Virus record (IMG/VR): IMGVR_UViG_3300030041_000009 | Location: 124,001 to 188,000 of that record | DNA: 64,000 nt | Direction: 5' to 3' (one strand) | Part shown: positions 1 to 64,000 of the stretch, piece by piece | Layout: each line of letters starts with the position of its first letter | How positions within the stretch are numbered: the stretch's first letter is position 1 | Notes under the pieces: generated by a model | Seen by the model: the letters and a program-made list of their open reading frames with translations, nothing else | Databases searched by the model: none | Told to the model about the DNA's origin: nothing | Translations under genes and position numbers: made by a program

Positions 1-137
1 ATTTTTATTATTATTATTTATTTGATGATGATGATAATTTAATATTATTTTGTGGTGAAGAAGATTTATATGAATATTTTTATACTAAACAAGAAGAAAG
101 AAAAAGAAAATTAGATAAAATAGAAAATTATGAATAA
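1..137 (+). CDS. Partial (5'-truncated) member of tandem paralog family, ends FYTKQEERKRKLDKIENYE
   Basis: Manual translation; same C-terminal block as the six downstream ORFs. Confidence 0.7.
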   Translation, partial: FYYYYLFDDDDNLILFCGEEDLYEYFYTKQEERKRKLDKIENYE

Positions 138-396
138 TTTTAATGATGGTGATAAAATATTATGTAAAAAGGATTTAACTTATTATGGTAACCATATTAT
201 AGAAGGTGATTATTATATTTTTCATGATAATATGTTTAGTGGTATTTTTAATGATTTTTACTGCTGTTATATAAGTGAATCTAATAATATATTTTCATAT
301 TATTTAACTGAACATGATTTAGTTGGTCATTTTTTTATGAAAAATGAGATTAGAAAATTAAAATTAGAAAAACTTTATGAAGAAACAGAATATTAA
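130..396 (+). CDS. Tandem paralog family protein (GDKxLCKK ... RKxKLEKL)
   Basis: Shared N- and C-terminal blocks with neighbours. Confidence 0.8.
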   Translation: MNNFNDGDKILCKKDLTYYGNHIIEGDYYIFHDNMFSGIFNDFYCCYISESNNIFSYYLTEHDLVGHFFMKNEIRKLKLEKLYEETEY

Positions 397-628
397 TGTA
401 GGAGATAGATTATTATGTAAAGAGGAGATTGATAAAATATTTATTAAAGATAAATATTATTATGTAGATGATATTAAAAATTTTTCAACTGATTATAGTG
501 AATATTTTTATGATTTAAGATCAGAATTCAATACAATATTACCATTTTTTAGTGAATCATATTTACATCAGTATTTTTATACTAAACAAGAAGAAAGAAA
601 AATCAAATTAGAAAAACTTTATGAATAA
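377..628 (+). CDS. Tandem paralog family protein
   Basis: NVGDRLLCK / FYTKQEERKIKLEKL. Confidence 0.8.
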   Translation: MKKQNINVGDRLLCKEEIDKIFIKDKYYYVDDIKNFSTDYSEYFYDLRSEFNTILPFFSESYLHQYFYTKQEERKIKLEKLYE

Positions 629-887
629 TTTTAATGAAGGTGATAAAATATTATGTAAAAAAGATTTAATAGCTAATTATAGTACACATTTTATAGAATG
701 TAAATATTATATTTATCATAAAATTCTGAATGATTCATTTAAAGGTTTTGCCTGCTGTATATTTAATGAATCTAATGGAATATATCCATATTTTTTAAAT
801 AAAAATGAATTACTAAATCATTTTTATACTAAACAAGAAGAGAGAAAAATTAAATTAGAAAAACTTTATGAAGAATCAGAATCTTAA
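621..887 (+). CDS. Tandem paralog family protein
   Basis: Close paralog of 130..396. Confidence 0.8.
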   Translation: MNNFNEGDKILCKKDLIANYSTHFIECKYYIYHKILNDSFKGFACCIFNESNGIYPYFLNKNELLNHFYTKQEERKIKLEKLYEESES

Positions 888-1140
888 TGTAGGTGATAAG
901 TTATTGTGTAAAAAAAATTTAAATGAATTATATGCAAGTTTTAATAAAAATAAATATTATATTGTTTATGATATTAAATTATTTGACAATAATACTGATT
1001 ATTGTTATTATATAGAATTTGATAAAAAAAAATATTATTCTTTTAGATATAGCGTTAGATTTTTTTATGAACATTTTTATACTAAACAAGAGGAGAGAAA
1101 AATAAAATTAGAAAAACTTTATGAAGAAACAGGATATTAA
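868..1140 (+). CDS. Tandem paralog family protein
   Basis: NVGDKLLCKK / FYTKQEERKIKLEKL. Confidence 0.8.
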   Translation: MKNQNLNVGDKLLCKKNLNELYASFNKNKYYIVYDIKLFDNNTDYCYYIEFDKKKYYSFRYSVRFFYEHFYTKQEERKIKLEKLYEETGY

Positions 1141-1387
1141 TGATGAAGATAAATTATTATGTAAAAAAAATCTTCTAGTTGGAGCAAATAAATATTTATA
1201 TGTTGATAATTATTATATTGTTATGGTAGTATACGGTCCTTATGAATATTGTTATTATTTTAATGATGAAAATGATAGAATATTACCATTTTCATTTAGC
1301 ATAAAAGAGATGTCTGAACATTTTTATACTAAACAAGAAGAAAGAAAAATTAAATTAGAAAAAATTTATGAAGAATCAGAATCTTAA
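1121..1387 (+). CDS. Tandem paralog family protein
   Basis: Same conserved termini. Confidence 0.8.
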   Translation: MKKQDINDEDKLLCKKNLLVGANKYLYVDNYYIVMVVYGPYEYCYYFNDENDRILPFSFSIKEMSEHFYTKQEERKIKLEKIYEESES

Positions 1388-1631
1388 TGTAGGAGATAAG
1401 TTATTATGTAAAAAAGATTTAACAACATCATATTCAATATATCATAAAGATAGATATTATATTGTTCATTTTATTATTAATTATGATGATGATTATCAGT
1501 ATTTGATATCTGATGATAAAAATGCTTATTCATCTTTTAAACGTGATGAAGAATATTTATATACTTATTTTTATAGAAAAAATGAGATTAGAAAAATTAA
1601 ATTGAAAAAATTGAATAATATTTTTAATTAA
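1368..1631 (+). CDS. Tandem paralog family protein
   Basis: Same conserved termini. Confidence 0.8.
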   Translation: MKNQNLNVGDKLLCKKDLTTSYSIYHKDRYYIVHFIINYDDDYQYLISDDKNAYSSFKRDEEYLYTYFYRKNEIRKIKLKKLNNIFN

Positions 1632-1656
1632 ATTAGGTTATACCAAATATTTACTT

Positions 1657-1664
1657 TACTTTTG
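1657..1664 (+). promoter_or_regulatory. Bacteroidota-type -7 promoter box (TACTTTTG) upstream of cas operon
   Basis: Matches TAnnTTTG consensus, ~33 nt before cas7 ATG. Confidence 0.55.
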
Positions 1665-1696
1665 TACTTTATAAAAACAATTTAAAATTATTTAAT

Positions 1697-2770
1697 ATGA
1701 AAAAAGTAAAGAACATTTTATTTAAAATGGAATTAGAAGGTAATGGTGTTGTTAACTGTGATAGTAATGGACAAAAATGGATATGGAATGAAATTAGTGG
1801 TGGAAAGTATGAAACTGATAATAATTTAATATTTGCAAAAAAAAATATATATCAGAAAAGTAATGGTGAATATGATTATAAAATAAAAATTTCTAGTAAT
1901 TGTTTAAGACATAATATTTTTATTGATGATATTCCATTTCAATCTCCAAATATATTGCATAATAATTATTTACTTGTGTCAATGTTGGCTTCTCCTGCAA
2001 TTATAAATAGAGGTCATTTATTTGCATTGAATGAAGATGAGATTGATAAAACAATTAGAAGAAAAAGTGTTTTATGTATAATTGACGCTGAACAAACAAA
2101 TAATTGTAAATCAAAAATAGAACTTATGACAGTTAGTGGTGAAAAAATAAGTGATACTTCATTATTTAACAAAGAAACTGTAGGAGATATAACATATGAG
2201 ACTGATGGTAATATTGATTTAATGCAAATGCAATTTATTAGTTGTTCTAAAAATTTAGATCGATTAGCATTCAATCCAGATTTATTTCCTTTATATTCAG
2301 AATTATTGAAAAAAAGATTACCATCATTTAATTCGGAATTAAAATATTATAGGATTACAAATAGTGTTGTTGAATTACCAGAATATGGTTTTTTATTATC
2401 CAATACAGATGTTGTTGAACTAACAAAAAATCTATTATATAAAATGCTAAAAATGAATATTTATAAATCTGGATCTAGTGTTGTTACGTCTAAACTTAAA
2501 ATTAAATTAGTATATGACGTATTTAATGATAAAAAAAATAATTCTGATGGATGGATTGAATTAACAAAAGATGTTATAGATAATTTAAATTTTGAAAATG
2601 AAAATTTTTATACTGAATATGATTTTGAAAATGCAAAAACTTTAGATATAGAATTGTCAGATAAGAGATCTATTATAATTAAAAAAAGAATAGATGCTAA
2701 ATTGAAAGCTAAAGATGATAAAAAAGAAAAAAAAGAAGCTAAATTAAAATCTCAAAAAGAAGCTAAATAA
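1697..2770 (+). CDS. cas7: Cas7 backbone protein, type I-F2 (Cas7fv)-like
   Basis: Motifs GNGVVN, ISSNCLRHNIF, LAS-x4-RG, TSLFNKETVGD, QMQFISxxKxxDRxA, ExGxLL match the recalled Shewanella Cas7fv pattern; next to cas6 and array. Confidence 0.85.
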   Translation: MKKVKNILFKMELEGNGVVNCDSNGQKWIWNEISGGKYETDNNLIFAKKNIYQKSNGEYDYKIKISSNCLRHNIFIDDIPFQSPNILHNNYLLVSMLASPAIINRGHLFALNEDEIDKTIRRKSVLCIIDAEQTNNCKSKIELMTVSGEKISDTSLFNKETVGDITYETDGNIDLMQMQFISCSKNLDRLAFNPDLFPLYSELLKKRLPSFNSELKYYRITNSVVELPEYGFLLSNTDVVELTKNLLYKMLKMNIYKSGSSVVTSKLKIKLVYDVFNDKKNNSDGWIELTKDVIDNLNFENENFYTEYDFENAKTLDIELSDKRSIIIKKRIDAKLKAKDDKKEKKEAKLKSQKEAK

Positions 2771-2780
2771 TTCTAATAAT

Positions 2781-3680
2781 ATGGAATATTTTTTAAAATT
2801 GTCATTTAAAGATGCTGGATTTTTTGAAAAAGCAACTAATAATCAAAAACCTAGTATAAGTGTTCATCAAATAAGTAACATGCTGCATGTTTTAATGGGT
2901 GAACGTCCAAGTCCAACATATAGAGATACATTAATTAAACCTATATCAGATATATTTAATATAGCTAATTTAGCTTATATAAAAATAGATACAACAAGAT
3001 TTTTAAATAAATCTAGTGGTAAAATGTGTTATATGAATGAGTTTATACAAACAAATAAATTTGCTTATGATAGCTATAGAGATAAAAAAAGAAGTTTTAT
3101 TTATTGGGAAAATCTAGAATGTTATTTAACTACTGATCTATTTATAGAAATGATTAATTTATTTAATAATATATTAGGTTATGATGTTAAATCAAAACCT
3201 GCAATGTATATAATAAAAGAGATTATTACATATTATAGTAGTTCTAAATTAGTTATAGATATTAATAATGAAATAAAAAATAATAGCAAAATAAAATTTG
3301 CAAATTTCATTAAACAATATAATGATAATTCTGATTTTACAATTTTTTGTAAAAAATTAGTTAAAAATAATAAAACTCCAATTGCAAATCTTCTTATTGG
3401 TATTGTAAATCAATCAGCAATAACAATTGGTCAAAATCCAAAAACTACATTAACAAATATTAGAGGAATTGATAATATTACAAAAATTAGTGGTTCTATA
3501 ATAATTCCTTTAACATCAGAATATGTTGACAAAATTAAAAATTCAAAAGGTTGTGCAACGTTATTAGATGGAGGATTTGTTTGGATAGAAGATTTGATAA
3601 ATGAAGATGAAATGATTGAAAATGATTTAGATAGTTATATTAATATTAATAAATTAGAAGAATATGAGAATAAAAATTGA
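2781..3680 (+). CDS. cas5: Cas5, type I-F2 (Cas5fv)-like
   Basis: Between cas7 and cas6; MLHVLMGER and TKISGSIII..LLDGGFVWI resemble Cas5fv N- and C-terminal RRM elements; ~300 aa with central helical insert. Confidence 0.7.
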   Translation: MEYFLKLSFKDAGFFEKATNNQKPSISVHQISNMLHVLMGERPSPTYRDTLIKPISDIFNIANLAYIKIDTTRFLNKSSGKMCYMNEFIQTNKFAYDSYRDKKRSFIYWENLECYLTTDLFIEMINLFNNILGYDVKSKPAMYIIKEIITYYSSSKLVIDINNEIKNNSKIKFANFIKQYNDNSDFTIFCKKLVKNNKTPIANLLIGIVNQSAITIGQNPKTTLTNIRGIDNITKISGSIIIPLTSEYVDKIKNSKGCATLLDGGFVWIEDLINEDEMIENDLDSYININKLEEYENKN

Positions 3681-4368
3681 ATTTACAGAAAATAAAACAT
3701 TGGTACCGATTAAGAATCAATCATATATTAATTATTATATACACAAATGTCTTGGAGTTAATAATAAATATCATGATTCTAAAAATGATTACTCTATATC
3801 ATCTTTATATGGTGGAAACCTAACTGAAGATAAGTTACATTTATCATTTAAGAATGGAGGAATTATTGTAGTAACTTCAAAAAATGAAGAATTTTTGAAT
3901 GATTTAATAAGTGGAGTGATGTCTAATCAAGATTTAAATTGGGGAATGAAATTTAATAAAATTAATTTTATCTTTGAAAAATTTATAAATGGATGGAATC
4001 ATTTCGCAACATTATCTCCATTTATTATTAGAAAGCATATTAATAAAAAGAAATATACTTATTCAACTTTAAATGATTCTGATTTCGTATATATTGTAAA
4101 AAACCATATTATAAAAAAATTGAGTAAAATTTATAACGGTATTAATTTAAAAGATTTTGATGTTAAAATAATAAATCATCCTTCACATAAAGTAAAGAAA
4201 ATAATGGTTAAAAATGTCAAAAATGAAGCTAATCAATGTCACATTAGTATATTTTGTTCATCTGATGTGGCAGAAAAAATTTATAATTTAGGTATAGGAC
4301 AATCAACTGGTTCTGGATTTGGTACAATTTATAAAACAGAAAATAAAGATAAATATAAATTAGTATGA
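3664..4368 (+). CDS. cas6: CRISPR-associated endoribonuclease Cas6 (canonical, non-Cas6f)
   Basis: C-terminal Gly-rich loop GIGQSTGSGFG, YSISSL and TLSPFII motifs; abuts array leader. Confidence 0.92.
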   Translation: MRIKIEFTENKTLVPIKNQSYINYYIHKCLGVNNKYHDSKNDYSISSLYGGNLTEDKLHLSFKNGGIIVVTSKNEEFLNDLISGVMSNQDLNWGMKFNKINFIFEKFINGWNHFATLSPFIIRKHINKKKYTYSTLNDSDFVYIVKNHIIKKLSKIYNGINLKDFDVKIINHPSHKVKKIMVKNVKNEANQCHISIFCSSDVAEKIYNLGIGQSTGSGFGTIYKTENKDKYKLV

Positions 4369-4469
4369 TAAAAATGAATAAATATAATGATATACGTATA
4401 TTAATAACTCATTTTTATTTATTAATATATACTATAAATAACTCAATATCAATTAATTATAAATATCCT
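4369..4469 (+). promoter_or_regulatory. AT-rich CRISPR leader
   Basis: Between cas6 and the first perfect repeat; repeat variants accumulate at the far end; contains TAATATATAC (4423-4432), like other putative phage promoters. Confidence 0.7.
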
Positions 4470-6930
4470 GATATTATTTATATAAATCCGTAAGGGAGTC
4501 TCAACCAATGAATTGATGTCTATCCTGTTCTGCTAGATATTATTTATATAAATCCGTAAGGGAGTCTCAACTCTAGCTGTTCAATCTCTTTAAATAGATT
4601 TGATATTATTTATATAAATCCGTAAGGGAGTCTCAACATAGTGCAATTACTTATTCTAACATAACAGGATATTATTTATATAAATCCGTAAGGGAGTCTC
4701 AACAAATAAAATGATTGACTTTCAATTATATCAGATATTATTTATATAAATCCGTAAGGGAGTCTCAACATATGTTATATATATGTATTTAATTTGTCGA
4801 TATTATTTATATAAATCCGTAAGGGAGTCTCAACGAGCGTCAGTCAATGTTGAATTCGCTTTTGATATTATTTATATAAATCCGTAAGGGAGTCTCAACA
4901 CATATTGCTTATTTACATTAAATACGCTAGATATTATTTATATAAATCCGTAAGGGAGTCTCAACTATAGTCAATTAAGAAAAGAGTTAATCGGTGATAT
5001 TATTTATATAAATCCGTAAGGGAGTCTCAACACATATTGCTTATTAGAATCAAATACGCTAGATATTATTTATATAAATCCGTAAGGGAGTCTCAACATA
5101 TTTCTACAAATCATTCAAAGAAGAAATGATATTATTTATATAAATCCGTAAGGGAGTCTCAACAAGTGTAGCCAGAAAAAATGGGAAAAGTGCGATATTA
5201 TTTATATAAATCCGTAAGGGAGTCTCAACGAACCCTATTAATGACATTTTTAGTGCAATGATATTATTTATATAAATCCGTAAGGGAGTCTCAACAAAGC
5301 AGAGCAGGAAAAGAAGTGATTATATGATATTATTTATATAAATCCGTAAGGGAGTCTCAACAGTTGATGAAAAAAATAGGGAGGTTATAGGATATTATTT
5401 ATATAAATCCGTAAGGGAGTCTCAACAATGAATTAAAGGCAACCGAAGTTCTTGATGATATTATTTATATAAATCCGTAAGGGAGTCTCAACGAATTACT
5501 ACGTAAAACAAAAAGTGATTCAGATATTATTTATATAAATCCGTAAGGGAGTCTCAACTTATCATATTTAATAAATATAGTAATATAAGATATTATTTAT
5601 ATAAATCCGTAAGGGAGTCTCAACAAAGGAAGTGATATTATTTCAAATACAAAAGATATTATTTATATAAATCCGTAAGGGAGTCTCAACGAAGGTGGTG
5701 CCAGCACATCTATTAATAAGATATTATTTATATAAATCCGTAAGGGAGTCTTAACAAGGTATCAATTCTTTTTCTTAATTGGTAAGATATTATTTATATA
5801 AATCCGTAAGGGAGTCTCAACCCTGATTTTCTTGTAAAGATTTTCAAATAAGATATTATTTATATAAATCCGTAAGGGAGTCTCAACGGTGATTATACAG
5901 ATTTAGAATTAGAATTAGATATTATTTATATAAATCCGTAAGGGAGTCTCAACAGAGAAACAGTTTTAGTTTTAGGTACAACAGATATTATTTATATAAA
6001 TCCGTAAGGGAGTCTCAACATTGATTGATATTCAGTTATAAAATAATTTGATATTATTTATATAAATCCGTAAGGGAGTCTCAACGGTGTAACTCCAATT
6101 TTCACAGATGATTTTGATATTATTTATATAAATCCGTAAGGGAATCTCAACTTCTTACCAGTTGAATATTCAGAGTATTTAGATATTATTTATATAAATC
6201 CGTAAGGGAATCTCAACTATAGAAAAGGAGGGAAGACACTTGTTAAAGATATTATTTATATAAATCCGTAATGGAGTCTCAACAATGAATTACAACGGTG
6301 AATTCTGTATGCAGATATTATTTATATAAATCCGTAAAGGAGTCTTAACAGTTTATGATTTGCAGCATATTCAGATAATGATATTATTTATATAAATCCG
6401 TAAGGGAGTCTCAACAAATCAAATGATCATTTAGATGACAGTTTAGATATTATTTATATAAATCCGTAATGGAGTCTCAACATATATAGAAGAAAAACAA
6501 ATGACAAATATTGATATTATTTATATAAATCTGTAAGGGAGTCTCAACAATAAATCTCTTTCTATTGTTTCTATAGTTGATATTATTTATATAAATCCGT
6601 AAGGGAGTCTCAACTAAAGAAGAAAAAATAATTCTGAATGATAAGATATTATTTATATAAATCCGTAAGGGAATCTCAACTTCTCTTTCTATTTTTGAAA
6701 AAAATGATAAGATATTATTTATATAAATCCGTAAGGGAGTCTCAACATGATTTAGAATTTATTACATTAAGTGAAGATATTATTTATATAAATCCGTAAG
6801 GGAGTCTCAACGACGAACAAGGTCGCACAGAAGTCGAATTCGATATTATTTATATAAATCCGTAAGGGAATCTCAACAAAATAGTGACACTATTTAAATA
6901 TGTGTTTATTATATTTATATAAATCAGTAA
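4470..6930 (+). CRISPR. CRISPR array: 37 full-length 36-bp repeats (GATATTATTTATATAAATCCGTAAGGGAGTCTCAAC) plus a degenerate terminal repeat at ~6907-6930; 37 spacers of 29-31 nt
   Basis: Counted directly; ~66-bp period; point variants only from repeat 20 onward. Confidence 0.99.
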
Positions 6931-6996
6931 TTAAATTTATGATTTATATTATAAATAATTAAAAAATTATTTTTATTCACAATTAAAATAAAAAAT

Positions 6997-9294
6997 ATGA
7001 AATTAGAAGAAATTGTATCAAATAGTAGTGGAATATCATTAATAACTCATTCAAAAGCAGTTAAAAAAATAGGAATGATGTTATCAAAAAAGTTATCATT
7101 AAATGAAGACCTTGAAAAACAAATTTCAATAGCTTGTTTATTGCATGATTTAGGTAAATGTAATTTAGATTTTCAAAATTATATAAAATCAAAAAGTAAA
7201 ACAATTTCTTTTATTAATTCTCCAATATTTCATCATGAAATAAGTTGGGCATTTGTGTCATGTATTTTAAATAATGATGAATATAGATATTCTTTAGATT
7301 CAATATATTGGCATCATTCTAAACCAAAAATAAATTATATAAGTAATGATAATATATCATTAATTTTAAGTGATATGTGTGATGATGATAAAAAAAATAT
7401 TTTATCAATGTATAATTTTTTAATGAATGAAAATATATTATTTGAAGATATAAATTTTGAAAAATCTATCAATACTCCATTATATTATTTAAATGAACCA
7501 AATAGTTTAACAAATTCTAAAAATTCATTAGTAAGATCTTGTGTTATAACTGCTGATAGACTTGTATCAGCATCAGATCAAGAAAAAATATTGTATGATG
7601 ATGATTATTGTGAAGAATTAATAAACAATTTATCATATAAAGATACTAAAGTATATAGCAAACCTATTAATTATGATTCTATTCGTTTTGATTCTCAAGT
7701 TGATTACGCAAATCAATCATTAAATAATCGAACTACAATAATGAAAGCCCCAGCCGGTTTTGGTAAAACATTATTGGGGTTATTATGGTCATTAAAATCT
7801 AATAAAAAATTAATATGGGTATGCCCTAGAAATATTATTGCTGAAAATGTATATAATTCTGTTTTACAAGAATTAAAAAATATATCAGTTGAATTATCAG
7901 TTGAGTTATATTTAACAGGTAATAGACAGAAAACAAATAATGAAAACACTAAAGAATTTACATCTGATATTATAATAACTAATATAGATAATTATTTATC
8001 TCCTAATGTGAATAATTCTATTAGAAATAGATTATTTGTTATTAATTATTGTGATGTGATTTTTGATGAATATCATGAATTAATTAAAGATGATGCACTA
8101 TTTGCATGTTTTATTAATATCATGAAATCTAGACATATGTTAACAAATAGTCACACATTATTATTAAGTGCTACACAAACTATAATGGAATATTTATGGG
8201 ATGGAACAAATATAGATAAAAAAACTAAAATTTTACCAAATAAAAATTCTCATTATACATCTGCACATAATGGTAAATATTTGATTAATTATATTGATGA
8301 TATTGATACAATAACTAATGAAAAAGATTCAGTTGTTATTATGAATTCTATTTCAAATTCTCAAAGATTATATTGTTATAAAAAAGGCGATATTTTAATA
8401 CATAGTAGATATATAGATTCTGATAAAGAAAAAATAATGAATAAAATTATTCATTTATATGGCAAAGAAAATAAAAATATTTTGAATAAAGATAGTATTA
8501 TATCAGCACCTATTTTACAAGCATCTATGGATATATCATTTTTAAATTTAACAGATAGTGTGATGTCTCCAGAAACTACTTTACAAAGAATAGGTCGATG
8601 TGATAGGTGGGGACATTTTTATTATAAAAAAAATAAAACTCCAAAAATAAATTTATTTTTTAATGAAAATAAAAGTGAATTTAGAAACTCAGAAAACACT
8701 AGTATATCAAATCAATATGATTTAGAATTAAATAAATTATGGATTTCATTTATTAAAAAACATATTATTAACGGAAATTTATATTCAATAAATGAATTAT
8801 ATGAATATTATAATATGTTTAATAATGAAAATAATGAAAATTTAAAAAAGTTTATCACATCTAAACTAAAAACAAGTTTATTAAATTTATGTAAAATTGA
8901 ACCGTATAAGATGATGGAGAAATCTAAAAACAATACAATTAAAAATAATAATACTAAATTAAGAAGTGGAGGAGATATATATTGTATATATAAATATGCA
9001 AAAAAAAGACAAATGACGGACTCATTTAGTGTAGATTTTAATCGAGATATTAAAAAATCTGAACCAATAACAGGTTTAGATAGTAAAATTAAGAGAATAA
9101 TAAAGAATATTATAAAAATTAAGGATGATAGATTTTTTTATAATAAATATTCGTTATTTAAAAATAATCAATATACTTTACCTATACTTAAAGATTATGC
9201 CAGGAAAAAAGAAACCCCATATATTGCATTTGATAAAGTTTATTGTGAAAAATTAGGATTAGTAAAAAATGATATTTACGATAATTTAATATAA
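6997..9294 (+). CDS. cas3: Cas3 HD nuclease-helicase (no N-terminal Cas2 fusion)
   Basis: HD motifs HS, LLHDLGK, HHE, WHH, AD; SF2 motifs APAGFGKT, DEYH, SAT, HSR, QRIGRCDR; follows array. Confidence 0.95.
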   Translation: MKLEEIVSNSSGISLITHSKAVKKIGMMLSKKLSLNEDLEKQISIACLLHDLGKCNLDFQNYIKSKSKTISFINSPIFHHEISWAFVSCILNNDEYRYSLDSIYWHHSKPKINYISNDNISLILSDMCDDDKKNILSMYNFLMNENILFEDINFEKSINTPLYYLNEPNSLTNSKNSLVRSCVITADRLVSASDQEKILYDDDYCEELINNLSYKDTKVYSKPINYDSIRFDSQVDYANQSLNNRTTIMKAPAGFGKTLLGLLWSLKSNKKLIWVCPRNIIAENVYNSVLQELKNISVELSVELYLTGNRQKTNNENTKEFTSDIIITNIDNYLSPNVNNSIRNRLFVINYCDVIFDEYHELIKDDALFACFINIMKSRHMLTNSHTLLLSATQTIMEYLWDGTNIDKKTKILPNKNSHYTSAHNGKYLINYIDDIDTITNEKDSVVIMNSISNSQRLYCYKKGDILIHSRYIDSDKEKIMNKIIHLYGKENKNILNKDSIISAPILQASMDISFLNLTDSVMSPETTLQRIGRCDRWGHFYYKKNKTPKINLFFNENKSEFRNSENTSISNQYDLELNKLWISFIKKHIINGNLYSINELYEYYNMFNNENNENLKKFITSKLKTSLLNLCKIEPYKMMEKSKNNTIKNNNTKLRSGGDIYCIYKYAKKRQMTDSFSVDFNRDIKKSEPITGLDSKIKRIIKNIIKIKDDRFFYNKYSLFKNNQYTLPILKDYARKKETPYIAFDKVYCEKLGLVKNDIYDNLI

Positions 9295-9303
9295 TTAAAT
9301 TTT

Positions 9304-9335
9304 AAAAAAGAAGGTTAAAAATACTTTCTTTTTTT
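9304..9335 (+). terminator. Probable intrinsic terminator after cas3
   Basis: AAAAGAAGG/CTTTCTTTT inverted repeat with T-run. Confidence 0.5.
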
Positions 9336-9356
9336 GTTTGTTTCAAATATTATCCT

Positions 9357-9364
9357 TATATTTG
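9357..9364 (+). promoter_or_regulatory. Bacteroidota-type -7 box (TATATTTG)
   Basis: TAnnTTTG, 22 nt before ATG 9387. Confidence 0.55.
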
Positions 9365-9386
9365 TCTGTAATTAAAATATATAACC

Positions 9387-11339
9387 ATGGTAAATAATAA
9401 CATTATTAGTGTTAAAGCTAAAAGAAATTTAATTAATGGTCAACTTACTAAAAATAATAAACCATACGTAAGAAAATTTGATTTTAGTCGTTATAGCAAT
9501 GATCAATTAGTTGATGCTTTATATAGTAAGAAATGGAATACTAATCGAAAAAAAGCACTTATTGCAATTAATAAATTAATAGATATTAGAATTAAAAATG
9601 ATAAATGTACTAAATATGATATTGAAAATCTAAAAGATATTGTATATAATAAAAAACACCAATTAATAAAATCTGCTAATAGTAATAGTAAAACAACTAC
9701 CACCACCACAACTATTCCAGCAAATACTAATTTAGCTCATAGTATAAAATTTCGTATTAATAAATTGATTTCTGAAATATATCGTCTAACTGGCATCAAA
9801 TTAGAAAAATTAAATAGAACTGATAATATTAATGATAAATCACACGTATTTGATGATCAGATTTTTGCATCATTAAGTTGCATATATAATATGTTATCAT
9901 CAAAACTTAATTCAAAACATAGTAGGTATAATATGTTAACTGCAGAAACTCAAGCAGGTAAAACTGGTGTTGTACGTAATATAATATATTTATTAGAAAC
10001 TTATCAAGAATTAAGAGAATATCTAAATTTGAAATTTAGAAGTAGTGTATTAATAACTCCAATGTGTGATAATTCAAATAAAGAACAATTAAAAACTGAC
10101 ATATCTCATGGAGAGTGTCGGCAAGATGATCAAAAAATATTAAAGAGGAATGGTATTATGCATAATCCAGATTTAATTCGTTGGTCAAGAAAAAATAAAG
10201 TAGGTGATTTAAATAATTGTATTATATTTATTGATGAAGCTCATTTAGCATCAAATGTTGATAGTGCTATGAATAGTTATCTTCAAAAAAATGGTATAAA
10301 TTTAAATGGTTCAACTGATTTATCAAAAAAAAATATTTTCTTATTTTCTATATCAGCAACTCCGTATGAAGAACATGTTGGTAATATTTTATATAAAAGA
10401 AAGAACACTATTGAATTATCTCACGGACCTAATTACAAAGGCTTAGAATATTTTTTAAAAAATAATTTTTTAAGAGAATCATTTGATTTATCAACAACAG
10501 AAGGTGAAAAACATTTTATAAATGAAGCAGAAAGCTTTAATAATAAAATAGGATATTATATTGTTAGAATAAATAAAAATACAAATACAAATAATCTAAT
10601 ACCTGATGGATTTAAAACTTTGACATATTATGAGAAAGATAAAGAAGTTATTAATGATGTATTAAAAAATGCACCAGATGCTCCTACCATAATATTTATT
10701 AAGGAGAAAATGAAGCAATCATATCAATTAGAGAAAGAAAATATTGTAATGTTATTTGATAGAACTACAGTTAATGATTCTACATATAGAACAAGTTTTA
10801 TTGTTCAAAGTTTTGCAGGTAGATCATGTGGATATCATAATTATAATTTTATAATTTATACAGAAATAAAACACATCAAACTTCATCTTTCATATTTAAA
10901 AAATAAATATAATGTTCCTCCATGTAAACATGTAATTAAGAAAAATAAATTTAATTTTAAAAATGGTATAAAAGAACAAGCTTCATCATATAGTGATCAA
11001 AATGATTCATCACATACAAATGATTTTTCATTAAAAATTGTACATAATACACCGAATGAAGGTTATATAGAATTAAATAATAATATCATAACAATATATT
11101 TAGATAAAGATAAAAATTTAGTATTATCTAAAAAATCAAAAGTAGAAACAAATTTTCTTGCATCATATATTGAAGATTATGTTGTTATTTCTGATATTAA
11201 AACTCCTTGTGCAAATTTAATTGATGTAAAAAATGCATTAACATATTACTGTCAACTTATATCATCAAAAATAACAATAAATGATATTAAAACTAAAAAT
11301 GGTAAAAAATTTATTGATTTATTAGAATTTGAATTTTAA
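9387..11339 (+). CDS. SF2 helicase-like ATPase
   Basis: TQAGKT (Walker A), IDEAH (Walker B), SATP, QSFAGRSCGY (motif VI). Confidence 0.75.
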   Translation: MVNNNIISVKAKRNLINGQLTKNNKPYVRKFDFSRYSNDQLVDALYSKKWNTNRKKALIAINKLIDIRIKNDKCTKYDIENLKDIVYNKKHQLIKSANSNSKTTTTTTTIPANTNLAHSIKFRINKLISEIYRLTGIKLEKLNRTDNINDKSHVFDDQIFASLSCIYNMLSSKLNSKHSRYNMLTAETQAGKTGVVRNIIYLLETYQELREYLNLKFRSSVLITPMCDNSNKEQLKTDISHGECRQDDQKILKRNGIMHNPDLIRWSRKNKVGDLNNCIIFIDEAHLASNVDSAMNSYLQKNGINLNGSTDLSKKNIFLFSISATPYEEHVGNILYKRKNTIELSHGPNYKGLEYFLKNNFLRESFDLSTTEGEKHFINEAESFNNKIGYYIVRINKNTNTNNLIPDGFKTLTYYEKDKEVINDVLKNAPDAPTIIFIKEKMKQSYQLEKENIVMLFDRTTVNDSTYRTSFIVQSFAGRSCGYHNYNFIIYTEIKHIKLHLSYLKNKYNVPPCKHVIKKNKFNFKNGIKEQASSYSDQNDSSHTNDFSLKIVHNTPNEGYIELNNNIITIYLDKDKNLVLSKKSKVETNFLASYIEDYVVISDIKTPCANLIDVKNALTYYCQLISSKITINDIKTKNGKKFIDLLEFEF

Positions 11340-11347
11340 TAAATTAT

Positions 11348-11376
11348 AAAAAAAGAAGATTATATCTTCTTTTTTT
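11348..11376 (+). terminator. Intrinsic terminator
   Basis: AAAAGAAGAT/ATCTTCTTTT hairpin with T-run. Confidence 0.65.
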
Positions 11377-11475
11377 GCGTAATTAAATAATTTATAGTAC
11401 CTTTGTACTTTAAATATATAATTAATATTTTAATCAAGTAAAATATTAATATATATGAATAAATAAATTTTAGAT

Positions 11476-11931
11476 ATGTACATATATAATTATGAATTAT
11501 TTAAAGAAGCAAGATTTTCAGATGTATATAAAAATATAGATTCTGAAATTTCCTATAATAATTCAAGTGATTATTCTGATGAATTTATAAAATATAAAAC
11601 AATTTCAGCAAGAATAAATAATAAAAAAATTAGAATATCTATTTTATGGAATGATTCTTTATTACATGATTTGAAAGGTAGAATAGAAAAAAGAACTAAT
11701 TTAAAAAGTATTAAAGAATTAAATAAATTAATTGGAGATGGAATAGAAGAATTATATACTACACATTTAATAGGAGCTATGATGAATGGTAAATATTCAT
11801 TATGGTTTTCTGAATATAATTTTTCCGTTGTTGTAATCAAAAATGATAATACAATAAAAATAATTACTATTTTACCAGGAATTAATACCAATAATGTTAT
11901 AAAAACAATAGAATTAAAATCAACTATATAA
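11476..11931 (+). CDS. Hypothetical protein
   Basis: ORF track. Confidence 0.65.
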   Translation: MYIYNYELFKEARFSDVYKNIDSEISYNNSSDYSDEFIKYKTISARINNKKIRISILWNDSLLHDLKGRIEKRTNLKSIKELNKLIGDGIEELYTTHLIGAMMNGKYSLWFSEYNFSVVVIKNDNTIKIITILPGINTNNVIKTIELKSTI

Positions 11932-11933
11932 TT

Positions 11934-12185
11934 ATGAATATATTAGAATCAAAAGAAAAATTAAGAAAATATTGTGAAAATGTTTATTATTTTAATGATG
12001 ATAAAAAATGGTGTTTTTTTTATGATGAAAATGAAAATGATACGGAATCAATTTCAATTCAAAATAAAGTAAAGAAGTTAATAGAATCATTAAATAGTGG
12101 AGATTTGAAATACTTAGATATGGATATAGAAAATGATTTATATGACATGCTAAGTGATGATATTGAATGCTTGAGTTCTAATTAA
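11934..12185 (+). CDS. Hypothetical protein
   Basis: ORF track, tandem with upstream gene. Confidence 0.6.
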   Translation: MNILESKEKLRKYCENVYYFNDDKKWCFFYDENENDTESISIQNKVKKLIESLNSGDLKYLDMDIENDLYDMLSDDIECLSSN

Positions 12186-12246
12186 TTATTAACTACAATT
12201 AACCAAAAAAATCTATTTTTTATTTGTCCAATTAAATGTTTTTTTA

Positions 12247-12256
12247 TATCTTTGCA
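12247..12256 (+). promoter_or_regulatory. Bacteroidota-type promoter box TATCTTTGCA
   Basis: Strong consensus match with TTTG ~25 nt upstream. Confidence 0.7.
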
Positions 12257-12285
12257 TATAAAAATATTAATAAAAACATTTAAAC

Positions 12286-13044
12286 ATGGAAAAAACACAA
12301 ATTGAACAAAGAGTTGAACACGTAGCAGGTTCAAAGATTAAAACTAGATGGACAAAAAATGATGTCATTATAGCTTTTTTATATACTAAATTTACATTAA
12401 GAAAGGTTGGAGTAACTGATGATGATACTCAACTTGAAAGTTTTGTTAATGAATATATTGGTTCAATTGCGAATTCAATAAAAATGGAAGCATTAAATAT
12501 AAAATATGCATTGTGCATAAAACATAACGAAAAAGTAGAAGGATTAGCACATTATTCAAAAATACAAGAAGAAGTTGTAAATGAATATGATAAATGTGAT
12601 GAAAATGAATTAGCAGAAATTGTAAACTTAATATTAGATAATATGACCGAAGAAGAAAAAAAGATTAATTTATCAATTGCAGAAGGTATAAATGCAGAAC
12701 TTAATGCAGAAAAAGAAAAACATAGGTTAGAAGTTCTTGCAAAAAAAGAAGAGAAAAAAAGAAAAGCTCTTGTTAAGAAAGCTCAGAAAGAAAAATATGC
12801 TAAATTATCAGGAGATTGTAAACCAATGACATTTAAACAAATGAATCCTTCAAAAGTAGCATATGTTCAAACTGTTGTTAATAATGTATTTGCTAGTATC
12901 GGAGATGTTCTTGATCATAAAGCATATGGTAAAGGCGCAGTAAAAGAAATAGATGGTAATAGACTTACTATAAATTTTCGTGATAGTAAAATAGGCAGTA
13001 AGGTTATGTTATTTGATGAAAAGTTTTTTATTTTTTCAGAATAA
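12286..13044 (+). CDS. Helical N-terminal domain plus C-terminal PcrA/UvrD-like Tudor domain; paralog of 15541..16290
   Basis: KIKTRWTxNDVIIA shared; C-terminal GDVLDHKAYGKGAV..IGSK. Confidence 0.7.
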   Translation: MEKTQIEQRVEHVAGSKIKTRWTKNDVIIAFLYTKFTLRKVGVTDDDTQLESFVNEYIGSIANSIKMEALNIKYALCIKHNEKVEGLAHYSKIQEEVVNEYDKCDENELAEIVNLILDNMTEEEKKINLSIAEGINAELNAEKEKHRLEVLAKKEEKKRKALVKKAQKEKYAKLSGDCKPMTFKQMNPSKVAYVQTVVNNVFASIGDVLDHKAYGKGAVKEIDGNRLTINFRDSKIGSKVMLFDEKFFIFSE

Positions 13045-13150
13045 TTATTATTTATAATCGTTATATTAATATAAAAAGAGAAGATTTATTCTTCTCTTTT
13101 TTGTTATACAAATTTTTTTGATTATCTTTATAAGATAATAAATAAATAAT

Positions 13151-13504
13151 ATGAAAAAAATGTATATGATTTTTATTTCTGTGTGTGTAATATTTATGCT
13201 ATGCTTATGTAAGAATGATAAAAATAAAATAGAAAAATCTATTATAGTTTCTCTAAAATCTCAAATTAATGAGTATAATAATGGTAATTTGAATATAATA
13301 AATTATGAAAATGTGAAACATTCAAAAGTAAATGATAGCATAAGATATTATATTTTAAATTATAATAGTGTTGATATATATGGATTTAAAGATGAAACTC
13401 ATACTGAAGGATATTTTAATATGAAAACTGGTGAAGATGTAACTGATGTCGAAAAAAATACAGATAATGAAACTAATAGATTTATAAATACTGAAATATA
13501 TTAA
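13151..13504 (+). CDS. Putative lipoprotein or membrane-anchored protein
   Basis: Basic N-terminus, hydrophobic stretch, Cys. Confidence 0.55.
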   Translation: MKKMYMIFISVCVIFMLCLCKNDKNKIEKSIIVSLKSQINEYNNGNLNIINYENVKHSKVNDSIRYYILNYNSVDIYGFKDETHTEGYFNMKTGEDVTDVEKNTDNETNRFINTEIY

Positions 13505-13519
13505 TATGATATTAAAAAA

Positions 13520-13888
13520 GTGTTGAAAAAAAATTTAAATAAAGATGAGAAAGAAATATATGATCTTGTTAAACGATTAAAATATGGTAGAATATCAGCA
13601 TTCACAACTAGAAATAAAAATAAAACAGAATTGATTGATTGGAGAATTTATCGTGATATCATAAATTCTGTAGTAATTGAAACTTGTTGTGGACGTTCGT
13701 GTATAAATAATAAACGTATATATTATGATATTAAATTTGTGTCTGAATATGATAATTATGGTAGTAAATTTTCAAATTTTGATATGATGTTAATTTATAT
13801 ATTAAATTGGTACAATGGGTGCATTGATGAATATATAACAATAATATCACGTAAGAAAAAATTAATTGAAATTGAAAAAGTAGAATAA
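13520..13888 (+). CDS. Hypothetical protein with C-terminal RKxKL tag
   Basis: ends SRKKKLIEIEKVE. Confidence 0.6.
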   Translation: MLKKNLNKDEKEIYDLVKRLKYGRISAFTTRNKNKTELIDWRIYRDIINSVVIETCCGRSCINNKRIYYDIKFVSEYDNYGSKFSNFDMMLIYILNWYNGCIDEYITIISRKKKLIEIEKVE

Positions 13889-13932
13889 TCATTATTATAG
13901 TTTTTTTATATATACTGTAAAAAATCAAATAT

Positions 13933-14175
13933 ATGAAATTATTTAATTGGTTTAAGAAAAAACCTATTCACATTGAATGTGATCAATATGAATATTGTCC
14001 GACATATTTAGCATATTTAGGTAAATATGGAAAAGATTCAGATGAAATTAAATTGTGTAAAAATTCAGAATCTAAATATTGTACTAAATATCATCTTATT
14101 AATCAAACTAAATGGATTGATATGACTGAAGAAGAAAGAATGAAATTGATTAAAGATGTTATAAATAAAATTTAA
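13933..14175 (+). CDS. Small Cys-containing hypothetical protein
   Basis: ORF track; TATATA motif upstream. Confidence 0.6.
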   Translation: MKLFNWFKKKPIHIECDQYEYCPTYLAYLGKYGKDSDEIKLCKNSESKYCTKYHLINQTKWIDMTEEERMKLIKDVINKI

Positions 14176-14426
14176 TAATCTAAATCATTTGAATTTAATT
14201 TATCTATTTTGTCTTTTCTATCTTTTAATAAGAAATAATTATATTCATCTACAAATAATCTACAAGAATTATTATAGTCAACAATTTCATTAAAATATGG
14301 ACTATTTATATTATCACATGTTGTATGCTGATTATCTTGTTGATTACATTCTTTTAATATATCATCAAGAAATATTGATGTTTCTGAGTATTTTGAATAC
14401 ATGCAATTTAAACAATTATCATTCAT
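14172..14426 (-). CDS. Small Cys-rich protein with RKxKI tag
   Basis: CxxC...C; RKDKIDKL. Confidence 0.6.
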   Translation of the reverse strand: MNDNCLNCMYSKYSETSIFLDDILKECNQQDNQHTTCDNINSPYFNEIVDYNNSCRLFVDEYNYFLLKDRKDKIDKLNSNDLDY

Positions 14427-14428
14427 AT

Positions 14429-15196
14429 TTAAAATTTTCTTTCACGTTCCATTCTTTTTAAAGTATCATATGGAGTTTCACCTTTTTTCATTTTATAATT
14501 ACAGCCAGTTGTACCACCTTTCCAGGTACCTTTCCTTTCACCTATATCATCACTAAATTCTATTTCAATGTCTTTACTTATTAATCTAGGAAACTTCAAC
14601 CAAGTGAACCATTTCCATCTCCATTCACGTTCTTGTACTCTAATTGTTGCTAAACAATTTTGTTCATCATCATATTTTGTGTTATATGTATACGGATATG
14701 TTTCTGAAAAAATAATATCTTTCCATTTGTTTTTATTCCAAAACTCCATATTTCTATTTTTCTTTGTTTCATTAATCCAAGTATCATTTTTAGCAAGGCA
14801 ACTTGTTCTTATCCATTCCCAATTCCAAGGTAAATAAAAAACTTTGTGTTTCATTCCACAACTAAACCATATTTTTCTTTCAAGAATATATACTCCATAT
14901 GTTGGCGCAGTACATTGATCGTAAAGAACCTTATCAAATTTTTTCTTTATTTTTATATTTTTATTAGATAAAATAGAAATTTTATCTTTTCTTTTTTCTT
15001 TAATATTTTTTTCAACTTCAACTTTTTTATAATGCTTCCAAGGTAAATATAAAAATAATTTACCCCAAATAAAATATATTTGAAGTATTGGCTTTGTATC
15101 ATAATATCCTGCTAAATGATATTGTATACTAAATCCACTCCACTCTGGAGTAAATTCAAAATATTTATTTTTAATTTCTTTTTTACTCATTATCAA
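14429..15196 (-). CDS. Trp-rich phage hypothetical protein
   Basis: ORF track; GERKGTWKGG motif. Confidence 0.7.
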   Translation of the reverse strand: MIMSKKEIKNKYFEFTPEWSGFSIQYHLAGYYDTKPILQIYFIWGKLFLYLPWKHYKKVEVEKNIKEKRKDKISILSNKNIKIKKKFDKVLYDQCTAPTYGVYILERKIWFSCGMKHKVFYLPWNWEWIRTSCLAKNDTWINETKKNRNMEFWNKNKWKDIIFSETYPYTYNTKYDDEQNCLATIRVQEREWRWKWFTWLKFPRLISKDIEIEFSDDIGERKGTWKGGTTGCNYKMKKGETPYDTLKRMERERKF

Positions 15197-15470
15197 GTTT
15201 TATTAATTTTAGTACTCTATTTACGACTATTATATTATTTGGTAATTTCATATTATATAATTTAGTTAAAGTTTCTTGTTTAAATTTAAATCCGTGGTGA
15301 TAAATATCAAATGAAATTTTTGCAAATTCATCACCTGCATTTATCCAATCTGTCCATTCTTCACCTGAATTATTAAGTCCGTAAGATATACATTGTCTAT
15401 ATAAATTTCTTAATGCTGTGCTATTTTTAAGATATTTAGCAAGCTCAGTTTCTTTTTCGTCGTATTCCAT
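15183..15470 (-). CDS. Hypothetical protein
   Basis: ORF track. Confidence 0.6.
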   Translation of the reverse strand: MEYDEKETELAKYLKNSTALRNLYRQCISYGLNNSGEEWTDWINAGDEFAKISFDIYHHGFKFKQETLTKLYNMKLPNNIIVVNRVLKLIKLDNE

Positions 15471-15540
15471 TTTTTATATTAGTATAAAATATTTATTATG
15501 TTTTCAAAAAAATATATATACTAAAAAATAATAGTTAAAT

Positions 15541-16290
15541 ATGAGAAACTTGATAAGTTTTCAAAAAATGTTTGAATATGCCACAGGTGAAAAAATAAAA
15601 ACCAGATGGACAGAAAATGATGTAATTATAGCATTATATTATGAAAAATTTGGATTTAGTAAACTTGGTATTAAAGATGATAAAATTGAAAAATTTGTAA
15701 ATGAATATATTGGTTCAAATGAATCATCATTAAAAATGGAAGCATTGAACATAAGATATGCATTAGGATTAAAATATAATGAAGAACCAGAAGGATTATC
15801 TAGATTTTCAAAATTACATGTGAAAGTTATAAATGAATACGATAGTTTTTCTGAACCAGAATTAAGAGAAGTTGTAGAGAATATTATAGATAATACAACT
15901 GAATCTCAAATATTTAAGAATGTATCACAAGCAGAAAATCAAAGAAAAGAAGTTCTTAAAAGAAGAGAATCTAAAAGAAAGGCAAAAGAAATGAATCCAG
16001 GTAGAAGAATAGGAAGACCAAGTTCTAGTGATATAGAAATAAAAAATATACCAGTAGATGATTCAACTGATTCATATGGTAGACCAATATCAAAACTTAA
16101 TGATATAAAATCAGATGAACAATCATTTGTTCAAGTTGGTGATATTCTTAATCATAAAAAATTTGGTAGAGGAGATGTGATATCTGTTAATGGAAATTTA
16201 ATTGAAATAGATTTCTTTGAAAATGAATTAGGTACAAAAAAACTTATATTTAAACCTGAATTGTTCAACTGGACTCCTGATTTATTTTAA
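15541..16290 (+). CDS. Paralog of 12286..13044 with N-terminal ..FE tag and C-terminal Tudor-like domain
   Basis: QVGDILNHKKFGRGDVISV..LGTKKL. Confidence 0.75.
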   Translation: MRNLISFQKMFEYATGEKIKTRWTENDVIIALYYEKFGFSKLGIKDDKIEKFVNEYIGSNESSLKMEALNIRYALGLKYNEEPEGLSRFSKLHVKVINEYDSFSEPELREVVENIIDNTTESQIFKNVSQAENQRKEVLKRRESKRKAKEMNPGRRIGRPSSSDIEIKNIPVDDSTDSYGRPISKLNDIKSDEQSFVQVGDILNHKKFGRGDVISVNGNLIEIDFFENELGTKKLIFKPELFNWTPDLF

Positions 16291-16346
16291 AATGAACCTT
16301 TATAAATAACTATATAAATAAAAATTCAAAAAACAAAAGAATTATT

Positions 16347-17681
16347 ATGACACAAATAATCAAATTAAACAACCAACCTGATGACTTAATAAGTCAATTA
16401 AAAGATAAAGAATTATTAATATATGAAGATATTCAAGGATCTCAAGTATTTGTACAATGGGACGGAAATAAATTCTCAATAAGACCAAAATCAATTAATA
16501 ATACAGATCTAAATTTTGTAGATTTAGCTATACAAAAATATTATAATTTCGTATTTCAATATTTTTACACATTACCGGATTTTGTAACTAATTTATTATC
16601 AAAAACTTGGTGGTTTTGTTTTGAATATTTTCCAGATAATCAGCCAGGTAATATTGAATATAAGAAAATTCCGAAGAATAATTTAATATTAACGTGTATA
16701 GTTAAAGGTACAAAATATAAATATAATTACAATGAGATATTAGAATATGCTAAATTATTCAACGTAGATGCATTACCAGTGATATTTAAAGGTAAATTGA
16801 ATGATAAGCAGTTAGAGGTAATTAACTTGTTCTTACATACATCAAAAGAAGATTTAGATTATGTATATGGAGAATCTAATTTTGCATATTTTTTTTATAA
16901 GATATTAAATCCTCAATTAAACAATTCATTTTTAATGGATAGTTTCAATGATAATTTAGAAAAGATAATAGTTAGAATAAACGGAGATGATGAATTTTCA
17001 TTTGAGATATTAAATCCGTCGTATGAAAAAATGAATCTTGATAGTAGAACAGATTATTTAGAGAATTATTCGTTAATATTATTAAATTTCTTAGAATTTT
17101 TACAACTTATTAGTTTTGATAAAATAAAACTAAAAGAGATTACAAAAGAAGAATTATATATTGAATTAATTTCAGCAATATTTAATGATTATGTTGAGAA
17201 TATTACTAAAGAAATAAAAGATTGGAATTTATCAATACCTACATTTTTTTCAGAGGATAAATTTAAAATCAATACATTTTTATTGAAGAATGATAAAACA
17301 ATTGATTATATAAAATCTGATGATAAAATTGAGTATATTTTTAAACTTATATTGAGTTCATTTAATAAAAAATTAAAGAAGCCTATTGGCATTTTTAACG
17401 AAAAAACTTTAGAAATGTTTAATAGAGAAGTAGATAAAATTTCTATTTATTTGGATAATATGCTGAAAGTGAATCGTGAATATTTATTGAGAAATAATGA
17501 TTTATTGAATTTTAAAGATTATTTTAATGTTAATTTTAATACTGATTCAGAAAAAAATATTTATCCTGACGTAAAAAAATTAGGAGCAGAAATACCTTCA
17601 GGTGGAGAAAAAAAGAAAGAAAATCCTAAAGAAGAATTAAAAGGAGGTAAACCTTTTGATATAAAAAAAGGTAAATTTTAA
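16347..17681 (+). CDS. RNA ligase (Rnl2-like) fold protein, apparently catalytically degenerate
   Basis: YEDIQGS (motif I, K->D), FCFEY, LPVIFKG, LEKIIVR, FEILNP. Confidence 0.55.
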   Translation: MTQIIKLNNQPDDLISQLKDKELLIYEDIQGSQVFVQWDGNKFSIRPKSINNTDLNFVDLAIQKYYNFVFQYFYTLPDFVTNLLSKTWWFCFEYFPDNQPGNIEYKKIPKNNLILTCIVKGTKYKYNYNEILEYAKLFNVDALPVIFKGKLNDKQLEVINLFLHTSKEDLDYVYGESNFAYFFYKILNPQLNNSFLMDSFNDNLEKIIVRINGDDEFSFEILNPSYEKMNLDSRTDYLENYSLILLNFLEFLQLISFDKIKLKEITKEELYIELISAIFNDYVENITKEIKDWNLSIPTFFSEDKFKINTFLLKNDKTIDYIKSDDKIEYIFKLILSSFNKKLKKPIGIFNEKTLEMFNREVDKISIYLDNMLKVNREYLLRNNDLLNFKDYFNVNFNTDSEKNIYPDVKKLGAEIPSGGEKKKENPKEELKGGKPFDIKKGKF

Positions 17682-18278
17682 ATGATAAAAACTAAGAGCA
17701 TAATAGTAACTAATGAAACATATAAAAAATATATCAGTAAATATAATACTGATAGAATAGATAGGTTTTTGAAAATTTATACATTTGAAAAATTTAATGA
17801 AAATATTATAATTGAATCATTTGATAAATTATATACAAATACTAAATATAGAGTTGAAAAGTTTAAATTTGATAAACAATATACAAATTATATACCTTCT
17901 AATGGATATAAAATATATTTTTTAACAAATTCTAACACTGAATATAGAATAGATTTAATTCCTATAAAAAATTACAATAAAGATATATCATCAGATTTTG
18001 TTTGGTATATATCTTTTACATTAAGTAAATATGATATTGATGATATAAATTATGAAGAATTAACTGGATTAAATGAAGAAAAAGAAGTTCTGCTTAGAAT
18101 TAGTGATATATTAAATAATTTTACAGTTGATAAAATATTTATAATAGGTAATACTTTTTTAGAAAAAAAGATATTATTATATAAAAAATTTATGATTTAT
18201 GTTTTTCCTAATTATAATATAAAAATTGACTATTGTAAAGGATTTATAGATAATAAAGGATTATATATTTGGAAATAA
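17682..18278 (+). CDS. Hypothetical protein
   Basis: ORF track. Confidence 0.65.
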   Translation: MIKTKSIIVTNETYKKYISKYNTDRIDRFLKIYTFEKFNENIIIESFDKLYTNTKYRVEKFKFDKQYTNYIPSNGYKIYFLTNSNTEYRIDLIPIKNYNKDISSDFVWYISFTLSKYDIDDINYEELTGLNEEKEVLLRISDILNNFTVDKIFIIGNTFLEKKILLYKKFMIYVFPNYNIKIDYCKGFIDNKGLYIWK

Positions 18279-18344
18279 ATATAATTATTTTGATTAAATT
18301 TTAAACTTATTCAAATTATTATAATATAAAAAAGAAAAAAGATT

Positions 18345-18896
18345 ATGGGAATATTTCAAATTTTGACTATTGTTTTTGGTGTGTTAGCACTTATTTTTGG
18401 AATTGGTTGGTATAAAAATAATTCTAAAACAATTATTACTAATGCAGATAATGTCGTAAAAGACGTTGATAATGTAAAAGATTCAGTTGTTACTAAAGTC
18501 GATGATATCGTTAAAGATGTTATTGATGTAAAAGATTCAATTGTTACTAAAGTTGATGAAATTAAAGATTCAATTGTAACAGATGTTGATAATGTTAAAA
18601 AGACATTTGTCACAGAAGTTGCTAATGTTGAAGATATTGTTTCTAAAATTGAGAAAATTATTTTAGATTTTAAAGAAAAATCAAAAAATTCAATTGTTAC
18701 TACCGTTGATGACGTTAAAACTTTTGTTGCTAATATTGAAAAAATTATATCTGATGTTAAATCAGATGCAGAAAAAACTACAACAGAAGAGCCTGTTAAA
18801 GTAGTAGACGCTTTAATAACAGATGCTACAACAGTACCTGTTAAAGTAGTAGAAACTGTAACAGATACTACAACAGTACCTGTGAAAGCTGTATAA
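18345..18896 (+). CDS. Membrane-anchored protein with 11-aa repeats (KDSIVTKVDxx)
   Basis: N-terminal TM helix; tandem amphipathic repeats. Confidence 0.7.
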   Translation: MGIFQILTIVFGVLALIFGIGWYKNNSKTIITNADNVVKDVDNVKDSVVTKVDDIVKDVIDVKDSIVTKVDEIKDSIVTDVDNVKKTFVTEVANVEDIVSKIEKIILDFKEKSKNSIVTTVDDVKTFVANIEKIISDVKSDAEKTTTEEPVKVVDALITDATTVPVKVVETVTDTTTVPVKAV

Positions 18897-18940
18897 TTGT
18901 AATATATACAACTATTACTAAGTAAAAAATTAGATTAATT

Positions 18941-18970
18941 AAAAAGCTACTAAAAATTTAGTAGCTTTTT
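18941..18970. terminator. Bidirectional terminator
   Basis: AAAAAGCTACTAAA/TTTAGTAGCTTTTT between convergent genes. Confidence 0.75.
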
Positions 18971-19303
18971 TTATAAATTAAATTTGTTTGATGCTAATAT
19001 AATTTCTGATTTAAAATCATTAGCTAAGCATTGATTTAAAATTATATTATGTTTTATGTCTTTAACGTCAATCCACCAATCCCCTTTATATTTTTCTGTT
19101 ACATATTGATGATCAATTATAAATGGATTTCCTTCATCATCAAAATTTTCCTCATATATTTTTAATACTAAATATTTTTTACCTTCTTTTGGTTCAGTAC
19201 TATTATAATTTTTCCTTTTTTCACCGTGAATGCATATTACTTCATCACCTACTGAAAAATATATATCGTCATTTTCTTCAAATATTTTAAAATTTGTTAT
19301 CAT
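18971..19303 (-). CDS. Dual-tag family protein (MITNFKIFE ... NKFNL)
   Basis: Terminal motifs. Confidence 0.75.
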   Translation of the reverse strand: MITNFKIFEENDDIYFSVGDEVICIHGEKRKNYNSTEPKEGKKYLVLKIYEENFDDEGNPFIIDHQYVTEKYKGDWWIDVKDIKHNIILNQCLANDFKSEIILASNKFNL

Positions 19304-19791
19304 ATGTTAAATTTGTTTGCTGATTTATTTAATTTAAATTCTTCAAATTCTTCTGGAGTTAATACACCAGATGTTTGGAATATTACAAATCCGTTATTTT
19401 TTAATTCTTCTGTGAAATTTTTAATAGCATAATCAGCATAATAAAAAATTTCTGAGTAATCTTCATTACCTTCGTCAGTTAATTCACCAGAATCATCAAT
19501 ATAATATCCTATTGTAATACAAGGAGCTTCCATCATAATACCAATATCAGAAATATTATAAATATATAATAATTCAGAGTTTGAAGATATATTTTCAAAA
19601 TAATCAAAAAAATCTGCTTCCTTTATATCAATATCTTCTTCAACTTTTTCTTTTCCTTCTTCAGTTAATGATATTTTAAGATTCCCATTTTCTAATCTTT
19701 CTAATGTTAAATAATTACCACTGCGTAACTCACGTGTATCATGAGATATCATAGTCTCATTTAGAGTAAATATATTAAATTTTGTTATCAT
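19300..19791 (-). CDS. Dual-tag family protein (probable start MITKFNIF ... NKFNI)
   Basis: Start reassigned to the ATG next to the upstream stop. Confidence 0.7.
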   Translation of the reverse strand: MITKFNIFTLNETMISHDTRELRSGNYLTLERLENGNLKISLTEEGKEKVEEDIDIKEADFFDYFENISSNSELLYIYNISDIGIMMEAPCITIGYYIDDSGELTDEGNEDYSEIFYYADYAIKNFTEELKNNGFVIFQTSGVLTPEEFEEFKLNKSANKFNI

Positions 19792-19792
19792 A

Positions 19793-20233
19793 TTATATGT
19801 TAAATTTATTTGTTGTTTTATATATTTCAATTCCTCCAACTTCATTAATACTATTTAATAATTCTGCTATATTTTCTGTGTCACCAACATATCCAGGATT
19901 AGAATTTTCATCTAAATTGTTAATTGGAAATCCTTCAATATATAATTCATCTTCTAATCCAGAACTTTCCATACTCCAAATTTTATATGTTTTCCCAAAT
20001 ATACTAACTATAGCATAAGCACCTTGATATAAATCGTGTCCTCTAATATCTTTTATTTTTAATATAGTATCATTATCTAAATTTGAAATTATATAATCTA
20101 ATCTTTCTTCTAAATACCTAATTAAACTTGCTTCTTCACTATCATCATCAGGATTATCTTTAACATAGTTCCAATTTACATCTCTACTCCATTCTCCTGT
20201 TTCGTATATTTTAAATGTTTTTAAATGTTTCAT
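19793..20233 (-). CDS. Dual-tag family protein (MKHLKTFKIYE ... NKFNI)
   Basis: Terminal motifs. Confidence 0.75.
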   Translation of the reverse strand: MKHLKTFKIYETGEWSRDVNWNYVKDNPDDDSEEASLIRYLEERLDYIISNLDNDTILKIKDIRGHDLYQGAYAIVSIFGKTYKIWSMESSGLEDELYIEGFPINNLDENSNPGYVGDTENIAELLNSINEVGGIEIYKTTNKFNI

Positions 20234-20286
20234 AAAAATATTTTTTATTTATATATAAAAAACTTGCACAATAAAAATATTTATAT

Positions 20287-20405
20287 TATCTTTGTATTTG
20301 ATTTTAATATCTATTTGTTGTGAAGCAAGAGATATTTAATTTTTAATTTTATTAGTTATATTGTTTTATAAAAAACTCTCTTGCTGTTTATCAGTAAGAG
20401 AGTTT
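20287..20405 (+). ncRNA. Putative small RNA unit 1 (promoter, UGUGAAGCA hairpin, U-rich tract, terminator)
   Basis: Architecture duplicated at 20493-20623 with compensatory stem changes. Confidence 0.55.
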
Positions 20406-20492
20406 AATAAAATTAAAATATTAAAAGACATCAATATATAATATTTTTATAAATAAAATCATTTTCCTATTGTAGGAATAAAATATTTTACT

Positions 20493-20623
20493 TATCTTTG
20501 GATTTCTTTTTACATCTACAATTTGCTGTGAAGCAAAAGATGTTTCTTTTTGTTAAATTTTGTTAGTTGTATTACTTAGTTTTTAGAAAGACTTCCTTAC
20601 TGATATATTCAGTAAGGAAGTTT
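20493..20623 (+). ncRNA. Putative small RNA unit 2
   Basis: TATCTTTG box, ACATCT..TGCTGTGAAGCA..AGATGT hairpin, CTTCCTTACTGA/TCAGTAAGGAAG stem. Confidence 0.55.
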
Positions 20624-20645
20624 AATAAATTAAAAAATTAAAAAT

Positions 20646-20849
20646 ATGAAAGAATTAATAGATGATACTCAGGTTCCAGATAGAGGATATTATTATTTAT
20701 TAGATTGGAATGAAGCCGATAGATGGGAAACTATGCTAAGATTATTTGATAAAAAAAGATTATGTGATTTGGAATTACATGAATATATTCAATTATTCGA
20801 AATTGCAACAAAAAAAGATTTAGAAAATTTAAAAATAGAAAAAACTTAA
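20646..20849 (+). CDS. Hypothetical protein
   Basis: ORF track. Confidence 0.6.
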   Translation: MKELIDDTQVPDRGYYYLLDWNEADRWETMLRLFDKKRLCDLELHEYIQLFEIATKKDLENLKIEKT

Positions 20850-20895
20850 TAAAATTATATTACTATATACATTACAAACAAAAATTAAAATTCTT

Positions 20896-20949
20896 ATGAA
20901 TAATAATATTTCAAACATGATTCAGCAACAACAACAAACTTACGTTTGA
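20896..20949 (+). CDS. Gln-rich leader peptide MNNNISNMIQQQQQTYV
   Basis: CAG CAA CAA CAA CAA run; stop codon overlaps antiterminator arm; precedes two tRNA-Gln genes. Confidence 0.75.
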   Translation: MNNNISNMIQQQQQTYV

Positions 20950-21033
20950 TTGGGTTAGAGTCATGTCTGTTTTTTACCCAATCCTGAAATGGTTTGGGTT
21001 TTTTTGTGCCCAACATTTTATGTTGGGTTTTTT
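20916..21033 (+). promoter_or_regulatory. Transcription attenuator with two tandem terminators
   Basis: Antiterminator GATTGGGT(20948-55)/ACCCAATC(20976-83); terminator 1 at 20976-21005; terminator 2 at 21008-21033. Confidence 0.75.
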
Positions 21034-21043
21034 GTTAATATAC

Positions 21044-21129
21044 TGCCTTGTGATGGAATTGGCTAAACATTTCAGTCTTTGAAACTGATGCTCATTGTGA
21101 GCTTGTGGGTTCGAACCCCACCAAGGCGA
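21044..21129 (+). tRNA. tRNA with TTG (Gln) anticodon on a class II long-variable-arm body
   Basis: Acceptor TGCCTTG/CAAGGCG, anticodon arm TCAGT-CTTTGAA-ACTGA, variable stem GCTCA/TGAGC, T-arm GTGGG-TTCGAAC-CCCAC; CCA not encoded. Confidence 0.85.
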
Positions 21130-21135
21130 CAATAT

Positions 21136-21206
21136 TCTTTCTTGATGTAATGATAGCATATCATTTTCTGACAATGAATGACTAAGTTCAAATCTTAGAG
21201 AAAGAA
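21136..21206 (+). tRNA. tRNA-Gln(CTG), AT-rich
   Basis: Acceptor TCTTTCT/AGAAAGA, anticodon arm TCATT-TTCTGAC-AATGA, T-arm CTAAG-TTCAAAT-CTTAG; D-loop has GA instead of GG. Confidence 0.75.
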
Positions 21207-21207
21207 C

Positions 21208-21244
21208 AAAAAAATCCTGAAATTTAAATTTCAGGATTTTTTTT
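21208..21244. terminator. Bidirectional terminator after tRNAs
   Basis: Perfect palindrome AAAATCCTGAAATTTAAATTTCAGGATTTT. Confidence 0.7.
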
Positions 21245-21502
21245 ATAATCATTATAGAATTTAAGATATTCTTCATCTGTTTGTTTATTAAATTTCATTT
21301 GGTACATTAGAATTTGTCCTAATTCAGCTCCAGATAATTCACCTGAATCAAATCCAAGTTCTTTTATAATTTGGAAGATAGTTTTATTTTTCATATCTTC
21401 TTTACTTGTAGTTCTAAATTTAAACTCTAATTCAATTGCTAATTTTTTAATTTTTTCAGGAATGTTATATTCGAAAAATTCATAAGTTTTAATAAATTTC
21501 AT
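21224..21502 (-). CDS. Hypothetical protein with N-terminal MKFIKTYE tag
   Basis: ORF track. Confidence 0.65.
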   Translation of the reverse strand: MKFIKTYEFFEYNIPEKIKKLAIELEFKFRTTSKEDMKNKTIFQIIKELGFDSGELSGAELGQILMYQMKFNKQTDEEYLKFYNDYKKNPEI

Positions 21503-21608
21503 GCTTTATTTTTTTTATGTTATATATAAAAAATAAGTACTAAGTTTTTTATCTTCACAGATATACTAACTTAGTACTTATTCAACAAACATTATTATGA
21601 TATAGAAA

Positions 21609-22319
21609 TTATGTGGTTTTGCTATATTTATCAATTATGCTTTTTATATTAAGGTTAAAAAATTTTTCAGAAAATTCTTCAATATTACTATATTTTTTTA
21701 ATCTATTTAATATCATTTGCTTAATATCTATTTTTAAAGTGTCAGAATTTTCTATTTTATTAATATCTGATAATGACATTGTTAACGATTTTAAAAAAAT
21801 ATTAAGTTTTTCTATTTCTGAATAACTTTCAAAATCATTTGGAGTACGAGATATTTTTATAATATTTCCGTTTATTTGATTTAATTTTAATTCTCTTTGC
21901 TCTCTTATACTAACTTCACAAAAATTATATGTTGATAATTTATTTTTTATTCCTTTAACTTTTATATAATCATTAGAATATTGTTTTTCTACGTAGTATA
22001 TTTCATTTTCTTTAATTAATTTTGAGCTATATCTACTTCTAATATATTGTCCAACATAATTAATATTATAACTATCTAAATATTTATCAGTAATACGAAA
22101 CAATTCATGATTAATTAATAATTCATCATTTTCTAATTTGAATTTTTCTGCAGAATAAGTACTCAATCCTTTTATAACAACACGCTTATTTGTTTCATTA
22201 TCATATTGATATAAATTAATAGCATAATATATTCCACCTTTTATTAAATTTATTGCATCTTTTGTATCAATACAAATTACTTTAATTGGAGAATTTATTA
22301 ATTTTATTTGATCATTCAT
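21609..22319 (-). CDS. Hypothetical protein
   Basis: ORF track; internal RELKLNQI. Confidence 0.65.
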   Translation of the reverse strand: MNDQIKLINSPIKVICIDTKDAINLIKGGIYYAINLYQYDNETNKRVVIKGLSTYSAEKFKLENDELLINHELFRITDKYLDSYNINYVGQYIRSRYSSKLIKENEIYYVEKQYSNDYIKVKGIKNKLSTYNFCEVSIREQRELKLNQINGNIIKISRTPNDFESYSEIEKLNIFLKSLTMSLSDINKIENSDTLKIDIKQMILNRLKKYSNIEEFSEKFFNLNIKSIIDKYSKTT

Positions 22320-22525
22320 TATTTTAAATATTTAAGTCCACCTACTGTACCTTCATATAATCCTGCTAAATAGCATTGTATCATATCTTCTGTCATTGGT
22401 ACTTGAGTAGAATATTTAATATTATTTTCAATCATTACAATTCCAGTGTTATAAGTAATTATTATATTTAGAGTTGGTATTACTTTCTTTATTTCACGAT
22501 AAATTGCTTCAGATTCTATATTCAT
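22319..22525 (-). CDS. Hypothetical protein
   Basis: ORF track. Confidence 0.55.
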   Translation of the reverse strand: MNIESEAIYREIKKVIPTLNIIITYNTGIVMIENNIKYSTQVPMTEDMIQCYLAGLYEGTVGGLKYLK

Positions 22526-22531
22526 AATTTA

Positions 22532-22963
22532 TTAAAATATTTGTTTATATAAATTTGTAAGTAATACTATATCAGGTATTTTATAGAATAATAAATTTAT
22601 TAGTATTATAGTTAATATTAATATTGATAAAACTGAGTCAATTATTAAAATTAATTTTCTTATATTTATATTTTTTAAATATTTAAAAGAAAATGTTTTT
22701 ATAAATGACATTAATATTAAAATAAAGAACAATTCAAAATTTATTGTAAATATTCCTATCAGTGTTATAATTGAATAAATAATATCAGCAAGTGCTATTT
22801 TAGAAAATAACGATAACATATTAGAATTCAATTTTTTTTGTATATTTTTACCATAATAAACTGAAATTGTGGTAATTCTATAAAATAGATTAGCTCTGAA
22901 CAGTTTATGAATTTCAAATGAAAGAAATATTCCAATAAATAAAATAAAAATTAAATTTAGCAT
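22532..22963 (-). CDS. Multi-pass membrane protein
   Basis: Several hydrophobic segments. Confidence 0.65.
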   Translation of the reverse strand: MLNLIFILFIGIFLSFEIHKLFRANLFYRITTISVYYGKNIQKKLNSNMLSLFSKIALADIIYSIITLIGIFTINFELFFILILMSFIKTFSFKYLKNINIRKLILIIDSVLSILILTIILINLLFYKIPDIVLLTNLYKQIF

Positions 22964-23128
22964 AAGTTTTTTCCGTTAAATGGTTCAATATTTGGTCCAG
23001 TACTAATTCCACGTTCTAATATTGTTCCCATGTATTTATATTTATTATCATGAAGCATAATATTAAAATCTTTCTCTGATGCACACCAAATTAAGGTTTC
23101 TCCGTATAAAAAAAAGTAGTAATTCATA

Positions 23129-23731
23129 TTATTGATTTAATTTGTTAATTTTTCTTTTTCTTAATTCTTGTAATGTATCTAATTTAACTTCAACAGAATA
23201 ATCCATTGTAGATTTAGTAATAGATGAGTCTACTGTATAATTACTTTTATCTTTTTGATTTTTCCAGAATTCGTATCTTATAACTTGTAAAATATCATAA
23301 GCTTCTCTACATGTTTCATCAGTTTGTGGATTATAAATTCCAAAATCTCCATTATAAAAAGTGATATCTCCCGTAATTAAATATTTAATTTCTTTTAATT
23401 TTTTATCAATTTCATCACGAGTAAATTGCAATTTTGACCAATCTGGCGACATTTTTATATTTTTAATGTCATTCCAAGTTCTTATTTCATTTCCATTACC
23501 CCAACTACCTTCTGTTTTTATAAAATCTTCACCTATTTCAACTATTTTTCCTCTCATAGTATCATCACCAACTTCAAGAGTTTTTTTAACTGTAAATTGA
23601 TCAGTTATACATTTATCAATAGTTGGATGTGATACAATTTCATTTAGTTGTAAAATTCCAATTCTTGAATATAAATCTAAAGCCCTTTGAATTAAAGTAA
23701 GCTGTTTATTTGTTAATTTTATAGTTGCCAT
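23129..23731 (-). CDS. Hypothetical protein with RKxKI tag
   Basis: ends LRKRKINKLNQ. Confidence 0.7.
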   Translation of the reverse strand: MATIKLTNKQLTLIQRALDLYSRIGILQLNEIVSHPTIDKCITDQFTVKKTLEVGDDTMRGKIVEIGEDFIKTEGSWGNGNEIRTWNDIKNIKMSPDWSKLQFTRDEIDKKLKEIKYLITGDITFYNGDFGIYNPQTDETCREAYDILQVIRYEFWKNQKDKSNYTVDSSITKSTMDYSVEVKLDTLQELRKRKINKLNQ

Positions 23732-23734
23732 ATA

Positions 23735-24097
23735 TTATTTAGAGTAAACTAAAAAAGGAAGTTTTTTATCTTGATAAGGAGAATGAGTAAATCTGAATCT
23801 TGGATCAATTTTTGCTTCTTCTATTGTGATATAGAAAAAATGGTTAGAATCTAAATTATTCCAATTATTAAATTCTTCTTCAGTTTTAAATTCTGGCTCC
23901 ATTCCACCATGAAATTCATCTGCGAGAGCATTTTTAATTGCAATAAAATAATCTTCAGGAATAGGATTAATTTTTTCTACGCCTGATCTGTCTAATACTG
24001 TGGCTATAACACCTGTCATTTGATTAAAATAAATGTATTTGCTTTTTGATACTTCATCAAGTGCAATAGCACTAACTTTTTCAAAACTTACTTTCAT
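23735..24097 (-). CDS. Hypothetical protein
   Basis: ORF track. Confidence 0.65.
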   Translation of the reverse strand: MKVSFEKVSAIALDEVSKSKYIYFNQMTGVIATVLDRSGVEKINPIPEDYFIAIKNALADEFHGGMEPEFKTEEEFNNWNNLDSNHFFYITIEEAKIDPRFRFTHSPYQDKKLPFLVYSK

Positions 24098-24109
24098 GAT
24101 TTTAATAAT

Positions 24110-24379
24110 TTAGTTGATTAAACATTTATTGTTATATATAGTATCAATATCAATATTTCTTATTTTTATGAAAGATTTAATTATATTAATTCCTCCTGAT
24201 GAAACTTCTATTTTATCAGAAATACGGATCAGAAGATATGTATTTTCAAATCCAATATTGAATTTAATTAAGTCATATGATTTTTGTTCATATATAACAG
24301 ATTCTTTCAATTCTTTTAAAAGACTTGTTTTCTGTTCTGATAAATCAATTACTTGTTGTATTTTATCTTCTGTTTTCAT
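24110..24379 (-). CDS. Hypothetical protein
   Basis: ORF track; TATCTTTG box upstream on minus strand. Confidence 0.6.
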   Translation of the reverse strand: MKTEDKIQQVIDLSEQKTSLLKELKESVIYEQKSYDLIKFNIGFENTYLLIRISDKIEVSSGGINIIKSFIKIRNIDIDTIYNNKCLIN

Positions 24380-24461
24380 AGTACAAAGATAATAATAAAT
24401 ATTGGCATACTAAAAAAGTTAATCAAAAATGATTAACTTTTATTCTTTTTTAACAATTTAA

Positions 24462-25196
24462 TTACTGAGAATATATTTTATCATATAAAATGCCTATTAT
24501 ATCAATTAATTTTTTAAATTTTCCTTCATTTCTTAATTTTTTGAATACTAAATTTTCAATTGAAAATTCTCCACTTTCTGATAATCCATCTTTTCTAGAT
24601 TTCATTATCTTAGTTTTTAATTCTTTTGCTTTGTTATAATATTGCTCAGAATCATAAGGATCTAAATTTTGTTTTGATAATTTTTCAAATTCATTAATAT
24701 CTGATGCTCTTAGTTCATATTTAGAATTAACTTCTTTATTGTCTACATTTGGCTGACTATAAGATGGCTCTTTTAACCATATATGATTCATTAATGAATA
24801 ACTACCTGATGATATATTTTCTTCATTTACATCTTGTACATATAACTCAACATCATGTTCTTTTATAATAATGTTATGTCTTATGTTCCACATGAATCTT
24901 TGCCCATCAAATGCTTTTTTAACTAATTCAACATTATCATCTACTTCAGAAAAATCAATTATAATATGTACGTCTAAATCTGATAATTTTGTATAATTAA
25001 AATTGGTAATTGATCCTGTTAATATAATATCTTTTATTTCTGCTTCTACATCTAACTCTTTATAAAAATCTCTTGCAATTCTTAATAATTTTTCTTCGAT
25101 TCTTGGTATAATTACTTTATTTTCCCAAATATCAGGGCAAAGTAATTTTTTATATGATATTTTTCTTTCTGTTATGAAGTTATTATAGCTTTTCAT
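24462..25196 (-). CDS. Pol-beta superfamily nucleotidyltransferase
   Basis: LTGS-x9-SDLDVH and third acidic residue in VELYVQD; N-terminus MKSYNNFITE. Confidence 0.8.
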   Translation of the reverse strand: MKSYNNFITERKISYKKLLCPDIWENKVIIPRIEEKLLRIARDFYKELDVEAEIKDIILTGSITNFNYTKLSDLDVHIIIDFSEVDDNVELVKKAFDGQRFMWNIRHNIIIKEHDVELYVQDVNEENISSGSYSLMNHIWLKEPSYSQPNVDNKEVNSKYELRASDINEFEKLSKQNLDPYDSEQYYNKAKELKTKIMKSRKDGLSESGEFSIENLVFKKLRNEGKFKKLIDIIGILYDKIYSQ

Positions 25197-25246
25197 TAAG
25201 TATCTAATATTTTTTTGTATATATAAAATATTAGATATTTTATTTT

Positions 25247-25555
25247 TTAATAAAATAATGAATTATAATAATTCCAAAATGTAGTACTATCACGTGCTAA
25301 TATTTCCATGCATACTTCCCATGCATAATGTTCATCATCATCATTTCGATCACCATTTTCTTTTGATGTTTCAAATTGATCTGATGCTAATTTGTATAAT
25401 TTATCAAAAAAATTACATTTTTCTAAATCTGTAAATTCAGATAAATTTTTGATTGCTACTTCTTTATTTTTTAATTCAGCTTTTAGCTCTAATTGTTCAA
25501 GTTCTTTTTTCTTGAGTTCAATTTCTTCTTTAATTTTTTCAATTTCTGTTTTCAT
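25247..25555 (-). CDS. Hypothetical protein, N-terminal coiled coil
   Basis: ORF track. Confidence 0.65.
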   Translation of the reverse strand: MKTEIEKIKEEIELKKKELEQLELKAELKNKEVAIKNLSEFTDLEKCNFFDKLYKLASDQFETSKENGDRNDDDEHYAWEVCMEILARDSTTFWNYYNSLFY

Positions 25556-25567
25556 TTTTTATTATTT

Positions 25568-25951
25568 TTAAAATGGTAATTCTTTAAATCTAGAATGTTT
25601 ATAAACTTCATCATCAGTCCAAATTTTATAATCATATTCTGGTATTAATTCTAATGATTTTATTTTCATATTTCTTTGAAGTTTAATATTAATAGGTTTA
25701 ATATTTGAAAATTGAAAATCAGAAAGATTTAAATTAATCCATCCTCTATCAGTTAACTTATACTCCCTAAAATTTGTTCTATCTTTATTATATAATGTTG
25801 ACCAATTATTAATTTCAAATGTTCTTGTTGAACATTGAATTATCGCATTTTTACATGATTCTTTAAGTCGTATTACTAATGTTTTAATATTCATCATATA
25901 ATGTTTCTCCGTGTATAATTGATTTTGATATTTCGAACCAAAAAAAATCAA
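25568..25951 (-). CDS. Hypothetical protein (start uncertain)
   Basis: ORF track. Confidence 0.5.
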   Translation of the reverse strand: MIFFGSKYQNQLYTEKHYMMNIKTLVIRLKESCKNAIIQCSTRTFEINNWSTLYNKDRTNFREYKLTDRGWINLNLSDFQFSNIKPINIKLQRNMKIKSLELIPEYDYKIWTDDEVYKHSRFKELPF

Positions 25952-26099
25952 TAATTAAACCAAATAGGAATCCAAATATCAATCCAACATAAGAAAATAC
26001 TAATAATCCTAATATAGCAAAAATAATAGGATATGCAATTAAAATTAATATTTTTTTCATGATATTTTTATTGAATAGGTTATATAATATTTTCAACAA
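25884..26099 (-). CDS. Small membrane protein (probable start MKKILIL)
   Basis: Two hydrophobic helices. Confidence 0.55.
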   Translation of the reverse strand: MLKILYNLFNKNIMKKILILIAYPIIFAILGLLVFSYVGLIFGFLFGLIIDFFWFEISKSIIHGETLYDEY

Positions 26100-26156
26100 A
26101 GATAATACATTATTTTGAAATAAAAAAATGATATAATGATTTTTATATATAATAAT

Positions 26157-26486
26157 ATGAAATATTTAAAATATTATGAAAATATAGAAGATAATTTAGA
26201 AGTTGGTGATTATGTATTAATTAAAATTAATATACTTCCTTATACTCAAAAACAAATAGATACAGAGAATTTTATAAATAATACTATTGGTAAAATAATT
26301 GATATTATTACTGACCGTAATGATGTTGTTGTGTTATATGAAAATGTGCCTGAAACTATTAAATCTTATTTTAATATTAATAATGGATTAGATATTCGAA
26401 CTTTTGATATTAATAGAATAGTTGAGCATGGTAAAACAAAAGAGCAATTAGAATTAAAATTACAAGCAAATAAATTTAATTTATGA
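26157..26486 (+). CDS. Dual-tag family, VGDYV/NNxIG/YxNxP subfamily
   Basis: MKYLKYYE ... LQANKFNL. Confidence 0.75.
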   Translation: MKYLKYYENIEDNLEVGDYVLIKINILPYTQKQIDTENFINNTIGKIIDIITDRNDVVVLYENVPETIKSYFNINNGLDIRTFDINRIVEHGKTKEQLELKLQANKFNL

Positions 26487-26995
26487 AATACGTAAAAACA
26501 TTTGAAGAAAGAAAATCATCTGATTATAATAATCAATATTTAACAAAAGAAGAAGAATCTTTACTTTCAGTGTTTATCACTGATTATATAAAAAGATTAA
26601 ATATTTTAGATAAAATTGATGATTTAACATTAACAGAACTTGAATCAGATAGGTTTCAACATAGAACAATTTTCAATAATCTTATTGGAATAAATAATTC
26701 ATATACTGATACTAATAGTTTTTATAAAAATATAGACAAATTTATTAAAGAAAAAAACATTAATTCTTCTAGTTTAATTAATCGTAAATCTATATTTAAA
26801 ATAGAAGATAATATTTATAAATATTATAAACCTGAATTTACTAATAAATTAGACAATAAAATAATTGAATTATTATCAAATATTCCGAATTTAGAAATAA
26901 TTAAAAAATATTACAACGAATATTCTTATTATTTTACATCTAAAGTAAAAAATGCATTTTCATATATATTTAATACTGATAAATTTAATATATAA
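26483..26995 (+). CDS. Dual-tag family protein
   Basis: MKYVKTFE ... DKFNI. Confidence 0.75.
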   Translation: MKYVKTFEERKSSDYNNQYLTKEEESLLSVFITDYIKRLNILDKIDDLTLTELESDRFQHRTIFNNLIGINNSYTDTNSFYKNIDKFIKEKNINSSSLINRKSIFKIEDNIYKYYKPEFTNKLDNKIIELLSNIPNLEIIKKYYNEYSYYFTSKVKNAFSYIFNTDKFNI

Positions 26996-27067
26996 TGTAA
27001 ATAAAAAAGAATAAATAAAAATTATATATAGAATAAATAATAAATAAAAAATAAAAAAATAAATTAT

Positions 27068-27541
27068 ATGAAAAAACTTAAAGATTTTGGTTCATTTATA
27101 ACTGAAAAAGTAAAAACTAATAACGAAGAAAATAACTTAAATGAAAATATATGGTCTGAATTATTTTCTAATGCAGCATCATTAGGTGCTCTTGAACAAG
27201 TGTATTATTGGGCTGGAATAGCAATTGATGCATTAGCAGTAGGAGCAATTGGAACAGGTATCGTTAAAGTTACAACAAGTGGAGTTTTAGAATTATTAAA
27301 AAATAATAAATTAGGAGAGCGTGGTAAAGAATTCGCTGAAAAAGTCATAGAATTGGGCAAAAAAGGAGCAGAATTATTTAAAACTAAGCAAAAAGACGAA
27401 TCTTTTCCTGAACAAGTTAATAGTGAATTTAGTAAATATCAAGATGTTATTGGACAATTAAATAATGGTGAATTAGGTGAAGAAGGTGTAAATCTTGCTA
27501 AAAAAGTAACTAATGCTAAAGAAGCCGCTGAAGAAGTTTAA
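27068..27541 (+). CDS. Protein with N-terminal ..FITE tag and hydrophobic Gly/Ala segment
   Basis: MKKLKDFGSFITE; WAGIAIDALAVGAIGTGIV. Confidence 0.7.
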   Translation: MKKLKDFGSFITEKVKTNNEENNLNENIWSELFSNAASLGALEQVYYWAGIAIDALAVGAIGTGIVKVTTSGVLELLKNNKLGERGKEFAEKVIELGKKGAELFKTKQKDESFPEQVNSEFSKYQDVIGQLNNGELGEEGVNLAKKVTNAKEAAEEV

Positions 27542-27656
27542 ATATTAAAATGTATTATAAAATAAAAAGTCATTCTTTAAAAAGAATGACTTTTTGCTTT
27601 TATGGCTTTCATTTATATTTTTATCTATATTTTTCGATTATATATCTTATATTTTG

Positions 27657-27787
27657 TTATATCGGCGGTGAATTGCAACTATCTTTCATATTATTATATT
27701 ATTTATATTTTATCTAATTTATTTATATTTTATCTATTATATTTTTATCTATTATTGTATCGGCGGTGAATTGCAACTATCTTCCAT
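27657..27787 (-). repeat. Duplicated ~33-bp element encoding micro-ORFs M(E/K)DSCNSPPI
   Basis: Copies at 27657-27689 and 27752-27787, flanked by repeated TAGATAAAATATAAAT. Confidence 0.7.
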
Positions 27788-27906
27788 ATTAAATATTTTT
27801 TTAAAGTAAATATATTAAGTTTTAATTACAGTACAAAGATATAGTTTTTTAATGATATATGAAAATTAAATGATATTTTTATTGAACATTTAATATTTTT
27901 TAATAT

Positions 27907-28245
27907 TTATTTATTTTTTTTGTATTTATCAGGATATTTTTTTTTATCATTAGCAATATATTCAAATAATTCTTTAATTTTTGAAATGTCTTTTTTTGAC
28001 TTTTTTATTTTAATGTATTCAATTTTTCCTATTTCGTTTGTTTTTGAATTATCATCAATTAACTCCATTGCAATAGATAAACAAAATAAATGAAAATCTC
28101 TCAAATCTTCGTTTATATTTTCAGTAGTAATTTTCCAATTATATTTTATATAATCTGTTTGAATTTTATTTCTATTAATCTTATTAAGTTTAATTTTTCT
28201 AATAATATTAATAGGAGGATTTACTTGATTTATAGTTATTTTCAT
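27907..28245 (-). CDS. Hypothetical protein
   Basis: ORF track. Confidence 0.6.
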   Translation of the reverse strand: MKITINQVNPPINIIRKIKLNKINRNKIQTDYIKYNWKITTENINEDLRDFHLFCLSIAMELIDDNSKTNEIGKIEYIKIKKSKKDISKIKELFEYIANDKKKYPDKYKKNK

Positions 28246-28721
28246 AATTCAATTGAGTTTAATTCTCCAATTTTTAACATTCTAATTAATGATTTAGAAT
28301 CTTTAAATGAATATGTAGAATATTTTACATTTTTATTTATAAACATTTTATTCGAAGTAAAATAAGATATTCCTGAACAACTAACATGAATTTTAGTACC
28401 ACATTTTTTTTGTATTGAAAAAAATCCTTGTTCTTTAAAATAATTATCTTCTGGATTTGAAAATATACATTTTTTATATAATGTAAAATTCTCATTTTTG
28501 AATTTTTGTTGCCAAGATATATAAATTTCATCTTCTTGATTATTAAAATTTATAATATCTAATAATGATTTCATTTTTGAATCTGCCGTAATAATTAAAT
28601 CAAATCCATGTTCAGATTGATTAATCATTTTAAAGAAATCTTTGTCTTTTTGATTGATAGTTATAAATCTTTTCATTGTGATATATTTTAAATTTTGTGT
28701 AAAGATAATATATTTTTTCAA
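28242..28721 (-). CDS. Hypothetical protein (start uncertain)
   Basis: ORF track. Confidence 0.55.
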   Translation of the reverse strand: MKKYIIFTQNLKYITMKRFITINQKDKDFFKMINQSEHGFDLIITADSKMKSLLDIINFNNQEDEIYISWQQKFKNENFTLYKKCIFSNPEDNYFKEQGFFSIQKKCGTKIHVSCSGISYFTSNKMFINKNVKYSTYSFKDSKSLIRMLKIGELNSIEL

Positions 28722-28747
28722 ATATACAAAATAAAATGATTTTTTAT

Positions 28748-28933
28748 TTATATCGCTATAATTGGGGTTATTAATATTGCATATGATAATACTGTTAATA
28801 TAAGTATTGATATTATTATTATTCCAAATATTTCATATATTGGTGATTTATTACCATATTTTATGTTTAATGAAACTAAAGTCATCATTATTACTAAATA
28901 TAAAATATTTAATATAAATATAAATGTATCCAT
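28748..28933 (-). CDS. Small 2-TM membrane protein
   Basis: Hydrophobicity. Confidence 0.55.
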   Translation of the reverse strand: MDTFIFILNILYLVIMMTLVSLNIKYGNKSPIYEIFGIIIISILILTVLSYAILITPIIAI

Positions 28934-29073
28934 TATTATTAATTGTTTTTAATTCGTATATTATTTATAATTAAAAGTTTATATTTTGTTATAAATATTT
29001 ATTTTAAAAATAAAAATAATATAAGAAAACAAACACTCATAAATCTTATATATGAAAGAAAAAATAACGTTCA

Positions 29074-30258
29074 GTGGTTTCAAAATCTAGTGATTATATT
29101 TGGCAATTTGTTTCAAAGGACTTAAATTATTTAACTCAGCAAAAAAAATTAGAATATAAAGGTATAAATTTGAAATGTTCGTACCTTATTAATATAGTAC
29201 ATGAACTTATTATCAAATATTATTTCAGTAACAATACAGATTCTAAATTTAAATTATCATCAATAATATTAAAAAAACGATATGGAGAATATTATAATTA
29301 TTATATAAATTATTTATGTGAGCAAGGTTTCATGACTATGATATCTAATTATTGTGTAGGTAAAAAAACTAAGACATATAAATTGTGTATTGATTATACT
29401 TATGATGTATTAAGATGGAAAAATTACGATAATATGTTATTGAAAAAAATCAATAATAGGTATGAGACATCTATTACAGAGATGAGTTTTAGCTCTATCC
29501 AAGTAGATATTAGAGCAAGGTTAATAGAATCATTAAACAAGATAGATATTGATTATGAAGGAGCTTTAAAACTACTTGATTGTAGACGAAAAAGTGGTGA
29601 AATGTGTGAGCCTAAATATCAAAAAAATTTAATATCAATTGAAAATATAAATTCCAAAAGTATTTATTTTAATTTTGATGATTATGGTAGATTCCATACA
29701 AATTTTACAATTCTTAAAAAAGAAATTCGTAATCAATATTTAAGTATTAATAATGAGAATCTTTCAGAAATTGATATTAATAATTCTCAGCCATTATTTT
29801 TTGCTGTTCTATTAAAAAAAGAATTGTCATATATAAATGGTGATACTAAAAGATATTTTGAATTAGTAAAAGAAGGATTAATATATGAAGATATTATTAA
29901 AAATTCAAAATTAAAAGAAAGATATGAAGCTAAAGAACTTATTTATAAAGTTCTGTTCGGTAATAATTTAAAAACAAATAAGAAATTAAATAGAATATTT
30001 CAAAATTTGTATCCATCTGTTTATGAGTACATTTTAGAATTTAAAGATAAAAGAAATAATTATAAAGAATTATCACATGAACTTCAGAAAATGGAGAGTG
30101 ATTTTATATTTAATACTGTTATAAAAGAAATTTATGATACCTATCCAGATATAATATTATTTACTGTACATGATTCAATTGTATGTTCTAAATCTAATTA
30201 CGATAAAGTTAAAATCATATTTGATAAACATTTTAAAGAATTGATTAAAAATTTATAA
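29074..30258 (+). CDS. Stand-alone family A polymerase-fold protein
   Basis: GRFHT, EIDINNSQP (motif A), KELIYKVLFG (B), LQKMES, VHDS (C); no exonuclease domain. Confidence 0.7.
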   Translation: MVSKSSDYIWQFVSKDLNYLTQQKKLEYKGINLKCSYLINIVHELIIKYYFSNNTDSKFKLSSIILKKRYGEYYNYYINYLCEQGFMTMISNYCVGKKTKTYKLCIDYTYDVLRWKNYDNMLLKKINNRYETSITEMSFSSIQVDIRARLIESLNKIDIDYEGALKLLDCRRKSGEMCEPKYQKNLISIENINSKSIYFNFDDYGRFHTNFTILKKEIRNQYLSINNENLSEIDINNSQPLFFAVLLKKELSYINGDTKRYFELVKEGLIYEDIIKNSKLKERYEAKELIYKVLFGNNLKTNKKLNRIFQNLYPSVYEYILEFKDKRNNYKELSHELQKMESDFIFNTVIKEIYDTYPDIILFTVHDSIVCSKSNYDKVKIIFDKHFKELIKNL

Positions 30259-30324
30259 TTACTATTCAAAAAATGAATAGTTTTTTATTATTCAGTGTTT
30301 CATAAATATTTTAAATATTTCATA

Positions 30325-30702
30325 TTATACGTTAAATTTGCTTGCTGTATTTTTTAATTCCCAATCTTTTATCCAGTCATTAAGTTCAACTTTTTCATTC
30401 AATTCACAATAAATTAAATATACTCTCATTCTATGATTTTTACTACAAAAAATTTCATATAAATCATTAAGATTATCAGCAGTACTAAATTCTATTAATA
30501 TCTTGCTACAATATTCTGAATTATATTTTTCAGCATATTCATCATAAATTAAATTTTTAAGATAAATAAATCCTTGATATTCATTATCACAAAGATAAAC
30601 ATCTGGATTATTGTCATCTTCATCAATATAACTTATAATTGTGCAATAATTATTCCATTTTTCTTTGCTTGCTTCTTCAAATATTTTAGTATATTTTTCC
30701 AT
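30325..30702 (-). CDS. Dual-tag family protein
   Basis: MEKYTKIFE ... SKFNV. Confidence 0.7.
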   Translation of the reverse strand: MEKYTKIFEEASKEKWNNYCTIISYIDEDDNNPDVYLCDNEYQGFIYLKNLIYDEYAEKYNSEYCSKILIEFSTADNLNDLYEIFCSKNHRMRVYLIYCELNEKVELNDWIKDWELKNTASKFNV

Positions 30703-30704
30703 AT

Positions 30705-31157
30705 TTATATGTTAAATTTTGAAGCATTTTTTCTCATATCAATTGCATCTTTATAAACTTTTTTACCATATTCATCAGCTCCGTAACTTTTATTTTTATT
30801 TATCATTTTTAATAGCCAAGGCTTCATATCACCGTCAGATTTACCTTCAATATCCGTTCTCATTTCTTTTGGTAACCATATATGATATATTTTACTATCA
30901 ATTTGAAATTTTTCTCTCATTTCTAATCCATGAATTGAAAATAATCCATGATAATCAGGAGTAATTCTAATCATATTTTCGATTTCTAATTCTTTTTTAT
31001 ATAATCCTCCTTTAGTTTCTTTAAATGTATCTTTTGCAAGAAAAATATAAAAATCATTGTCTTCACTTTTTGGATTTCTACTCATCAAATCTGCTAATAA
31101 ATCAACTTTTTCTTGTTCTTTTTCTGTTAATGACTCAAATGCTTTAACGTGTTTCAT
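30705..31157 (-). CDS. Dual-tag family protein
   Basis: MKHVKAFE ... SKFNI. Confidence 0.75.
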   Translation of the reverse strand: MKHVKAFESLTEKEQEKVDLLADLMSRNPKSEDNDFYIFLAKDTFKETKGGLYKKELEIENMIRITPDYHGLFSIHGLEMREKFQIDSKIYHIWLPKEMRTDIEGKSDGDMKPWLLKMINKNKSYGADEYGKKVYKDAIDMRKNASKFNI

Positions 31158-31171
31158 ATTTTTATTTATTT

Positions 31172-31702
31172 TTATATGTTAAATTTTTTTGCTGTAATAA
31201 ATCGTATAACATTTTCATCATCAATAGTATCAATAATTTCTTTTCTAAATTCTTTTGTTGAAATATCCAAGAAATCTTGACCTTTATCATTAGTTAAATA
31301 TATATTAGAACCTAATTTAATTAATGTTTCAACTGCTAATATTTTATTATTCATAGAAGCTAACATTAACGCTGTTAATCCTTTATAATTTTCATTTATA
31401 TATTCTTCATCTCCAAATTCTATTAATGTTTCAATTATATCAATTTTTCCAATATAAGATGCAATCATTAATAATGTCCAATTTGCATTATCGATATCTG
31501 GAATTATATCTAATGTACGTTTAATATCATAAGATACTCCAAAAATTATACCATTAAGTTTATAAATTCTATCATTTATATTTATCTTGTTTTTATCTAA
31601 TAGCTTCTTCATTTTTAATGAATTATCTTCAATAATAATATCAAGTACATCGTTTCGACGTTTTCCTTCTATTATATTTTCAAAGGTTTTTACGTATTTC
31701 AT
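31172..31702 (-). CDS. Ankyrin-repeat protein, dual-tag family
   Basis: TLLMIAS, GLTALMLAS..LIKLGS; MKYVKTFE ... KKFNI. Confidence 0.8.
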   Translation of the reverse strand: MKYVKTFENIIEGKRRNDVLDIIIEDNSLKMKKLLDKNKININDRIYKLNGIIFGVSYDIKRTLDIIPDIDNANWTLLMIASYIGKIDIIETLIEFGDEEYINENYKGLTALMLASMNNKILAVETLIKLGSNIYLTNDKGQDFLDISTKEFRKEIIDTIDDENVIRFITAKKFNI

Positions 31703-32043
31703 AAATTAAATTTATTTGCTTGTAATTTTAATTCTAATTCTTCAATTGTTTTACCATGTTCAACTATTCTATTATATCTAACATTTTTTATTATTTTACC
31801 ATTTTCTTCTATAAACCATATCTTACGTATACGTTCTGGAACATTATTATATTCTATTGTTATATTATTATATAACTTATTAGGACTAAATATTTCTATA
31901 ACTTTACCAATATTATTATTTATAAATTTCATAAATTCTTTTGAACCAACAACTGTAGAATTATAATTAATATTTATTAAAACATAATCTCCTACTTTTA
32001 TATCATCATTACTAATATTTTCAAATTCTTTAATATATTTCAT
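31699..32043 (-). CDS. Dual-tag family, VGDYV subfamily
   Basis: MKYIKEFE ... LQANKFNL. Confidence 0.75.
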   Translation of the reverse strand: MKYIKEFENISNDDIKVGDYVLININYNSTVVGSKEFMKFINNNIGKVIEIFSPNKLYNNITIEYNNVPERIRKIWFIEENGKIIKNVRYNRIVEHGKTIEELELKLQANKFNL

Positions 32044-32044
32044 T

Positions 32045-32905
32045 TTATAGTTTCATCAGTTTTTTACAGTAAAGATAATATAAAAAAGCGGTAAATACCT
32101 TATCTCTGGTATAATTTTCTATCATAATAGGAATATTTAAATATTCTTTATATTTATCTGACATTTCATCTTCAAATGTGACAATATATTCATCAAAAAT
32201 TGTCAGGCTGTTATTCATAATTATCTCATTATAAAGTTTATATGGATCTTTATCTTTTGATTTTTGTTTAAATTCATCTACATTTTTTGCTCTTTCTACA
32301 TTTAGAAATAAAATTTCACGAATTTCTTTATCACTTATATTAAATTGCACATTTTTTAAATGATTTACAATAATATCTGATACTATATTAGCTTTTTTAC
32401 CGTACATATTTTTAACAATTCTTGTAAAGTTTTCAGCAAAATCTCTTTTGAATTGATTTGTAACCTCATCAAATTCAACTTCAGATTTTTTTAATTTTCG
32501 TTCAGATGAATATTCAGGTAACCAACCTCCTGATACTATAACATATGATTTACATCCTCTTTTAATTTTACTTAAAATATCAGATATTGTTGTTTTTACT
32601 CTATCTACTTTTCCCCAATCTTCATTTCCAAAATCATCTTTTTCAATTAACTTAAATGTTTCTATATAATATTCTGATTCATAAGAGAATGAAACAAATA
32701 TATTATTTTTACAAATTGAAACTATTAGATTATTAGTAGGTTCTGTTAAATATTTTATAATATCTTTTTTTACTTTTAATAATTTCCATTCTGCATCACT
32801 TGATATTTCATAATTTTTCTGCATACTTTTCATAACAGAATATGGCACTCCTATATTAATAAGGGATGTTTTTTCAAAAATTTTATATGTTTTTATATGT
32901 ATCAT
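32045..32905 (-). CDS. Hypothetical protein with N-terminal tag MIHIKTYKIFE
   Basis: ORF track. Confidence 0.7.
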   Translation of the reverse strand: MIHIKTYKIFEKTSLINIGVPYSVMKSMQKNYEISSDAEWKLLKVKKDIIKYLTEPTNNLIVSICKNNIFVSFSYESEYYIETFKLIEKDDFGNEDWGKVDRVKTTISDILSKIKRGCKSYVIVSGGWLPEYSSERKLKKSEVEFDEVTNQFKRDFAENFTRIVKNMYGKKANIVSDIIVNHLKNVQFNISDKEIREILFLNVERAKNVDEFKQKSKDKDPYKLYNEIIMNNSLTIFDEYIVTFEDEMSDKYKEYLNIPIMIENYTRDKVFTAFLYYLYCKKLMKL

Positions 32906-33171
32906 ATGTTAAATTTATTTGCTGATTGTTCTAATTCATATTGTATTTTTTCTTCTGGCGTTGCTAATCTAAATCTATTATCATTCCAATCATAATTAAT
33001 ATTATAAAAATTGTATTGTGTAACACCACTCCTATATGTTATAATATTTTCAATTTTGTAAAATTTGCCATATTCTAATAACTCTTCAGTATCTGAATGA
33101 TCTATACATTTAACCACATCTCCTATTTTTATTTGTTCATTATTTTCAAATAATTTGAAATTAGTTATCAT
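32902..33171 (-). CDS. Dual-tag family protein
   Basis: MITNFKLFE ... NKFNI. Confidence 0.75.
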   Translation of the reverse strand: MITNFKLFENNEQIKIGDVVKCIDHSDTEELLEYGKFYKIENIITYRSGVTQYNFYNINYDWNDNRFRLATPEEKIQYELEQSANKFNI

Positions 33172-33284
33172 AAAATATCATTTTTTTATAATTATATATA
33201 TAAAAAAAGAAAATAAAAATATTTATAAAAAAATCAGTTTTTTTATTTAATATATAATAGAAATTAAAAAATAAATTAAAAAAT

Positions 33285-33638
33285 ATGAAACAAACAAAAA
33301 TTATAGACGGAGCATTTTATAGCTATCAACCAACTGGTAATACAGCTCCTTACGGTGAAGGATATTCATTTCACGTAGACGATTCAGCAATTTTATCTTA
33401 TCCAGGATTTACAATTACTGGAATTAGAACAATTACAGATAATTTTATTACAGGTACTACAATTCCTGTTGATAACGATGTTTATGTTGATTATACTTAT
33501 TTATCTGGCGTTACTGTTGTATCAGGAACAATTAGTATTTATGCATATCCAACTACAACTACAACTACAACTAATGCTCCTACAACTACAACAACTACAA
33601 CTCATGCTCCTACAACTACAACAACTACAACAGCATAA
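33285..33638 (+). CDS. Small putative virion protein with Thr-rich PTTTTTTT tail
   Basis: Three ACT/ACA-rich repeats. Confidence 0.65.
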   Translation: MKQTKIIDGAFYSYQPTGNTAPYGEGYSFHVDDSAILSYPGFTITGIRTITDNFITGTTIPVDNDVYVDYTYLSGVTVVSGTISIYAYPTTTTTTTNAPTTTTTTTHAPTTTTTTTA

Positions 33639-33714
33639 TTATTTAATAATTAAGCAAAAAAAAATAAGTTACTATTTATAGTAACTTATTTTTTTAATTT
33701 ATATGTGAGTTTAA

Positions 33715-34689
33715 TTATTCTTCTGATGAATCAATATCAAAAAAATTGTTAGCGTCATCATCGTCATCTCCAAATGCTTCATCATTAATTTTACTAGATT
33801 TTGATTCTTTTGTTGATACATTATCATTAGATGAATTTTCAGCTTCTTTTTTAGCAAAAGATGTTTCATTACCTGAAATAATATCAAGTATTTGAGTTAC
33901 TTTAAATCTATCTTCAGAAGTCCATTCTTTTGGTTGATGATCTTCAAGATCAATTGTACGTTCCTTTAAAAACGTCATTACTTTTTCTTTAACTTTAGGA
34001 TTAGTAATTTTATTTTTTCCTGTTTTTTCATCAACTTCAATTGGAACTTTAACCAAACCTTTTGGAGTCATAATTTTAATAGGAGATACTTCTAAAAAAG
34101 TACTAGAATCATAATTAGGAAATTCTCCTAATTGCTTCATAACCAATTTGAAGTCTTTACCATTTGCCAAATCAAAAACATTACAAGCATCTGATGATAT
34201 ACCATCTTTTTGATCTTTAATTTTTTCTTTGATTTTGTAACCATAAGGATAAATTAAAATTTTGCCTTCTAAATCACGATTTTGTTCATCTTCAATTACT
34301 AAAATATAAGAATAATATTTAGTACTTCTACTAATCAAATCTGCTTTTTCAACATCTGATGCGTTTTTTGAGTTCTTCAACTTCCAGTACATAGTACAAA
34401 TATCACATTTATCTGTGAAATTTTTCATACAATCATAGTAACCTTGAAGTTCTGGATGATTTTTAAAATCAACATAATGCTGATGTTTTTCAATTGCTGA
34501 TAATGATACTTTACCATCTTTTGTAAGATTTGGTAAAAATCTAATAGTAGAAACATAACCTTTCTTTTTGTCTGTAATTTTAGGACGATAAATACCATCT
34601 AAACTACCACCTTTTTTTTCTAGAAAATCTAGAGTTTCGCTTTGTGCGTCAATTGCGTCGAATAAATCGACATTTTCAAATTCTTTCAT
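33715..34689 (-). CDS. Single-stranded DNA-binding protein, T4 gp32-like
   Basis: IRFLP, H/C-x-C-x2-C Zn ligands, FDLANGKDF, NYDSSTF, acidic C-terminal tail. Confidence 0.85.
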   Translation of the reverse strand: MKEFENVDLFDAIDAQSETLDFLEKKGGSLDGIYRPKITDKKKGYVSTIRFLPNLTKDGKVSLSAIEKHQHYVDFKNHPELQGYYDCMKNFTDKCDICTMYWKLKNSKNASDVEKADLISRSTKYYSYILVIEDEQNRDLEGKILIYPYGYKIKEKIKDQKDGISSDACNVFDLANGKDFKLVMKQLGEFPNYDSSTFLEVSPIKIMTPKGLVKVPIEVDEKTGKNKITNPKVKEKVMTFLKERTIDLEDHQPKEWTSEDRFKVTQILDIISGNETSFAKKEAENSSNDNVSTKESKSSKINDEAFGDDDDDANNFFDIDSSEE

Positions 34690-34810
34690 GCCTTTAATTT
34701 TTTTTTATAGCCTTTTAGCTTTAAATGTTTCAATTTTTTTAATTCCTGCAACATTTATAATTTATATATGAGAATATATAAAAAGTTTTATTTAATTTCA
34801 AAAAATATAA

Positions 34811-35167
34811 TTATTCTGATAAAATATTCATATTAACATCTTTTTTATAAATATCTTCATATTTATATCCAAGTGTATCTAGTTTATTAGATAACATATT
34901 TTTTAAATTGTATAAATTAAATACCCAAAAGTTTGAATAAAAAGAATCATATTCATCAAAATTAAATATATCTACATTTTCAATTTCTTTTAATGTTTGA
35001 TTTAAAAATTCGATACAAAACTCGTCATATGAATATTGATATTTAATACCATTATCAGATAATTCTTTATTAATAATATTGACAGTATTTTTATAAGAGT
35101 TATGTTCTTCAACAAATGAGTTTATTAACGCTTCTTTTATAACTTTTTTTCTTTCATTTATTCTCAT
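34811..35167 (-). CDS. Hypothetical protein
   Basis: ORF track. Confidence 0.6.
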   Translation of the reverse strand: MRINERKKVIKEALINSFVEEHNSYKNTVNIINKELSDNGIKYQYSYDEFCIEFLNQTLKEIENVDIFNFDEYDSFYSNFWVFNLYNLKNMLSNKLDTLGYKYEDIYKKDVNMNILSE

Positions 35168-35241
35168 ATTAGTATATATAAATATTTTTATTTATAAGTT
35201 ATATTTTTTTATATATAATAATGAAAAAATTAATAAATTAA

Positions 35242-37107
35242 ATGAACGTAACTCAAGGGGGTTTTAAAAATACTAATATCTATGGAATGACATTTATAGA
35301 TAAATATGCAGGAATAAAAACTATTATTACAAGTGAAGGATATAATTCACAATTTTTAAGTAATATTAATACAAATACATCTCAAACATCTACTATAATA
35401 TCAGATGATACTACATATTATAATATAGTTGAAAGTTGTACATTAACAAATTGTAATATTGAAACTGGTAGATTTATTAATTGTAATATAAATGGTAATA
35501 CTAATAAATCTAATTATATAAAAAATGGATATTTTAGTGGTTGTACATTTTTAAATTATACTATAGATGATGGTAAGTTTATTGATTGTATTTTAGATGA
35601 TACTAATTATTTTAATAATGGATTTTGGAATAATATAAATTCAGATATTAAATGGACTCAACCATGGACTAGTGGAATTTGGAATAGTGGAGTATTTGAT
35701 AATCCATATGGATGGTATGGTGGTACATTTAATGGAGGAACATTTCAAAATACTTTTTGGTCTGGTGGAACAGCTAATGGAGGAACATTTAACGGTATTA
35801 TATGGAGTGATGGTTTAGTTCGTTATGCTGATTTTATTGATTGTACATTTGAAGATGGAGTTTTTAATGATGGTACATTTACTGATGGTTCATTTAATGG
35901 AGGATATTTTAATGGTGGCGCTATGACGAATTCAAATATTTCTGGTGATACTACAAATGTAGTCATTAATAATGGTACAATTTTTAATTGTAATATTGAT
36001 GGAAATGTAGATATTAATGGCGGATATATTGAAAATGATTCAGATACTTATACTATATATAATGCAAATATATATAATGCAAATATATCAAATTTAAATA
36101 TTATTGGAGGTAGTTTTTATAATGGTAAATATAATAATGTAAATTTTTATGGTGGAGATATATATAATGGATTTTATGTTAATATAAAATCTTTAAGTTT
36201 TAATATGCTAAGTGAAGATGGTAATATATTAATTATGGAAGATAATAATATTGAAACGATGGAAAGTATGAATAATTCATTAGGATTAAAAATTCATAAT
36301 GGAATTTTTAAAAATAGTAATTTTACATATGCAAATATTAAAAATGGTAATTTTACTAATTGTTATTCAAATAATTGTATTTTTGATTATAGTGTATATA
36401 GTGATGGTAATATGCTTGATTGCGTTTGGAATGACGGTTATTGGAATGATGGAACATTTATATCAACTTTAATAAATTCTGGTATATCTAATTCATTATC
36501 TATATCTGTAATATATCCTATAACTGGAACAACCACAACTACTACAACTTATACTACAACTACTACAACTTATATTCCAATTACAACAACTACAACTACT
36601 ACATCAGAAGGATTTAATATAACTGGAATTTATTATAATTCATTAGAAAATAATCTTAATATTTATTTTAATGGATGTCCATCTGGAGCAAATAATATCA
36701 TAATTTATGAATATTCTACAGGTTCAACATCTGATAAGCAATTAGCTGGAAATACTATCTCTCCAAGACAATTTAGTTTGGTTGGAGTTCCTAGTACAGG
36801 ATTAACATTTATATTATTAGCAACAGGTATAGGTAGTATGATTCCTGTATATTCGAATTCATACTTTTATGATAATTCTTCATATATTCCTCCAACTACA
36901 ACAACTACAACCACAGTAATTCAAATGATACAATATATTGTCACCAATAATAGTCCAAATAATACTTATGTATATTGGACAAATTATACACATCAAACTC
37001 AAAGTCAATTTTTAGAGAAACTAGGTACATTAACACTTTGCTCTTATACATATCCAACAGGTAATTATATAACAATTGTAGTCGATGGATATTGTGGAAT
37101 AGTTTAA
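35242..37107 (+). CDS. Putative structural protein with 5-residue (GxFxx) beta-helix repeats and Thr-rich linkers
   Basis: GTFNG/GYWND repeats; poly-Thr tracts. Confidence 0.7.
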   Translation: MNVTQGGFKNTNIYGMTFIDKYAGIKTIITSEGYNSQFLSNINTNTSQTSTIISDDTTYYNIVESCTLTNCNIETGRFINCNINGNTNKSNYIKNGYFSGCTFLNYTIDDGKFIDCILDDTNYFNNGFWNNINSDIKWTQPWTSGIWNSGVFDNPYGWYGGTFNGGTFQNTFWSGGTANGGTFNGIIWSDGLVRYADFIDCTFEDGVFNDGTFTDGSFNGGYFNGGAMTNSNISGDTTNVVINNGTIFNCNIDGNVDINGGYIENDSDTYTIYNANIYNANISNLNIIGGSFYNGKYNNVNFYGGDIYNGFYVNIKSLSFNMLSEDGNILIMEDNNIETMESMNNSLGLKIHNGIFKNSNFTYANIKNGNFTNCYSNNCIFDYSVYSDGNMLDCVWNDGYWNDGTFISTLINSGISNSLSISVIYPITGTTTTTTTYTTTTTTYIPITTTTTTTSEGFNITGIYYNSLENNLNIYFNGCPSGANNIIIYEYSTGSTSDKQLAGNTISPRQFSLVGVPSTGLTFILLATGIGSMIPVYSNSYFYDNSSYIPPTTTTTTTVIQMIQYIVTNNSPNNTYVYWTNYTHQTQSQFLEKLGTLTLCSYTYPTGNYITIVVDGYCGIV

Positions 37108-37145
37108 TGTTGATATAATAAAAATAAAAATAAAAATAAAAATAA

Positions 37146-37508
37146 ATGTCAGAAATAATAATAGATAGATTACCATCAGGTAATATTGATATTGGTCAAC
37201 CAGTAACATTTTTTATAGTTAGTGGATATACTGCATATTCAACTTATCAATGGTATTTAGTATCAGGTAGTACAACGACTTTAATAAGTACTAATAGTGG
37301 ATGTACTGTAATATTTAGTGATATCGGAGATTTTTCAATATCATTAGATGTATCTAATTATCCTGAATCTTGGACTGGCGGTAATTTTTATGGTGGAACA
37401 TTTGAAGGATTTTTTGGAGGAGGAACATTTAATTATGGTACATTAAATGGCTATGATATCAATCAAATAAATATAAATAAAAAAACTTTTATTGAAAAAC
37501 TCATTTAA
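37146..37508 (+). CDS. Small Ig/PKD-like putative structural protein
   Basis: YQWY..GDFSISLDVSN; GTF repeats. Confidence 0.55.
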   Translation: MSEIIIDRLPSGNIDIGQPVTFFIVSGYTAYSTYQWYLVSGSTTTLISTNSGCTVIFSDIGDFSISLDVSNYPESWTGGNFYGGTFEGFFGGGTFNYGTLNGYDINQININKKTFIEKLI

Positions 37509-37553
37509 ATTAAACTTATCTGTTTTTTAATAATAAAAAAATAAAAAATAAAT

Positions 37554-38360
37554 ATGGAAAATTTTTTAACTTTTATAAAAAAATATTACCCTTTGTTATT
37601 TTTTGTTGTTATCATTTTGTTATCAATATTTCTTTTTAAGACTTGCTCAAATCTTAAAAATGAAAAAGCAAACGCAGAATTTCAACAAAAATTATATACT
37701 CAAAATGTTAAAGCAATGACTGATAGTATTACAAAAGTATTTAATACTAAATTAAATGCTTATGAATTTACTAAAGATAATTTAGTTTTAAATAAATTAT
37801 CTGATTTAGAACAATATAATAAATCATTATCAAATGAATTAAAAAATGTTAAAGGAGATGTTTTATCTGCAATACAAACTAATGTTGAAGGTAATCTTGG
37901 TGGTATACAAGGATCTAACAATTTAGCTGTTTTAGATAGTACAACAAATCATTATGGATTGAAGTTTTCAACTAATTATGTTGATAGTGGATTTCAGCAA
38001 AAAATTGTTGGTATGAGCAAATTTTATGCTATTCCAAATGAAGATACCAAGAAATGGACATTAAAACCTGATGTTACTGTTCTTGATACTAATTTAACTA
38101 GTATTAGTGTAACTTATGGATTTAAAGATTTGAAAAATAAATATCAAGTATTTGCAATATCTAAATCTCCAAATATTAAAATAACTGATTTAACTGGAGG
38201 ATATTTTATTGATAAACAAATTCAAGCTCCAATTAAAGCAAAAAAATGGGGATTTGGTCCTTATGTAGGATTTGGATTGAATACTTTACCTAATTTAGGT
38301 AATCCACAATTTGGATGGAGTATAGGATTTGGTATACAATATAGTATATTTCAATGGTAA
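37554..38360 (+). CDS. Membrane-anchored protein, possible spanin-like lysis accessory
   Basis: N-terminal TM, coiled coil, C-terminal amphipathic beta-hairpin KKWGFGPYVGFG..IQYSIFQW. Confidence 0.5.
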   Translation: MENFLTFIKKYYPLLFFVVIILLSIFLFKTCSNLKNEKANAEFQQKLYTQNVKAMTDSITKVFNTKLNAYEFTKDNLVLNKLSDLEQYNKSLSNELKNVKGDVLSAIQTNVEGNLGGIQGSNNLAVLDSTTNHYGLKFSTNYVDSGFQQKIVGMSKFYAIPNEDTKKWTLKPDVTVLDTNLTSISVTYGFKDLKNKYQVFAISKSPNIKITDLTGGYFIDKQIQAPIKAKKWGFGPYVGFGLNTLPNLGNPQFGWSIGFGIQYSIFQW

Positions 38361-38662
38361 CTAATGATTTGTGTAGTACTATATGGAGAGATATTAAAGA
38401 TTTTGTAAATTCACATGAAAAATTCACAAGAAAAGATTTATATAAAAATGGTTTTTATACTACTGGAGAAAATTATATATTACTAATGAAACATGTTGGA
38501 TTTATAAATAAAGTTGGTATTGCGAAATATGAAAGAATAATTAAAATACCTGAATCATTATCATCAACTAAATTATATAATTTAGTTAAAAATAAATCAG
38601 AAGGATTAAAATATATGAGAAAATATAAGTTAGAAAATATAAAAAATCTTTACAAATTGTAA
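38354..38662 (+). CDS. Hypothetical protein with RKxKL tag
   Basis: MRKYKLENI near C-terminus. Confidence 0.6.
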   Translation: MVTNDLCSTIWRDIKDFVNSHEKFTRKDLYKNGFYTTGENYILLMKHVGFINKVGIAKYERIIKIPESLSSTKLYNLVKNKSEGLKYMRKYKLENIKNLYKL

Positions 38663-38676
38663 AGATTTTTTTTGAA

Positions 38677-39981
38677 TTATATAACAATCATTCTTATATT
38701 ATTAGTACTAGAAATAGATCCCATATAACAACTTATTATATCATTATTAGCTATTTCACCTGGAACAGAAATAAATATATTACTATTTGTACCGACAGGT
38801 GTATTATGTATATACCATTGAAATGTTGGATTTGAATAACATTGAATATTTGCGTAAAATGTAACACTATCACTACTATTTATAGTATATTTATCTGCGG
38901 TAATTTCAAATATTGGTTGTAATATATTAATATAAATAACATTACTGGTATATCCAGTTAAAACATCAATAAAATCATTATCTATAATTGTACAATAAAT
39001 CATATCATTGTTATTAAAATTATTATATGAAAAATTACTATTATTAGATCCAACTGGTATATTAATTCCAGTTCTTGTTATAAACCATTTATAATTAATA
39101 TTTTGTGAATATCCTAAATTTGTTGATGTAAAGTTAATAATATTAGTTGAACATGTAGAAATAATATTTGTACCAAAATTAGGTTGTATATTAATAGATG
39201 ATATAGTTATACTATTATTACCTTCAATCATTGAAATATTTTGAGTTACTTTCTCATCTAAATTGATATGCACATTAATAGTATTTATTATAAATCCAGG
39301 AGAATAACATTTTATTAAATTATCTCCTGATGCCGCATTTATGATATAATATCCATTTGAATCTGTTGTATGTATTATTTTTGTTCCTGATACTGTAATT
39401 AATGCTCCTGATATCGGTATATTTCCTATACTAATAATACCACTAATTGTAGCAAATCCAGCATTAAGAATACTACAGTTATAAAATACAACTCCATCAG
39501 ATACAGAGTTATATAAATATCCACCTCTACATGATATTTTACTGATTTGTTGATTTGCTAATGAATAACCAATCGGTATATCATTATAATGTCTATTTAT
39601 TACTATTTCATTTTTAAATTGATTAACGTATAATATTTTATATCCTAAATAAAATCTATTACTTCCCTCATCAGGTATAGAAGGATTTTCAAGATTAAAT
39701 ATATTTGGCTCTGTATTTGTTGAAGTATAAGTAATATATGCAGTGTCACCAACTATAAAATTACTTTGAACTTCGGTATAAAGTTTTATATAACCATTCC
39801 AATTAGAATAAATTTCTAATATATTAACAGCATTTTTAACATTAATATAATCATTAGTTTTTTGAGTCACTTGGGATTTTATTAAATTCATATTACCATT
39901 CAATGATGATGATACATTTGATGATGATACTCCAGATGTATTTATTGTTACTCTATTTGCTGCTATTTTTATTGTTGGCAC
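38677..39981 (-). CDS. Putative virion protein with carboxypeptidase-regulatory-like and Ig-like domains
   Basis: PISGALITV..TDSNGYY; two YxW..PVGxN repeats. Confidence 0.65.
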   Translation of the reverse strand: MPTIKIAANRVTINTSGVSSSNVSSSLNGNMNLIKSQVTQKTNDYINVKNAVNILEIYSNWNGYIKLYTEVQSNFIVGDTAYITYTSTNTEPNIFNLENPSIPDEGSNRFYLGYKILYVNQFKNEIVINRHYNDIPIGYSLANQQISKISCRGGYLYNSVSDGVVFYNCSILNAGFATISGIISIGNIPISGALITVSGTKIIHTTDSNGYYIINAASGDNLIKCYSPGFIINTINVHINLDEKVTQNISMIEGNNSITISSINIQPNFGTNIISTCSTNIINFTSTNLGYSQNINYKWFITRTGINIPVGSNNSNFSYNNFNNNDMIYCTIIDNDFIDVLTGYTSNVIYINILQPIFEITADKYTINSSDSVTFYANIQCYSNPTFQWYIHNTPVGTNSNIFISVPGEIANNDIISCYMGSISSTNNIRMIVI

Positions 39982-40196
39982 GATATAAAATATTATTTTT
40001 CTTATATATAAAAAATATTAATTTCAAATAATAATATCTATATTTATTTGGTAGGTAATTTATAAATAGTTATATTTGGATAACTAATAATTTTGAACAT
40101 CGTGATAAATATCAAAAATATTATGATAAATCAATTATAATGTTAAGAGAAGAAAAACTTAAAAAACTCAGTAAAATTTAATTTTTACTGAGTTTT

Positions 40197-41018
40197 TTAA
40201 TAATTCATTATTATTATTTCTTTTGAATTTTTTGTATTTTTATTTCTAGCAACTTTTTCATAGTCGAAATCTAAAATTTTATATCTATAGCCATCAGATA
40301 TTAGATCATCTATAAGTTTAGATCTTTTGCCATTTTTATGCTCGCCTACAACTCCAGACATCATAAAAGAACATCCTTTTTTATCTAACTCTTTACAATA
40401 ATCATATAATTTATTACCATCACTATTAGAAAAATAATTATTATATCCAGCTTCAGTTTCTAAATATGGTGGATCTAAATATACCATACAAGGTTTTAAT
40501 ATTTTAACATCAGAAAAATGTTTTGATGAAAATAATATTTTATCTTTATATGGTTGAATATAATCAATAAATAAATCTAATTTTTTTTGTGTACTATTTG
40601 AAAAATTTCTACGACCAAAAGTCTGATTATATTCAAATTTTTTATTAAATCTCATCATATTATTAGTTGAGCATAACATCAAAGCATATAAACCTTCTGG
40701 TGTATTATTTTCATTGTATTCTTTTCTTAATTTATTAAATCCGTCTTGATCATCTTTTTCTACACATAAATTTTTAACTTTATTTATGAACATTTCAGAA
40801 TTATAAATTGTTTCTTTATGTATATCGATTAAATCTTTTATAATGTCATTAAGTAATACTTTTTTATATTTATCAACAACATTAAATCCTACAACTCCGC
40901 TACCTGCAAACAAATCTATAAAATAATCTTTTTCATAATCCATCTCTATTAATATTGGATCTAAAATTTTATATTTAGATCCAGTGAAATTTAGTGCTGT
41001 GTTTATATAATTACTCAT
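40197..41018 (-). CDS. dam: DNA adenine methyltransferase (Dam/D12 class)
   Basis: NFTGSK, DLFAGSG, LND, YLDPPY. Confidence 0.88.
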   Translation of the reverse strand: MSNYINTALNFTGSKYKILDPILIEMDYEKDYFIDLFAGSGVVGFNVVDKYKKVLLNDIIKDLIDIHKETIYNSEMFINKVKNLCVEKDDQDGFNKLRKEYNENNTPEGLYALMLCSTNNMMRFNKKFEYNQTFGRRNFSNSTQKKLDLFIDYIQPYKDKILFSSKHFSDVKILKPCMVYLDPPYLETEAGYNNYFSNSDGNKLYDYCKELDKKGCSFMMSGVVGEHKNGKRSKLIDDLISDGYRYKILDFDYEKVARNKNTKNSKEIIIMNY

Positions 41019-41274
41019 TATTAGATATTTCTTTTAATCTTTTTAATCTTTTATTTCGTATGAAAGCTGTTATATTTTTTTCTTCAATAACTTTAACTTC
41101 AGACCAGCAATTTGAGCACATATAATCACCTTCTAATTCATAACAACTATTATAAATTTTATTGCATTCTTTGCAATAATAGACATTATTTTCTTTTATT
41201 TCTCCAAACATTCTATGCATATTCATTAGTTTTTTATGATGTGCTGTTATTAGTTTTTCATGATGTGCTGTCAT
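41011..41274 (-). CDS. Zn-finger small protein with RxKRL tag
   Basis: CKEC..CSNC; N-terminal 24-bp tandem repeat. Confidence 0.6.
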   Translation of the reverse strand: MTAHHEKLITAHHKKLMNMHRMFGEIKENNVYYCKECNKIYNSCYELEGDYMCSNCWSEVKVIEEKNITAFIRNKRLKRLKEISNNE

Positions 41275-41281
41275 TAGTTTT

Positions 41282-41482
41282 TCATGATATATTATTATCT
41301 AAACTTCTAATATTTAATAATTTATTTTTTCTTTCTTTTTTCAGAAATGTATTTTTTATTGATAATGCTGTTTTAGGATTGACTATAATATAAGAAGAAT
41401 CATTAGAAATCATTATTTTATTATCTTCCATATATAAATCGCAATATATGATAATTCCAGGTAAAGTAAAAAAATTATACAT
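41282..41482 (-). CDS. Hypothetical protein with RKxKL tag
   Basis: ERKNKLLNI. Confidence 0.55.
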   Translation of the reverse strand: MYNFFTLPGIIIYCDLYMEDNKIMISNDSSYIIVNPKTALSIKNTFLKKERKNKLLNIRSLDNNIS

Positions 41483-41508
41483 TATTGAATTTTATTTTTT
41501 TGAATATA

Positions 41509-41832
41509 TTAATCTTTCATAAAAAATAAATTATATTCGCCTGCTATATCTGTTAATCTTTTATTAATATCATCAACTACATCATCATATTTATCAATCG
41601 TATTTTTATTATCCATAAAATATACTTCCCATAACCAGCCTCTTAATTCTTGTAAATTATCAAAAGTTTCAATAAATTCTGTAACCCTATTTGAATCATC
41701 TAAATATACTTCAATTAGCAAATTAGAATACGGTTCAATACAAACTACAGAATCTATTTCAATATAGTTATCATTTTTATATACTTCAATATCTACAATA
41801 GTCATTTTTTTATATTTTAATCTAAAATTCAT
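41509..41832 (-). CDS. Hypothetical protein
   Basis: ORF track. Confidence 0.6.
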   Translation of the reverse strand: MNFRLKYKKMTIVDIEVYKNDNYIEIDSVVCIEPYSNLLIEVYLDDSNRVTEFIETFDNLQELRGWLWEVYFMDNKNTIDKYDDVVDDINKRLTDIAGEYNLFFMKD

Positions 41833-41857
41833 TTTATATTTTCTTTTTTATTTATAT

Positions 41858-42226
41858 TCAATTATTACAAATTTGTTTTAATTTTTCCAATTTTTCTTTC
41901 CGTTTTAAGATATTATAATCTATAAATTTATACATATTCCAATCAGGATAATCATTATAATCACTATAATTTCTACAATAAAATCTAAATTCAGTATAAT
42001 TATCATATCTTTCAACATCAATTAACGCAATTGTTTCTTTTTTATTTAATCCTTTTTGGAAATTTTTTAAAATATATTCTCTATTTTCAAAAAATCTATC
42101 ATGTTCAGATAAGGTTTTAGAAAAATCTATTTCTTTTGTTGCCATGTCAATAAAATCTAAAAAATTATTATATTTTTTACATATAATTGCAATATAATTA
42201 TATTGTAATGCTAGTTCTTTAATCAT
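41858..42226 (-). CDS. Hypothetical protein with RKxKL tag
   Basis: KRKEKLEKL. Confidence 0.65.
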   Translation of the reverse strand: MIKELALQYNYIAIICKKYNNFLDFIDMATKEIDFSKTLSEHDRFFENREYILKNFQKGLNKKETIALIDVERYDNYTEFRFYCRNYSDYNDYPDWNMYKFIDYNILKRKEKLEKLKQICNN

Positions 42227-42986
42227 ATTTTACATTTATTTTAGAATCATTATAAAATTTTTCAACTCTTTCACTACCAATAAAATCACATTTTTTATTA
42301 ATACATCCTTTTGCTGTTGTTCCGATGCCCATAAAAGGATCATAAATTAAAGAATTTTCAGGAAAATATATATTTATTAATTTTTCTACAAATTCACTTG
42401 AGTATGATGCTTTAAGTTCAGATTTAAATCCGTCATTATTTTTTGCTTCAATAAGATTAGTATAATTTTTATAAAATTTCTGGCCAGTTCTTTCATTTAT
42501 CGAACTTACTTCTTTATTAGCTTTAAATGTATTTAAATAATCTTTATGTACAATTATATAAACCAATTCACATAGTCTTGTTACTTTGTTTGGACTTGTT
42601 TGAAATGGACTGGCTGAGTTCTTTTTCCATATTACAATATCTGTAAGTGTTAGATTAGTTTCTTCATTAATCTTATTTAAAAGAAGAGTTGGTAAAATAG
42701 GGTTATCTCCTGAATATGACATATTATAACAAATTACTCCATCATATTTAAGTATTCTATCAAATTCTTTAAATTCATTTAATCTTATTTTTAAATATTC
42801 TTTAATAGTAAGATTATCAATATTATTTTCATATAAATTGAAATCATCTTGATCTTTTCGTCTATGATTAGGATTTTTGCCTAAATTATAAGGCGGACTG
42901 CATATAATTCCATTTAAAAATTGATTAGACATTCTGTTCATAGTGATCAAATTATCCTCATTATATATTTTATTTATTTCTATCAT
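42219..42986 (-). CDS. DNA methyltransferase, beta class (N4-C/N6-A)
   Basis: SPPY before DPFMGIGTT. Confidence 0.88.
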   Translation of the reverse strand: MIEINKIYNEDNLITMNRMSNQFLNGIICSPPYNLGKNPNHRRKDQDDFNLYENNIDNLTIKEYLKIRLNEFKEFDRILKYDGVICYNMSYSGDNPILPTLLLNKINEETNLTLTDIVIWKKNSASPFQTSPNKVTRLCELVYIIVHKDYLNTFKANKEVSSINERTGQKFYKNYTNLIEAKNNDGFKSELKASYSSEFVEKLINIYFPENSLIYDPFMGIGTTAKGCINKKCDFIGSERVEKFYNDSKINVKYD

Positions 42987-43257
42987 TTATCTTTTTTAAT
43001 TTTTTTAATTTTTTCAAGCGTATAGTTTTAATATTATCAATTTTATATTCAGAATTATAATCCCAATTAGTATACGATAATAATATTCCAAATAAATGAA
43101 TATTTAAATCAAAACATATATCTTTTATATTTCCTTTTTTAGCACCATTTGTATAACATTTGAATTTGAAAAAATATTTTATATGAAAATTTATAGTTAT
43201 AGATTTACTACAATATATTTTTTTACTTCCTATTTTTTTATAAAACCATATTGTCAT
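42970..43257 (-). CDS. Hypothetical protein with RxKKL tag
   Basis: IRLKKLKKL. Confidence 0.6.
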   Translation of the reverse strand: MTIWFYKKIGSKKIYCSKSITINFHIKYFFKFKCYTNGAKKGNIKDICFDLNIHLFGILLSYTNWDYNSEYKIDNIKTIRLKKLKKLKKINDRNK

Positions 43258-43702
43258 TTAATTTAATTATTTTTTTCTTTCTGATAATTTTTTTACATAA
43301 TTCAATTTCATTCAAAAATATTTTATCTGGATTATTTATATCTCCATAGTATGAAGCAATATTTTTATCATTGATATAAATATACATAAATAGTGCATTA
43401 ACGTGAGTATAATCAAGTTCGAGTTTTAATATATCCTTATTATATAATGTGATATCATATTCAAAACTATCTTTTTTCTTAATTAATAAATAATTATATT
43501 TTTTACCAACCACAACAATATTATCATAATTTTCTGTAATAAAATAATTTTCACGTTTAGTTCTACATTTAGAATTTGTATATATTCTAAAGGTATAGCC
43601 AGTACCATTTTTAATATAAGATTCATAAATAAAATATTCTATATTTTCTATTTTGATTGAATATTTATTTTCTACAATTTCAAGTTTAAAATCTTTAATC
43701 AT
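43238..43702 (-). CDS. Hypothetical protein with RKxKI tag
   Basis: IRKKKIIKL. Confidence 0.6.
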   Translation of the reverse strand: MIKDFKLEIVENKYSIKIENIEYFIYESYIKNGTGYTFRIYTNSKCRTKRENYFITENYDNIVVVGKKYNYLLIKKKDSFEYDITLYNKDILKLELDYTHVNALFMYIYINDKNIASYYGDINNPDKIFLNEIELCKKIIRKKKIIKLNDNMVL

Positions 43703-44549
43703 TTATGCTATCATTTATTTTTTTAATTTTTTCACGTCGATAATATGATATGTCTTTTGTATCTATTACTAAAAATTGATTTTCTGCAGAACCACCAATA
43801 GTTTCAATTGAATAATACATTTCATATGTTATATTATATGGAGTTTCAATTTTGTTAAATATTATATTTTTATTATTATCTGAATATATAAAGCAATGAA
43901 CTCCATTATTATCTATTGAATTTTTTCTACCTAGAATAATATAATTTTCTTTAATTGAATTAACTATTTCATATTTAATATTATTTATATCATAAATATA
44001 TTTGTTTATACAATTATGAGTTTTATAATTTGAAATATAAAAATTAGGATGACCATATCTACCTTTTGTTGTTATATAATTACTAGCACTTATAATTCTA
44101 GAACAAATATTATTTTTTATTTTTTTTTGTTTATCATTAGGTAATTCTTGATTATATTTTTTTTCTATTTTATCTATAATAATATCAAAGTAATCATCAT
44201 TTTTTGAATCTAATTTTAAATTTTCTCTATTTTTATTACCTAATTCTAAAATTATAGGTATAAATTTATTTTTTAGTTCATTAATTATACCAGATTTTAA
44301 ATATTTAGTTATTTGTTCTTCATTATATTTTTTATTTATATCAAATGTTAATTTTATAAGATTTATAGTTTTACTACAAAGATTTACACTTAGATTTGGA
44401 TATGACATCCTAGTTAAACTAGCTGGAGTAGTCATAGGATTTACATAATTTTGCATATCTATATAATTAATCTCGCATTTTAAATTATTTACAGGAGATA
44501 TAGAGAATAAATCATTATCTAGTTCTGATATATTAATTATTGGATTCAT
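43695..44549 (-). CDS. Hypothetical protein with RxxKI tag
   Basis: RREKIKKI. Confidence 0.65.
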   Translation of the reverse strand: MNPIINISELDNDLFSISPVNNLKCEINYIDMQNYVNPMTTPASLTRMSYPNLSVNLCSKTINLIKLTFDINKKYNEEQITKYLKSGIINELKNKFIPIILELGNKNRENLKLDSKNDDYFDIIIDKIEKKYNQELPNDKQKKIKNNICSRIISASNYITTKGRYGHPNFYISNYKTHNCINKYIYDINNIKYEIVNSIKENYIILGRKNSIDNNGVHCFIYSDNNKNIIFNKIETPYNITYEMYYSIETIGGSAENQFLVIDTKDISYYRREKIKKINDSIND

Positions 44550-44796
44550 AGTATTGGTTTAATATTTTTAATTTATATTTTCTAAATATTTTATTATGTG
44601 TTAATATAGATAATAAATATTCGGCATATAAAAATACTGTAGAATCATAATTATTTTTATTAGAAATTATATTATTAATATATTTTAATGCTTCATTATA
44701 TTTAGATTCTGAAAAATTTATAAATTTAGATTCTATTGCATCACTAAAATATTCAGCATATTTTTCTAATTTTTGAACTACATTATTATCTTTCAT
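44533..44796 (-). CDS. Hypothetical protein with RKxKL tag
   Basis: FRKYKLKIL. Confidence 0.6.
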   Translation of the reverse strand: MKDNNVVQKLEKYAEYFSDAIESKFINFSESKYNEALKYINNIISNKNNYDSTVFLYAEYLLSILTHNKIFRKYKLKILNQYYESNN

Positions 44797-44873
44797 TTTT
44801 ATAAATTATTTTTTATTTTTATAGATAAAAAAAAGCTTTTAGTTTTTTAATATATAAAGAAAAAAGAATATTA

Positions 44874-45455
44874 ATGGAAAAATTTACACAAATAAAAGAC
44901 ATACCAGTTATACCAGATGAAGAAGTATTATTTAATGGTAAATATTTAGATATGATTCAATATAAAGAAAATGAAATACTAAAAGGTCATGATTGTGTTG
45001 CTATATTACCATATTTCAGAGATGAGGCAACATTTCTTATGAGATTAGAATATCTTACAGCATATCAACATAAAAATAGAGAAATACCAAATCTTAGAAA
45101 TGTAACTAATTATTTAACCGTAATTACAGGAAGTATAGAAAAAAATGAAACTCCAGAACAAACAATAAGAAGAGAATTATATGAAGAAGGTGGTATAGTT
45201 TTAAATAATTTATATCCATTTGATATTGAAGGACCTTTTTTTACAGATAAATATAGTACTAATCAAGTATATCTTTGTTTTTTAGAGCTACCAGTAAATA
45301 CTTATCGTCAAATGAAACCACCTACTGATGGATCAAAAAATGAAAAATTATCTAAATGTATACGAGTTTCTATTGCTGATGTTAATCAAATAGTAAATAA
45401 TGACTTAATTACTAAATGTTTAATAACAAAATTACTAAAAAGAATTGAATCATAA
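44874..45455 (+). CDS. NUDIX hydrolase
   Basis: Nudix box GSIEKNETPEQTIRRELYEEGG. Confidence 0.85.
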   Translation: MEKFTQIKDIPVIPDEEVLFNGKYLDMIQYKENEILKGHDCVAILPYFRDEATFLMRLEYLTAYQHKNREIPNLRNVTNYLTVITGSIEKNETPEQTIRRELYEEGGIVLNNLYPFDIEGPFFTDKYSTNQVYLCFLELPVNTYRQMKPPTDGSKNEKLSKCIRVSIADVNQIVNNDLITKCLITKLLKRIES

Positions 45456-45787
45456 TGAAGCATTTGAAATTATATGAGGAGTATGAAGATTCAAATGAGC
45501 CAGAAGTTGGTGATTATATATTAGCAAAATGGAAAAACGCTGATGATGATCATCCTGCGAATATTTTTGTAACAAATAATATAGGGCAATTAATTAAAAT
45601 AGAAAAAGATATGTATAATATTGTTACATATTTAGTAAAATATAATAATATACCAAAAGAAATAGATATATATAAATCTATGAATAATGATACTTCGTTT
45701 AGATTTAAAAAAGAAGATTTAATAAAATATTCAAAAAATAAAGAATATTTAGAAATGATATTACAAACAAATAAATTTAACATATGA
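45455..45787 (+). CDS. Dual-tag family, VGDY subfamily
   Basis: MKHLKLYE ... NKFNI. Confidence 0.75.
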   Translation: MKHLKLYEEYEDSNEPEVGDYILAKWKNADDDHPANIFVTNNIGQLIKIEKDMYNIVTYLVKYNNIPKEIDIYKSMNNDTSFRFKKEDLIKYSKNKEYLEMILQTNKFNI

Positions 45788-46119
45788 AATATATAAAAGA
45801 ATACGAAAAATTGAATGTAAATGAACCAGAAGTTGGTGATTATGTAATAGGATATAGTAATCTTGAATTTTTTACTGAAGTTAACGATTTTACTAAAAAT
45901 AATATTGGTAAACTAATTGAAATATTAGAGAGTAAATATGATGATATTGATGATTCTTATTTGATAGAATATTATCATATACCAGATGAATTAAGTTTTT
46001 TTAAATTTGCTGAATATGGAGATAATATATTAGCATTAAATAAAGAAGATATAAAATATTGGTCTAAAAATAAAAAAGAATTAAAACTTATATTACAATC
46101 AAATAAATTTAACATATGA
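45784..46119 (+). CDS. Dual-tag family, VGDY subfamily
   Basis: MKYIKEYE ... NKFNI. Confidence 0.75.
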   Translation: MKYIKEYEKLNVNEPEVGDYVIGYSNLEFFTEVNDFTKNNIGKLIEILESKYDDIDDSYLIEYYHIPDELSFFKFAEYGDNILALNKEDIKYWSKNKKELKLILQSNKFNI

Positions 46120-46553
46120 AACATATTAAAGAATATACCATATTTGAAGGAGAATATTATACAGACGATGATATTAAACGTATGAAAGATAATTTACCTA
46201 AATTTGCAAAATATATTAGGAAAATTATCATGAATTTTGGTTATGAGTGCGTTAATTTTAGTGAAGACGAAGATATTCAATTCTCATTTTATTTAAAGAA
46301 TACTGAAAAAGTGTTATTTTCTATAATGACGGGAAATGATGAATACTTTGTTTTAGATTCATTTAATAATAGTAACGATATTATTATTTCATCTATACCT
46401 GAATATATGAAAACAATAAAAGGAATAAGATTTAATAAAAAAGTAAGTGATGAATATGAATTTTATATTGAAGGAAATGTTAATGATATTATTAATCAAA
46501 TAGATAATGAAAAAATAAAATTGTTCGCAATTACAAATAAATTTAACATATGA
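46116..46553 (+). CDS. Dual-tag family protein
   Basis: MKHIKEYTIFE ... NKFNI. Confidence 0.75.
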   Translation: MKHIKEYTIFEGEYYTDDDIKRMKDNLPKFAKYIRKIIMNFGYECVNFSEDEDIQFSFYLKNTEKVLFSIMTGNDEYFVLDSFNNSNDIIISSIPEYMKTIKGIRFNKKVSDEYEFYIEGNVNDIINQIDNEKIKLFAITNKFNI

Positions 46554-46897
46554 AATATATAAAAACATTTGAAACTAGTAATAAAAGACTCAATTTAGGA
46601 GACTATGTTATATGCAAGGAAATTCCTGATATGTTTGATAAAGAAAATTATAAAGATATTATTGAATTTGAAAAAAATAATATAGGTAAATATGTAAAAT
46701 ATATTCCTGATAATGGAAAATTCAAATATGCTATTTATTATGATGATTTACCTCAAAAATTTAAAGATAAATTTTTTATGAAAGAAGGCGATATAGATAA
46801 ATATTGTAGAGTAATGTCTAGAAATGAAATAAATTATAATTCTAAAAATAAAGAAGAGTTAGAAGCAATAATAGCGGCAAAAAAATTTAATATATGA
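46550..46897 (+). CDS. Dual-tag family, GDYV subfamily
   Basis: MKYIKTFE ... KKFNI. Confidence 0.75.
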   Translation: MKYIKTFETSNKRLNLGDYVICKEIPDMFDKENYKDIIEFEKNNIGKYVKYIPDNGKFKYAIYYDDLPQKFKDKFFMKEGDIDKYCRVMSRNEINYNSKNKEELEAIIAAKKFNI

Positions 46898-47306
46898 AAC
46901 ATTTAAAAATATATGAAGACATTAATGAAGTCACTGATATAAAAAAATATTAAGTCATTTAAATAAATTTTTTAGTTTTTATGGAATTAATTATTCAAAT
47001 TATTTTGAAAATAGAACATATGAAACAGAATATTTTATTTCAGATAGAAGATTATTATTTGATATATCAGTAGATAATATTCTTGGTAAACATTTATCTA
47101 TTAGAATAGAGAATAATGAATCATTTTATAAATATATATTAGAATATTTTAAAACTATAAAAGGATTAGAAATTTATTCTGAATATTCAAATAGAATAAA
47201 ATTTGATATAATTGGTAATATAAATGATATTATTGAACAAATAACAAATGATGATTTTGACTCTAAATATGAAATATATAAAATGACAAGTAAATTTAAC
47301 TTATGA
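46894..47306 (+). pseudogene. Frameshifted dual-tag gene (paralog of 46116..46553)
   Basis: MKHLKIYE start; a -1 shift at A7 (46941-46947) restores an open frame to SKFNL. Confidence 0.75.
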
Positions 47307-47632
47307 AATATATTAAAACATTTGAAAATATAAGTAAAAAATTTAAAGTTGGTCAATATGTAATAGTTAAATACATATCATATACTCCACAATTATATGA
47401 TTTTTTAAATAACAATATAGGAAAAATTGTTAGTATAACTGAGCATTTTGAAATACCAAAATATATTATATATAATGTGAAATATGAAAATATTCCAGAT
47501 GATATAAAATGGGCATTTAATGGTAGAAATAAAAATTTATATAAAGCATATTCAAATGAGTTAAAATTAGCAACTGATAAAGAAATAAAAAAATATAAAT
47601 TGAATATTATTGCAAATAAATTTAACATATGA
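47303..47632 (+). CDS. Dual-tag family, VGxYV subfamily
   Basis: MKYIKTFE ... NKFNI. Confidence 0.75.
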   Translation: MKYIKTFENISKKFKVGQYVIVKYISYTPQLYDFLNNNIGKIVSITEHFEIPKYIIYNVKYENIPDDIKWAFNGRNKNLYKAYSNELKLATDKEIKKYKLNIIANKFNI

Positions 47633-48027
47633 AATATTTAAAAACATTTGAATCATTAGAAACAAAAATAACTATTGAATTATTTGATTTTTGTGAATTT
47701 TTTGGTATGCATGAAGCTATTAAAAAATTAATAATATTAAAAGATAATTCAAAAGCAGTTGGATTTACTATTAATATTAATACAAATAAACATTATTATA
47801 AAAAATCTGATAATATTGAGATGCTTGAAATAAATATACATAATGATTTTTATATTAATGATGGTGATTCAATTGGATTAAGAATAGGTGATTATGGTTT
47901 TAGTTATGGTTATTTAAGAGCATTAAACGAAAAAGGTTCTCCAGGAATTATTATAAATTTTTACAATGTAGATATTGAAGATGATAATATATTACTTTAT
48001 ATTAAATCTAAAAAATATAATATATGA
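47629..48027 (+). CDS. Dual-tag family protein
   Basis: MKYLKTFE ... KKYNI. Confidence 0.7.
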   Translation: MKYLKTFESLETKITIELFDFCEFFGMHEAIKKLIILKDNSKAVGFTININTNKHYYKKSDNIEMLEINIHNDFYINDGDSIGLRIGDYGFSYGYLRALNEKGSPGIIINFYNVDIEDDNILLYIKSKKYNI

Positions 48028-48046
48028 TACAAAAAAAATTTAATTT

Positions 48047-48235
48047 ATGAAAAATTTAAAAACATTTGAAGAATATGTTGGTGTTGAATATGTTCCATAT
48101 AAACCACAGCACAAATCATATAAAAATGAAGAGAAAAAGAAAAAGAAAAAGAAAAAAGGTGGAGGTACACTTGAGCCAGTTGATGTAATGCCCAATAAAA
48201 CAAAAGATATGGTATCATTTCAAACAAAATTTTAA
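48047..48235 (+). CDS. Small Lys-rich protein with N-terminal tag
   Basis: MKNLKTFEE; poly-Lys run. Confidence 0.6.
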   Translation: MKNLKTFEEYVGVEYVPYKPQHKSYKNEEKKKKKKKKGGGTLEPVDVMPNKTKDMVSFQTKF

Positions 48236-48238
48236 ATT

Positions 48239-48898
48239 ATGAAATATATAAAAAAATATGAGAGTAACGATGATATTGTATATTCAGTAAATGATATTGT
48301 AATTTGTTCTACAAAATTTGACGCATATCGTGACTATACAGGTAGAATAACTCAGTATGGTGAATTAGAATATGGTAATGAAAAAGAAATTAAATATGGT
48401 AGAGAATATAAAGTTATACAAATATATTGGAGTGGAAGAGGTTATAGGAATGTAACAACTAATTTATTATATAATGCTTATGTAGATGTTCAAGATATTA
48501 AAACAGATGAAATAATAACTATGAAAAATGCATATATGTTTACATTGAAATCTGACTGGAAGATTCCAGATGAACCAATGATAGGAGATTATGTATTATG
48601 CGAAATAAATAGTAATAGATATAGTGATGACGACAATATTTTTGATGAATATATAAATAATAACATTGGAAGAGTTATTAGACAAAACGAGAAAAATACA
48701 TATGTAATTGAATATAGAGATATACCTAAAAAAATGATAGGAGAGATAAATCAGTTTTATAATGATACAAATCCTATTATTAAAAATCTAGGAAAACATG
48801 AATTTAGAATTAAAGATATTAAATTATATTCTAAAAGCAAAAAAGAGGTTGAAGATTATTTAAAGATAAAAAAATCTACCAACAAATTTAATTTATAA
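48239..48898 (+). CDS. Dual-tag family, two-domain fusion
   Basis: MKYIKKYE ... IGDYV domain ... NKFNL. Confidence 0.75.
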   Translation: MKYIKKYESNDDIVYSVNDIVICSTKFDAYRDYTGRITQYGELEYGNEKEIKYGREYKVIQIYWSGRGYRNVTTNLLYNAYVDVQDIKTDEIITMKNAYMFTLKSDWKIPDEPMIGDYVLCEINSNRYSDDDNIFDEYINNNIGRVIRQNEKNTYVIEYRDIPKKMIGEINQFYNDTNPIIKNLGKHEFRIKDIKLYSKSKKEVEDYLKIKKSTNKFNL

Positions 48899-49013
48899 AA
48901 ATCTATAATTTAATTATAGATTTTTTAATTTTAATAACTTATAATTACGAAATTTATTTTTACATTTTTCATAATTTAATTCAACTCCATCTAAATAAAA
49001 ATCTATAATTTAA

Positions 49014-49349
49014 TTATAGTTCTTTTAATTTTAATAATTTGTATTTACGAAATCCATTTTTCCAAGTATCATAACTTAATTCAACTCCATTCAAATAATA
49101 TTTTTTATTAATAATTATTTCATTATCTTTTTTATATAATATAGATGGTCCGAAATCATTATGAAATGCATTATTTTTATAATATGATATTTCAATATTA
49201 TTATTTAATTCATGTATTATTTTCACATATTTATATTTTTGTATAAATTTAGTAATAAATTTAACATCATCTTTATCTATAGAATTAAATTTTAATGAAT
49301 GATATTCTATTTCATGCTCTATTACTATATCTGATTTGTGGTTATTCAT
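49014..49349 (-). CDS. Protein with HxxxGPS/YYLNG unit and RKxKL tag
   Basis: FHNDFGPSI..YYLNG; FRKYKLLKL. Confidence 0.65.
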   Translation of the reverse strand: MNNHKSDIVIEHEIEYHSLKFNSIDKDDVKFITKFIQKYKYVKIIHELNNNIEISYYKNNAFHNDFGPSILYKKDNEIIINKKYYLNGVELSYDTWKNGFRKYKLLKLKEL

Positions 49350-49633
49350 AAATTAAATTTATTTACATTTGAATCTAATTCATATTTTTCAATCTCATTA
49401 GTTGTTAATTTTCTTTCAATTTCATCATTCGATACCCAAATTGTTTTGTTATTAGGATCATTACATAAATAATAATAGCCATTAACAGTTGGATCTATTT
49501 TTATTATTTTTGTATATCTTGGAATATTATCAATAAAAATTATTGCTTTTAATTTAACATAATTTCCTATATTATATTTCTGTATATTATCTGACTTTTT
49601 CTCATTCATTTTAAATTTATTAATATGTTTCAT
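49346..49633 (-). CDS. Dual-tag family protein
   Basis: MKHINKF..NE ... NKFNL. Confidence 0.7.
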   Translation of the reverse strand: MKHINKFKMNEKKSDNIQKYNIGNYVKLKAIIFIDNIPRYTKIIKIDPTVNGYYYLCNDPNNKTIWVSNDEIERKLTTNEIEKYELDSNVNKFNL

Positions 49634-50172
49634 AAATTGAATTTATTTGCATTAGTCTTTAGTTTATCAATAGTAATAATATTCATACATATTGAATTTT
49701 CGTATTTTAACTCATCTATTCCGACTAATTCAGCAGAAACAAGAGCACTTTCATTAATATATTGAAAGTTTAATCCTTTTATTATACCATGATATTTTAT
49801 ATCAGTCATAAAATCAATTACTCCATCTGATATATATTTACCTATAATTTCTTCTCTTAGAAATTTTGAATAATGCTTATTAGGATTATAAATAGACATA
49901 TAAAAATCATGATATAATTTGTGAATGTTTATAATTATTTCATTATTAGTTTCTTTGAAATTTCTTTCTTTTGTTATTTTTTTAAAATTTTCATATTGTT
50001 CCTTCTCACTAACTTCACTACTAATATGATATACCTCATCATCATCTGGATCTATTGTACCATCTTCAAACCCTGGTACAATTTGAGGCTCGTCCTCTTC
50101 TGTTCTTGGTTCAAACATATCAGGATATTCTCCTCTTAAATCATAATTTTCAAATTTTTTCAAATATTTCAT
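49630..50172 (-). CDS. Dual-tag family protein
   Basis: MKYLKKFE ... NKFNL. Confidence 0.75.
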   Translation of the reverse strand: MKYLKKFENYDLRGEYPDMFEPRTEEDEPQIVPGFEDGTIDPDDDEVYHISSEVSEKEQYENFKKITKERNFKETNNEIIINIHKLYHDFYMSIYNPNKHYSKFLREEIIGKYISDGVIDFMTDIKYHGIIKGLNFQYINESALVSAELVGIDELKYENSICMNIITIDKLKTNANKFNL

Positions 50173-50206
50173 ACTAATATATATAAAAAAAAGTTAGTAA
50201 AAATTA

Positions 50207-50485
50207 CTAACTTTTTTCTAACTCAGATAGTTTTTCTAATTTTTTCTTTCTTTCTTCATTTAAAAAACAAAAATAGTCATAAAAATAATATTCATTATCA
50301 CCTATAAAATCATCAACATATGTCATAGATTTATTTAATCTAAATCTAAATACCAAATGTTCATTATCTTCAATTGATATAAAATCATCTTTATCAAATA
50401 CTGAATAAATGTTATTAATAATATAATATTTATTTTTTTCAAATTGATAAAAATTATTTTTACAATGAGCTTTCATTAATTTCAT
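50207..50485 (-). CDS. Relative of the 130-1631 family with RKxKL tag
   Basis: CKNNF..KNKYY..FYDYF..ERKKKLEKL. Confidence 0.65.
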   Translation of the reverse strand: MKLMKAHCKNNFYQFEKNKYYIINNIYSVFDKDDFISIEDNEHLVFRFRLNKSMTYVDDFIGDNEYYFYDYFCFLNEERKKKLEKLSELEKS

Positions 50486-50723
50486 TTATTTTTTCCTTTC
50501 TTAAAAAATTATTTATTCCATAAATTTTATTAATATCTTTTACTGTTAAGCATTTTAATTCTGATTTTTCTTCATCACCCCATTCTTCTACACAAATATA
50601 ATATTTTTCCCAACTAGATTTGAAAATATAAAGTACTAAACTATTATATTTATCAATATACTTATGTAGATTTGATGAATTATCAACCTCATTAAAATTA
50701 TATTTTAAAAATTTTTGACTCAT
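50460..50723 (-). CDS. Hypothetical protein with RKxKI tag
   Basis: LRKEKINEI. Confidence 0.6.
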   Translation of the reverse strand: MSQKFLKYNFNEVDNSSNLHKYIDKYNSLVLYIFKSSWEKYYICVEEWGDEEKSELKCLTVKDINKIYGINNFLRKEKINEINESSL

Positions 50724-51196
50724 TTTTTCTTTTTTTCGTGCCTTTTTGACTTAGATTGATTAAAAATTATGCCATTAATACTAGGTTTTGATTTACTAAA
50801 ATCTAAACTATTTACTGATGTTTTAAAATCTTTTTTTATGTTTTCATTTTTTTCAATTTCAGAACTTTTAATTACTTGTTTAATATTACTAATAAATTCA
50901 AGTTGATTTTCACTTGGTTCAGTACATCCGTCATCAAACATTATATAATTACTATCAACACTTATATATTTTAAATATTCAATCATATCAAATATATATT
51001 TAGATGTTTCACCAAATATTAAATCATTATATTCTGTTATATTCCAAGATTTTGGTTCATAATTTTTAAATTTATCAATATCATCTTCATTTGTTATAAA
51101 TATATTTATCCAATCAACATAATTAATAATCATATCTTTTTGTCTCTTACTTAACGCTTTTTTTGAAACTACAAAACTACTTGGTTCAATTTTCAT
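50720..51196 (-). CDS. Diverged paralog of 51202..51600
   Basis: SSFVV..QKxMI..WxIxxYNDxIFGETS. Confidence 0.65.
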   Translation of the reverse strand: MKIEPSSFVVSKKALSKRQKDMIINYVDWINIFITNEDDIDKFKNYEPKSWNITEYNDLIFGETSKYIFDMIEYLKYISVDSNYIMFDDGCTEPSENQLEFISNIKQVIKSSEIEKNENIKKDFKTSVNSLDFSKSKPSINGIIFNQSKSKRHEKKKK

Positions 51197-51201
51197 CTAT
51201 T

Positions 51202-51600
51202 TTAATATTTTTTATATTTTAATTTAATAAGTTTTTTTTTACGAAACTTTTTTTTTGACTCAGTTATAAAATCTAATTGACTTTGATATGGCTCGTCATT
51301 ATATCCTTCGTTCCAATTAATTGAATCTGGATCAACTTTTATATAATCTAAAAAATCTTGCATACTAAAATTATCCATTGAAGTTTCACCAAATATAAAA
51401 TCATTATAATCAACTATTCTCCATGGATCAGTATCACAATATTCGAATTTATCTATACATATTTCATCAATAGTTTTAAAAAACTCAACATAACTTTGAT
51501 AATCATAAATCATTTCTTTTTGTTTATTAGTTAAAGAATCTTTAATTACTACAAAACTGCTTGATGATGAGTTACTTACAAATCCATTTCGTATTTTCAT
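51202..51600 (-). CDS. MKIRxGFVSNSSSSSF family protein
   Basis: Characteristic N-terminal motif; RKKKL tag. Confidence 0.75.
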   Translation of the reverse strand: MKIRNGFVSNSSSSSFVVIKDSLTNKQKEMIYDYQSYVEFFKTIDEICIDKFEYCDTDPWRIVDYNDFIFGETSMDNFSMQDFLDYIKVDPDSINWNEGYNDEPYQSQLDFITESKKKFRKKKLIKLKYKKY

Positions 51601-51609
51601 TTGATTTTA

Positions 51610-52185
51610 TTATTTTTTAAACATTATTTCTTCTACCATTTCACATATGATATGTCCAATCATAATATGAGATTCTTGTATTCTTGGTGTATTATCAGAT
51701 GGAACATTAATTGTGTAATTACTTATTCCTTTGAGTTTTCCACCATCTTTACCTGTTAATGCAATAGTTATCATTCCTAATTTATTAGCTTCATAACAAG
51801 CATTAAAAACATTATTAGAGTTACCTGAGGTTGAGATTGCAATTAGAATATCATTTTTTCTACCCATTCCTTTTATTAATCTTGAATATATATTATCAAA
51901 GGAATAATCGTTTGCAACAGCAGTCAAATATGATGTATTTACATGTAATGCTTCAGCAAATAATGGATCTCTATCTATATAAAATCTACCTGATAATTCT
52001 GCAGCAATGTGCTGAGCATCAGCAGCACTTCCACCATTTCCACATAAAAGAACTTTACCGTCATTTTTAAAGCACTTAATCATCAAATTAGTAATATCTT
52101 CTATTGTTTTAATTAAAGTATCATCAGAATAAATTAATTCTTTTACATTTATTGATTCTCTTATTATATTTTTAATTCTTTTCAT
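51610..52185 (-). CDS. gmhA: D-sedoheptulose-7-phosphate isomerase
   Basis: CGNGGSAADAQHIAAEL, TAVANDY, ISTSGNS, TPRIQESH. Confidence 0.95.
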   Translation of the reverse strand: MKRIKNIIRESINVKELIYSDDTLIKTIEDITNLMIKCFKNDGKVLLCGNGGSAADAQHIAAELSGRFYIDRDPLFAEALHVNTSYLTAVANDYSFDNIYSRLIKGMGRKNDILIAISTSGNSNNVFNACYEANKLGMITIALTGKDGGKLKGISNYTINVPSDNTPRIQESHIMIGHIICEMVEEIMFKK

Positions 52186-52597
52186 TTTTACTCCACATAA
52201 AATTTTGAATTAAATCATAAAAATCATCCAATTCTGATTCTTCTATCTTATCATAATCTAAATTATAAAAATAATCAAATTTTGTTTGAATTTTTTCTTT
52301 TTCAATAATGTTATATGGTGATTCACATCTCCATATAATTTTTTCATCTAAATATTTTAAATAACTATTTATTTTGCTTTTTTTAACTTCTATAGCACAA
52401 TTATCTATTAAGTTTTTTAAATTATCTATTTCATCATCACTAATATTTTCTTCCGTGACATCAAATTTGCCAAATATTGAAGATATATCATTTTTTAAAT
52501 CATTTTCTTCATTTGACCACTCTTCTCTTGATGCATGACTACAATTATCCCAATAATATTTTCGTAATTTTTTTATTTTCTCTTTATTATCTTTCAT
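52172..52597 (-). CDS. Hypothetical protein
   Basis: ORF track. Confidence 0.6.
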   Translation of the reverse strand: MKDNKEKIKKLRKYYWDNCSHASREEWSNEENDLKNDISSIFGKFDVTEENISDDEIDNLKNLIDNCAIEVKKSKINSYLKYLDEKIIWRCESPYNIIEKEKIQTKFDYFYNLDYDKIEESELDDFYDLIQNFMWSKNEKN

Positions 52598-52605
52598 AAA
52601 AATAA

Positions 52606-52881
52606 TTATTTTTCTTTAATAATCTTTTTAGTAGTTTTTTTCGTTGTTGTTTTCTTTTTCGTTACTTTTTTTTCACTGCCAATATCTTTAACTAAAATAT
52701 AAGGACCTTTGAATGTACTACTTGTATATGCTTTACATTTATCAATTTCTAAATCAATTAAACATTTTTTACAATAATTTGTATAATACTCTCTATTGGG
52801 CACTAATGCAGCAAAAATTTCCTTTGAAGGAAATTCATTTAAACACTCTGAACAGACATATGAATCTTTTTTCTTAGCCAT
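52606..52881 (-). CDS. Zn-finger protein with Lys/Thr-rich tail (probable start MAKKKD)
   Basis: CSEC..CKKC; TATATTTG box upstream on minus strand. Confidence 0.6.
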   Translation of the reverse strand: MAKKKDSYVCSECLNEFPSKEIFAALVPNREYYTNYCKKCLIDLEIDKCKAYTSSTFKGPYILVKDIGSEKKVTKKKTTTKKTTKKIIKEK

Positions 52882-52984
52882 TTTTATTTTATTTTTATTT
52901 AAGCAAATATATAAATTAATTTGCATACCCACAAATGATTTTATATTTTTTATATATAATAATATAATAAAATAAAGTTTATAT

Positions 52985-53434
52985 ATGAAATATTTAGAAA
53001 GTTATAAAGTAATAGAACCGTCCGATATTAAAGTTGGAGGAGAATATGGTAAATTACCAGGAGTAATTATTAGTGATAAATTTTTTGAAAAAATACCATA
53101 TATTATTAATTTTTTAAATTCAAAAAAAATAAAATTTGAATTATTTACTAATGATATATATTTTTTTATAATATTAAATCATGTTGATGATATTAATTTA
53201 TTACCATATAACTATAATAGTATGGAACATATAATTCCGTTATCGGATGATTATAATAGAGATGATATATTGAGTAAATTACAATTGAATTGGTATAAAA
53301 ATAAATTTCAAAAATATAATCCTGATGTTATATTTAGAGATTTTACAATTAAAACCTCAGACGATATGATAGAATTAAAAGAATATATTAATAACCTTTT
53401 AATTAAAATAAGTGCAAAAAAATTTAATCTATAA
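52985..53434 (+). CDS. Dual-tag family protein
   Basis: MKYLESY ... KKFNL. Confidence 0.7.
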   Translation: MKYLESYKVIEPSDIKVGGEYGKLPGVIISDKFFEKIPYIINFLNSKKIKFELFTNDIYFFIILNHVDDINLLPYNYNSMEHIIPLSDDYNRDDILSKLQLNWYKNKFQKYNPDVIFRDFTIKTSDDMIELKEYINNLLIKISAKKFNL

Positions 53435-53452
53435 AAAATTATATATATTATT

Positions 53453-54835
53453 ATGAGATATATTAAAAATTATGAATATTTTACTCCAATCAAAATAAAT
53501 AACGAAAAACCTTTCAAAATTGATGATAACATTGCAGATAAGATTGCATATATGCAAGATAGTCTCAAAAAACTTAGAAAGAGAGTTCAAAACGAAAAAG
53601 ATAGAAAAACACAAGCAGAATTAAATAATGAAATAAATATTAAAGTTAAAAAACTTAGTGACTTAACATTTAAACAAACTAAACAAGTTGCATATTTAAA
53701 AAATAATCCAATAACAGAAAGTTCTGATGTTGAAGATAATATAGATAATATACCAAATTTAATAAAAGTATTATCATCAAAGAAATTTAAACCAGAAGAT
53801 ATCAACAAATATATTGGATTCGATGAAGATGAAGCAATAATAAATTCAGAAAAAAATTATCATTATCCATATGAAAAAGAATTTTCATATGATGAGAAAG
53901 GATTCACTTTAATTATTAATATTGAGGTTCTTGAAAATTTACTTGATATCGAAAATGGTTCTATAAGTTCTATTTTACAATTAACTCGAGATAATAATAA
54001 TTATGAATTCTATGTTGATAAAGAAGAATTAGATTATTTGGGTAATTATACAAAAAAAGAAACTAATGATAAAATTATAGAATTATCCAAGTTATTTTAT
54101 TTTGACGATAATATAGATCCTACAGAACAAGGTAAAATAGCAGACTTATTTAAATATTTAGATTTAACTGATGATTTAGAAACATTTGAAAGTGAAATTT
54201 CAATGGCTCATGAACGTGCAGTAGAAATAGCAGCAAAGAAAGCATTAGAAAAAATGCCTTTTAATATTAATGATAATACTAATCATGATAGTGACACAAA
54301 AAAATATCAGATAGAATTGGTTTTTGAGTATAAAACTATGATTAAGTATATGATAAAATATAAATTAAATGTTAAAACTATTAAAGAATTTTTATCTAAT
54401 ATATATGATTCTGATGACTTAAGATATGAAACTATTGAATATGAAGATAGTTATAGTCATCTTAATTTTGATAATTTAAAAAACTCTATTGATGATGTAG
54501 TTAGTAAATATGTAGACAGTCCTGATGATATATTTCCGATTTGGATTAAAACAGATAATTTAGAAATGTTTAAAAAAATGGAAAAAAAATATGCATTTTA
54601 TGATTATGACTATGATATTTGGTTTAAATATTATAGAAAGCATATAAATTTATTAGAAATTGCTAAATTATATAATGGAAAAATATTAGAATGGTTTAAA
54701 ACTTATGAATTTCAAAAATACTTAATTGAAAATGATAATGAAAATTATAAATTAATAATGAAATCAAATATATTGAATCCTGAAATTATAAATGAATATA
54801 GTTATATTGTAAATGTAGATAAATTTAATATGTAA
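53453..54835 (+). CDS. Large acidic dual-tag family protein
   Basis: MRYIKNYE ... DKFNM. Confidence 0.75.
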   Translation: MRYIKNYEYFTPIKINNEKPFKIDDNIADKIAYMQDSLKKLRKRVQNEKDRKTQAELNNEINIKVKKLSDLTFKQTKQVAYLKNNPITESSDVEDNIDNIPNLIKVLSSKKFKPEDINKYIGFDEDEAIINSEKNYHYPYEKEFSYDEKGFTLIINIEVLENLLDIENGSISSILQLTRDNNNYEFYVDKEELDYLGNYTKKETNDKIIELSKLFYFDDNIDPTEQGKIADLFKYLDLTDDLETFESEISMAHERAVEIAAKKALEKMPFNINDNTNHDSDTKKYQIELVFEYKTMIKYMIKYKLNVKTIKEFLSNIYDSDDLRYETIEYEDSYSHLNFDNLKNSIDDVVSKYVDSPDDIFPIWIKTDNLEMFKKMEKKYAFYDYDYDIWFKYYRKHINLLEIAKLYNGKILEWFKTYEFQKYLIENDNENYKLIMKSNILNPEIINEYSYIVNVDKFNM

Positions 54836-54840
54836 AAATT

Positions 54841-55203
54841 ATGAAACACTTAAAAATATTTGAAGAATTTGACGATGATGACGAATTATCACCAGTAGGA
54901 CATTATACATCTCAACATGTAGGAGATTATGTAAAATTAGAAGATTATGTAAAATTAGATGATTCTGAAAGTGAATTGAATGTTGTAGGTCCATTTGTTA
55001 AAATTATTGAAGTTAACGATACAGATTTTGATGAAAATGATGATGATATGTATGAGCCAAGATATAAAGTAATATCTATTCATAAAAAGACAAGAGAATT
55101 AAAAGAATTTTGGATAGGTGAAAGTGAGATTGATAGAGATTTAACTTCAAGTGAAATTGAAGAACTTGAACTATTATTAACAGCAAACAAATTTAATATG
55201 TAA
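54841..55203 (+). CDS. Dual-tag family protein
   Basis: MKHLKIFEEF ... NKFNM. Confidence 0.75.
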   Translation: MKHLKIFEEFDDDDELSPVGHYTSQHVGDYVKLEDYVKLDDSESELNVVGPFVKIIEVNDTDFDENDDDMYEPRYKVISIHKKTRELKEFWIGESEIDRDLTSSEIEELELLLTANKFNM

Positions 55204-55207
55204 AACT

Positions 55208-55732
55208 ATGAAACATTTAAAAATATTTGAAGAATTTGACGATGATGAAGATTTCGAAGAATATCATGATATTAATGAATTTGAAAATGATTACGATATA
55301 GATACTGCTGTTGATAGCTATATAACAGCATTAATTTGGACTGAAGAAGGTCATGAAACAGATTATGATCCATGGGAAGGAAAAAATATATATGATATCG
55401 ATGAAAATTCTAAAGATGAGATTGTAAAAGAAGTTGAATGGTTTATTAATTCAGCAGGAGATGTTTTTGAAGATATGACAGATGACCAAATTGGTAATGA
55501 TTTATGGTTGACAAGAAATGGACATGGATCTGGATTTTTTGAAAGAATAAATGATAGTGAAAACTTAACAATCATTACTAAATTATGTGATGTTTTAGGA
55601 AATGTAGATGCTGAAATAGGAGATGATGGTAATATATATCATCATTCAAATGATAAATATAAAACTTTTAATGTAGATGAATATAAAAAGAAAATAGAAT
55701 TTGATAAAACAGTAAATAAATTTAATTTATAA
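55208..55732 (+). CDS. Dual-tag acidic protein with GxDxWLTRNGHGxGF motif
   Basis: MKHLKIFEEF ... NKFNL; motif recalled from phage proteins of unknown function. Confidence 0.75.
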   Translation: MKHLKIFEEFDDDEDFEEYHDINEFENDYDIDTAVDSYITALIWTEEGHETDYDPWEGKNIYDIDENSKDEIVKEVEWFINSAGDVFEDMTDDQIGNDLWLTRNGHGSGFFERINDSENLTIITKLCDVLGNVDAEIGDDGNIYHHSNDKYKTFNVDEYKKKIEFDKTVNKFNL

Positions 55733-55756
55733 CATATTTTAAAAAAATAATATCTT

Positions 55757-56002
55757 ATGAAAAATGCTAAATACATAGAAAAAAATCCTAAATATAAGAA
55801 AGGAGATTTCGTTAAGTTGATTGAGAATAATTTGAAAGTTGAAAATTTAGTACATATTTTAGATGTAAATGATGAGTTAAAATCACCAGATTATTATATT
55901 GAAGCATTTAATATTAAAACTCAAGAAATAGTTAAAATATGGATCGATGAAGAAGAAATAGATAAAAAAACCAATGCAAAAGGAAAAATAAAATTTAAAT
56001 AA
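55757..56002 (+). CDS. Hypothetical protein related to 54841..55203
   Basis: GDFVKL..WIDEEEID. Confidence 0.6.
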   Translation: MKNAKYIEKNPKYKKGDFVKLIENNLKVENLVHILDVNDELKSPDYYIEAFNIKTQEIVKIWIDEEEIDKKTNAKGKIKFK

Positions 56003-56003
56003 A

Positions 56004-56414
56004 TTGAAATATATTAAAAAGTTTGAAAAATCAAATAGTAAAGAGAAAATTCAAGAACTCGCTTATTATATACATAATTTTATAAATAAAAATCAAAATG
56101 AAATTATTTATTCATATGAATATAATTGTGATTATGCGTTTAGTTATAATAAAAATGATATACAAAGAAATTATTTTTTAAATTTAAGATTATCCACAAA
56201 TAATGATTATTTTTTGTTTGATATTAATACTATACTAGATAATCCAGGATGGATAGATTCAGAAATAGAAAAAATATCAAAATTTATAAAATATATAATG
56301 GATAAATATTCAGAATTAGGTAGAATAAAAATCACAGAAATAGATAATATTATAAATGATATATCAAAAGAAAATTACGAAATTTATCTAAATGCATTAA
56401 AATTTAATTTATAA
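56004..56414 (+). CDS. Dual-tag family protein (TTG start)
   Basis: MKYIKKFE ... LKFNL. Confidence 0.7.
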   Translation: MKYIKKFEKSNSKEKIQELAYYIHNFINKNQNEIIYSYEYNCDYAFSYNKNDIQRNYFLNLRLSTNNDYFLFDINTILDNPGWIDSEIEKISKFIKYIMDKYSELGRIKITEIDNIINDISKENYEIYLNALKFNL

Positions 56415-56479
56415 AAAAAGAGAATCAATTGATTCTCTTTTTTGTTATTTAAGGTTCATTAAATCTCACTATTTTATCT

Positions 56480-57088
56480 TTATTTTTGGAAAAGATTATC
56501 CTTTACATTATTTTCGGTATAATAAGTCGTTGCAGCAGAAATATTTGAATATGCTACTATTATTCCGTCATTCGTAGCATCATAATTAAATGAATTGCTT
56601 CTACTCATTCCCATTGATTCTGCGACAAAACATGAATCTTGATTTGCACCTAAATAAATAAATTCAATATTTAAATTTTCTCTCATATCTGTCACCATTA
56701 ATTTAATCATATCACGACTATATATAGTAGAAGAATTTTCTTCTCCGTCTGTTAATATAACAAATAATGTTTTATCACTTCTTTTACTTTTTTTAGTTGA
56801 TCCTAGTTGCTTTATATAATTATCTGAAGCAAATCCTAACGCATCATATAAACTAGTACCACCATTAGCATAATAAGTGTTTTCATTAAGTTCATTTACT
56901 TCTTTAATGTCAACGTTTTTATATGGCATATAAAAACTTGTATCAAAAAACATCAATGAAAAATTTATTTTATTTCCATTTTCCTTTTGTTCCGTTAAGA
57001 ATTTGTTAAATCCTTCTCTCGCTTTTACTATTATCGACCCCATTGAGCCAGACATATCCAATATGCAAACTATATCTACCTTATTCAT
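56480..57088 (-). CDS. von Willebrand factor A domain protein
   Basis: MIDAS DMSGSM, GGTSLYDA, ILTDGEENSS. Confidence 0.9.
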   Translation of the reverse strand: MNKVDIVCILDMSGSMGSIIVKAREGFNKFLTEQKENGNKINFSLMFFDTSFYMPYKNVDIKEVNELNENTYYANGGTSLYDALGFASDNYIKQLGSTKKSKRSDKTLFVILTDGEENSSTIYSRDMIKLMVTDMRENLNIEFIYLGANQDSCFVAESMGMSRSNSFNYDATNDGIIVAYSNISAATTYYTENNVKDNLFQK

Positions 57089-57096
57089 ATTATAAA

Positions 57097-57984
57097 TTAA
57101 ATTTTAGTTCCGCATTTCGGACAGAATTTCCAAGAACTTTTTCTTAAACGATATCCGCACTCATTACAATATTCACGTATCTCATTGATACTCTGAGATT
57201 TAGAAGAATAAGGCATAAGTTTATAAGATATTGAATAGAATGATGTATTTGAAAATTCGACGTTTACATTTTTTAATTTTTGATCTGATAATTCTCCTTT
57301 TTCAACTCTACCAGTTTCAATAGAATTAATATTTAAACTAGATGTAAATGTTGATCCTCCAATATTACTTGATGAATTAAATATATTATTATTTAATGAA
57401 TTGCAACTTTGAGTATAAACACAACTAGTATCTGAATTATATTTAGAATTAGAATTATTAGTATCAAAAAATCCAGAAAAACTTATAGAATTTCCAGTTA
57501 ATGATGTTATTGAAGAATTTCCAAAATAATTTCCATAATATGTTCCAGTGTTATTAAGATTATTATAATTATAAGGCTTAGGTGGAAATTCATAATTTAC
57601 ATTTACTTCATTAGTATTATTACTTCTCCAATATTCTTTATAGAAATTAAAGGTAATTAATCCATTTTTTTCAATCGCTTCTAACGCTTCTTTATTATTA
57701 CCATCAATGTTATAAGTTTCAAATAACATTTTACGTTGTTCATCTAAAAACCGATCTAAAAATACATTTTGACCAGGATTTAAAATTAAATAAGAATCTC
57801 CTTTTTTGATTCCGTTAAATTCGATACTAACTCCAATTTTTTCATTTGTTGGATTGAAAAAATTAAGTTCAAAGTTATCACCATTATTTAAGTAAATAAT
57901 GTTACCTTGATAAATTTTCAATTCGTTTCTTTTGCTAGAAATTTGAACAGAAGGGTTCCTGTCCAACAGTTTGTTGTTTGTCAT
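57097..57984 (-). CDS. Hypothetical protein with C-terminal double Zn ribbon
   Basis: YCNECG..FCPKCG; co-oriented with vWA gene. Confidence 0.75.
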   Translation of the reverse strand: MTNNKLLDRNPSVQISSKRNELKIYQGNIIYLNNGDNFELNFFNPTNEKIGVSIEFNGIKKGDSYLILNPGQNVFLDRFLDEQRKMLFETYNIDGNNKEALEAIEKNGLITFNFYKEYWRSNNTNEVNVNYEFPPKPYNYNNLNNTGTYYGNYFGNSSITSLTGNSISFSGFFDTNNSNSKYNSDTSCVYTQSCNSLNNNIFNSSSNIGGSTFTSSLNINSIETGRVEKGELSDQKLKNVNVEFSNTSFYSISYKLMPYSSKSQSINEIREYCNECGYRLRKSSWKFCPKCGTKI

Positions 57985-58217
57985 AATTTTTTTATTTTTT
58001 TTATTTTTAGTTTGCTAATTCATTCATTGCTTTTCAACAATTCCAAAGTCATAATGACTCTAAACTAACATAACCCAAAAAATGAACCTCGTCACTTTAA
58101 GTGCGACATTATTATATATATTTTTATTGCTGTCCTATTATATTAAATATTATTAATTTTTATATTATATTCAATTTTTATTTGTATCTTTGCACATTAA
58201 CTTTAAATACTAATAAT

Positions 58218-58487
58218 ATGAATAGATTTTTAAGATATAAAGAAACTAAATTATATAATCATTTGATTAATTCAATAGATTATCATGAAAAAAGACGTCT
58301 TAAACAAAAAAATGAACATGATGCAATTCAAGTAAAATTGAAGAAATATGAGGAAAAACAAATTGAACGTGATAACGTAATATCTGAACCTAAAGATTCT
58401 AAATTGATAAATAATGAAATTGATAAAATTTCAGAAGAAGAATATTATCAAATTTATTTAAAATTAAAAAATAGTTATGAAAAATAA
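58218..58487 (+). CDS. Hypothetical protein (probable start MNRFLRY)
   Basis: TATCTTTGCA box at ~58185 upstream. Confidence 0.6.
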   Translation: MNRFLRYKETKLYNHLINSIDYHEKRRLKQKNEHDAIQVKLKKYEEKQIERDNVISEPKDSKLINNEIDKISEEEYYQIYLKLKNSYEK

Positions 58488-58668
58488 AACAATGTATATT
58501 TTTAGCATTATTATAGGCATGATTATAAGTAAAATTGCTATTTTTATAAATATAAAAGCATATTCTTTTGAATGGTGGAGATTCTGCTTAACATTTGATA
58601 TTATAATAATTGTAAGTTTTTTTTATATAGTTGAATTAATAATAAAAAATAAAAAACCTAAAAAATGA
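58477..58668 (+). CDS. Small membrane protein
   Basis: Two hydrophobic segments. Confidence 0.55.
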   Translation: MKNKTMYIFSIIIGMIISKIAIFINIKAYSFEWWRFCLTFDIIIIVSFFYIVELIIKNKKPKK

Positions 58669-59021
58669 AAGATTTAAAAAATATAACCAAAGAAGAAGTT
58701 GAAATAATATGCGAAATGTACGGTGAGCCATTTATTGATTATCTTGCAGGTGAATGGAATTATGGATTAGCAGTTCAAATTAATACAACATCAACTGCAT
58801 ATAATAATGTGAATGATTCTTATATCACAATATATTATAATGGTATTATTAACTTACATAGAAACAATGGCAATTGGGGCGGAATGATAACTGAAAGTAT
58901 ATCTCCTTTAATAGCAATAGATTATTTGAGAAGTCAAGGTTACGAATTCAAATATGAAATTCCTAAACAATTAGAAAGAAAATTCAAATTAAACGAATTA
59001 AATAAAATATCTAAAATATAA
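58665..59021 (+). CDS. Hypothetical protein with RKxKL tag
   Basis: ERKFKLNEL. Confidence 0.65.
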   Translation: MKDLKNITKEEVEIICEMYGEPFIDYLAGEWNYGLAVQINTTSTAYNNVNDSYITIYYNGIINLHRNNGNWGGMITESISPLIAIDYLRSQGYEFKYEIPKQLERKFKLNELNKISKI

Positions 59022-59122
59022 TAAACTTATTATTTATTTAAAAAGACTACAGAAATATCTGTAGTCTTTTTTTTTGCCTGTTTTTGACTTTATTATATTT
59101 ATATATACAGATAAAACAATAT

Positions 59123-59266
59123 ATGAAAGTTCAAAAAACATTTACAATAGAAAAAGAAATATCAAAAGAATTTGATAAGATTTCAAAAGAGAAATCAATT
59201 AATAAATCATTATTCATAGAAAATGCTATGAAAGATTTTATTGAAAAAATAATAAATCAAAAATGA
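59123..59266 (+). CDS. Ribbon-helix-helix DNA-binding protein
   Basis: KTFTIE beta-strand, NKSLFIENAMKDF helix. Confidence 0.65.
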   Translation: MKVQKTFTIEKEISKEFDKISKEKSINKSLFIENAMKDFIEKIINQK

Positions 59267-60138
59267 TTATTGGTGTATATAAAATAACAAATTTAATAAA
59301 TAATAAATGTTATGTTGGATCATCAATAAATGTTAAAGGAAGATTTACTCAACATAAGAATCAATTAAAAAAGAATAAACATCATTCTATTAAATTACAA
59401 AGAGCTTATGATAAATATGGTATTGAAAATTTTACATATACAATTTTAGAAGAATGTAGTATTAATGAAATTTTAATTAGAGAACAATATTATATTGATT
59501 TTTTTGATTGCTGTAAAAATGGATATAATATTTTACCTAATGCTGGACATAATTTAGGAATGAAACATAGTGACAAAACAAAAGATATATTAAGGCAAAA
59601 AAGTATTGGAAACAAAAGTCACTTTGGTATAAAACAAAGTGAAGAAACAAAAAAAATAATATCAGAAAAATTAAAAGGAATAAATATTTCAGATGAAACT
59701 AAATTAAAAATGAGTAAATCACAAAAAGGTAGAATAACAAGTGATGAAACTAAATTAAAATTAAGTATATTAAATAAAGGTAAAAAAATGAGTGATGAAG
59801 CTAAATTAAAAATAAGCATTTCAAAAAAAGGTAAACAGCAAAGTAAAGAAACTATTGAAAAAAGGGTAAAAAAGAATACTGGTCAAAAAAGAACAGATGA
59901 AGTTAAATTGAAAATGAGTAAAGCTATGATTGGTGTAAAAAAAAGACCTATGACTGAAGAATATAAATTATTAAGATCTAAAAAAGTTGCTCAAATATCA
60001 GAAAGTGGAGAAATAATTAAAGAATTTAATAGTGTAAAAAATTGTGCGTCGTATTTTAATACTAAAACTAATAGAATATGGGAAGTATTATCAGGTAACA
60101 AAAAATCTTATAAAAATAATTATTTCAAATATTTATAA
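59263..60138 (+). CDS. GIY-YIG homing endonuclease with NUMOD3 repeats
   Basis: GVYKITN..CYVGSS..R; repeated SDETKLKMS; C-terminal NUMOD1-like HTH. Confidence 0.92.
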   Translation: MIIGVYKITNLINNKCYVGSSINVKGRFTQHKNQLKKNKHHSIKLQRAYDKYGIENFTYTILEECSINEILIREQYYIDFFDCCKNGYNILPNAGHNLGMKHSDKTKDILRQKSIGNKSHFGIKQSEETKKIISEKLKGINISDETKLKMSKSQKGRITSDETKLKLSILNKGKKMSDEAKLKISISKKGKQQSKETIEKRVKKNTGQKRTDEVKLKMSKAMIGVKKRPMTEEYKLLRSKKVAQISESGEIIKEFNSVKNCASYFNTKTNRIWEVLSGNKKSYKNNYFKYL

Positions 60139-60205
60139 ACTTATTATTTTTTATTACTATATAGAATGTGGAATTTATCCACAATAATAAAAATAATAAT
60201 AAATA

Positions 60206-60406
60206 ATGAGTAAATTAAATGGCACCGTAAAATTTTTCAATTCGGAAAAAGGATATGGGTTCGTAGCCGAAAAAGAAACAGGTAAGGAATATTTTGTTCA
60301 CATCACAAATTTGATAGACAAAATATATGAAAATGACGAAGTCAGTTTTGATCTAGTTGAAGGTAAAAAAGGACTGAATTGTTCTAATGTAGAAGTAATA
60401 AATTAA
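60206..60406 (+). CDS. Cold-shock domain protein
   Basis: GTVKFFNSEKGYGFV, YFVH. Confidence 0.92.
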   Translation: MSKLNGTVKFFNSEKGYGFVAEKETGKEYFVHITNLIDKIYENDEVSFDLVEGKKGLNCSNVEVIN

Positions 60407-60459
60407 AAATTAATATATTTCTAAAATTTAAAAAAGACTCAATTTAATTGAGTCTTTTT

Positions 60460-60933
60460 TTATATGTTGAATTTTTCAGCTTCTTGTTGTAATAAATAAT
60501 CTTCATATTTATCTGGATAATCTTTTTTAATTTTTTCTTTAATTTCAGTAGGTAAATAATCAAAAAAAGTAATTTTAACAATTCTACCTTTAACATTCCA
60601 ATCAGCTCCTGAATCTATTAATAATTTTATAGTATCATAATTTTCGATATAAGGAAACATAAATCTATTAGAGGATGCTAGTAATAATGGTGTATAACCT
60701 TGATTTGTAGTATCTTGGATATTTACATCCGCTCCGTTTTTAATTAATATTTTTAAAATATCAATATTATTAACAGAATATATTAATGAGTTGAAACCAT
60801 CTTTATTGATATAATTAACATCAGCTCCTTGTTTTATTAAACTTTCAACTTTTTTTATATTATTATTTATACAAGAGTCTATTAATTCATTATTTAAATC
60901 TAAATTTTGTTCAAATGTTTTTATATATTTCAT
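60460..60933 (-). CDS. Ankyrin-repeat protein, dual-tag family
   Basis: LIKQGADVN, GYTPLLLAS; MKYIKTFE ... EKFNI. Confidence 0.85.
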   Translation of the reverse strand: MKYIKTFEQNLDLNNELIDSCINNNIKKVESLIKQGADVNYINKDGFNSLIYSVNNIDILKILIKNGADVNIQDTTNQGYTPLLLASSNRFMFPYIENYDTIKLLIDSGADWNVKGRIVKITFFDYLPTEIKEKIKKDYPDKYEDYLLQQEAEKFNI

Positions 60934-61445
60934 ATATTAAATTTTTCAGAAGTTTTTATCATTAAATATATTTCATATTGTTTATGATATTTCTTTAATA
61001 TATGTCTTTTAAATTCGTTATCTTGTATATGTTCAAGAAAATCTTTTTCACGTCCATAATTTTGTGTTTTATTCCAATCTGCTCCTGCATCAATTAATTT
61101 TTCCATTATAGATTTATAATAATCACTACTACTTCCAGTGCTACCTATTGCTGAGATTATTAATGCTGTATTTCCATTATCATCTTGTAAATCTAAATTC
61201 ACATCTGATTTTATCAATTCATCAAATACTTTTTCATATCTATTAATCATAGAATATATTAAAGCTGTTCTATAACTTAGTTGATCTTGTAAATTTAAAT
61301 CTATTTGTCCAGAATTTATCATATCAATCATTTCAGCTTCTCCTTTTGAACCTAAATCATGCATCTGAACAAGATTCAATAGTTCATAAGTATGGTATTG
61401 TTTCTCATTGAATTTTAATTCCTCATATAATTTCAAATGTTTCAT
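60930..61445 (-). CDS. Ankyrin-repeat protein, dual-tag family (start MKHLKLYE)
   Basis: TALIYS, GNTALII, LIDAGADWN; ends EKFNI. Confidence 0.8.
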   Translation of the reverse strand: MKHLKLYEELKFNEKQYHTYELLNLVQMHDLGSKGEAEMIDMINSGQIDLNLQDQLSYRTALIYSMINRYEKVFDELIKSDVNLDLQDDNGNTALIISAIGSTGSSSDYYKSIMEKLIDAGADWNKTQNYGREKDFLEHIQDNEFKRHILKKYHKQYEIYLMIKTSEKFNI

Positions 61446-61504
61446 ATCTTTATATATAAAAAATAACTTATAAATTTTATATATAGATAAAATCAATTAT
61501 TAAT

Positions 61505-61819
61505 ATGAAAATAAAAAAATTTAATGAAAATTCAACTGATAGCATTACAGGAATATTCGCTATTGTTACTATACCAGTTGATAAACGTCATATTCCTTTT
61601 GATGATTTGATTAAAGATAGTTATTATATACAATATGAAAAGGATTATAAAAATGATAAAAAATCGTTAATACAATATACAATTGAGCATATTATTCTTG
61701 AAGAAGGATTATTAAATTTTTCATATAAATTAGTTGATGAATTTGGTAAAGAAATAACAACAGAAGAATTATATAACCGAATTGAACTTAATGATAGTGC
61801 AAATAAATTTAACTTATGA
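61505..61819 (+). CDS. Dual-tag family protein
   Basis: MKIKKFNE ... NKFNL. Confidence 0.7.
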   Translation: MKIKKFNENSTDSITGIFAIVTIPVDKRHIPFDDLIKDSYYIQYEKDYKNDKKSLIQYTIEHIILEEGLLNFSYKLVDEFGKEITTEELYNRIELNDSANKFNL

Positions 61820-62305
61820 AATACATAAAAACATTTGAATCAAGGAAAAAAGAAAATATGATTAATTTAATAAATTTAGATAATGATTCTAAAATTATAA
61901 AAGTAACTCAAGAAGAACTTGATGCATTAATAGACAATGATTTTACAGTTCTTTATGATAATGAAAGAATTAGATATGATTCAAATCATCTAGATGAATG
62001 GAGATATGATTCAGATGAAGAAGATGATATAAAAAAGTTTTTAAAATCATTTAGAAGGCATGATAGCGTTATATGCTTTGAGTAGCAAAAAAATAATAAG
62101 AGTTACGAAGGAAGAACTCAATGTATTAATAGGAGAAAAATTTGAAATTCTTTATGATGATGACGAAATAGTTCATGATCCAACTTTACCAAATGAATGG
62201 AGATATGATGATGATGAATATGAAGAAATAACAAGATGGTTAGAATTATATAGAATATTAAAAGATCCTGAACAAGTTAATCAAACAATTAAATTTAACT
62301 TATGA
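61816..62305 (+). pseudogene. Probable single two-repeat dual-tag gene split by a frameshift (ORFs 61816..62085 and 62060..62305)
   Basis: First ORF has only the N-tag, second only the C-tag; both contain KIIxVTxEEL..EWRYD. Confidence 0.6.
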
Positions 62306-62799
62306 AATATATAAAAAGGTTTGAAAGTTTAGATCAAAATGATGCTGAATTTTATTTAGAAGTTACACCAGAAATTGCACTTAGTTTTTGTAATGGTAAG
62401 CCGTTACCTTCTGATGATCCTATACCATTAAATCATCAAATTTTAGAATATGCATTTGGAATGGCTGATGATGTAACAGATAATGATTATATCTCTGCTG
62501 CTATAGATGTTTGCGATTGGTTTGATGGTACTCCAAAATCAATAAAAGATGGAGTAAATGCTATCAATCAATATGAATTTGATTATGTAAGTGAAGGACC
62601 AGATTTTGTATTAGGAGTCAATTACGATGGTGAATCAGCAGAATTTGGAGATATTCATGTATTTTTAAAAGATTATAGAAAAATTGAAGTAGTTTTTGTT
62701 TATGATTGTAAGAAGGAAAAATTTATGACTCCGAAATATTTTAGAAATATTTATAGTATTCCTGGATTATATAATAATATAGATAAATTTAACTTATGA
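62302..62799 (+). CDS. Dual-tag family protein
   Basis: MKYIKRFE ... DKFNL. Confidence 0.75.
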   Translation: MKYIKRFESLDQNDAEFYLEVTPEIALSFCNGKPLPSDDPIPLNHQILEYAFGMADDVTDNDYISAAIDVCDWFDGTPKSIKDGVNAINQYEFDYVSEGPDFVLGVNYDGESAEFGDIHVFLKDYRKIEVVFVYDCKKEKFMTPKYFRNIYSIPGLYNNIDKFNL

Positions 62800-63047
62800 A
62801 ATATATAAAAAGATTTGAAAAGAAATTATTTAATCCTAACGATTGTAAAGTTGGTGATTATATAAAATATAGACAAAATAACTATACATTTGATGCTAAA
62901 ATAATTAAAAAAGACGAGTCATTTTATTTAGTTCAAAATGAAATATGTAAAATTGGAATTATTAAAGAACAAATTTTAAGATTTTTAACTTCATTAGAAA
63001 TTGAAAATTTTGAATTATTATTAAATACCAATAAATTTAATTTATGA
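62796..63047 (+). CDS. Dual-tag family protein
   Basis: MKYIKRFE ... NKFNL. Confidence 0.75.
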   Translation: MKYIKRFEKKLFNPNDCKVGDYIKYRQNNYTFDAKIIKKDESFYLVQNEICKIGIIKEQILRFLTSLEIENFELLLNTNKFNL

Positions 63048-63355
63048 AATATATAAAGAAATTTGAAAATAATATTGATTTACCAGAAGTTGGTGATTAT
63101 GTTTTAATGAATAGTTATAGTACTAATAGCGTTATAAATTTTGTAACTAAAAATTTTGGTAGATTAACAGCTGTAGAATTCGATCCAAATTTAAAAAAAT
63201 ATAAATGTAGAGTTAGATATGAAAATATACCAGATAATATAGATTTATTTTTTCATGATGGTACAAGAATTTTTGATATCGAATTATTAGTGGAATATGG
63301 AAAAACAATTGAAGAATTAAAATTGAAATTACAAGCAAATAAATTTAACTTATGA
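63044..63355 (+). CDS. Dual-tag family, VGDYV subfamily
   Basis: MKYIKKFE ... LQANKFNL. Confidence 0.75.
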   Translation: MKYIKKFENNIDLPEVGDYVLMNSYSTNSVINFVTKNFGRLTAVEFDPNLKKYKCRVRYENIPDNIDLFFHDGTRIFDIELLVEYGKTIEELKLKLQANKFNL

Positions 63356-63687
63356 AATATATAAAGAAATTTGAAAATATTAAAGATGAACCAAAAGTAG
63401 GAGATTATGTATTAATGAAATCTTCCATGCAGAATAAAGAAATGACTGATTTTATTGATAATACTATTGGTAAAATTATAAAAATTGAAATAAAATATCA
63501 TTTCAATACAGTAAGTGTTGAATACGAAGATATACCTATGGAGATTGCAAGTTTATTTGGATATGAGAATTATAATCTTAATCATAATATTGGATTTAGA
63601 GAATTTTTATATAGTAGTATTATTGATTATTCTGAAAATAAAGAAGATTTAGAATATAAAATAAAAGCAAAAAATTTTAATCTATGA
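63352..63687 (+). CDS. Dual-tag family, VGDYV subfamily
   Basis: MKYIKKFE ... KNFNL. Confidence 0.75.
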   Translation: MKYIKKFENIKDEPKVGDYVLMKSSMQNKEMTDFIDNTIGKIIKIEIKYHFNTVSVEYEDIPMEIASLFGYENYNLNHNIGFREFLYSSIIDYSENKEDLEYKIKAKNFNL

Positions 63688-64000
63688 AATATATAAATAC
63701 ATTTGAAAAATATGGTGATTGGAAATATGAGGATAAATATTGGCAAGTAACATTATTGCAACCATATTTTAGATTGTCTTTAAAAAAGATAGGAGTACCA
63801 GATGATTTAATTGAAGATTGGTGCCTTTGGTATACTAATGAAAATGTTCTTGTATATATTTATAAAGAAAAAGTTAAACAATATAATAGCTTAACAGATG
63901 ATTATGATGAATATTTTGAATGGATTTTAAAATTAGAACCAGATAATAGAGATCATGCATTATTTATGGGAAAGGTTAAACTTCAAGATTTTGAACTGAC
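63684..64000 (+). CDS. Partial N-tagged protein (MKYINTFE...), runs off window
   Basis: Manual translation. Confidence 0.65.
   Translation, partial: MKYINTFEKYGDWKYEDKYWQVTLLQPYFRLSLKKIGVPDDLIEDWCLWYTNENVLVYIYKEKVKQYNSLTDDYDEYFEWILKLEPDNRDHALFMGKVKLQDFEL

What the first reader, a model, noticed from the sequence alone, without database searches (positions are those of the whole stretch)
130..59021. Second, mutually exclusive tag: basic R(K)xK(L/I)xx(L/I) helix on more than 20 small proteins
Seen near the C-terminus of the six ORFs at 130-1631 and of 13520, 14172, 23129, 38354, 41011, 41282, 41858, 42970, 43238, 43695, 44533, 49014, 50207, 50460, 51202 and 58665. None of these has the MK..FE/KFN tags. 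Inference: a second address label for a non-virion protein class (shared partner, localisation signal or degron), so the phage may sort its accessory proteome with two peptide codes.
Basis: partly seen in the sequence, partly recalled or inferred. Interest (0 to 1): 0.6.

Follow-up and report, generated by a model that had tools for sequence, protein, structure and literature searches.

The report
C-terminal basic helix tag, huge phage
About one gene in five of this huge, very AT-rich phage ends in the same short basic helix (R-K-x-K-L-x-x-L), a real, detachable peptide label shared by otherwise unrelated proteins and conserved in related giant phages, whose binding partner and purpose are still unknown.

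Summary
All 22 named ORFs, plus a truncated one at 3-137, carry R[KRN]x[KR][LI]xx[LI] near the C-terminus. In the 214.5-kb genome, 77 ORFs do, against 0.6 expected from shuffles, and only 5 copies are internal. An unbiased scan ranks it the most C-terminally enriched pattern (p about 1e-80).

The constraint is on the peptide, not the DNA: synonymous codons at R, K and L match the genome background. With the tag removed, the bearers fall into 50 BLAST-unrelated clusters.

In two conserved families the tag is a detachable appendage of about 15 residues, present in one clade and absent at the exact end of the core in others. Tag-bearing genomes have many tagged genes; genomes with untagged orthologues had none.

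A 636-kb relative has 65 tagged genes with a concerted variant (Ile instead of Leu at position 4). Two other huge phages lack it but have their own C-terminal peptides.

AlphaFold models the tag as a terminal helix. It is too hydrophilic to bind membranes. Tags 1 and 2 never co-occur (0 against 13.3 expected).

The best reading is a lineage-specific docking helix for one shared partner. The partner, and whether the outcome is turnover, localisation or assembly, is unknown. No precedent was found.

The parts
99..122 (+). Tag copy RKRKLDKI in the 5'-truncated ORF 3-137 (88-aa array family).
352..375 (+). Tag RKLKLEKL in ORF 130-396 (88 aa; SH3-like array family)
596..619 (+). Tag RKIKLEKL in ORF 377-628 (83 aa)
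843..866 (+). Tag RKIKLEKL in ORF 621-887 (88 aa). AlphaFold model: six strands plus the tag helix at residues 71-87.
1096..1119 (+). Tag RKIKLEKL in ORF 868-1140 (90 aa)
1343..1366 (+). Tag RKIKLEKI in ORF 1121-1387 (88 aa)
1590..1613 (+). Tag RKIKLKKL in ORF 1368-1631 (87 aa), the last gene of the array. The next gene is 66 nt downstream.
13850..13873 (+). Tag RKKKLIEI in ORF 13520-13888 (122 aa)
14196..14219 (-). Tag RKDKIDKL in ORF 14172-14426 (84 aa). Convergent gene end, with no downstream same-strand start.
23138..23161 (-). Tag RKRKINKL in ORF 23129-23731 (200 aa), a conserved family in which the tag is a clade-specific appendage after the core. AlphaFold: linker at residues 158-186, tag helix at 187-199.
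38618..38641 (+). Tag RKYKLENI in ORF 38354-38662 (102 aa). Convergent gene end.
41035..41058 (-). Tag RNKRLKRL in ORF 41011-41274 (87 aa)
41309..41332 (-). Tag RKNKLLNI in ORF 41282-41482 (66 aa)
41879..41902 (-). Tag RKEKLEKL in ORF 41858-42226 (122 aa)
42997..43020 (-). Near-variant RLKKLKKL in ORF 42970-43257 (95 aa), with Leu in place of Lys at position 1
43259..43282 (-). Tag RKKKIIKL in ORF 43238-43702 (154 aa)
43716..43739 (-). Tag RREKIKKI in ORF 43695-44549 (284 aa). The tag is kept in homologues down to 37% identity and is absent from the 28% homologue, which ends where the tag would begin.
44560..44583 (-). Tag RKYKLKIL in ORF 44533-44796 (87 aa)
49026..49049 (-). Tag RKYKLLKL in ORF 49014-49349 (111 aa). 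Convergent gene end.
50228..50251 (-). Tag RKKKLEKL in ORF 50207-50485 (92 aa)
50478..50501 (-). Tag RKEKINEI in ORF 50460-50723 (87 aa)
51220..51243 (-). Tag RKKKLIKL in ORF 51202-51600 (132 aa)
58977..59000 (+). Tag RKFKLNEL in ORF 58665-59021 (118 aa)

Best explanation
Shown: tag 2 is a real, modular C-terminal peptide selected at the amino-acid level.
- It is a helix of about 15-18 residues, often opened by a T-x-x-E capping box after an aromatic residue.
- Its invariant residues R0, K3, L/I4 and L/I7 lie on one helical face, with K1 beside it. A short dispensable tail follows.
- It is appended to at least 50 sequence-unrelated protein families, about 19-22% of the genes. Most are small, fast-evolving ORFans in tandem arrays of overlapping genes.
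- It occurs in one sub-lineage of Mahaphage-like huge phages, whose translation and promoter signals look Bacteroidota-like.

Inferred: the helix is a docking motif, an address label. Through it, many different accessory proteins engage one common partner, encoded by the phage or the host. The label and the partner co-evolve, which would explain why every copy in a genome shifts together (Leu to Ile at position 4, Lys to Arg/Lys at position 3 in the 636-kb relative).

Not determined: what docking achieves. The leading options are timed turnover through a Clp-type unfoldase or adaptor, or recruitment to a site or assembly. The bearers look like early, non-virion genes, but only on promoter-motif evidence.
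For: Enrichment and directionality:
- 77 ORFs carry the motif against 0.6 expected; 5 copies are internal; 4 occur in reversed sequences.
- It is the top de novo C-terminal pattern.

Peptide-level constraint:
- Arg is encoded by CGN in 17% of copies against 16% background.
- Leu is encoded by CTN in 19% against 19%; Lys AAG use is at background. Leu/Ile interchange is tolerated, and the x positions vary freely.

Diversity of bearers:
- 50 BLAST clusters once the tag is removed.
- 42 of 77 have neither the SH3-type N-terminus nor the F-x-T context.
- No Pfam or PHROG family is shared.

Modularity:
- In the 200-aa family the core ends at ..KV.LD. 53 of 113 members continue with [IL]RK.K[LI].K[LI] and the rest stop there.
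- Tag state needs only 4 changes on the core tree, against about 38 when labels are shuffled.
- The 284-aa family keeps the tag to 37% identity and loses it cleanly at 28%.

Genome-level all-or-none pattern:
- 7 of 56 and 5 of 46 genes are tagged near tagged orthologues; 0 of 41 and 0 of 44 near untagged ones.
- LR756504 has 65 tagged genes of 984, against 1.4 expected.
- LR756501 and LR756500 are at chance.

Concerted variant: position 4 is Ile in 64 of 65 copies in LR756504, against Leu in 68 of 77 here.

Only conserved part: no tagged protein has a LR756504 homologue outside the tag.

Independent recovery: 96 representatives among 1.84 billion proteins match the module, essentially all at the extreme C-terminus of 44-150-aa proteins.

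Structure: terminal helix at residues 71-87 after an SH3-like barrel, and helix at 187-199 after a 28-residue linker on an unrelated core.

Exclusivity with tag 1: 0 against 13.3 expected.
Against: - No partner was identified. A rough phylogenetic profile gave only enzymes and unknowns.
- Clp genes occur in tag-positive LR756504, but also next to an untagged orthologue.
- The concerted variants and the all-or-none pattern could also come from spread of one module by duplication and recombination within each lineage.
- About a third of the bearers are one expanded family in which the helix may simply be part of the fold.
- In 48 of 71 cases the next gene's ATG lies -1 to +17 nt after the motif, so a role in translational coupling is not excluded.
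- The all-or-none test rests on only four 20-kb neighbourhoods and four genomes.
- The early-expression inference rests on a degenerate promoter box.
Confidence: 0.5

Rival explanations
1. Common descent plus recombination. The helix is the last structural element of one hugely expanded, fast-diverging family: an SH3-like barrel plus terminal helix, perhaps derived from the 2B/C-terminal end of an SF1B helicase. It is simply the only part still recognisable. Its presence on other proteins would reflect 3'-end capture by recombination among abundant overlapping genes, with no shared partner required.
For: - 25 of 77 bearers here and 60 of 96 global hits start with the G[DE]x-h-x-C pattern of the SH3-like family.
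- Tandem arrays of 14-18 paralogues occur here, in L016 and in L052.
- The AlphaFold model is a barrel plus helix.
- Atlas neighbours are annotated SH3_13 + UvrD_C_2, and the RecD2 2B domain is the top VIA row.
- The helicase motif VI sequence LIYTGLTRAKKL looks similar.
Against: - 42 of 77 bearers have neither family hallmark.
- In the 200-aa and 284-aa families the tag follows a linker on unrelated cores and is kept under selection across about 50 diverged members.
- Drift in one family does not explain why one helical face stays invariant while everything else decays, nor why Leu to Ile changes genome-wide.
- The helicase link failed hhalign (probability 0.08).
- The structural Z of 5.3 is tied with ordinary SH3 domains.
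Confidence: 0.2
2. Degron. This is a specific form of docking: the helix is recognised by a Clp-type unfoldase or its adaptor, from the phage or the host, so that early accessory proteins are removed on schedule.
For: - The complete relative LR756504 encodes three ClpP homologues and two Clp-type AAA+ ATPases.
- The tag is C-terminal, basic plus aliphatic, and loosely like the MuA C-motif-2 degron ...NRRKKAI used in PMC12723719.
- The bearers look like early, disposable ORFans.
Against: - Known ClpX degrons are unstructured and sit at the very end of the protein. This tag is helical, with a variable tail of 1-12 residues.
- Clp genes also occur in a lineage whose orthologue lacks the tag.
- None was found in this 30%-complete fragment.
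- No degradation data exist.
Confidence: 0.15
3. Self-association. The tags bind one another, pairing a basic N-half with an acidic tail in antiparallel fashion, and knit many small proteins into hetero-oligomers.
For: - The N-half of the helix is basic, and the tail is often acidic (YEESES, NEISN...).
- Concerted variation would also follow from self-complementarity.
Against: - Conserved like-charged residues R0 and K3 share the face with L4 and L7, and there is no heptad pattern.
- In LR756504 the acidic tail is mostly missing, with tails of 0-4 residues.
- There is no positive evidence of any kind.
Confidence: 0.07
4. Translation-level role. The nascent peptide in the exit tunnel, or the A-rich RNA that encodes it, controls termination and re-initiation at the overlapping start of the next gene.
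For: - In 48 of 71 cases the next ATG starts -1 to +17 nt after the L7 codon, most often with 1 nt between them.
- 36 of 71 overlaps are 11-29 nt, against 19 of 196 for untagged genes.
- The phage has no Shine-Dalgarno sequences and uses A-rich leaders.
Against: - 21 of 76 bearers have no start within 30 nt, 5 of them convergent, yet keep the motif and a tail.
- The distance to the stop codon varies from 0 to 16 residues across genomes.
- The invariant Arg uses both AGA and CGN, whereas leaders are G-depleted.
- 170 genes preceded closely by untagged genes manage without it.
- The capping box and linker argue for a folded helix.
Confidence: 0.06
5. DNA-level signal (promoter, terminator or recombination cassette) or a by-product of Lys/Ile/Leu-rich composition.
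For: The genome is 22% GC, and K, I, N and L are its commonest residues. The motif lies at gene junctions.
Against: - Shuffles give 0.6 against 77 observed.
- The motif is frame- and strand-specific: 77 in frame against 2 antisense.
- Synonymous codon usage is at background.
- The similarly AT-rich LR756500 lacks it.
Confidence: 0.02

Closest known systems
Capsid targeting sequence (CTS) of phage T4 internal proteins
   Same: A short conserved peptide is the only thing shared by a highly diverse, fast-evolving set of phage accessory proteins. It addresses them to one destination (PMC3012670; PMC10229621).
   Different: The CTS is N-terminal, 10 residues long, cleaved by the prohead protease gp21, and marks late, packaged proteins. 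Tag 2 is a C-terminal helix with no evidence of cleavage or packaging, and it sits in units without the late-like TATATATAA box. Tag 1's N-terminus resembles the CTS idea more closely than tag 2 does.
ClpX C-motif-2 degron (MuA C-terminus, ...NRRKKAI)
   Same: A C-terminal cluster of basic residues followed by aliphatic ones, acting as a transferable recognition signal (PMC12723719).
   Different: The degron is unstructured and lies at the very end of the protein. The tag has fixed i/i+3/i+4/i+7 spacing, is predicted helical, and is followed by 1-12 further residues. No degradation test was possible.
Membrane-targeting amphipathic helices (MinD and FtsA C-termini)
   Same: A C-terminal helix mixing basic and hydrophobic residues. 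This comparison rests on established knowledge, not on a tool result.
   Different: The tag is far too polar: mean Eisenberg hydrophobicity -0.46 and hydrophobic moment 0.19, with only two conserved aliphatic residues.
C-terminal end of SF1B (RecD/Dda-type) helicases: SH3-like 2B domain plus motif VI ([LF]YTA[IL]TRA[KR]..L)
   Same: An SH3-like barrel followed by a Y-T-x-x-x-R-basic-x-x-L helix. Atlas neighbours are annotated SH3_13 + UvrD_C_2, and RecD2 is the top VIA row. The helicase in L055 reads LIYTGLTRAKKL.
   Different: There is no profile similarity (hhalign probability 0.08). The Z of 5.3 is tied with ordinary SH3 domains. The register of the Arg differs by one residue. The tag also occurs on proteins without the barrel.
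Classical monopartite nuclear localisation signal, K-[KR]-x-[KR]
   Same: R-K-x-K fits the consensus. This comparison rests on established knowledge, not on a tool result.
   Different: The element is a tailed-phage genome with a gp32-like SSB, CRISPR-Cas and Bacteroidota-type initiation signals, so there is no nucleus to target. The conserved Leu/Ile at +4 and +7 are not part of an NLS.
Other terminal peptides of huge phages found here: [KN]RTKL[IM]DKMLNE and DPYGEE[DN]W in LR756501; NADDFGF[FL]DN in LR756500
   Same: Lineage-specific C-terminal peptides shared by 10-17 or more otherwise different proteins. The RTKL peptide is also a basic helix on small, tandem, overlapping genes.
   Different: The sequences differ, and none has been described or tested. 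They are peers of tag 2, not explanations for it.

Membership tests
T4-type capsid targeting sequence | Located at the N-terminus of the precursor protein | tested here: not met
   The motif starts 9-20 residues from the C-terminus. Only 1 copy lies in the first 25 residues.
T4-type capsid targeting sequence | Removed by the prohead protease at an [LI]-x-E site; bearer is packaged in the head | not testable with these tools
   There are no virion proteomics for this uncultured phage. [LI]-x-E occurs around some copies (L-N-E after L7; L-K-E before R0), but not consistently.
ClpX C-motif-2 (MuA-like) degron | Basic-aliphatic signal at the extreme, unstructured C-terminus | tested here: not met
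   A tail of 1-12 residues follows the motif, and AlphaFold predicts a helix.
ClpX C-motif-2 (MuA-like) degron | Confers ClpXP-dependent degradation when transferred to a reporter | not testable with these tools
   This needs an assay. Clp genes are present in LR756504, but also in an untagged lineage.
Membrane-targeting amphipathic helix (MinD/FtsA type) | High hydrophobic moment with a substantial apolar face | tested here: not met
   Mean hydrophobicity -0.46, hydrophobic moment 0.19, net charge +3.1.
SF1B helicase C-terminal module (SH3_13 + UvrD_C_2) | Significant sequence or profile similarity to the Pfam families or to a helicase C-terminus | tested here: not met
   No Pfam hit for any of the 77 bearers. 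hhalign against the RecD2-like helicase of L055 gave probability 0.08. No helicase appeared in the PDB profile search.
SF1B helicase C-terminal module (SH3_13 + UvrD_C_2) | Structural match standing clearly above generic SH3 domains | tested here: inconclusive
   RecD2 2B scores Z 5.3 and TraI TSA Z 5.0, tied with ordinary SH3 domains. Atlas TM scores are 0.58-0.61.
DNA-level junction cassette (promoter, terminator or recombination site, as with T4 PeSL elements) | Conservation at the nucleotide level, independent of frame and strand, with suppressed synonymous variation | tested here: not met
   Synonymous codons are at background. The motif is in-frame and strand-specific: 77 in frame against 2 antisense.
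Single paralogous protein family | Detectable homology between bearers outside the motif | tested here: not met
   There are 50 BLAST clusters after tag removal. The largest has 14 members, and 42 are singletons. Remote homology between small, fast-evolving proteins cannot be fully excluded.
Short helical docking motif shared by diverse proteins (address label) | Transferable: present or absent at a domain boundary within one orthologous family | tested here: met
   Shown in the 200-aa and 284-aa families.
Short helical docking motif shared by diverse proteins (address label) | A defined common binding partner | not testable with these tools
   No candidate emerged from profiling.

The most novel reading that the evidence does not exclude
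Mahaphage-type huge phages run a previously unrecognised protein-sorting system. Each lineage uses a small set of terminal peptide codes: here the RKxKLxxL helix and the MKYIKTFE...NKFN[LI] pair; elsewhere RTKLIDKMLNE, DPYGEENW and NADDFGFFDN. Dedicated receptors would read these codes to route a third or more of the accessory proteome to different fates, such as early cytoplasmic hub or turnover versus capsid. The codes and receptors would co-evolve and be replaced between lineages.
Probability: 0.3. Interest if true: 0.9.

Novelty: new variant of a known kind. Interest (0 to 1): 0.72.

Why it matters
Huge phages carry hundreds of small ORFan genes that nobody can annotate. One fifth of them here share a detachable, conserved C-terminal helix, and sister lineages use other terminal peptides. 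This gives a handle on those genes. The tag can serve as bait to find the hub these proteins converge on, as a classifier to split the accessory proteome into functional or temporal classes, and perhaps as a portable targeting or turnover signal for engineering. It also warns annotators that the most conserved part of these proteins is a label and not a catalytic domain.

Tried and rejected
- **Family scans:** Pfam and PHROGs on all 77 bearers found nothing shared.
- **PDB profile search:** only a sub-threshold resemblance to the H-Ras alpha5 helix (E = 0.057), taken as coincidence.
- **Foldseek against the PDB, both models:** no match at E <= 0.001. One model shows a generic SH3 or chromo-barrel and the other nothing.
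- **VIA wide search:** Z about 5, tied across several fold types.
- **Helicase-origin lead:** hhalign was negative.
- **Complex prediction:** two copies of the 88-aa protein gave 'no answer' (score 0.01 against a mark of 0.42). This counts neither for nor against binding.
- **Clp machinery as the specific partner:** present in LR756504, but also in an untagged lineage, and not found in this incomplete fragment, so it does not discriminate.
- **Phylogenetic profile for a partner** (shared by the two tag-positive genomes, absent from the two tag-negative samples): 15 candidates, consisting of enzymes and unknowns with no hub-like protein. The genomes are too incomplete for this to mean much.
- **Module profile built from this genome (A1):** it found only 4 of the 65 LR756504 copies, and none in LR756501 or LR756500, because it is too lineage-specific.
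- **Literature searches** for the motif strings and for huge-phage terminal motifs: no precedent.
- **Megablast of 12 kb of the window against GenBank phages:** no match.
- **AU test for monophyly of tagged members of the 200-aa family:** did not finish in the time allowed.
- **Not used:** Read laying, the look-up of sequencing runs and alternative genetic codes.

Full report
**What the window is**

The window is the minus strand of positions 65,980-129,979 of a single 214,510-bp viral contig with 22% GC. CheckV rates the contig about 30% complete.

It encodes a gp32-like single-strand DNA-binding protein. The closest relatives of that protein are the 460-735-kb 'uncultured phage' genomes LR756500-LR756504, at 32-47% identity. 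Al-Shayeb et al. 2020 place all genomes larger than 634 kb in the Mahaphage clade and predict that they replicate in Bacteroidetes (PMC7162821).

The signals in this genome fit that host prediction:
- There is no Shine-Dalgarno sequence. Only 1-4% of leaders contain GGA, GAG or AGG.
- G is depleted upstream of start codons, and an A-rich tract lies at -17 to -9.
- TAnnTTTG boxes are mildly enriched in intergenic DNA.

A 23rd copy sits in the truncated ORF at 3-137.

Genome-wide, 77 ORFs carry the strict pattern R[KRN]x[KR][LI]xx[LI] in their last 25 residues. The controls are as follows:
- Shuffling the last 25 residues of every protein gives a mean of 0.59 (maximum 5 in 1000 shuffles).
- Shuffling only the bearers' own tails, the most conservative control, gives 0.32.
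- There are only 5 internal copies, 4 copies in reversed sequences, and 1 copy in the first 25 residues.
- A scan that knows nothing of the motif, covering all gapped four-residue patterns in a reduced alphabet, puts '++.+l' and '+..+l..l' at the top of the C-terminally enriched list: 79-96 proteins against 3.5-7.6 expected, p about 1e-74 to 1e-80.
- LR756500, at 24% GC, has one hit against 0.5 expected, so AT-richness alone does not produce the motif.

Tag 1 and tag 2 never share a protein: 0 against 13.3 expected, P = 8e-8.

**It is a peptide signal, not a DNA signal**

At the invariant Arg, 63 codons are AGA, 13 are CGN and 1 is AGG. That is 17% CGN against 16% in the genome. Leu is CTN in 19% of copies against 19% background, and Lys AAG use is at background. 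Leu and Ile interchange, and whole codons at the x positions vary freely. The motif is in frame in 77 cases and antisense in 2.

In 48 of the 71 bearers with a same-strand downstream neighbour, that neighbour's ATG starts -1 to +17 nt after the last motif codon. The most common arrangement is L7 codon, one base, then ATG. Overlaps of 11-29 nt are typical for bearers: 36 of 71, against 19 of 196 for untagged genes. The preference for [NY]-E after L7 is simply nATGAA read in another frame.

So much of the 'tail' is overlap with the next gene. The A-rich initiation region could favour Lys codons there. It cannot explain an invariant Arg encoded by both AGA and CGN in a G-depleted leader. It also cannot explain the 21 of 76 bearers, 5 of them convergent, that have no start within 30 nt yet keep both the motif and a tail of 2-12 residues.

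**Anatomy of the tag**

Anchored on R0, the consensus is [YF]-F-[IY]-T-x-[KQ]-E-x-R-K-x-K-L-x-K-[LI], followed by 1-12 mostly polar or acidic residues.

T-x-x-E is a helix capping box; this reading rests on established knowledge of helix N-caps. At 100 degrees per residue, R0, K3, L4 and L7 fall on one helical face and K1 lies beside it. This follows directly from the sequence.

AlphaFold2 gives two models:
- For the 88-aa family (32-sequence alignment, pLDDT 81.6): six strands, a short helix, and the tag as a terminal helix at residues 71-87.
- For the unrelated 200-aa protein (pLDDT 89): a helical and beta core, a 28-residue linker, and the tag as helix 187-199 at lower confidence.

The helix is very polar: mean hydrophobicity -0.46, hydrophobic moment 0.19, net charge about +3. 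That rules out a membrane anchor of the MinD or FtsA type.

**One family or many**

With the tag and the 10 residues before it removed, the 77 bearers fall into 50 BLAST clusters. The largest has 14 members and 42 are singletons. No Pfam or PHROG family is shared.

About a third (25 of 77) share an N-terminal G[DE]x-h-x-C pattern and belong to an SH3-like barrel family. That family forms tandem arrays here and also:
- in a sister phage (L016, 18 copies);
- in an unrelated AT-rich contig (L052, at least 15 copies).

Forty-two bearers have neither that N-terminus nor the F-x-T context.

**The tag is modular**

The 200-aa protein at 23129-23731 belongs to a well-conserved family with 198 homologues at 50-70% identity. 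The core ends at ..KV.LD. Of 113 members examined, 53 continue with T[IL]KD[IL]RK.K[LI].K[LI] and the others stop at the end of the core or carry a different extension. On a tree built from the core alone, tag state needs 4 changes, against about 38 for shuffled labels.

The 284-aa protein at 43695-44549 keeps YRREKIKKIN in homologues down to 37% identity. There the tag is the best-conserved stretch. The 28% homologue ends exactly where the tag would begin.

**The tag is a property of genomes**

- The 20-kb neighbourhoods of two tagged orthologues hold 7 of 56 and 5 of 46 tagged genes. Those of two untagged orthologues hold 0 of 41 and 0 of 44.
- The complete 636-kb genome LR756504 has 65 tagged genes of 984, against 1.4 expected.
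- In LR756504 the variant is concerted. Position 4 is Ile in 64 of 65 copies (Leu in 68 of 77 here), position 3 is split between Arg and Lys (Lys in 76 of 77 here), and the tails are only 0-4 residues.
- No tagged protein of this genome has an LR756504 homologue outside the tag, although 40 untagged proteins do.
- A profile of the module, searched against 1.84 billion representative proteins, returned 96 hits at E <= 0.001. Nearly all are 44-150 aa with the match at the extreme C-terminus, which the search did not require.

**Other lineages have other tags**

LR756501 (400 kb sampled) and LR756500 (400 kb sampled) lack tag 2. They show their own C-terminal peptides:
- DPYGEE[DN]W on at least 17 proteins in LR756501.
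- [KN]RTKL[IM]DKMLNE on at least 10 small, tandem, overlapping genes in LR756501. This is a basic helix that looks like a cousin of tag 2.
- NADDFGF[FL]DN on at least 13 proteins in LR756500. These proteins begin with MKYIKEYEEF, the N-terminal half of tag 1.

**Interpretation**

The following points are shown:
- The peptide is real and selected as protein.
- It is helical in the models.
- It is modular.
- It is attached to many unrelated proteins.
- It is mutually exclusive with tag 1.
- It is conserved and varies in concert across a sub-lineage of huge phages.

The inference is that it is a docking helix for one shared partner. That best explains four facts together: one invariant helical face on otherwise unconstrained proteins, the all-or-none pattern across genomes, the concerted change of consensus, and the replacement by other peptides in other lineages. 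I put this at about 0.5.

What docking achieves is open. A Clp-type degron or adaptor signal is attractive because LR756504 encodes three ClpP homologues and two Clp ATPases. But Clp genes also sit beside an untagged orthologue, and known ClpX degrons are terminal and unstructured.

Motif-based promoter evidence places tag 2 in units headed by host-type boxes: 13 tag-2 and 0 tag-1 genes. It places tag 1 behind TATATATAA boxes, which are 56% intergenic and lie 13-25 nt before the ATG: 45 tag-1 and 9 tag-2 genes in the units they head, and never directly before a tag-2 gene. The host-type box is degenerate, so this evidence is weak.

The rivals are:
- a family remnant spread by recombination;
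- tag-tag assembly;
- a nascent-chain or RNA role in coupling overlapping genes;
- a DNA signal or compositional artefact, which the controls refute.

**Comparison with known systems**

[quoted passage not shown] The CTS is a 10-residue N-terminal peptide cleaved by gp21 (PMC10229621). Tag 2 shares that logic but not the position, the sequence or, apparently, the timing.

It fails the defining features of MuA-type ClpX degrons, membrane-targeting helices, helicase C-termini and DNA cassettes, as set out in the membership table. Three literature searches found no description of this motif or of terminal-peptide classes in huge phages.

**Verdict**

This is a confirmed and statistically overwhelming feature. 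Its nature as a modular peptide label is well supported, and its mechanism is not. I rate it a new variant of a known kind (phage peptide address labels), with a realistic chance that it is part of something broader and new.

Noticed in passing
window 1697-9294: A phage-borne type I CRISPR-Cas locus: Cas7fv-like (1697-2770), a 299-aa ORF (2781-3680), Cas6 (3664-4368), a CRISPR array of about 38 repeats with a 66-nt period (about 4404-6900), and Cas3 (6997-9294). The tagged 88-aa gene array lies directly upstream of the cas operon here and also in the sister phage L016, whose cas genes are of a different subtype (Cas6, Cas7, Cas5d, Cas3).
   Followed up: partly
window, about 45 genes, e.g. 45455-48898, 52985-56414, 60460-63998; also L080-L096 (LR756500) and L060-L077 (LR756501): Tag 1 (MKYIKTFE...NKFN[LI]) splits into two halves with different histories. 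The N-terminal half recurs in LR756500 on proteins ending NADDFGF[FL]DN, and more loosely in LR756501 on proteins ending DPYGEE[DN]W. The C-terminal half is lineage-specific and absent from LR756504. To me the N-terminal half resembles the T4 capsid targeting sequence; the T4 sequence is recalled from memory and was not verified. Tag-1 units are headed by late-like TATATATAA boxes.
   Followed up: partly
L067:2496-3697 and L076:12951-13729 (LR756501): Small tandem genes with 11-17-nt overlaps end in [KN]RTKL[IM]DKMLNE. This basic helix looks like a diverged cousin of tag 2 in a genome that lacks the strict motif.
   Followed up: no
whole genome; window intergenic regions: There are no Shine-Dalgarno sequences. 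G is depleted and A enriched at -17 to -9 before start codons. A TATATATAA box is 56% intergenic (the genome is 8.6% intergenic) and lies a tight 13-25 nt before the ATG, which makes it a likely phage-specific promoter.
   Followed up: partly
L054:7467-12944: In a lineage whose orthologue lacks the tag, the 200-aa family gene sits between ClpP, SmpB and an M28 peptidase on one side and a 760-aa Clp/Hsp100-type ATPase on the other. This hints that the family may relate to protein quality control.
   Followed up: no
window 40197-41018 and 42219-42986: Two DNA methyltransferases (a D12-class Dam-like enzyme and an N6_N4 methylase) are interleaved with the run of tagged genes at 41011-44796.
   Followed up: no
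window 33285-33638 and 18345-18896: ORFs with Thr-rich low-complexity C-terminal repeats (TTTTTTTNAPTTTTTTTHAP...; TTVPVKV...).
   Followed up: no
P0008, P0011, P0061, P0071 (metagenomic proteins): Some relatives carry two tags in one protein. These appear to be fusions of adjacent array genes, which shows how easily the overlapping junctions read through.
   Followed up: no
window 621-887 model (mbd369014ac79): The nearest structural neighbours of the beta domain of the 88-aa family include the RecD2 2B SH3 domain and the RecD-like translocation-signal domain of relaxase TraI (Z about 5). Helicase motif VI (LIYTGLTRAKKL in L055) resembles the extended tag. The profile comparison was negative.
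   Followed up: yes

What the first reader, a model, noticed from the sequence alone, without database searches (positions are those of the whole stretch)
1697..9294. Phage-encoded chimeric minimal type I CRISPR-Cas: I-F2-like Cas7/Cas5, canonical Cas6, Cas2-free Cas3 and a 36/30 array
Seen: only four genes (357, 299, 234 and 765 aa) flank a 37-spacer array, with no large-subunit gene among them and no cas1/cas2/cas4 in the window. Knowledge: type I-F2 (I-Fv) is the type I variant in which Cas5fv/Cas7fv replace Cas8, but it uses Cas6f, 28-nt repeats, 32-nt spacers and a Cas2-Cas3 fusion. Here the Cas7 motifs match Cas7fv as I recall it, yet Cas6 has the canonical GxGxxxxxGFG form, repeats are 36 nt, spacers are ~30 nt, and Cas3 starts directly with its HD domain with catalytic motifs intact. 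Cas7 also carries a Lys-rich C-terminal extension. Inference: an unusual, very compact, interference-competent Cascade variant carried by a Bacteroidota jumbo phage.
Basis: partly seen in the sequence, partly recalled or inferred. Interest (0 to 1): 0.92.

Follow-up and report, generated by a model that had tools for sequence, protein, structure and literature searches.

The report
Phage-borne Cas8-less type I CRISPR-Cas
A huge, very AT-rich phage carries a complete-looking four-gene DNA-targeting CRISPR system with a 37-spacer array; it is related to the minimal type I-F2 system but fails most of that subtype's defining features, and it is one member of a large, mostly phage-borne family that I did not find described in the papers I could search.

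Summary
cas7 (1697-2770), a 299-aa gene (2781-3680), cas6 (3664-4368), a 36-nt-repeat/30-nt-spacer array (4470-6942) and cas3 (6997-9294) lie on one strand.

- **Cas7:** it is a Cas7fv relative by sequence profile and by predicted fold.
- **Cas3:** it is closest to the I-F2 Cas2-3 fusion, lacks the ~105-aa Cas2 part, and keeps the HD and helicase motifs.
- **Cas6:** it is an ordinary Cas6/Cas6b type, not Cas6f.
- **299-aa protein:** it sits where cas5fv sits and its model has an RRM-like core, a helical insertion and a beta-hairpin. No sequence or fold search links it to Cas5fv or any named family, so "I-F2-like Cas5" is unproven.
- **Other cas genes:** none was found among 45 further window ORFs of 140 aa or more.

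The locus is not a one-off. The same four-gene module recurs in at least 40 IMG/VR contigs of up to 597 kb, and the 299-aa family has 557 clusters at 50% identity. In midpoint-rooted trees built without an outgroup or support values, the phage Cas7 and Cas3 sequences group apart from the three canonical I-F2 sequences, and Cas6 and repeat types differ between phage branches.

No target of any tested spacer was found. I read it as a new, mostly phage-borne variant of the Cas8-less type I design. It is probably interference-competent and has no adaptation genes in the part of the window that I scanned.

The parts
1697..2770 (+). cas7: backbone subunit, Cas7fv-like, with a ~50-aa Lys-rich C-terminal helix that extends well beyond the core aligned with canonical Cas7fv
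   Evidence: NCBIfam cas_Cas7fv gives E 2e-19, but 70 bits against a cut-off of 200. PADLOC Cas7fv gives 4e-13. The family profile matches PDB 5o6u Cas7fv at E 4e-27. hhalign against plasmid Cas7fv gives 99.6% probability, E 1e-24 and 28% identity. The AF2 model (pLDDT 83) finds 5o6u/9g44 Cas7 at E 4e-17 by Foldseek, against about 1e-7 for other Cas7s. The precomputed Pfam assignment is PF28157 Cas7fv-like.
2781..3680 (+). Candidate Cas5-equivalent subunit, inferred to cap the 5' handle and read the PAM; belongs to an orphan family
   Evidence: It always lies between cas7 and cas6 in 20+ distinct loci, as cas5fv does in I-F2. The AF2 model (pLDDT 81, pTM 0.61) shows an RRM-like core, an all-helical insertion at 109-217 and a beta-hairpin at 224-244. 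It has no significant sequence or fold match. The family has 557 clusters at 50% identity.
3664..4368 (+). cas6: pre-crRNA endoribonuclease of the generic Cas6/Cas6b type
   Evidence: TIGR01877 cas_cas6 scores 79 bits, above its cut-off of 58.65. PADLOC Cas6b gives 6.5e-36. Pfam Cas_Cas6_C gives 4.8e-12. The G-rich loop lies at 210-220. No Cas6f model was hit.
4369..4469 (+). Probable leader of the array
   Evidence: This is inferred from array polarity: repeats are intact next to this stretch, and mutated or degenerate repeats lie at the far end. The promoter scan was uninformative.
4470..6942 (+). CRISPR array: 37 intact 36-nt repeats, 37 spacers of 29-31 nt and a degenerate terminal repeat (6907-6942)
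   Evidence: A 3-bp stem in the repeat is kept across 10 related repeats, with one compensatory pair. The predicted 8-nt 5' handle GUCUCAAC is an inference.
6997..9294 (+). cas3: HD nuclease plus SF2 helicase, without a Cas2 domain
   Evidence: PADLOC Cas3fv gives 6.5e-66 and is the best hit, covering profile positions 320-903 of 951. Pfam hits Cas3_HD, DEAD and Cas3-like_C_2. The only PLSDB tblastn hits are the Cas2-3 proteins of four canonical I-Fv loci. The motifs are intact and the Cas2 part is absent.

Best explanation
This is a phage-encoded type I CRISPR-Cas interference module without a large or small subunit. It is evolutionarily related to subtype I-F2 and belongs to a separate, mostly phage-borne lineage.

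Proposed mechanism:
1. The array is transcribed from the cas6-proximal leader (inferred).
2. Cas6 cuts each repeat at the base of a short hairpin. This leaves an 8-nt 5' handle and a 3' hairpin on a 30-nt guide (inferred by analogy with other Cas6 enzymes).
3. Several Cas7 copies coat the guide. The 299-aa protein caps the 5' handle and uses its helical insertion to read a PAM and open the duplex, as the helical (AH) domain of Cas5fv does (inferred from position and model only).
4. The Lys-rich C-terminal helices of Cas7 may hold the displaced strand in place of Cas11 (speculative).
5. The stand-alone HD-helicase Cas3 is recruited directly by Cas7 and the Cas5-like subunit, and degrades the target DNA (inferred from intact motifs and from the I-F2 structure).

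No adaptation genes were found in the scanned part of the window, so spacers would be acquired rarely or in trans. The likely targets are competing mobile elements or host defence loci. None was identified.
For: - Cas7 is homologous to Cas7fv by HMM, profile-profile comparison and predicted structure.
- Cas3 is nearest to I-F2 Cas2-3, and its HD, Walker A and DExH motifs are intact.
- Cas6 passes the TIGR01877 cut-off.
- The gene order cas3-cas7-X-cas6-array in most relatives equals the I-F2 order cas2/3-cas7fv-cas5fv-cas6f.
- No fifth conserved gene flanks the module.
- The module is conserved down to about 25-30% identity on contigs of 14 to 597 kb, which argues for selection on function.
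- The cas genes have the phage's own GC content of 21-22%, so they are long-resident.
- The array is regular, and degeneration is confined to one end.
- The I-F2 literature shows that a Cascade made of Cas5, Cas7 and Cas6 can read a PAM and recruit Cas3 without Cas8 or Cas11 (PMC12956352).
Against: - The 299-aa protein has no detectable similarity to Cas5fv or to any Cas5 or Cas8 family. hhalign gives 0.1% probability and the best Foldseek E-value is 0.04.
- No protospacer was found in the window, the related loci or GenBank phages (all spacers), or in IMG/VR (spacer 19, spacer 36 and a pattern covering the spacer 8/10 pair) or JGI metagenomes (spacer 19 only). Targets and PAM are therefore unknown.
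- The arrays are identical in all nine assemblies of this phage, so there is no sign of ongoing acquisition.
- Only 64 kb of a genome of at least 346 kb was inspected for other cas genes.
Confidence: 0.72

Rival explanations
1. It is an ordinary type I-B-like (or other known subtype) system. Its large subunit is either encoded elsewhere in the >=346-kb genome or is the 299-aa protein itself, as a shrunken Cas8.
For: Cas6 is Cas6b-like, and Cas3b models are the second-best Cas3 hits. The 299-aa protein is unclassified. Most of the genome was not inspected.
Against: Cas7 hits only Cas7fv and Cas7f models, and its fold matches I-F2 Cas7 about ten orders of magnitude better than I-B, I-C or I-E Cas7. 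Cas3 is nearest to I-F2 Cas2-3. No extra conserved neighbour exists in 20+ distinct loci. The model of the 299-aa protein has an RRM-like core with a thumb-like hairpin, and the weak fold hits include chains I take to be Cas5, judged only from chain length and entry title.
Confidence: 0.08
2. The locus is a decaying or repurposed remnant. It would bind or silence targets, or merely express RNAs, without degrading DNA.
For: There are no adaptation genes in the scanned part of the window, the arrays are identical across samples, and no targets were found. Many phage CRISPR loci lack some functions (PMC7162821).
Against: All catalytic motifs of Cas3 and the Cas6 G-loop are intact. All four genes are retained across a very diverse family. 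The 37-spacer array is long against a median of six repeats reported for phage arrays (PMC7162821).
Confidence: 0.1
3. The Cas6 and array module is tied to the host's 36-nt-repeat/30-nt-spacer CRISPR loci, the geometry of Bacteroidota type VI-B arrays. The phage array could be filled in trans by host adaptation proteins, or its transcripts could engage host effectors. This is not exclusive of the main explanation.
For: Repeats of 36 nt with 30-nt spacers, and the ends GTTG/ATTG...ATCACAAC in relatives, resemble the PspCas13b direct repeat. In-register identity is 16-20 of 36 in 9 relatives (p <= 0.003 against shuffles). F. columnare VI-B arrays have 36-bp repeats and 30-bp spacers and acquire spacers in trans through II-C Cas1 (PMC8092290).
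Against: The window's own repeat matches only 14 of 36 positions (p 0.05). Only one verified VI-B repeat was available for comparison. No host array was found, and no further scan of bacterial genomes was available.
Confidence: 0.15

Closest known systems
Type I-F2 (I-Fv) CRISPR-Cas of Shewanella putrefaciens and relatives (PDB 5O6U, 5O7H, 9G44)
   Same: There is no Cas8 and no Cas11. Cas7 is homologous (hhalign 99.6%, and the best fold match). The Cas3 helicase-nuclease is the nearest relative. The gene order cas3-cas7-X-cas6 is the same. A mid-sized subunit with a helical insertion sits in the cas5fv position.
   Different: Cas6 is of the Cas6/Cas6b type, not Cas6f. Cas3 lacks the fused Cas2. 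No cas1 was found. The 'Cas5' has no detectable similarity to Cas5fv. Cas7 carries an extra Lys-rich C-terminal helix. The system is mostly phage-borne, and its Cas7 and Cas3 group apart from three canonical I-F2 sequences in midpoint-rooted trees.
Vibrio phage ICP1 type I-F1 system
   Same: It is a phage-encoded type I system with a long array, used (in ICP1) against a host anti-phage island.
   Different: ICP1 keeps Cas8f (Csy1), a Cas2/3 fusion, Cas1 and Cas6f (PMC10161043). None of these is present here.
Type I-C variant of huge phages (Al-Shayeb 2020)
   Same: It is a reduced type I system on huge phages and lacks Cas1 and Cas2.
   Different: That variant lacks Cas6, uses a Cas5d-like protein, and has another helicase in place of Cas3 (PMC7162821).
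Bacteroidota type VI-B (Cas13b) arrays
   Same: They share the 36-nt repeat and 30-nt spacer geometry and similar repeat termini.
   Different: There is no Cas13b here. The repeats here are expected to be cut by Cas6 and used by a DNA-targeting Cascade.

Membership tests
Type I-F2 (I-Fv) | No large (Cas8) and no small (Cas11) subunit gene in the locus | tested here: met
   Only four genes flank the array. No Cas family appeared among the families listed for 45 other ORFs. No conserved fifth gene exists in related loci. The rest of the genome was not seen.
Type I-F2 (I-Fv) | Cas7fv-family backbone protein | tested here: inconclusive
   It is clearly homologous. However, it scores 70 bits against the NCBIfam equivalog cut-off of 200, and it groups outside the three canonical sequences in the tree.
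Type I-F2 (I-Fv) | Cas5fv with the alpha-helical (AH) PAM-reading domain | tested here: inconclusive
   By sequence the feature is not met: hhalign gives 0.1% probability and no NCBIfam or PADLOC hit was found for 22 family members. The model has a helical insertion at residues 109-217, roughly where the AH domain of Cas5fv lies, judging from the PAM-contact residues (113, about 205, 253) named in PMC12956352. Foldseek does not retrieve Cas5fv.
Type I-F2 (I-Fv) | Cas6f (Csy4-type) endoribonuclease | tested here: not met
   It hits only the Cas6, Cas6b and TIGR01877 models.
Type I-F2 (I-Fv) | Cas2-Cas3 fusion, with cas1f alongside | tested here: not met
   Cas3 starts at the HD domain, and the ~105 N-terminal residues of the fusion have no counterpart. 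No Cas1 was found in the window.
   Repeats are 36 nt and spacers 29-31 nt. The PAM cannot be tested because no protospacer was found.
Type I-B | Cas8b large subunit with Cas7b and Cas5b families, plus cas1, cas2 and cas4 | tested here: not met
   No Cas8, Cas7b or Cas5b hit was found. Cas7 hits only the Cas7fv and Cas7f models. No adaptation genes were found in the window. Only Cas6 is I-B-like.
Type I (general) | Cas3 with an HD nuclease and an SF2 helicase, a Cas7-based Cascade, and a CRISPR array | tested here: met

The most novel reading that the evidence does not exclude
The locus represents a subtype-level, mostly phage-borne lineage of type I systems that is sister to I-F2. In this reading the PAM-reading subunit is a new protein family unrelated in sequence to Cas5fv, Cas2 has been shed from Cas3, and Cas6 and repeat modules are swapped between branches (Cas6b type with 36/30 arrays, Cas6e type, and IV-A3-like type with 28-nt repeats). 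At about 1,655 aa in total, it would be a smaller complete Cascade-plus-Cas3 interference set than the canonical plasmid-borne I-F2 loci fetched here (about 1,840 aa). Its 36/30 repeats may let it draw on the adaptation machinery that serves Bacteroidota type VI-B arrays.
Probability: 0.35. Interest if true: 0.8.

Novelty: new variant of a known kind. Interest (0 to 1): 0.62.

Why it matters
It would show that the Cas8-free, Cas11-free Cascade design is not a rarity of a few Gammaproteobacteria. It would instead be a widespread and diverse solution used by huge phages, with hundreds of 50%-identity clusters.

The system is also a very compact four-gene type I interference module of about 5 kb. 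Its PAM-reading subunit belongs to no named family, which is of interest for understanding minimal Cascade mechanics and for tool building. It also raises the question of how phage arrays of this length are filled without the phage's own adaptation genes.

Tried and rejected
**Linking the 299-aa protein to Cas5fv or any other Cas5 or Cas8 (all negative)**
- No Pfam, NCBIfam or PADLOC hit for 22 family members.
- No match in a PDB sequence-profile search.
- hhalign against three plasmid Cas5fv sequences gave 0.1% probability, with both the 22-sequence and the 166-sequence profile.
- Foldseek against the PDB and BFVD gave nothing significant.
- A permissive local hhalign gives a collinear alignment with Cas5-like N-terminal helix and C-terminal G-rich motifs, but it is not significant.

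**Looking for extra system components**
- The 650-aa protein after cas3 is conserved only in one close relative (L014). It is unrelated to the 649-aa protein at the same place in L036, so I rejected it as a system component.
- No conserved gene lies upstream of cas3 in the relatives.

**Protospacer searches (only the phage's own arrays were found)**
- All spacers against the window, against 45+ related loci (178 unique spacers from 19 arrays) and against GenBank phages.
- Spacer 19, spacer 36 and a pattern covering the spacer 8/10 pair against IMG/VR.
- Spacer 19 against JGI metagenomes.

**Other**
- Rfam found no family in the array.
- The sigma-70 promoter scan equals its shuffled controls.
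- tblastn of Cas7 against 50,697 GenBank phage records found no match.
- The Cell 2022 survey of virus-encoded CRISPR-Cas systems could not be read, so prior description there cannot be excluded.


Full report
**1. What is in the sequence**

The window is 21.7% G+C. Five features lie on the + strand:
- a 357-aa ORF at 1697-2770;
- a 299-aa ORF at 2781-3680;
- a 234-aa ORF at 3664-4368;
- a CRISPR array;
- a 765-aa ORF at 6997-9294.

The first three genes are packed like an operon, with a 10-nt gap and then a 17-nt overlap.

The array has 37 intact copies of a 36-nt repeat at 4470-6877 and 36 spacers: 30 of 30 nt, 5 of 29 nt and 1 of 31 nt. One further 29-nt spacer is followed by a degenerate repeat at 6907-6942 that matches 23 of 36 positions. 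The mutated repeats all lie towards cas3. I therefore infer that the leader is the ~100 nt after cas6 and that transcription runs with the cas genes.

Spacers 8 and 10 are variants of one sequence.

**2. What the four proteins are**

*Cas7 (357 aa).*
- It hits NCBIfam cas_Cas7fv at E 2e-19, but with 70 bits against a cut-off of 200. It hits PADLOC Cas7fv at 4e-13, ahead of Cas7f.
- A 20-sequence family profile finds the Cas7fv chains of 5O6U/5O7H and 9G44 at E 4e-27.
- hhalign against a plasmid-borne Cas7fv gives 99.6% probability, E 1e-24 and 28% identity over 256 columns.
- An AlphaFold2 model (pLDDT 83, pTM 0.80) retrieves the I-F2 Cas7 chains at E 4e-17 to 1e-13. Cas7 proteins of I-A, I-C, I-E and I-B follow only at about 1e-7.
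- The database's precomputed Pfam label is PF28157 'Cas7fv-like'.
- The last 47 residues form a predicted helix that is 35% Lys/Arg. The Lys-rich C-terminus is shared by the 20 aligned close relatives (40-53% identity), and it extends well beyond the core that aligns with canonical Cas7fv.

*Cas6 (234 aa).* It passes the TIGR01877 cut-off (79 bits against 58.65). Its best PADLOC model is a Cas6b model (6.5e-36). It carries the G-rich loop GIGQSTGSGFG. No Cas6f model is hit.

*Cas3 (765 aa).*
- It has Cas3_HD, DEAD and Cas3 C-terminal domains.
- Its best model by far is PADLOC Cas3fv (6.5e-66, 221 bits). The next best is a Cas3b model at 128 bits. The match covers only profile positions 320-903 of 951.
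- Among 72,556 plasmids, its only tblastn hits at E <= 1e-8 are the Cas2-3 proteins of four loci annotated cas1f, cas2/3, cas7fv, cas5fv, cas6f in Acinetobacter and Legionella (27-29% identity).
- In an alignment, every phage Cas3 starts at the HD domain, whereas the canonical proteins carry about 105 extra N-terminal residues. The HD residues, Walker A and DExH motifs are conserved.

- Neither it nor 21 relatives hit anything in Pfam, NCBIfam or PADLOC.
- Family profiles find nothing in the PDB.
- hhalign against three canonical Cas5fv sequences gives 0.1% probability, even with a 166-sequence profile.
- The AlphaFold2 model (pLDDT 81, pTM 0.61) shows an N-terminal beta-alpha-beta core, an all-helical insertion at 109-217, a long beta-hairpin at 224-244 and C-terminal strands.
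- This layout is roughly that described for Cas5fv: an RRM palm, a thumb and an inserted alpha-helical domain whose PAM-contact residues are numbered 113, about 205 and 253 (PMC12956352).
- Foldseek, however, finds no significant match (best E 0.04) and does not list Cas5fv. The weak hits do include several chains that I take to be Cas5 subunits of I-B, I-E, I-F1 and IV-A complexes. I judged this from chain lengths and entry titles only.
- I therefore call it a Cas5-equivalent by position and architecture. I do not call it a Cas5fv homologue.

**3. Surroundings and the carrier**

- A PADLOC scan of 45 other window ORFs of 140 aa or more listed no Cas1, Cas4 or Cas8 among the families shown. 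It found methyltransferases and homing endonucleases.
- PHROGs gave an SSB, methyltransferases, homing endonucleases, a NUDIX hydrolase and several phage families of unknown function.
- The identical Cas7 is found on contigs up to 346,561 bp, and on eight IMG/VR contigs of 100-256 kb.
- The 444-aa protein at 16347-17681 is 59% identical to a protein of the 735-kb uncultured phage LR756501. It is 48-50% identical to proteins of the 634-642-kb phages. Al-Shayeb et al. placed these genomes in the Mahaphage clade and predicted that they replicate in Bacteroidetes.
- Two of the three hits in species-representative genomes are contigs of Bacteroidota metagenome-assembled genomes (MAGs).

Together this supports 'huge phage, probably of Bacteroidota'. 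The host assignment is indirect.

**4. It is one member of a large family**

- The Cas7 search returned 161 relatives.
- IMG/VR holds 40 loci, on contigs up to 597 kb.
- The 299-aa family has 557 clusters at 50% identity (E <= 1e-3), of which 337 have E <= 1e-30.
- Cas6 has 293 relatives at E <= 1e-10.
- Only 3 loci were confirmed among 185,579 species-representative genomes. That search depends on short peptide patterns, so it can miss relatives.
- No GenBank phage record has a Cas7 of this family.

In about 20 distinct loci the four genes are always together. The usual order is cas3, cas7, X, cas6, array, which is the I-F2 order. The window and a few relatives have cas3 after the array. No further gene is conserved next to the module.

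Midpoint-rooted FastTree trees of Cas7 and Cas3, without an outgroup and with no support values inspected, separate the three canonical I-F2 sequences from all phage sequences. The two trees are broadly congruent with each other.

Cas6 and the repeat vary between branches:
- Most loci have the Cas6b type, with 36-nt repeats, 30-nt spacers and the conserved 3' end AAGGGAATCACAAC. The window's 3' end is the variant AAGGGAGTCTCAAC.
- L005 and L034 have a 175-aa Cas6e-like protein.
- L042, L043 and L045 have a 184-aa type IV-A3-like Cas6, 28-nt hairpin repeats and 32-34-nt spacers. L042 also has a Cas1e-like Cas1.

Cas7 and Cas3 track I-F2, while the processing and array module is exchangeable.

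The short stem in the 36-nt repeats is kept across 10 loci, with one compensatory pair.

**5. How it most likely works**

What is shown:
- the components;
- intact catalytic motifs;
- conservation across a diverse family;
- cas genes with the GC content of the phage genome.

What is inferred:
- Cas6 processing to an 8-nt 5' handle.
- A Cascade made of Cas6, several Cas7 copies and one Cas5-like cap.
- PAM reading by the helical insertion.
- Direct docking of Cas3 on Cas7 and the Cas5-like subunit, as in the I-F2 cryo-EM structure.
- DNA degradation by the HD domain.

It is speculative that the Lys-rich Cas7 helices guide the non-target strand.

Targets are unknown. I found no match in the window, the related loci, GenBank phages, IMG/VR or JGI metagenomes. 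IMG/VR was searched with only three spacer patterns, and JGI metagenomes with only one. Mean spacer GC is 26%, slightly above the phage's 21.5% (resampling p about 0.001), which suggests other AT-rich DNA as the source.

The arrays are identical in nine assemblies of this phage, which probably come from related samples.

**6. The repeat class**

A 36-nt repeat with 30-nt spacers is the geometry of Bacteroidota type VI-B arrays. In F. columnare those arrays acquire spacers in trans through the type II-C Cas1 (PMC8092290).

The PspCas13b direct repeat, as quoted in a preprint, matches the relatives' repeats in register at 16-20 of 36 positions (p <= 0.003 against shuffles for 9 of 10). It matches the window's own repeat at 14 of 36 positions (p 0.05).

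This is a lead, not a finding. Only one verified VI-B repeat was compared, and no host arrays could be searched.

**7. Comparison with what is known, and novelty**

The closest known system is type I-F2.
- Three shared features were tested and met: Cas8- and Cas11-less locus, Cas7 homology, and Cas3 affinity with the same gene order.
- Four defining features were tested and not met: Cas6f, the Cas2-3 fusion, cas1, and 28/32 repeat-spacer geometry.
- One is inconclusive: Cas5fv.

The locus therefore works like I-F2 but should not be filed as I-F2.

The 2025 classification paper names I-F4 and an I-F1/I-F2 intermediate, but nothing with this composition. The 2020 huge-phage paper describes a different, I-C-derived variant. 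The FLSHclust survey and a 2024 review do not mention it. Searches that combined I-F2 or I-Fv with huge or jumbo phages found nothing.

Two caveats apply. The Cell 2022 virus-CRISPR survey could not be read. The existence of Pfam PF28157 shows that the Cas7 family has at least been noticed.

My verdict is that this is a new variant of a known kind, and that it is well supported as a real and widespread system. I rate its interest moderately high rather than exceptional.

Noticed in passing
window 130-1631 (continues upstream of the window; L001 6034-9935; L014 6258-9596): A tandem array of paralogous ~88-aa genes lies directly upstream of cas7: 6 copies in the window, 15 in the same phage (L001) and 12 in a related phage (L014). 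Each gene overlaps the next by 20 nt. The N- and C-termini are conserved and the middle is variable. None hits Pfam or PHROGs. It might be an anti-defence or regulatory paralogue set.
   Followed up: partly
window 4470-6942 and the arrays of L003, L004, L014, L022, L024, L028, L031, L035 and L040: The 36-nt repeats and 30-nt spacers, with termini GTTG/ATTG...ATCACAAC, resemble Bacteroidota type VI-B (Cas13b) direct repeats. Identity to the PspCas13b repeat is 16-20 of 36 in the relatives. This hints at a captured Cas6 and array module, or at spacer acquisition in trans.
   Followed up: partly
window 4966-4995 and 5098-5127: Spacers 8 and 10 share their first 14 and last 10 bases and differ only in the middle, as if two variants of one target had been sampled.
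   Followed up: partly
window 16347-17681: This 444-aa protein is 59% identical to a protein of the 735-kb uncultured phage LR756501 and 48-50% identical to proteins of the 634-642-kb phages. That links this phage to the largest known phage genomes. Those phages have no homologue of this Cas7.
   Followed up: partly
window 21044-21207: Two adjacent tRNA-Gln genes, with anticodons UUG and CUG.
   Followed up: no
window 14000-64000: Several ORFs match DNA methyltransferase or homing endonuclease families (HNH and GIY-YIG types), which is typical of large phage genomes.
   Followed up: no
L042 12668-13483; L005 11993-12514; L034 12008-12532; L043 11956-12507: Distant members of the same Cas7/Cas3 family carry other processing and adaptation parts: a Cas1e-like Cas1 (L042), Cas6e-like proteins (L005, L034), and a type IV-A3-like Cas6 with 28-nt repeats (L042, L043, L045).
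   Followed up: partly
window 9387-11339: A 650-aa protein after cas3 has no family hit. It is conserved (70% identity) only in the close relative L014 and is not part of the conserved module.
   Followed up: yes

Follow-up and report, generated by a model that had tools for sequence, protein, structure and literature searches.

A type II-like CRISPR array beside a minimal type I-Fv-like module in a giant phage of peat: a candidate for filling in trans by the host

How phage CRISPR arrays without adaptation genes get filled is a standing question, and it is raised again by the DNA analysed here, a window of 64,000 nt corresponding to positions 124,001-188,000 of the 214,510-bp IMG/VR virus record IMGVR_UViG_3300030041_000009. 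An earlier note on this window, made from the sequence, had described a long polarised array, no cas1 or cas2 within the 64 kb, and a class 1 effector, and had supposed from the length of the spacers that the array might be filled in trans by a type II adaptation complex of the host. From the analyses described below, we give an even chance to the reading that the array stores the guides of a phage-borne I-Fv-like module without adaptation genes and is filled by the type II Cas1-Cas2 of the host. Of the readings weighed here, filling in trans by an integrase of a host type II system would be the most likely and the best supported one, and the phage family to which the window belongs offers a concrete, testable answer to the question.

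The interference module and its array

Four genes (Table 1) constitute a minimal type I-Fv-like interference module of Cas7fv-like, Cas5fv-like, Cas6 and Cas3 proteins, and the effector paired with the array of this phage element is of class 1, in agreement with the earlier note. The module is compact, with no recognisable large or small subunit. The Cas7fv-like protein matched the NCBIfam model NF040577 (Cas7fv) with an E value of 2e-19 and a score of 70 bits, far below the equivalog cut-off of 200, and the PADLOC Cas7fv profile at 4e-13; the precomputed family PF28157 (Cas7fv-like) is found on 161 relatives of this protein. The 299-aa protein had no match among the sequence families of the Pfam, NCBIfam and PADLOC profiles. 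Its AlphaFold2 model (mean pLDDT 82.6) had its best structural match in chain 5o6u_F of Cascade I-Fv (Z 8.0); the next best were Cas5 chains of types I-E, I-B, I-C and I-D (Z 5-6), and the predicted fold suggests a Cas5fv-like subunit; the position of its gene is constant in all relatives. Cas6 was recognised by Pfam PF01881 (5e-12), by TIGR01877 (6e-22, above the cut-off) and by PADLOC Cas6b (6.5e-36). Cas3 has the Pfam domains HD, Cas3_HD, DEAD and Cas3-like_C_2 and matched TIGR01596 at 7e-17, above the cut-off, and PADLOC Cas3fv at 6.5e-66 over profile positions 320-903 only, the Cas2 part of the profile not being matched.

Table 1. Positions of the module genes and of the parts of the array in the 64,000-nt window
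Feature	Position	Strand	Evidence or remarks
Cas7fv-like backbone subunit, 357 aa	1697..2770	+	NF040577, PADLOC Cas7fv, PF28157
Cas5fv-like subunit (by predicted fold), 299 aa	2781..3680	+	structural match to 5o6u_F
Cas6 endoribonuclease, 234 aa	3664..4368	+	PF01881, TIGR01877, PADLOC Cas6b
Leader	4369..4469	+	T5 run at 4412-4416 (-58 to -54 from repeat 1); identical in eight assemblies
CRISPR array	4470..6877	+	36-nt repeat in 37 copies, with 36 spacers (29-31 nt)
29-nt oldest spacer, followed by the degenerate terminal repeat at 6907-6942	6878..6942	+	terminal repeat 23/36 identical to repeat
Cas3 nuclease-helicase, 765 aa	6997..9294	+	HD, DEAD/ResIII and Cas3 C-terminal domains; without Cas2 domain

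The array has the generic features of CRISPR arrays, namely regular identical repeats, unique spacers of similar length and adjoining cas genes. Its period is 66, with a repeat spacing of 65-67 nt. The count of 37 non-identical spacers of 29-31 nt in the earlier note was confirmed when the oldest spacer is included, and 30 of them are exactly 30 nt long (six have 29 nt and one has 31 nt). Two of the spacers, 7 and 9, are variants of a single site, with common ends of 14 nt and 10 nt and a different 6-nt core. The perfect repeats at the leader end and the degeneration at the distal end, which had also been described, were borne out: repeats 1-19 are perfect, nine of the 18 later repeats (20, 26-29, 31, 32, 34 and 37) have one or two substitutions, and the decay of the terminal repeat lies in its leader-distal part. 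The A at position 29 of the family consensus is kept in the oldest variant repeats, which fits the growth of the array from the cas6-proximal leader end. Within the repeat, columns 18-20 pair with columns 26-28 in a small hairpin, with a compensatory change in four of 13 family repeats, and this hairpin would suit processing by Cas6 on the + strand; a search of positions 4300-7000 against Rfam gave no match.

The element is a giant (huge) phage of peat, with a G+C content of 22% in the 214,510-bp record, which was translated with genetic code table 11 throughout. The sequencing runs holding the phage are peat metagenomes, and partial matches to the window came from freshwater, soil, bioreactor and permafrost runs; these matches were read from assembled contigs, in which rare expanded arrays are not visible. 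One of them, a 171-nt contig from a permafrost metatranscriptome that matches positions 4959-5090 exactly, is a weak hint that the array may be transcribed. Because Shine-Dalgarno-like motifs were found upstream of only 2 of 234 ORFs (background, 6.8%), and because the only matches to the Cas7 family of the window among species genomes were two contigs, both in Bacteroidota MAGs, the host of the phage is probably a member of Bacteroidota.

The earlier note had proposed that the rest of the genome be searched for cas1, cas2 and cas4. Profile searches (Pfam) found none of these three genes in the whole 214,510-bp record, which includes the 64 kb; since the completeness of the record is about 30% by CheckV, this negative result covers only part of the phage genome. 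The Cas9 RuvC_III domain was not found in the record of the window, in two sibling records or in the record of the closest relative by a search that picks up Cas9 in positive controls.

Array design and turnover among related phages

Among the 161 relatives of the Cas7fv-like protein, the loci examined lie in huge-phage-like contexts, with the same four genes and an array recurring, and the family had no match in 50,697 GenBank phage records, including a 735-kb metagenomic phage record. The period is 66 in every relative with a Cas7 identity of 33-53%, and each of these relatives whose repeat could be delimited has a 36-nt repeat with 30-nt spacers. Nearly all of the delimited repeats of this 36+30 design end in AATCACAAC, whereas the repeat of the window's phage ends in AGTCTCAAC, which differs from this family and type II-like end at two of the nine bases. 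The arrays of L055, L056 and L058 have 28-nt repeats and 32-34-nt spacers. L055, a distant relative with a Cas7 identity of 29%, is an exception also in having Cas1-Cas2 beside the module, and its Cas6 has 184 aa, compared with 234 aa in the window.

The earlier note had taken the polarity of the array to imply ongoing acquisition, which did not hold for the window's phage: since its array is identical in eight assemblies in the spacers, their order and the repeat mutations, there is no sign of current acquisition, and in the peat population sampled the array is at present static. The eight assemblies are the window and seven other repeat-bearing IMG/VR contigs, from seven other peat samples. 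In each of the L012 and L030 groups, too, several assemblies have one and the same array. Turnover was seen only in a sister lineage, in which L049, L051 and L057 have a different leader end on a common backbone of old spacers. The leader-first spacers are 1-3 in L049, 26-28 in L051, and 36 followed by 28 in L057, and the cas7-cas6 DNA of L049 and L051 is 99.86% identical. This pattern is the classic signature of leader-end acquisition, observed in related records of which the two showing turnover are 11-20% complete; internal deletions or exchanges were also found between L049 and L051. In a freshwater run, cas6, the leader, repeat 1 and the start of cas3 were present together with none of the spacers of the window, which is suggestive of a different array there, although a gap in such data proves nothing.

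These results bear on the possibility that the spacers were received from an ancestor and are now a fixed set, only inherited, trimmed and recombined, with no present acquisition. Of the rivals to filling in trans, this one survives best, and we still consider it unlikely. It agrees with the identity of the 37-spacer array and its repeat mutations in different samples and with the identical arrays within the L012 and L030 groups, although the peat samples may represent one population, and the internal differences between L049 and L051 indicate deletion and recombination at work. However, the leader-proximal spacers of L049, L051 and L057 differ on their common backbone despite the near-identity of the cas genes of the first two. 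Furthermore, the spacer sets differ completely from one family member to the next, each being built on a repeat variant of its own; because a new repeat is copied from a resident repeat at each integration, the family arrays must have been built in place, and many in-situ integrations after the origin of the 36/30 design are required. In addition, L055, the relative with its own Cas1-Cas2, has the other design (28/32-34).

Likeness to Cas9-linked arrays of Bacteroidota

A comparison of the repeat ends and the leader with candidate host arrays had also been suggested in the earlier note. We searched 401 Bacteroidota genomes for the 9-mer AATCACAAC occurring twice at array spacing. Three chromosomal arrays were found, in G384, G134 and G366, and no array was found with a reversed control pattern; the likeness described here thus concerns three arrays only, for which the 9-mer and the period were fixed by the pattern itself. 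Each of the three combines 36-nt repeats with 30-nt spacers and is located immediately downstream of Cas9 (RuvC_III and HNH), a protein of about 210 aa, Cas1 and a Cas2-like ORF. The approximately 210-aa protein is conserved in these type II loci and belongs to no known family; neither it nor their Cas1 has a homologue in the phage record.

The bacterial and phage repeats have the same orientation and polarity when read from the leader, and in the two complete bacterial arrays the degenerate repeat is cas-distal, with a decay of the terminal repeat as in the phage array. Outside the enforced 9-mer, two of the bacterial repeats agree with the best-matching phage repeat at 15 of 27 bases, a number reached by 27-37 of 2000 shuffles. 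A run of at least four T at -61 to -51 from the first repeat was found in nine of 13 family leaders, including that of the window (reached by 0 of 5000 shuffles), and in two of the three Bacteroidota type II leaders (reached by 20 of 5000 shuffles). No common motif was found at the leader-repeat junctions. The array of the window itself has further type II traits besides its 36-nt repeat and 30-nt spacers, in that the leader is located at the repeat end opposite GTTG, according to the orientation rule for type II arrays (PMC8092290).

The window's own repeat end was also searched for. When AGTCTCAAC was required in three consecutive copies at the spacing of the array, no CRISPR was found in the 401 Bacteroidota genomes, the only hit being a 17-nt tandem repeat, and a 22-mer of the repeat had no match in 185,579 species genomes. 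The type II link has comparative evidence at the level of the family, and for the window's own phage it is unproven. It is nevertheless better founded than a guess from the spacer length alone, given the family-wide 36+30 design, the Cas9-linked arrays with the same polarity and the T-run, and the interpretation in the earlier note is partly supported.

The spacers could also be inserted by another enzyme, that is, a host Cas1-Cas2 of another type (e.g. I-B, III or V) or an unrecognised phage protein, and the likeness to type II would then be due to convergence or to descent from a captured array. We regard this as improbable, and less probable than a fixed inherited set. Ends of the GTTG...CAAC kind are common to several CRISPR types, including VI-B, in which 30-nt spacers are generally combined with 36-nt repeats that have GUUG...CAAC ends (10.1101/092577), and many genes of the window have no known family; both points are in favour of this reading. 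Nevertheless, all three arrays with the same repeat end are Cas9-linked, the T-run is fixed in position in two of the three bacterial leaders as well as in the phage leaders, and the type I relative with its own integrase does not make a 36-nt repeat with a 30-nt spacer. A MAG holding a related contig has a Cas1, which would be in favour of another host integrase, but we rejected this Cas1 as a partner because the array next to it, with 37-nt repeats and 36-nt spacers, is unrelated. The 650-aa ORF after cas3 was likewise rejected as a component of the system, being common only to the closest relative and not family-wide.

As for an integrase of the phage itself, Cas1 was not found in five sibling records of up to 256 kb. 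In a survey of 18 related virus records, it was found in none of the seven that are at least 90% complete, three of which have terminal repeats. Adaptation genes normally adjoin the leader, and no cas1 or cas2 was found in the 10-kb flanks of the family loci examined. Since both the near-complete relatives and the locus flanks are without Cas1, the lack of an integrase is the rule for the family, with L055 as the one exception. Of the three rivals, the least likely is that cas1-cas2, with or without cas4, are encoded by the phage outside the record, for although the record is far from complete, the longest known contig of the phage (346,561 bp) covers only about 48% of the genome and L055 shows that such genes can occur beside the module, the surveys just described are against it, and huge-phage CRISPR systems are almost always without Cas1, Cas2 and Cas4 (Al-Shayeb et al. 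2020, PMC7162821; PMC12607003).

Filling in trans and its relation to known systems

Because the size of the repeat and the spacers, the repeat end of the family, the polarity and the T-run are all of type II design, a host type II Cas1-Cas2 is most likely to be the enzyme that inserts the spacers. According to this reading, the array would be transcribed from the leader and the transcript cut by Cas6 at the small repeat hairpin. The resulting crRNAs with a 30-nt guide would assemble with Cas7 and Cas5 and then recruit Cas3, leading to the destruction of the target DNA, the likeliest targets being competing mobile elements. During infection, the type II Cas1-Cas2 of the host, possibly together with Cas9, would insert new spacers, and each insertion would duplicate the phage's own leader-proximal repeat, the interior of which may have evolved to suit Cas6.

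The targets were sought with several datasets. None of the 37 spacers matched the phage's own 214-kb record, and the array gave only chance-level matches in GenBank phages and only repeat-to-repeat matches in 20 related records or genomes. Searches of IMG/VR with spacers 1, 7/9, 19 and 36, and of JGI metagenome contigs with spacers 7/9, returned only the phage's own arrays, and 164 spacers of relatives had no match in the window's phage or in all family loci retrieved. Since no protospacer was found, no PAM could be derived or compared with that of Cas9 acquisition.

A wider and more tentative proposal, to which we give somewhat less than an even chance, is that a clade of Bacteroidota giant phages has class 1 interference in the virus and arrays written by the class 2 (type II) Cas1-Cas2 of the host via a chimeric repeat. 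In such a repeat, the length and the ends, together with the leader signal, would be suited to the type II integrase and the inner hairpin to Cas6. We know of no earlier system whose class 1 effector relies on a class 2 module for adaptation, with the two halves split between virus and host. If true, this would be the first such case known to us, and the immune memory of the phage would depend on the hosts through which it has passed. The natural leader-repeat variants of the family also provide a test set for the substrate needs of type II integrases.

The module most closely resembles the type I-F2 (I-Fv) system of Shewanella putrefaciens CN-32 (PDB 5O6U), which has a minimal Cascade of Cas7fv, Cas5fv and Cas6 with Cas3 and no large or small subunit, and to which the best profile matches of the window (Cas7fv and Cas3fv) and the best structural match of the 299-aa protein point. 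The hallmarks of type I-F2 are a Cas2-Cas3 fusion, an adjacent Cas1, a Cas6f-type enzyme, repeats of about 28 nt and spacers of about 32 nt. In contrast, the window has no Cas1 and no Cas2 domain on Cas3, its Cas6 is of the PF01881/Cas6b kind with 234 aa rather than of the Cas6f type (that of L055 has 184 aa), and its repeats of 36 nt and spacers of 30 nt differ from the 28 nt and about 32 nt of I-F2. Compared with a type II locus, the traits of the array match, whereas the Cas9 effector was not found in the record of the window.

Vibrio phage ICP1 encodes Cas1 and Cas2-3 and carries out its own spacer acquisition, whereas Cas1 and Cas2-3 were not found in the record of the window's phage. In both phages, an array is found together with an interference module related to type I-F (for the type I-F system of ICP1, Seed et al. 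2013, as cited in PMC7162821).

In Bacteroidota, cross-type adaptation has been proven in one case, that of Flavobacterium columnare, where type II-C Cas1/2 supply spacers in trans to a type VI-B array with 36-bp repeats and no cas1/2 (Hoikkala et al. 2021, PMC8092290). The VI-B and II-C arrays of this species have a leader-distal GTTGT end and similarly placed poly(T)/poly(A) leader tracts in common (PMC8092290). The window's system is similar in having no cas1/2 of its own, 36-nt repeats, probable transcription from the leader, a type II-like repeat end and a similar placement of poly(T), but differs in that its effector is a class 1 module predicted to target DNA, and in that the array is located on a phage instead of the host chromosome.

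In the literature searched, which did not extend to a 2022 Cell survey of virus-encoded CRISPR, we found no description of this Cas7 family or of an I-Fv-like effector with a type II-like array. Adaptation-less CRISPR systems of huge phages are already known, and some of these phages have been proposed to use host Cas proteins (Al-Shayeb et al. 2020, PMC7162821); the window's phage resembles them in its huge size, in its host, which is probably a member of Bacteroidota, and in that its record contains no Cas1, Cas2 or Cas4. What is new is the combination of a type II-like array design with an I-Fv-like effector whose Cas6 is of the Cas6b type and whose Cas3 is not fused to Cas2, and the recurrence of this combination across a clade of huge phages. 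The length of the array is also unusual for a phage, with 38 repeats including the terminal one, compared with a reported median of about six repeats (PMC7162821).

Uncharacterised genes around the cas module and in related loci

Immediately 5' of the cas7 gene, six overlapping small ORFs of 83-90 amino acids each are arranged in tandem. They are paralogues of one another (33-56% identity) and share a conserved C-terminal motif (KQEERKIKLEKLYEE), and a family search with the six sequences returned no match. At the equivalent place before cas7, the closest relative (L012) has about 15 tandem small ORFs of similar size. Directly 3' of cas3 lies an ORF of 650 amino acids, which had no match in the family searches; the ORF at the matching place in L012 is 70% identical to it, and the other family members lack it. 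The genes in the rest of the window are almost all of no known kind, and when ten large ORFs were scanned against PHROG, only two matched a family (see the table).

In the three chromosomal type II loci of Bacteroidota used for comparison, a protein of about 210 amino acids is encoded in common between cas9 and cas1, with 40-47% identity among the three sequences. It belongs to no known Pfam family and possibly represents an accessory or adaptation factor of type II systems that is not yet characterised.

Positions of the features described in the text (window coordinates unless a genome or locus is named)
Feature	Position	Remark
Six small tandem ORFs	130-1631	
650-aa ORF	9387-11339	
gp32-like single-strand DNA-binding protein	33715-34689	PHROG
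GIY-YIG-type homing endonuclease	59263-60138	PHROG
Two tRNA-Gln genes	21044-21207	ARAGORN; anticodons TTG, CTG
tRNA gene, anticodon CTA	G000:C1:4949-5020	ARAGORN; outside the window
Spacer 7	4900-4929	
Spacer 9	5032-5061	
Segments present in freshwater run X7	3549-4505, 6994-7222	
~210-aa protein	L092:2738-3406, L094:2276-2908, L095:17390-18001	between cas9 and cas1
Arrays of phage G013	C1:~565000-567000, ~595600-596540	

Translation signals and genetic code

Shine-Dalgarno-like motifs were nearly absent upstream of the ORFs of the whole phage record (2 of 234), and these upstream regions are A-rich. Besides two tRNA-Gln genes, a tRNA whose anticodon would read the TAG stop codon was predicted in the record. 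Recoding of TAG is known from some megaphages, and the predicted tRNAs hint that it is possible in part of this phage genome. The cas genes of the window have normal reading frames with table 11.

Spacers and arrays

The mean G+C content of the spacers is 26%, as compared with 22% for the phage. Spacers 7 and 9 agree fully in the 14 nt at one end and in the 10 nt at the other, with all differences confined to a 6-nt core. The pair gives the impression that a single target site had been sampled in two variants; no target of either spacer was found in IMG/VR or in the JGI metagenome contigs.

In contigs of a 2025 freshwater metagenome (run X7), the segments covering cas6 together with the leader and repeat 1, as well as the beginning of cas3, were present with at least 99% identity and two SNPs, and none of the 37 spacers of the window was detected in these contigs. 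It is possible that this sample carries a strain with a different array, which contig data cannot prove. The related phage G013 (L046 and L063; 597 kb, 98% complete) has several separate arrays built on the family repeat, one of which lies near the end of the record.

What the first reader, a model, noticed from the sequence alone, without database searches (positions are those of the whole stretch)
5164..5193. Spacer 11 encodes a terminase Walker A motif (SVARKNGKS)
Seen: AGT GTA GCC AGA AAA AAT GGG AAA AGT translates to S-V-A-R-K-N-G-K-S. Knowledge: RKNGK(S/T) is the signature P-loop of a large family of phage terminase large subunits. Spacer 27 (6218-6247) reads YRKGGKTLVK, another possible P-loop, but this is weaker. 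Inference: the system targets competing phages or prophages at highly conserved sites.
Basis: partly seen in the sequence, partly recalled or inferred. Interest (0 to 1): 0.7.

Follow-up and report, generated by a model that had tools for sequence, protein, structure and literature searches.

The report
Phage CRISPR spacer from a terminase gene
One spacer in a CRISPR array carried by a huge peat-soil phage was copied from the ATP-binding loop of another, small phage's DNA-packaging (terminase) gene, an ordinary example of the already known phage-against-phage use of CRISPR.

Summary
Spacer 11 (5164-5193) lies between perfect 36-nt repeats and reads SVARKNGKS in frame 2.

The peptide is the P-loop of the PF03354/PF20441 terminase large subunit (TerL) family. 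It never occurs in 429,016 six-frame residues of the carrier genome, nor in 3000 shuffles of the spacer pool.

No exact protospacer exists in IMG/VR. The best non-array match is L095, a 6.2-kb, 39% GC viral contig. It is 28/30 identical, with 26 contiguous bases from spacer position 1. Named relatives of that TerL are in Bacteroidota.

The carrier is a 22% GC huge phage, a 214-kb fragment related to the 634-735 kb Mahaphage genomes predicted to infect Bacteroidetes. It has a minimal type I-F2-like system (Cas7fv, Cas5fv-like, Cas6, Cas3). No Cas1 was found, and the array is identical in all sister contigs.

- Spacer 27 has no terminase match.
- No shared PAM could be derived.
- A TerL 82% identical in protein already has 9 DNA mismatches, so the conserved motif gives no breadth.

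This is a new member of a known kind.

The parts
5164..5193 (+). Spacer 11. It is a copy of the Walker A (P-loop) coding stretch of a PF03354-type terminase large subunit and reads (K)SVARKNGKSA in frame 2.
   Evidence: Searches give the sequence and frame. Searches give the best protospacer, L095:5385-5414(-), at 28/30 with mismatches at spacer positions 27 and 29. One search shows that the L095 gene is TerL (PF03354 8.8e-35, PF20441 7.5e-42).
4470..6941 (+). CRISPR array: 37 repeats of 36 nt plus a degenerate terminal repeat, with 37 spacers of 29-31 nt. Repeat mutations accumulate towards the 6877 end.
   Evidence: Spacer order is identical in 9 sister contigs. The repeat has only a weak 3-bp hairpin followed by 8 nt. 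The hairpin position is conserved in the related array of L144.
4369..4469 (+). Putative leader (12% GC), lying between cas6 and the first, perfect repeat.
   Evidence: One search gives the GC content. One search shows that perfect repeats sit at this end and degenerate ones at the other. L144 has the same layout.
1697..2770 (+). Cas7fv-like backbone subunit.
   Evidence: NCBIfam Cas7fv 2.1e-19, below the curated cut-off. PADLOC Cas7fv 4.4e-13. PDB 5o6u_C Cas7fv 1e-7.
2781..3680 (+). Cas5fv-like subunit. No sequence-family hit; assigned by fold.
   Evidence: AlphaFold model with pLDDT 92. The best structural matches are Cas5fv 5o6u_F (Z 8.4) and the type I-F2 chain 9g44_B (Z 7.5), followed by Cas5 of types I-E, I-B, I-A and I-C.
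3664..4368 (+). Cas6 endoribonuclease, Cas6b-like rather than Cas6f.
   Evidence: Pfam Cas_Cas6_C 4.8e-12. TIGR01877 6.1e-22. PADLOC Cas6b 6.5e-36.
6997..9294 (+). Stand-alone Cas3 with an N-terminal HD nuclease and an SF2 helicase. There is no Cas2 fusion.
   Evidence: PADLOC Cas3fv 6.5e-66, matching profile positions 320-903 of 951.
6218..6247 (+). Spacer 27. It reads YRKGGKTLVK, has no identified target, and also contains AAGGAGG.
   Evidence: One search gives the translation and the 0.22 chance of a GK[ST]. One search found no non-array match in IMG/VR.
4638..4667 (+). Spacer 3. It is the only spacer with an exact environmental protospacer, which lies in an AT-rich open frame of unknown function.
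   Evidence: a 543-nt contig of RNA run X18 and a contig of DNA run X8 carry it 30/30 between non-repeat flanks; the 90 nt have one open frame and 28% GC.

Best explanation
Spacer 11 is a genuine CRISPR spacer. It was copied from the Walker A coding stretch of the large terminase gene of a small tailed phage or prophage with a TerS(Terminase_4)-TerL-portal packaging module. That phage is closely related to IMG/VR contig L095, whose terminase relatives sit in Bacteroidota genomes.

The array belongs to a 22% GC huge phage from peat. The phage is related to the 634-735 kb Mahaphage genomes, which are predicted to infect Bacteroidetes. It carries a minimal type I-F2-like effector (Cas7fv-like, Cas5fv-like, Cas6) plus a stand-alone Cas3. 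No adaptation genes were found.

Inferred mechanism:
1. The array is transcribed from the cas6-side leader.
2. Cas6 cuts the repeats and leaves an 8-nt 5' handle.
3. The crRNA-Cascade complex pairs with the template strand of the competitor's terL.
4. Cas3 degrades that genome, removing a co-infecting or resident rival from the shared host.

Shown: the spacer, its frame, its family of origin, the near-identical terL protospacer, the cas gene set and the phage nature of the carrier. Inferred: transcription direction, interference activity, the PAM, the shared host, and the benefit to the huge phage. That the spacer falls on a conserved motif is best read as what made it recognisable by eye, not as a targeting strategy.
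For: - Sequence and frame.
- Motif absent from background: 0 in 429,016 six-frame residues and 0 in 3000 shuffles.
72 continue with S or T. 54 of those lie at residues 40-180 of open frames of at least 450 aa, and about 12 more are truncated copies of the same context.
- All 56 aligned frames carry PF03354 and PF20441.
- 117 of 120 whole-protein homologues of the L095 TerL have [AGS]RK[NG][GAS]KT at this place.
- L095 matches 28/30 in frame within TerL, flanked by TerS and portal genes. It is the only non-array carrier of the 22-mer core in IMG/VR.
- For another TerL with the same 16-nt core, the chance of matching 12 or more of the 14 free positions is 3.4e-5. The other 64 homologues have 6-12 mismatches, and the 82%-identical relative has 9.
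- In the + orientation, both mismatches (positions 27 and 29) are distal to the 5' flank where type I PAMs lie.
- Carrier is a phage. It is an IMG/VR virus record with 30% CheckV completeness. Its gp32-like SSB and a 444-aa protein have their best or only GenBank phage hits in LR756501-4 and LR745206, which are Mahaphage genomes with predicted Bacteroidetes hosts (PMC7162821).
- Named relatives of the L095 TerL are Fibrisoma, Bacteroidales MAGs and Xanthovirga.
- cas genes.
- No self-target in the 214-kb record, and no PF03354-type TerL in the carrier or three sister records.
- Spacer 3 has an exact protospacer in run X8, which also holds the phage.
- Precedent: huge-phage spacers targeting core structural genes of other phages (PMC7162821).
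Against: - No 30/30 protospacer was found in IMG/VR. The wobble-degenerate pattern, which would also catch an exact copy, found none in JGI metagenome contigs or GTDB genomes either.
- L095 is 39% GC, whereas the spacers average 26% and the carrier is 22%.
- No run was listed for L095, and no L095-like contig was laid in four peat runs that hold the carrier. This is weak negative evidence.
- The spacer encodes GKSA, where the L095 clade has GKT[TS]. The true source is therefore a variant, or the spacer has drifted.
- No PAM can be defined. The flank is not the CC of type I-F.
- No Cas1 was found, and the array is identical in all sister contigs. Active acquisition by this phage is therefore not shown.
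- Expression and interference were not tested.
Confidence: 0.75

Rival explanations
1. Fossil memory. The array and cas genes were captured from a bacterial host, or are inherited unchanged. Spacer 11 then records an old bacterial encounter with a temperate phage and may no longer have a living target. The 2 mismatches would be drift in the spacer or in the target.
For: - No Cas1 in four contigs of 190-256 kb.
- Spacer order is identical in 9 sister contigs, with no new leader-end spacers.
- The array of 37 repeats is far longer than the median of six repeats for phage arrays (PMC7162821).
- Repeats carry 12 point mutations, concentrated at the old end.
- Most spacers tested have no target.
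Against: - The cas genes have the carrier's own 21-22% GC.
- A diverged sister phage (Cas3 44% identical) keeps the same locus architecture with a different repeat and 18 different spacers. The arrays have therefore turned over within this phage lineage.
- Spacer 3 has an exact present-day target in a sample that also holds the phage.
- The sister contigs may simply be one population sampled repeatedly.
Confidence: 0.25
2. The spacer does come from a PF03354-type terL P-loop, but of another, AT-rich phage that has not been sampled. The 28/30 match to L095 would then be convergence between homologous codons.
For: - L095 is 39% GC, against a spacer mean of 26%.
- L095 was not seen in the peat runs.
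- The GKSA versus GKTT difference.
- The family is huge. If about 3000 IMG/VR TerL genes share the 16-nt core, the expected number of chance matches at 28/30 or better is about 0.1. This is my extrapolation.
Against: - The per-gene probability is 3.4e-5, and only about 65 such genes were actually seen among the 116 rows returned.
- The next best homologues have 6 mismatches.
- L095 is the only non-array carrier of the 22-mer.
Confidence: 0.12
3. Deliberate conserved-site targeting. Spacers on invariant motifs are acquired or retained because escape is costly, or because one spacer covers many phages.
For: - The P-loop residues ARKNGK are invariant or nearly so, so non-synonymous escape would be costly.
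- Two spacers, 7 and 9, are variants of one site, which suggests repeated sampling of a favoured locus.
Against: - Only one of 37 spacers lies on a recognisable motif. A spacer on a famous motif is also the only kind a reader without tools can recognise, which is an ascertainment bias.
- Synonymous freedom is large: 6-12 mismatches among homologues, and 9 in an 82%-identical TerL. There is therefore no breadth, and escape by silent changes is easy.
- Spacer 27 is not supported.
- The target of spacer 3 is an unremarkable open frame.
Confidence: 0.08
4. Chance. The purine-rich 30-mer merely happens to translate into a P-loop-like peptide.
For: AT- and purine-rich DNA readily encodes K, N and R. 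A GK[ST] appears in 22% of shuffled spacer sets.
Against: - 0 occurrences in 429,016 background residues and 0 in 3000 shuffles for the specific motif.
- About 92% of IMG/VR occurrences of the core that continue with S or T are terminases.
- The 26-nt contiguous identity to a terL gene.
Confidence: 0.02

Closest known systems
CRISPR arrays of huge phages with spacers against other phages (Al-Shayeb et al. 2020, PMC7162821)
   Same: The carrier is a huge phage of the Mahaphage neighbourhood. The system lacks Cas1, Cas2 and Cas4 in the DNA held. A spacer matches a core (packaging) gene of another phage. The paper accepted dashed edges of 2-3 mismatches in its target network.
   Different: The array has 37 repeats, against a median of six in that study. 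The effector is type I-F2-like, which the paper's main text does not mention. The habitat is peat. The relatives in GenBank (LR7565xx) have no homologue of this Cas7 or Cas3.
Vibrio phage ICP1 type I-F CRISPR-Cas (Seed et al. 2013, as cited in PMC7162821)
   Same: It is a phage-borne type I-F-related system that a phage uses against another mobile element in the same host.
   Different: From my own knowledge, ICP1 has Cas1 and a Cas2-3 fusion, acquires spacers, and targets the PLE island rather than a phage terminase. Here no adaptation genes were found, Cas3 stands alone, the Cas6 is Cas6b-like and the repeats are 36 nt.
Minimal type I-F2 (I-Fv) Cascade of Shewanella putrefaciens (PDB 5O6U, 9G44)
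   Same: It has a Cas7fv-like and a Cas5fv-like subunit and no Cas8 or Cas11 gene. The gene order is cas7-cas5-cas6.
   Different: The Cas6 is of the Cas6b/TIGR01877 kind. Cas3 is not fused to Cas2. The repeat is 36 nt rather than 28 nt. The flanks of the two known targets are not CC. No Cas1 was found. The system is carried by a phage.
TerL_ATPase family PF03354 with TerL_nuclease PF20441 (HK97/P27-like large terminases)
   Same: The spacer-encoded peptide equals the family's P-loop. The nearest protospacer sits on that motif, in frame.
   Different: The spacer is only a 30-nt copy and not a gene. It encodes GKSA where the nearest clade has GKT[TS].

Membership tests
Spacer derived from a PF03354-type terminase large subunit | The encoded peptide matches the family's P-loop, [VI][AGS]RKN[GA]K[ST]. 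| tested here: met
   The spacer reads SVARKNGKS. ARKNGK is invariant in 56 TerL (selected on the core). The motif is present in 117 of 120 homologues found by whole-protein similarity.
Spacer derived from a PF03354-type terminase large subunit | The best non-array DNA match lies inside a gene that carries the family's domains. | tested here: met
   L095:5385-5414(-) lies inside L095:4082-5707(-), which has PF03354 at 8.8e-35 and PF20441 at 7.5e-42.
Spacer derived from a PF03354-type terminase large subunit | The match is read in the same frame as the motif. | tested here: met
   The L095 frame gives KSVARKNGKTT at TerL residues of about 98-108.
Spacer derived from a PF03354-type terminase large subunit | An exact or 1-mismatch protospacer exists, the usual criterion for calling a target. 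| tested here: not met
   The best match is 28/30. The exact 30-mer occurs only in sister arrays in IMG/VR. The degenerate scans of IMG/VR, metagenome contigs and GTDB genomes gave nothing closer.
Type I-F2 (I-Fv) CRISPR-Cas | Cas7fv backbone subunit. | tested here: met
   NCBIfam Cas7fv 2.1e-19, below the equivalog cut-off. PADLOC Cas7fv 4.4e-13. PDB 5o6u_C 1e-7.
Type I-F2 (I-Fv) CRISPR-Cas | A Cas5fv subunit that replaces the large subunit. | tested here: met
   Assigned by fold only. The model has pLDDT 92. The best matches are 5o6u_F (Z 8.4) and 9g44_B (Z 7.5), ahead of other Cas5. There is no sequence-family hit.
Type I-F2 (I-Fv) CRISPR-Cas | Cas6f endoribonuclease and a 28-nt repeat. | tested here: not met
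   The Cas6 matches Cas6b/TIGR01877 models. The repeat is 36 nt.
Type I-F2 (I-Fv) CRISPR-Cas | A Cas2-Cas3 fusion and Cas1. | tested here: not met
   Cas3 starts with its HD domain and matches only positions 320-903 of the Cas3fv profile. Cas1 (PF01867) is absent from G000-G003. These records are only 27-36% complete, so the absence is not final.
Type I-F2 (I-Fv) CRISPR-Cas | A CC PAM 5' of the protospacer. | tested here: inconclusive
   The 5' flanks are CAA (spacer 11 in L095) and TTA or ATA (spacer 3). Read in reverse, L095 would give CC but spacer 3 would give TG. Two targets are too few.
Phage-encoded CRISPR used against competing phages | The array and cas genes lie on a phage genome. 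| tested here: met
   The carrier is an IMG/VR virus record. It has a gp32-like SSB and homing endonucleases. Two proteins have their best or only matches in the 634-735 kb huge phages. The cas genes have the GC content of the genome.
Phage-encoded CRISPR used against competing phages | The target is a different phage that shares the host or the sample. | tested here: inconclusive
   The target is a different, small phage. Both point to Bacteroidota, but only by inference. L095 was not detected in the peat runs. The target of spacer 3 does co-occur with the phage in run X8.
Phage-encoded CRISPR used against competing phages | crRNA is made and interference occurs. | not testable with these tools
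   The Logan contigs break at the repeats, so the array is not covered. No small-RNA data are available.

The most novel reading that the evidence does not exclude
A Mahaphage-related huge phage lineage maintains a long CRISPR array served by a minimal I-F2-like Cascade and Cas3, with no adaptation genes of its own. The array acts as an inherited arsenal against the small temperate phages of its Bacteroidota hosts. Spacers would be loaded in trans, or only rarely. Those on functionally constrained motifs, such as the terminase P-loop, would be kept because non-synonymous escape is lethal.
Probability: 0.12. Interest if true: 0.6.

Novelty: new member of a known kind. Interest (0 to 1): 0.38.

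Why it matters
The finding gives a concrete, checkable example of phage-against-phage CRISPR targeting in peat soil. The carrier is a huge phage related to the largest known phage genomes, and its spacer was taken from the packaging ATPase of a small Bacteroidota-type phage. This links two viruses to one probable host phylum. It also provides a natural protospacer for testing a minimal I-F2-like effector that differs from the characterised ones in its Cas6 type, repeat length, PAM and unfused Cas3. It does not show a new principle, because targeting of core genes of rival phages by huge-phage arrays has been described.

Tried and rejected
- **Self-targeting.** blastn-short of all 37 spacers against the 214-kb record gave only short AT-rich chance matches.
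- **Exact spacer 11 in IMG/VR.** All 7 hits are the same array in sister contigs.
- **GenBank phages and PLSDB plasmids with the whole array as query.** Nothing significant.
- **Wobble-degenerate spacer 11 in IMG/VR, GTDB genomes and JGI metagenome contigs.** Only high-GC TerL genes with 5-9 mismatches, random hits and sister arrays. These hits confirm the peptide-family link but are not targets.
- **Degenerate scans of IMG/VR for spacers 27, 7/9, 36 and 19.** Only sister arrays.
- **Co-occurrence of L095 with the carrier.** No run was listed for L095, and nothing was laid in four peat runs.
- **TerL of the carrier.** PF03237, PF17289 and PF03354 are absent from the records held, which are incomplete.
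- **Cross-targeting between the two related huge phages.** None in the parts held. L144, L145 and L141 could not be searched as whole records.
- **Host clue from Cas3 homologues.** No taxon names were returned.
- **PAM inference.** Abandoned, because only two targets exist and their flanks disagree.
- **Repeat folding as an orientation test.** Not significant in either strand. Orientation rests on the leader, the repeat decay and the 8-nt tail after a small conserved hairpin.
- **The 650-aa gene after cas3 as a hidden Cas1.** Rejected. Its distant homologues carry ResIII or DEAD helicase domains.
Full report
**1. Observation**

The window (21.7% GC) contains a CRISPR array on the + strand. It has 37 copies of a 36-nt repeat at 4470-6877, followed by a degenerate copy near 6906-6941. 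The spacers are 29-31 nt long. Repeats 1-19 are perfect. Point mutations appear from repeat 20 and concentrate at the 6877 end. The 12% GC stretch 4369-4469 next to cas6 is therefore the likely leader, and the array is probably read on the + strand.

Spacer 11 is exactly 5164-5193. In frame 2 it reads SVARKNGKS followed by an alanine codon stub. Spacer 27 (6218-6247) reads YRKGGKTLVK.

**2. Is it more than chance?**

With the array masked, the 429,016 six-frame residues of the carrier's 214-kb record contain RKNGK[ST] zero times. They contain GK[ST] 76 times. In 3000 shuffles of the pooled spacers, [RK][KQ]NGK[ST] never appeared, while a bare GK[ST] appeared somewhere in 22% of the shuffled sets. 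Spacer 11 is far outside chance. Spacer 27 is not.

**3. Is the peptide a terminase P-loop?**

In both, SVARKNGKSA lies in frame in 562- and 567-aa genes that carry TerL_ATPase (PF03354) and TerL_nuclease (PF20441). In L009 the gene upstream is a Terminase_4 small subunit. The same pattern in GTDB genomes and JGI metagenome contigs added two more such genes (L014, L021), some random hits and further sister arrays.

It gave 115 non-array occurrences:
- 72 continue with an S or T codon.
- 54 of those sit at residues 40-180 of open frames of at least 450 aa.
- About 12 more are truncated copies of the same context.

All 56 frames that I aligned carry both terminase domains. In an independent sample of 120 whole-protein homologues of the L095 TerL, 117 have [AGS]RK[NG][GAS]KT at this position. 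tblastn with that TerL finds 2,779 of 50,697 GenBank phage records. One qualification applies: the family's P-loop is a deviant Walker A with V or I at the first position.

**4. The protospacer**

The exact 30-mer occurs in IMG/VR only inside the same array in seven sister contigs.

The best non-array match is L095 (IMGVR_UViG_3300033145_000197). This contig is 6,235 bp, 39% GC and 14% complete by CheckV, which suggests a genome of about 45 kb.
- Position 5385-5414 on the minus strand is identical to the spacer at 28 of 30 bases. There are 26 contiguous matches from spacer position 1. The mismatches are at positions 27 and 29.
- The match lies in the 541-aa TerL (PF03354 8.8e-35, PF20441 7.5e-42), between a Terminase_4 TerS gene and a portal gene.
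- L095 is the only non-array carrier of the 22-nt core in IMG/VR.

The match is specific and not merely a by-product of protein conservation. The 64 other TerL genes that share the 16-nt core differ from the spacer at 6-12 positions. From their per-position match frequencies, the chance that one of them matches at least 12 of the 14 free positions is 3.4e-5. The closest protein relative (P0002 on L141, 82% identical) differs at 9 of 30 bases. Allowing for perhaps thousands of such genes in IMG/VR, I put the chance of a coincidental 28/30 match at about 0.002 to 0.1.

Named relatives of the L095 TerL, at 46-49% identity, are from Fibrisoma, Bacteroidales MAGs and Xanthovirga. All of these are Bacteroidota.

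**5. The carrier and its system**

The window is part of an IMG/VR virus record of 214,510 bp with 30% CheckV completeness. Identical Cas3 and array sequences occur on contigs of up to 346,561 bp.

A gp32-like SSB (33715-34689) and a 444-aa protein (16347-17681) have their best or only GenBank phage matches in LR756501-4 and LR745206. These are the 634-735 kb Mahaphage-clade genomes, which their authors predict to replicate in Bacteroidetes (PMC7162821). Runs that hold the cas region come mostly from peat, and also from soil, freshwater, bioreactor and permafrost samples.

The genes around the array are:
- a Cas7fv-like protein at 1697-2770;
- a 299-aa protein at 2781-3680 with no sequence-family hit, whose confident model (pLDDT 92) is closest to Cas5fv 5o6u_F (Z 8.4) and the I-F2 chain 9g44_B (Z 7.5), ahead of other Cas5 proteins;
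- a Cas6b-like Cas6 at 3664-4368;
- a stand-alone HD-helicase Cas3 at 6997-9294.

Cas1 is absent from the four records held, which are 27-36% complete. The cas genes have the carrier's own GC content. The system is therefore a phage-resident variant of the minimal type I-F2 effector. It fails several I-F2 criteria: the Cas6 type, the 36-nt repeat, the lack of a Cas2-3 fusion and the flanks that are not CC.

A diverged sister phage (L144; Cas3 44% identical) has the same architecture. Its repeat is related at 27 of 36 bases and keeps the small hairpin followed by 8 nt. It carries 18 different spacers. This shows that arrays have turned over within the lineage.

By contrast, the array of the present phage is identical in all nine sister loci.

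**6. Other spacers**

Degenerate scans for spacers 27, 7/9 (two variants of one site), 36 and 19 returned only sister arrays. No spacer matches the carrier itself, GenBank phages or plasmids.

Laying contigs of four runs on the locus revealed, unexpectedly, an exact 30/30 copy of spacer 3 between non-repeat flanks. It occurs in a 543-nt contig of a permafrost metatranscriptome (X18) and in a soil metagenome (X8) that also holds the phage. The 90 nt known have 28% GC and one open frame, in the spacer's sense. This shows that at least one spacer has a living target.

The spacers average 26% GC, so most targets are probably AT-rich. At 40% GC, spacer 11 and its 39% GC match are at the upper end of that range.

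**7. Mechanism**

The most likely mechanism has four steps, all inferred:
1. The array is transcribed from the cas6-side leader.
2. Cas6 processes the transcript and leaves an 8-nt 5' handle.
3. A Cas7fv-Cas5fv-Cas6 complex carrying the spacer 11 crRNA pairs with the template strand of the rival's terL.
4. Cas3 degrades that genome.

In this orientation, the two mismatches to L095 lie at the end distal to the 5' flank. From general knowledge of type I systems, not tested here, mismatches at that end are tolerated.

The flanks of the two known targets are CAA (spacer 11) and TTA or ATA (spacer 3). They give no PAM.

**8. What is not supported**

The idea that the system aims at highly conserved sites rests on one spacer of 37, and that spacer is of the only kind a reader without tools can recognise. 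Conservation of the P-loop is at the protein level. At the DNA level the spacer would not reach even an 82%-identical terminase, and silent escape is easy.

Spacer 27 has no terminase match. It has Y where the family has a small residue, and it contains AAGGAGG.

**9. Comparison and novelty**

Huge-phage CRISPR systems that lack adaptation genes, with spacers against core structural genes of other phages, were described in 2020 (PMC7162821). This case is a new member of that kind. It has some unusual features: a long array, and an I-F2-like effector that has no homologue in GenBank phages.

Interest is moderate to low. The finding is real and correctly read, but it is not surprising.

Noticed in passing
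window 4638-4667 (spacer 3): An exact 30/30 protospacer between non-repeat flanks occurs in a 543-nt contig of a permafrost metatranscriptome (X18). It also occurs in a soil metagenome (X8) that holds the phage. The 90 nt known have 28% GC and one open frame in the spacer's sense. The function is unknown.
   Followed up: partly
window 4900-4929 and 5032-5061 (spacers 7 and 9): These two spacers share their first 14 and last 10 bases and differ only in the middle. They are variants of one target site. No target was found in IMG/VR.
   Followed up: partly
window 4708-4743 (spacer 4 positions 5-30 plus 10 nt of the repeat): A 405-nt contig of run X8 matches this stretch with 2 differences and has non-repeat flanks. 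It may be a spacer 4 protospacer, but the sequence is very AT-rich and the match runs into the repeat.
   Followed up: no
window 130-1631: Six tandem, overlapping paralogous ORFs of 83-90 aa lie directly upstream of cas7. They share N-terminal (MKxQNxNVGDKLLCKK) and C-terminal (FYTKQEERKIKLEKLYEE) motifs. The related phage L144 has about 17 such ORFs at the same place. Only viral hypothetical-protein clusters resemble them.
   Followed up: partly
window 9387-11339: A 650-aa gene lies after cas3 and is conserved at the same place in the related phage (654 aa). It has no family hit itself, but distant homologues carry ResIII or DEAD helicase domains. It may be an accessory helicase of the locus.
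   Followed up: partly
window 14429-15196 (- strand): A 255-aa protein matches the CBASS inhibitor Acb3 (PF25187, 3e-46). This is a counter-defence gene about 5 kb from the CRISPR locus. It is also present, next to an ankyrin-repeat gene, in the related phage L144.
   Followed up: partly
L144:8710-9932: A related huge phage (326-kb contig from the same kind of samples) has a 19-repeat array. Its repeat is 27/36 identical to this one and keeps the small hairpin plus 8-nt tail. It has 18 different spacers, none matching the present phage.
   Followed up: yes
window 59263-60138 and 33715-34689: A GIY-YIG/homing-endonuclease-like gene and a T4 gp32-like single-strand DNA-binding protein. The latter links the phage to the 634-735 kb Mahaphage genomes.
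   Followed up: partly
L095:5415-5420 (5' flank of the protospacer): The four bases before the L095 protospacer (TCAA) resemble the last bases of the repeat (TCAAC), which made BLAST extend the match by a gapped 5 nt. This is probably coincidence.
   Followed up: no
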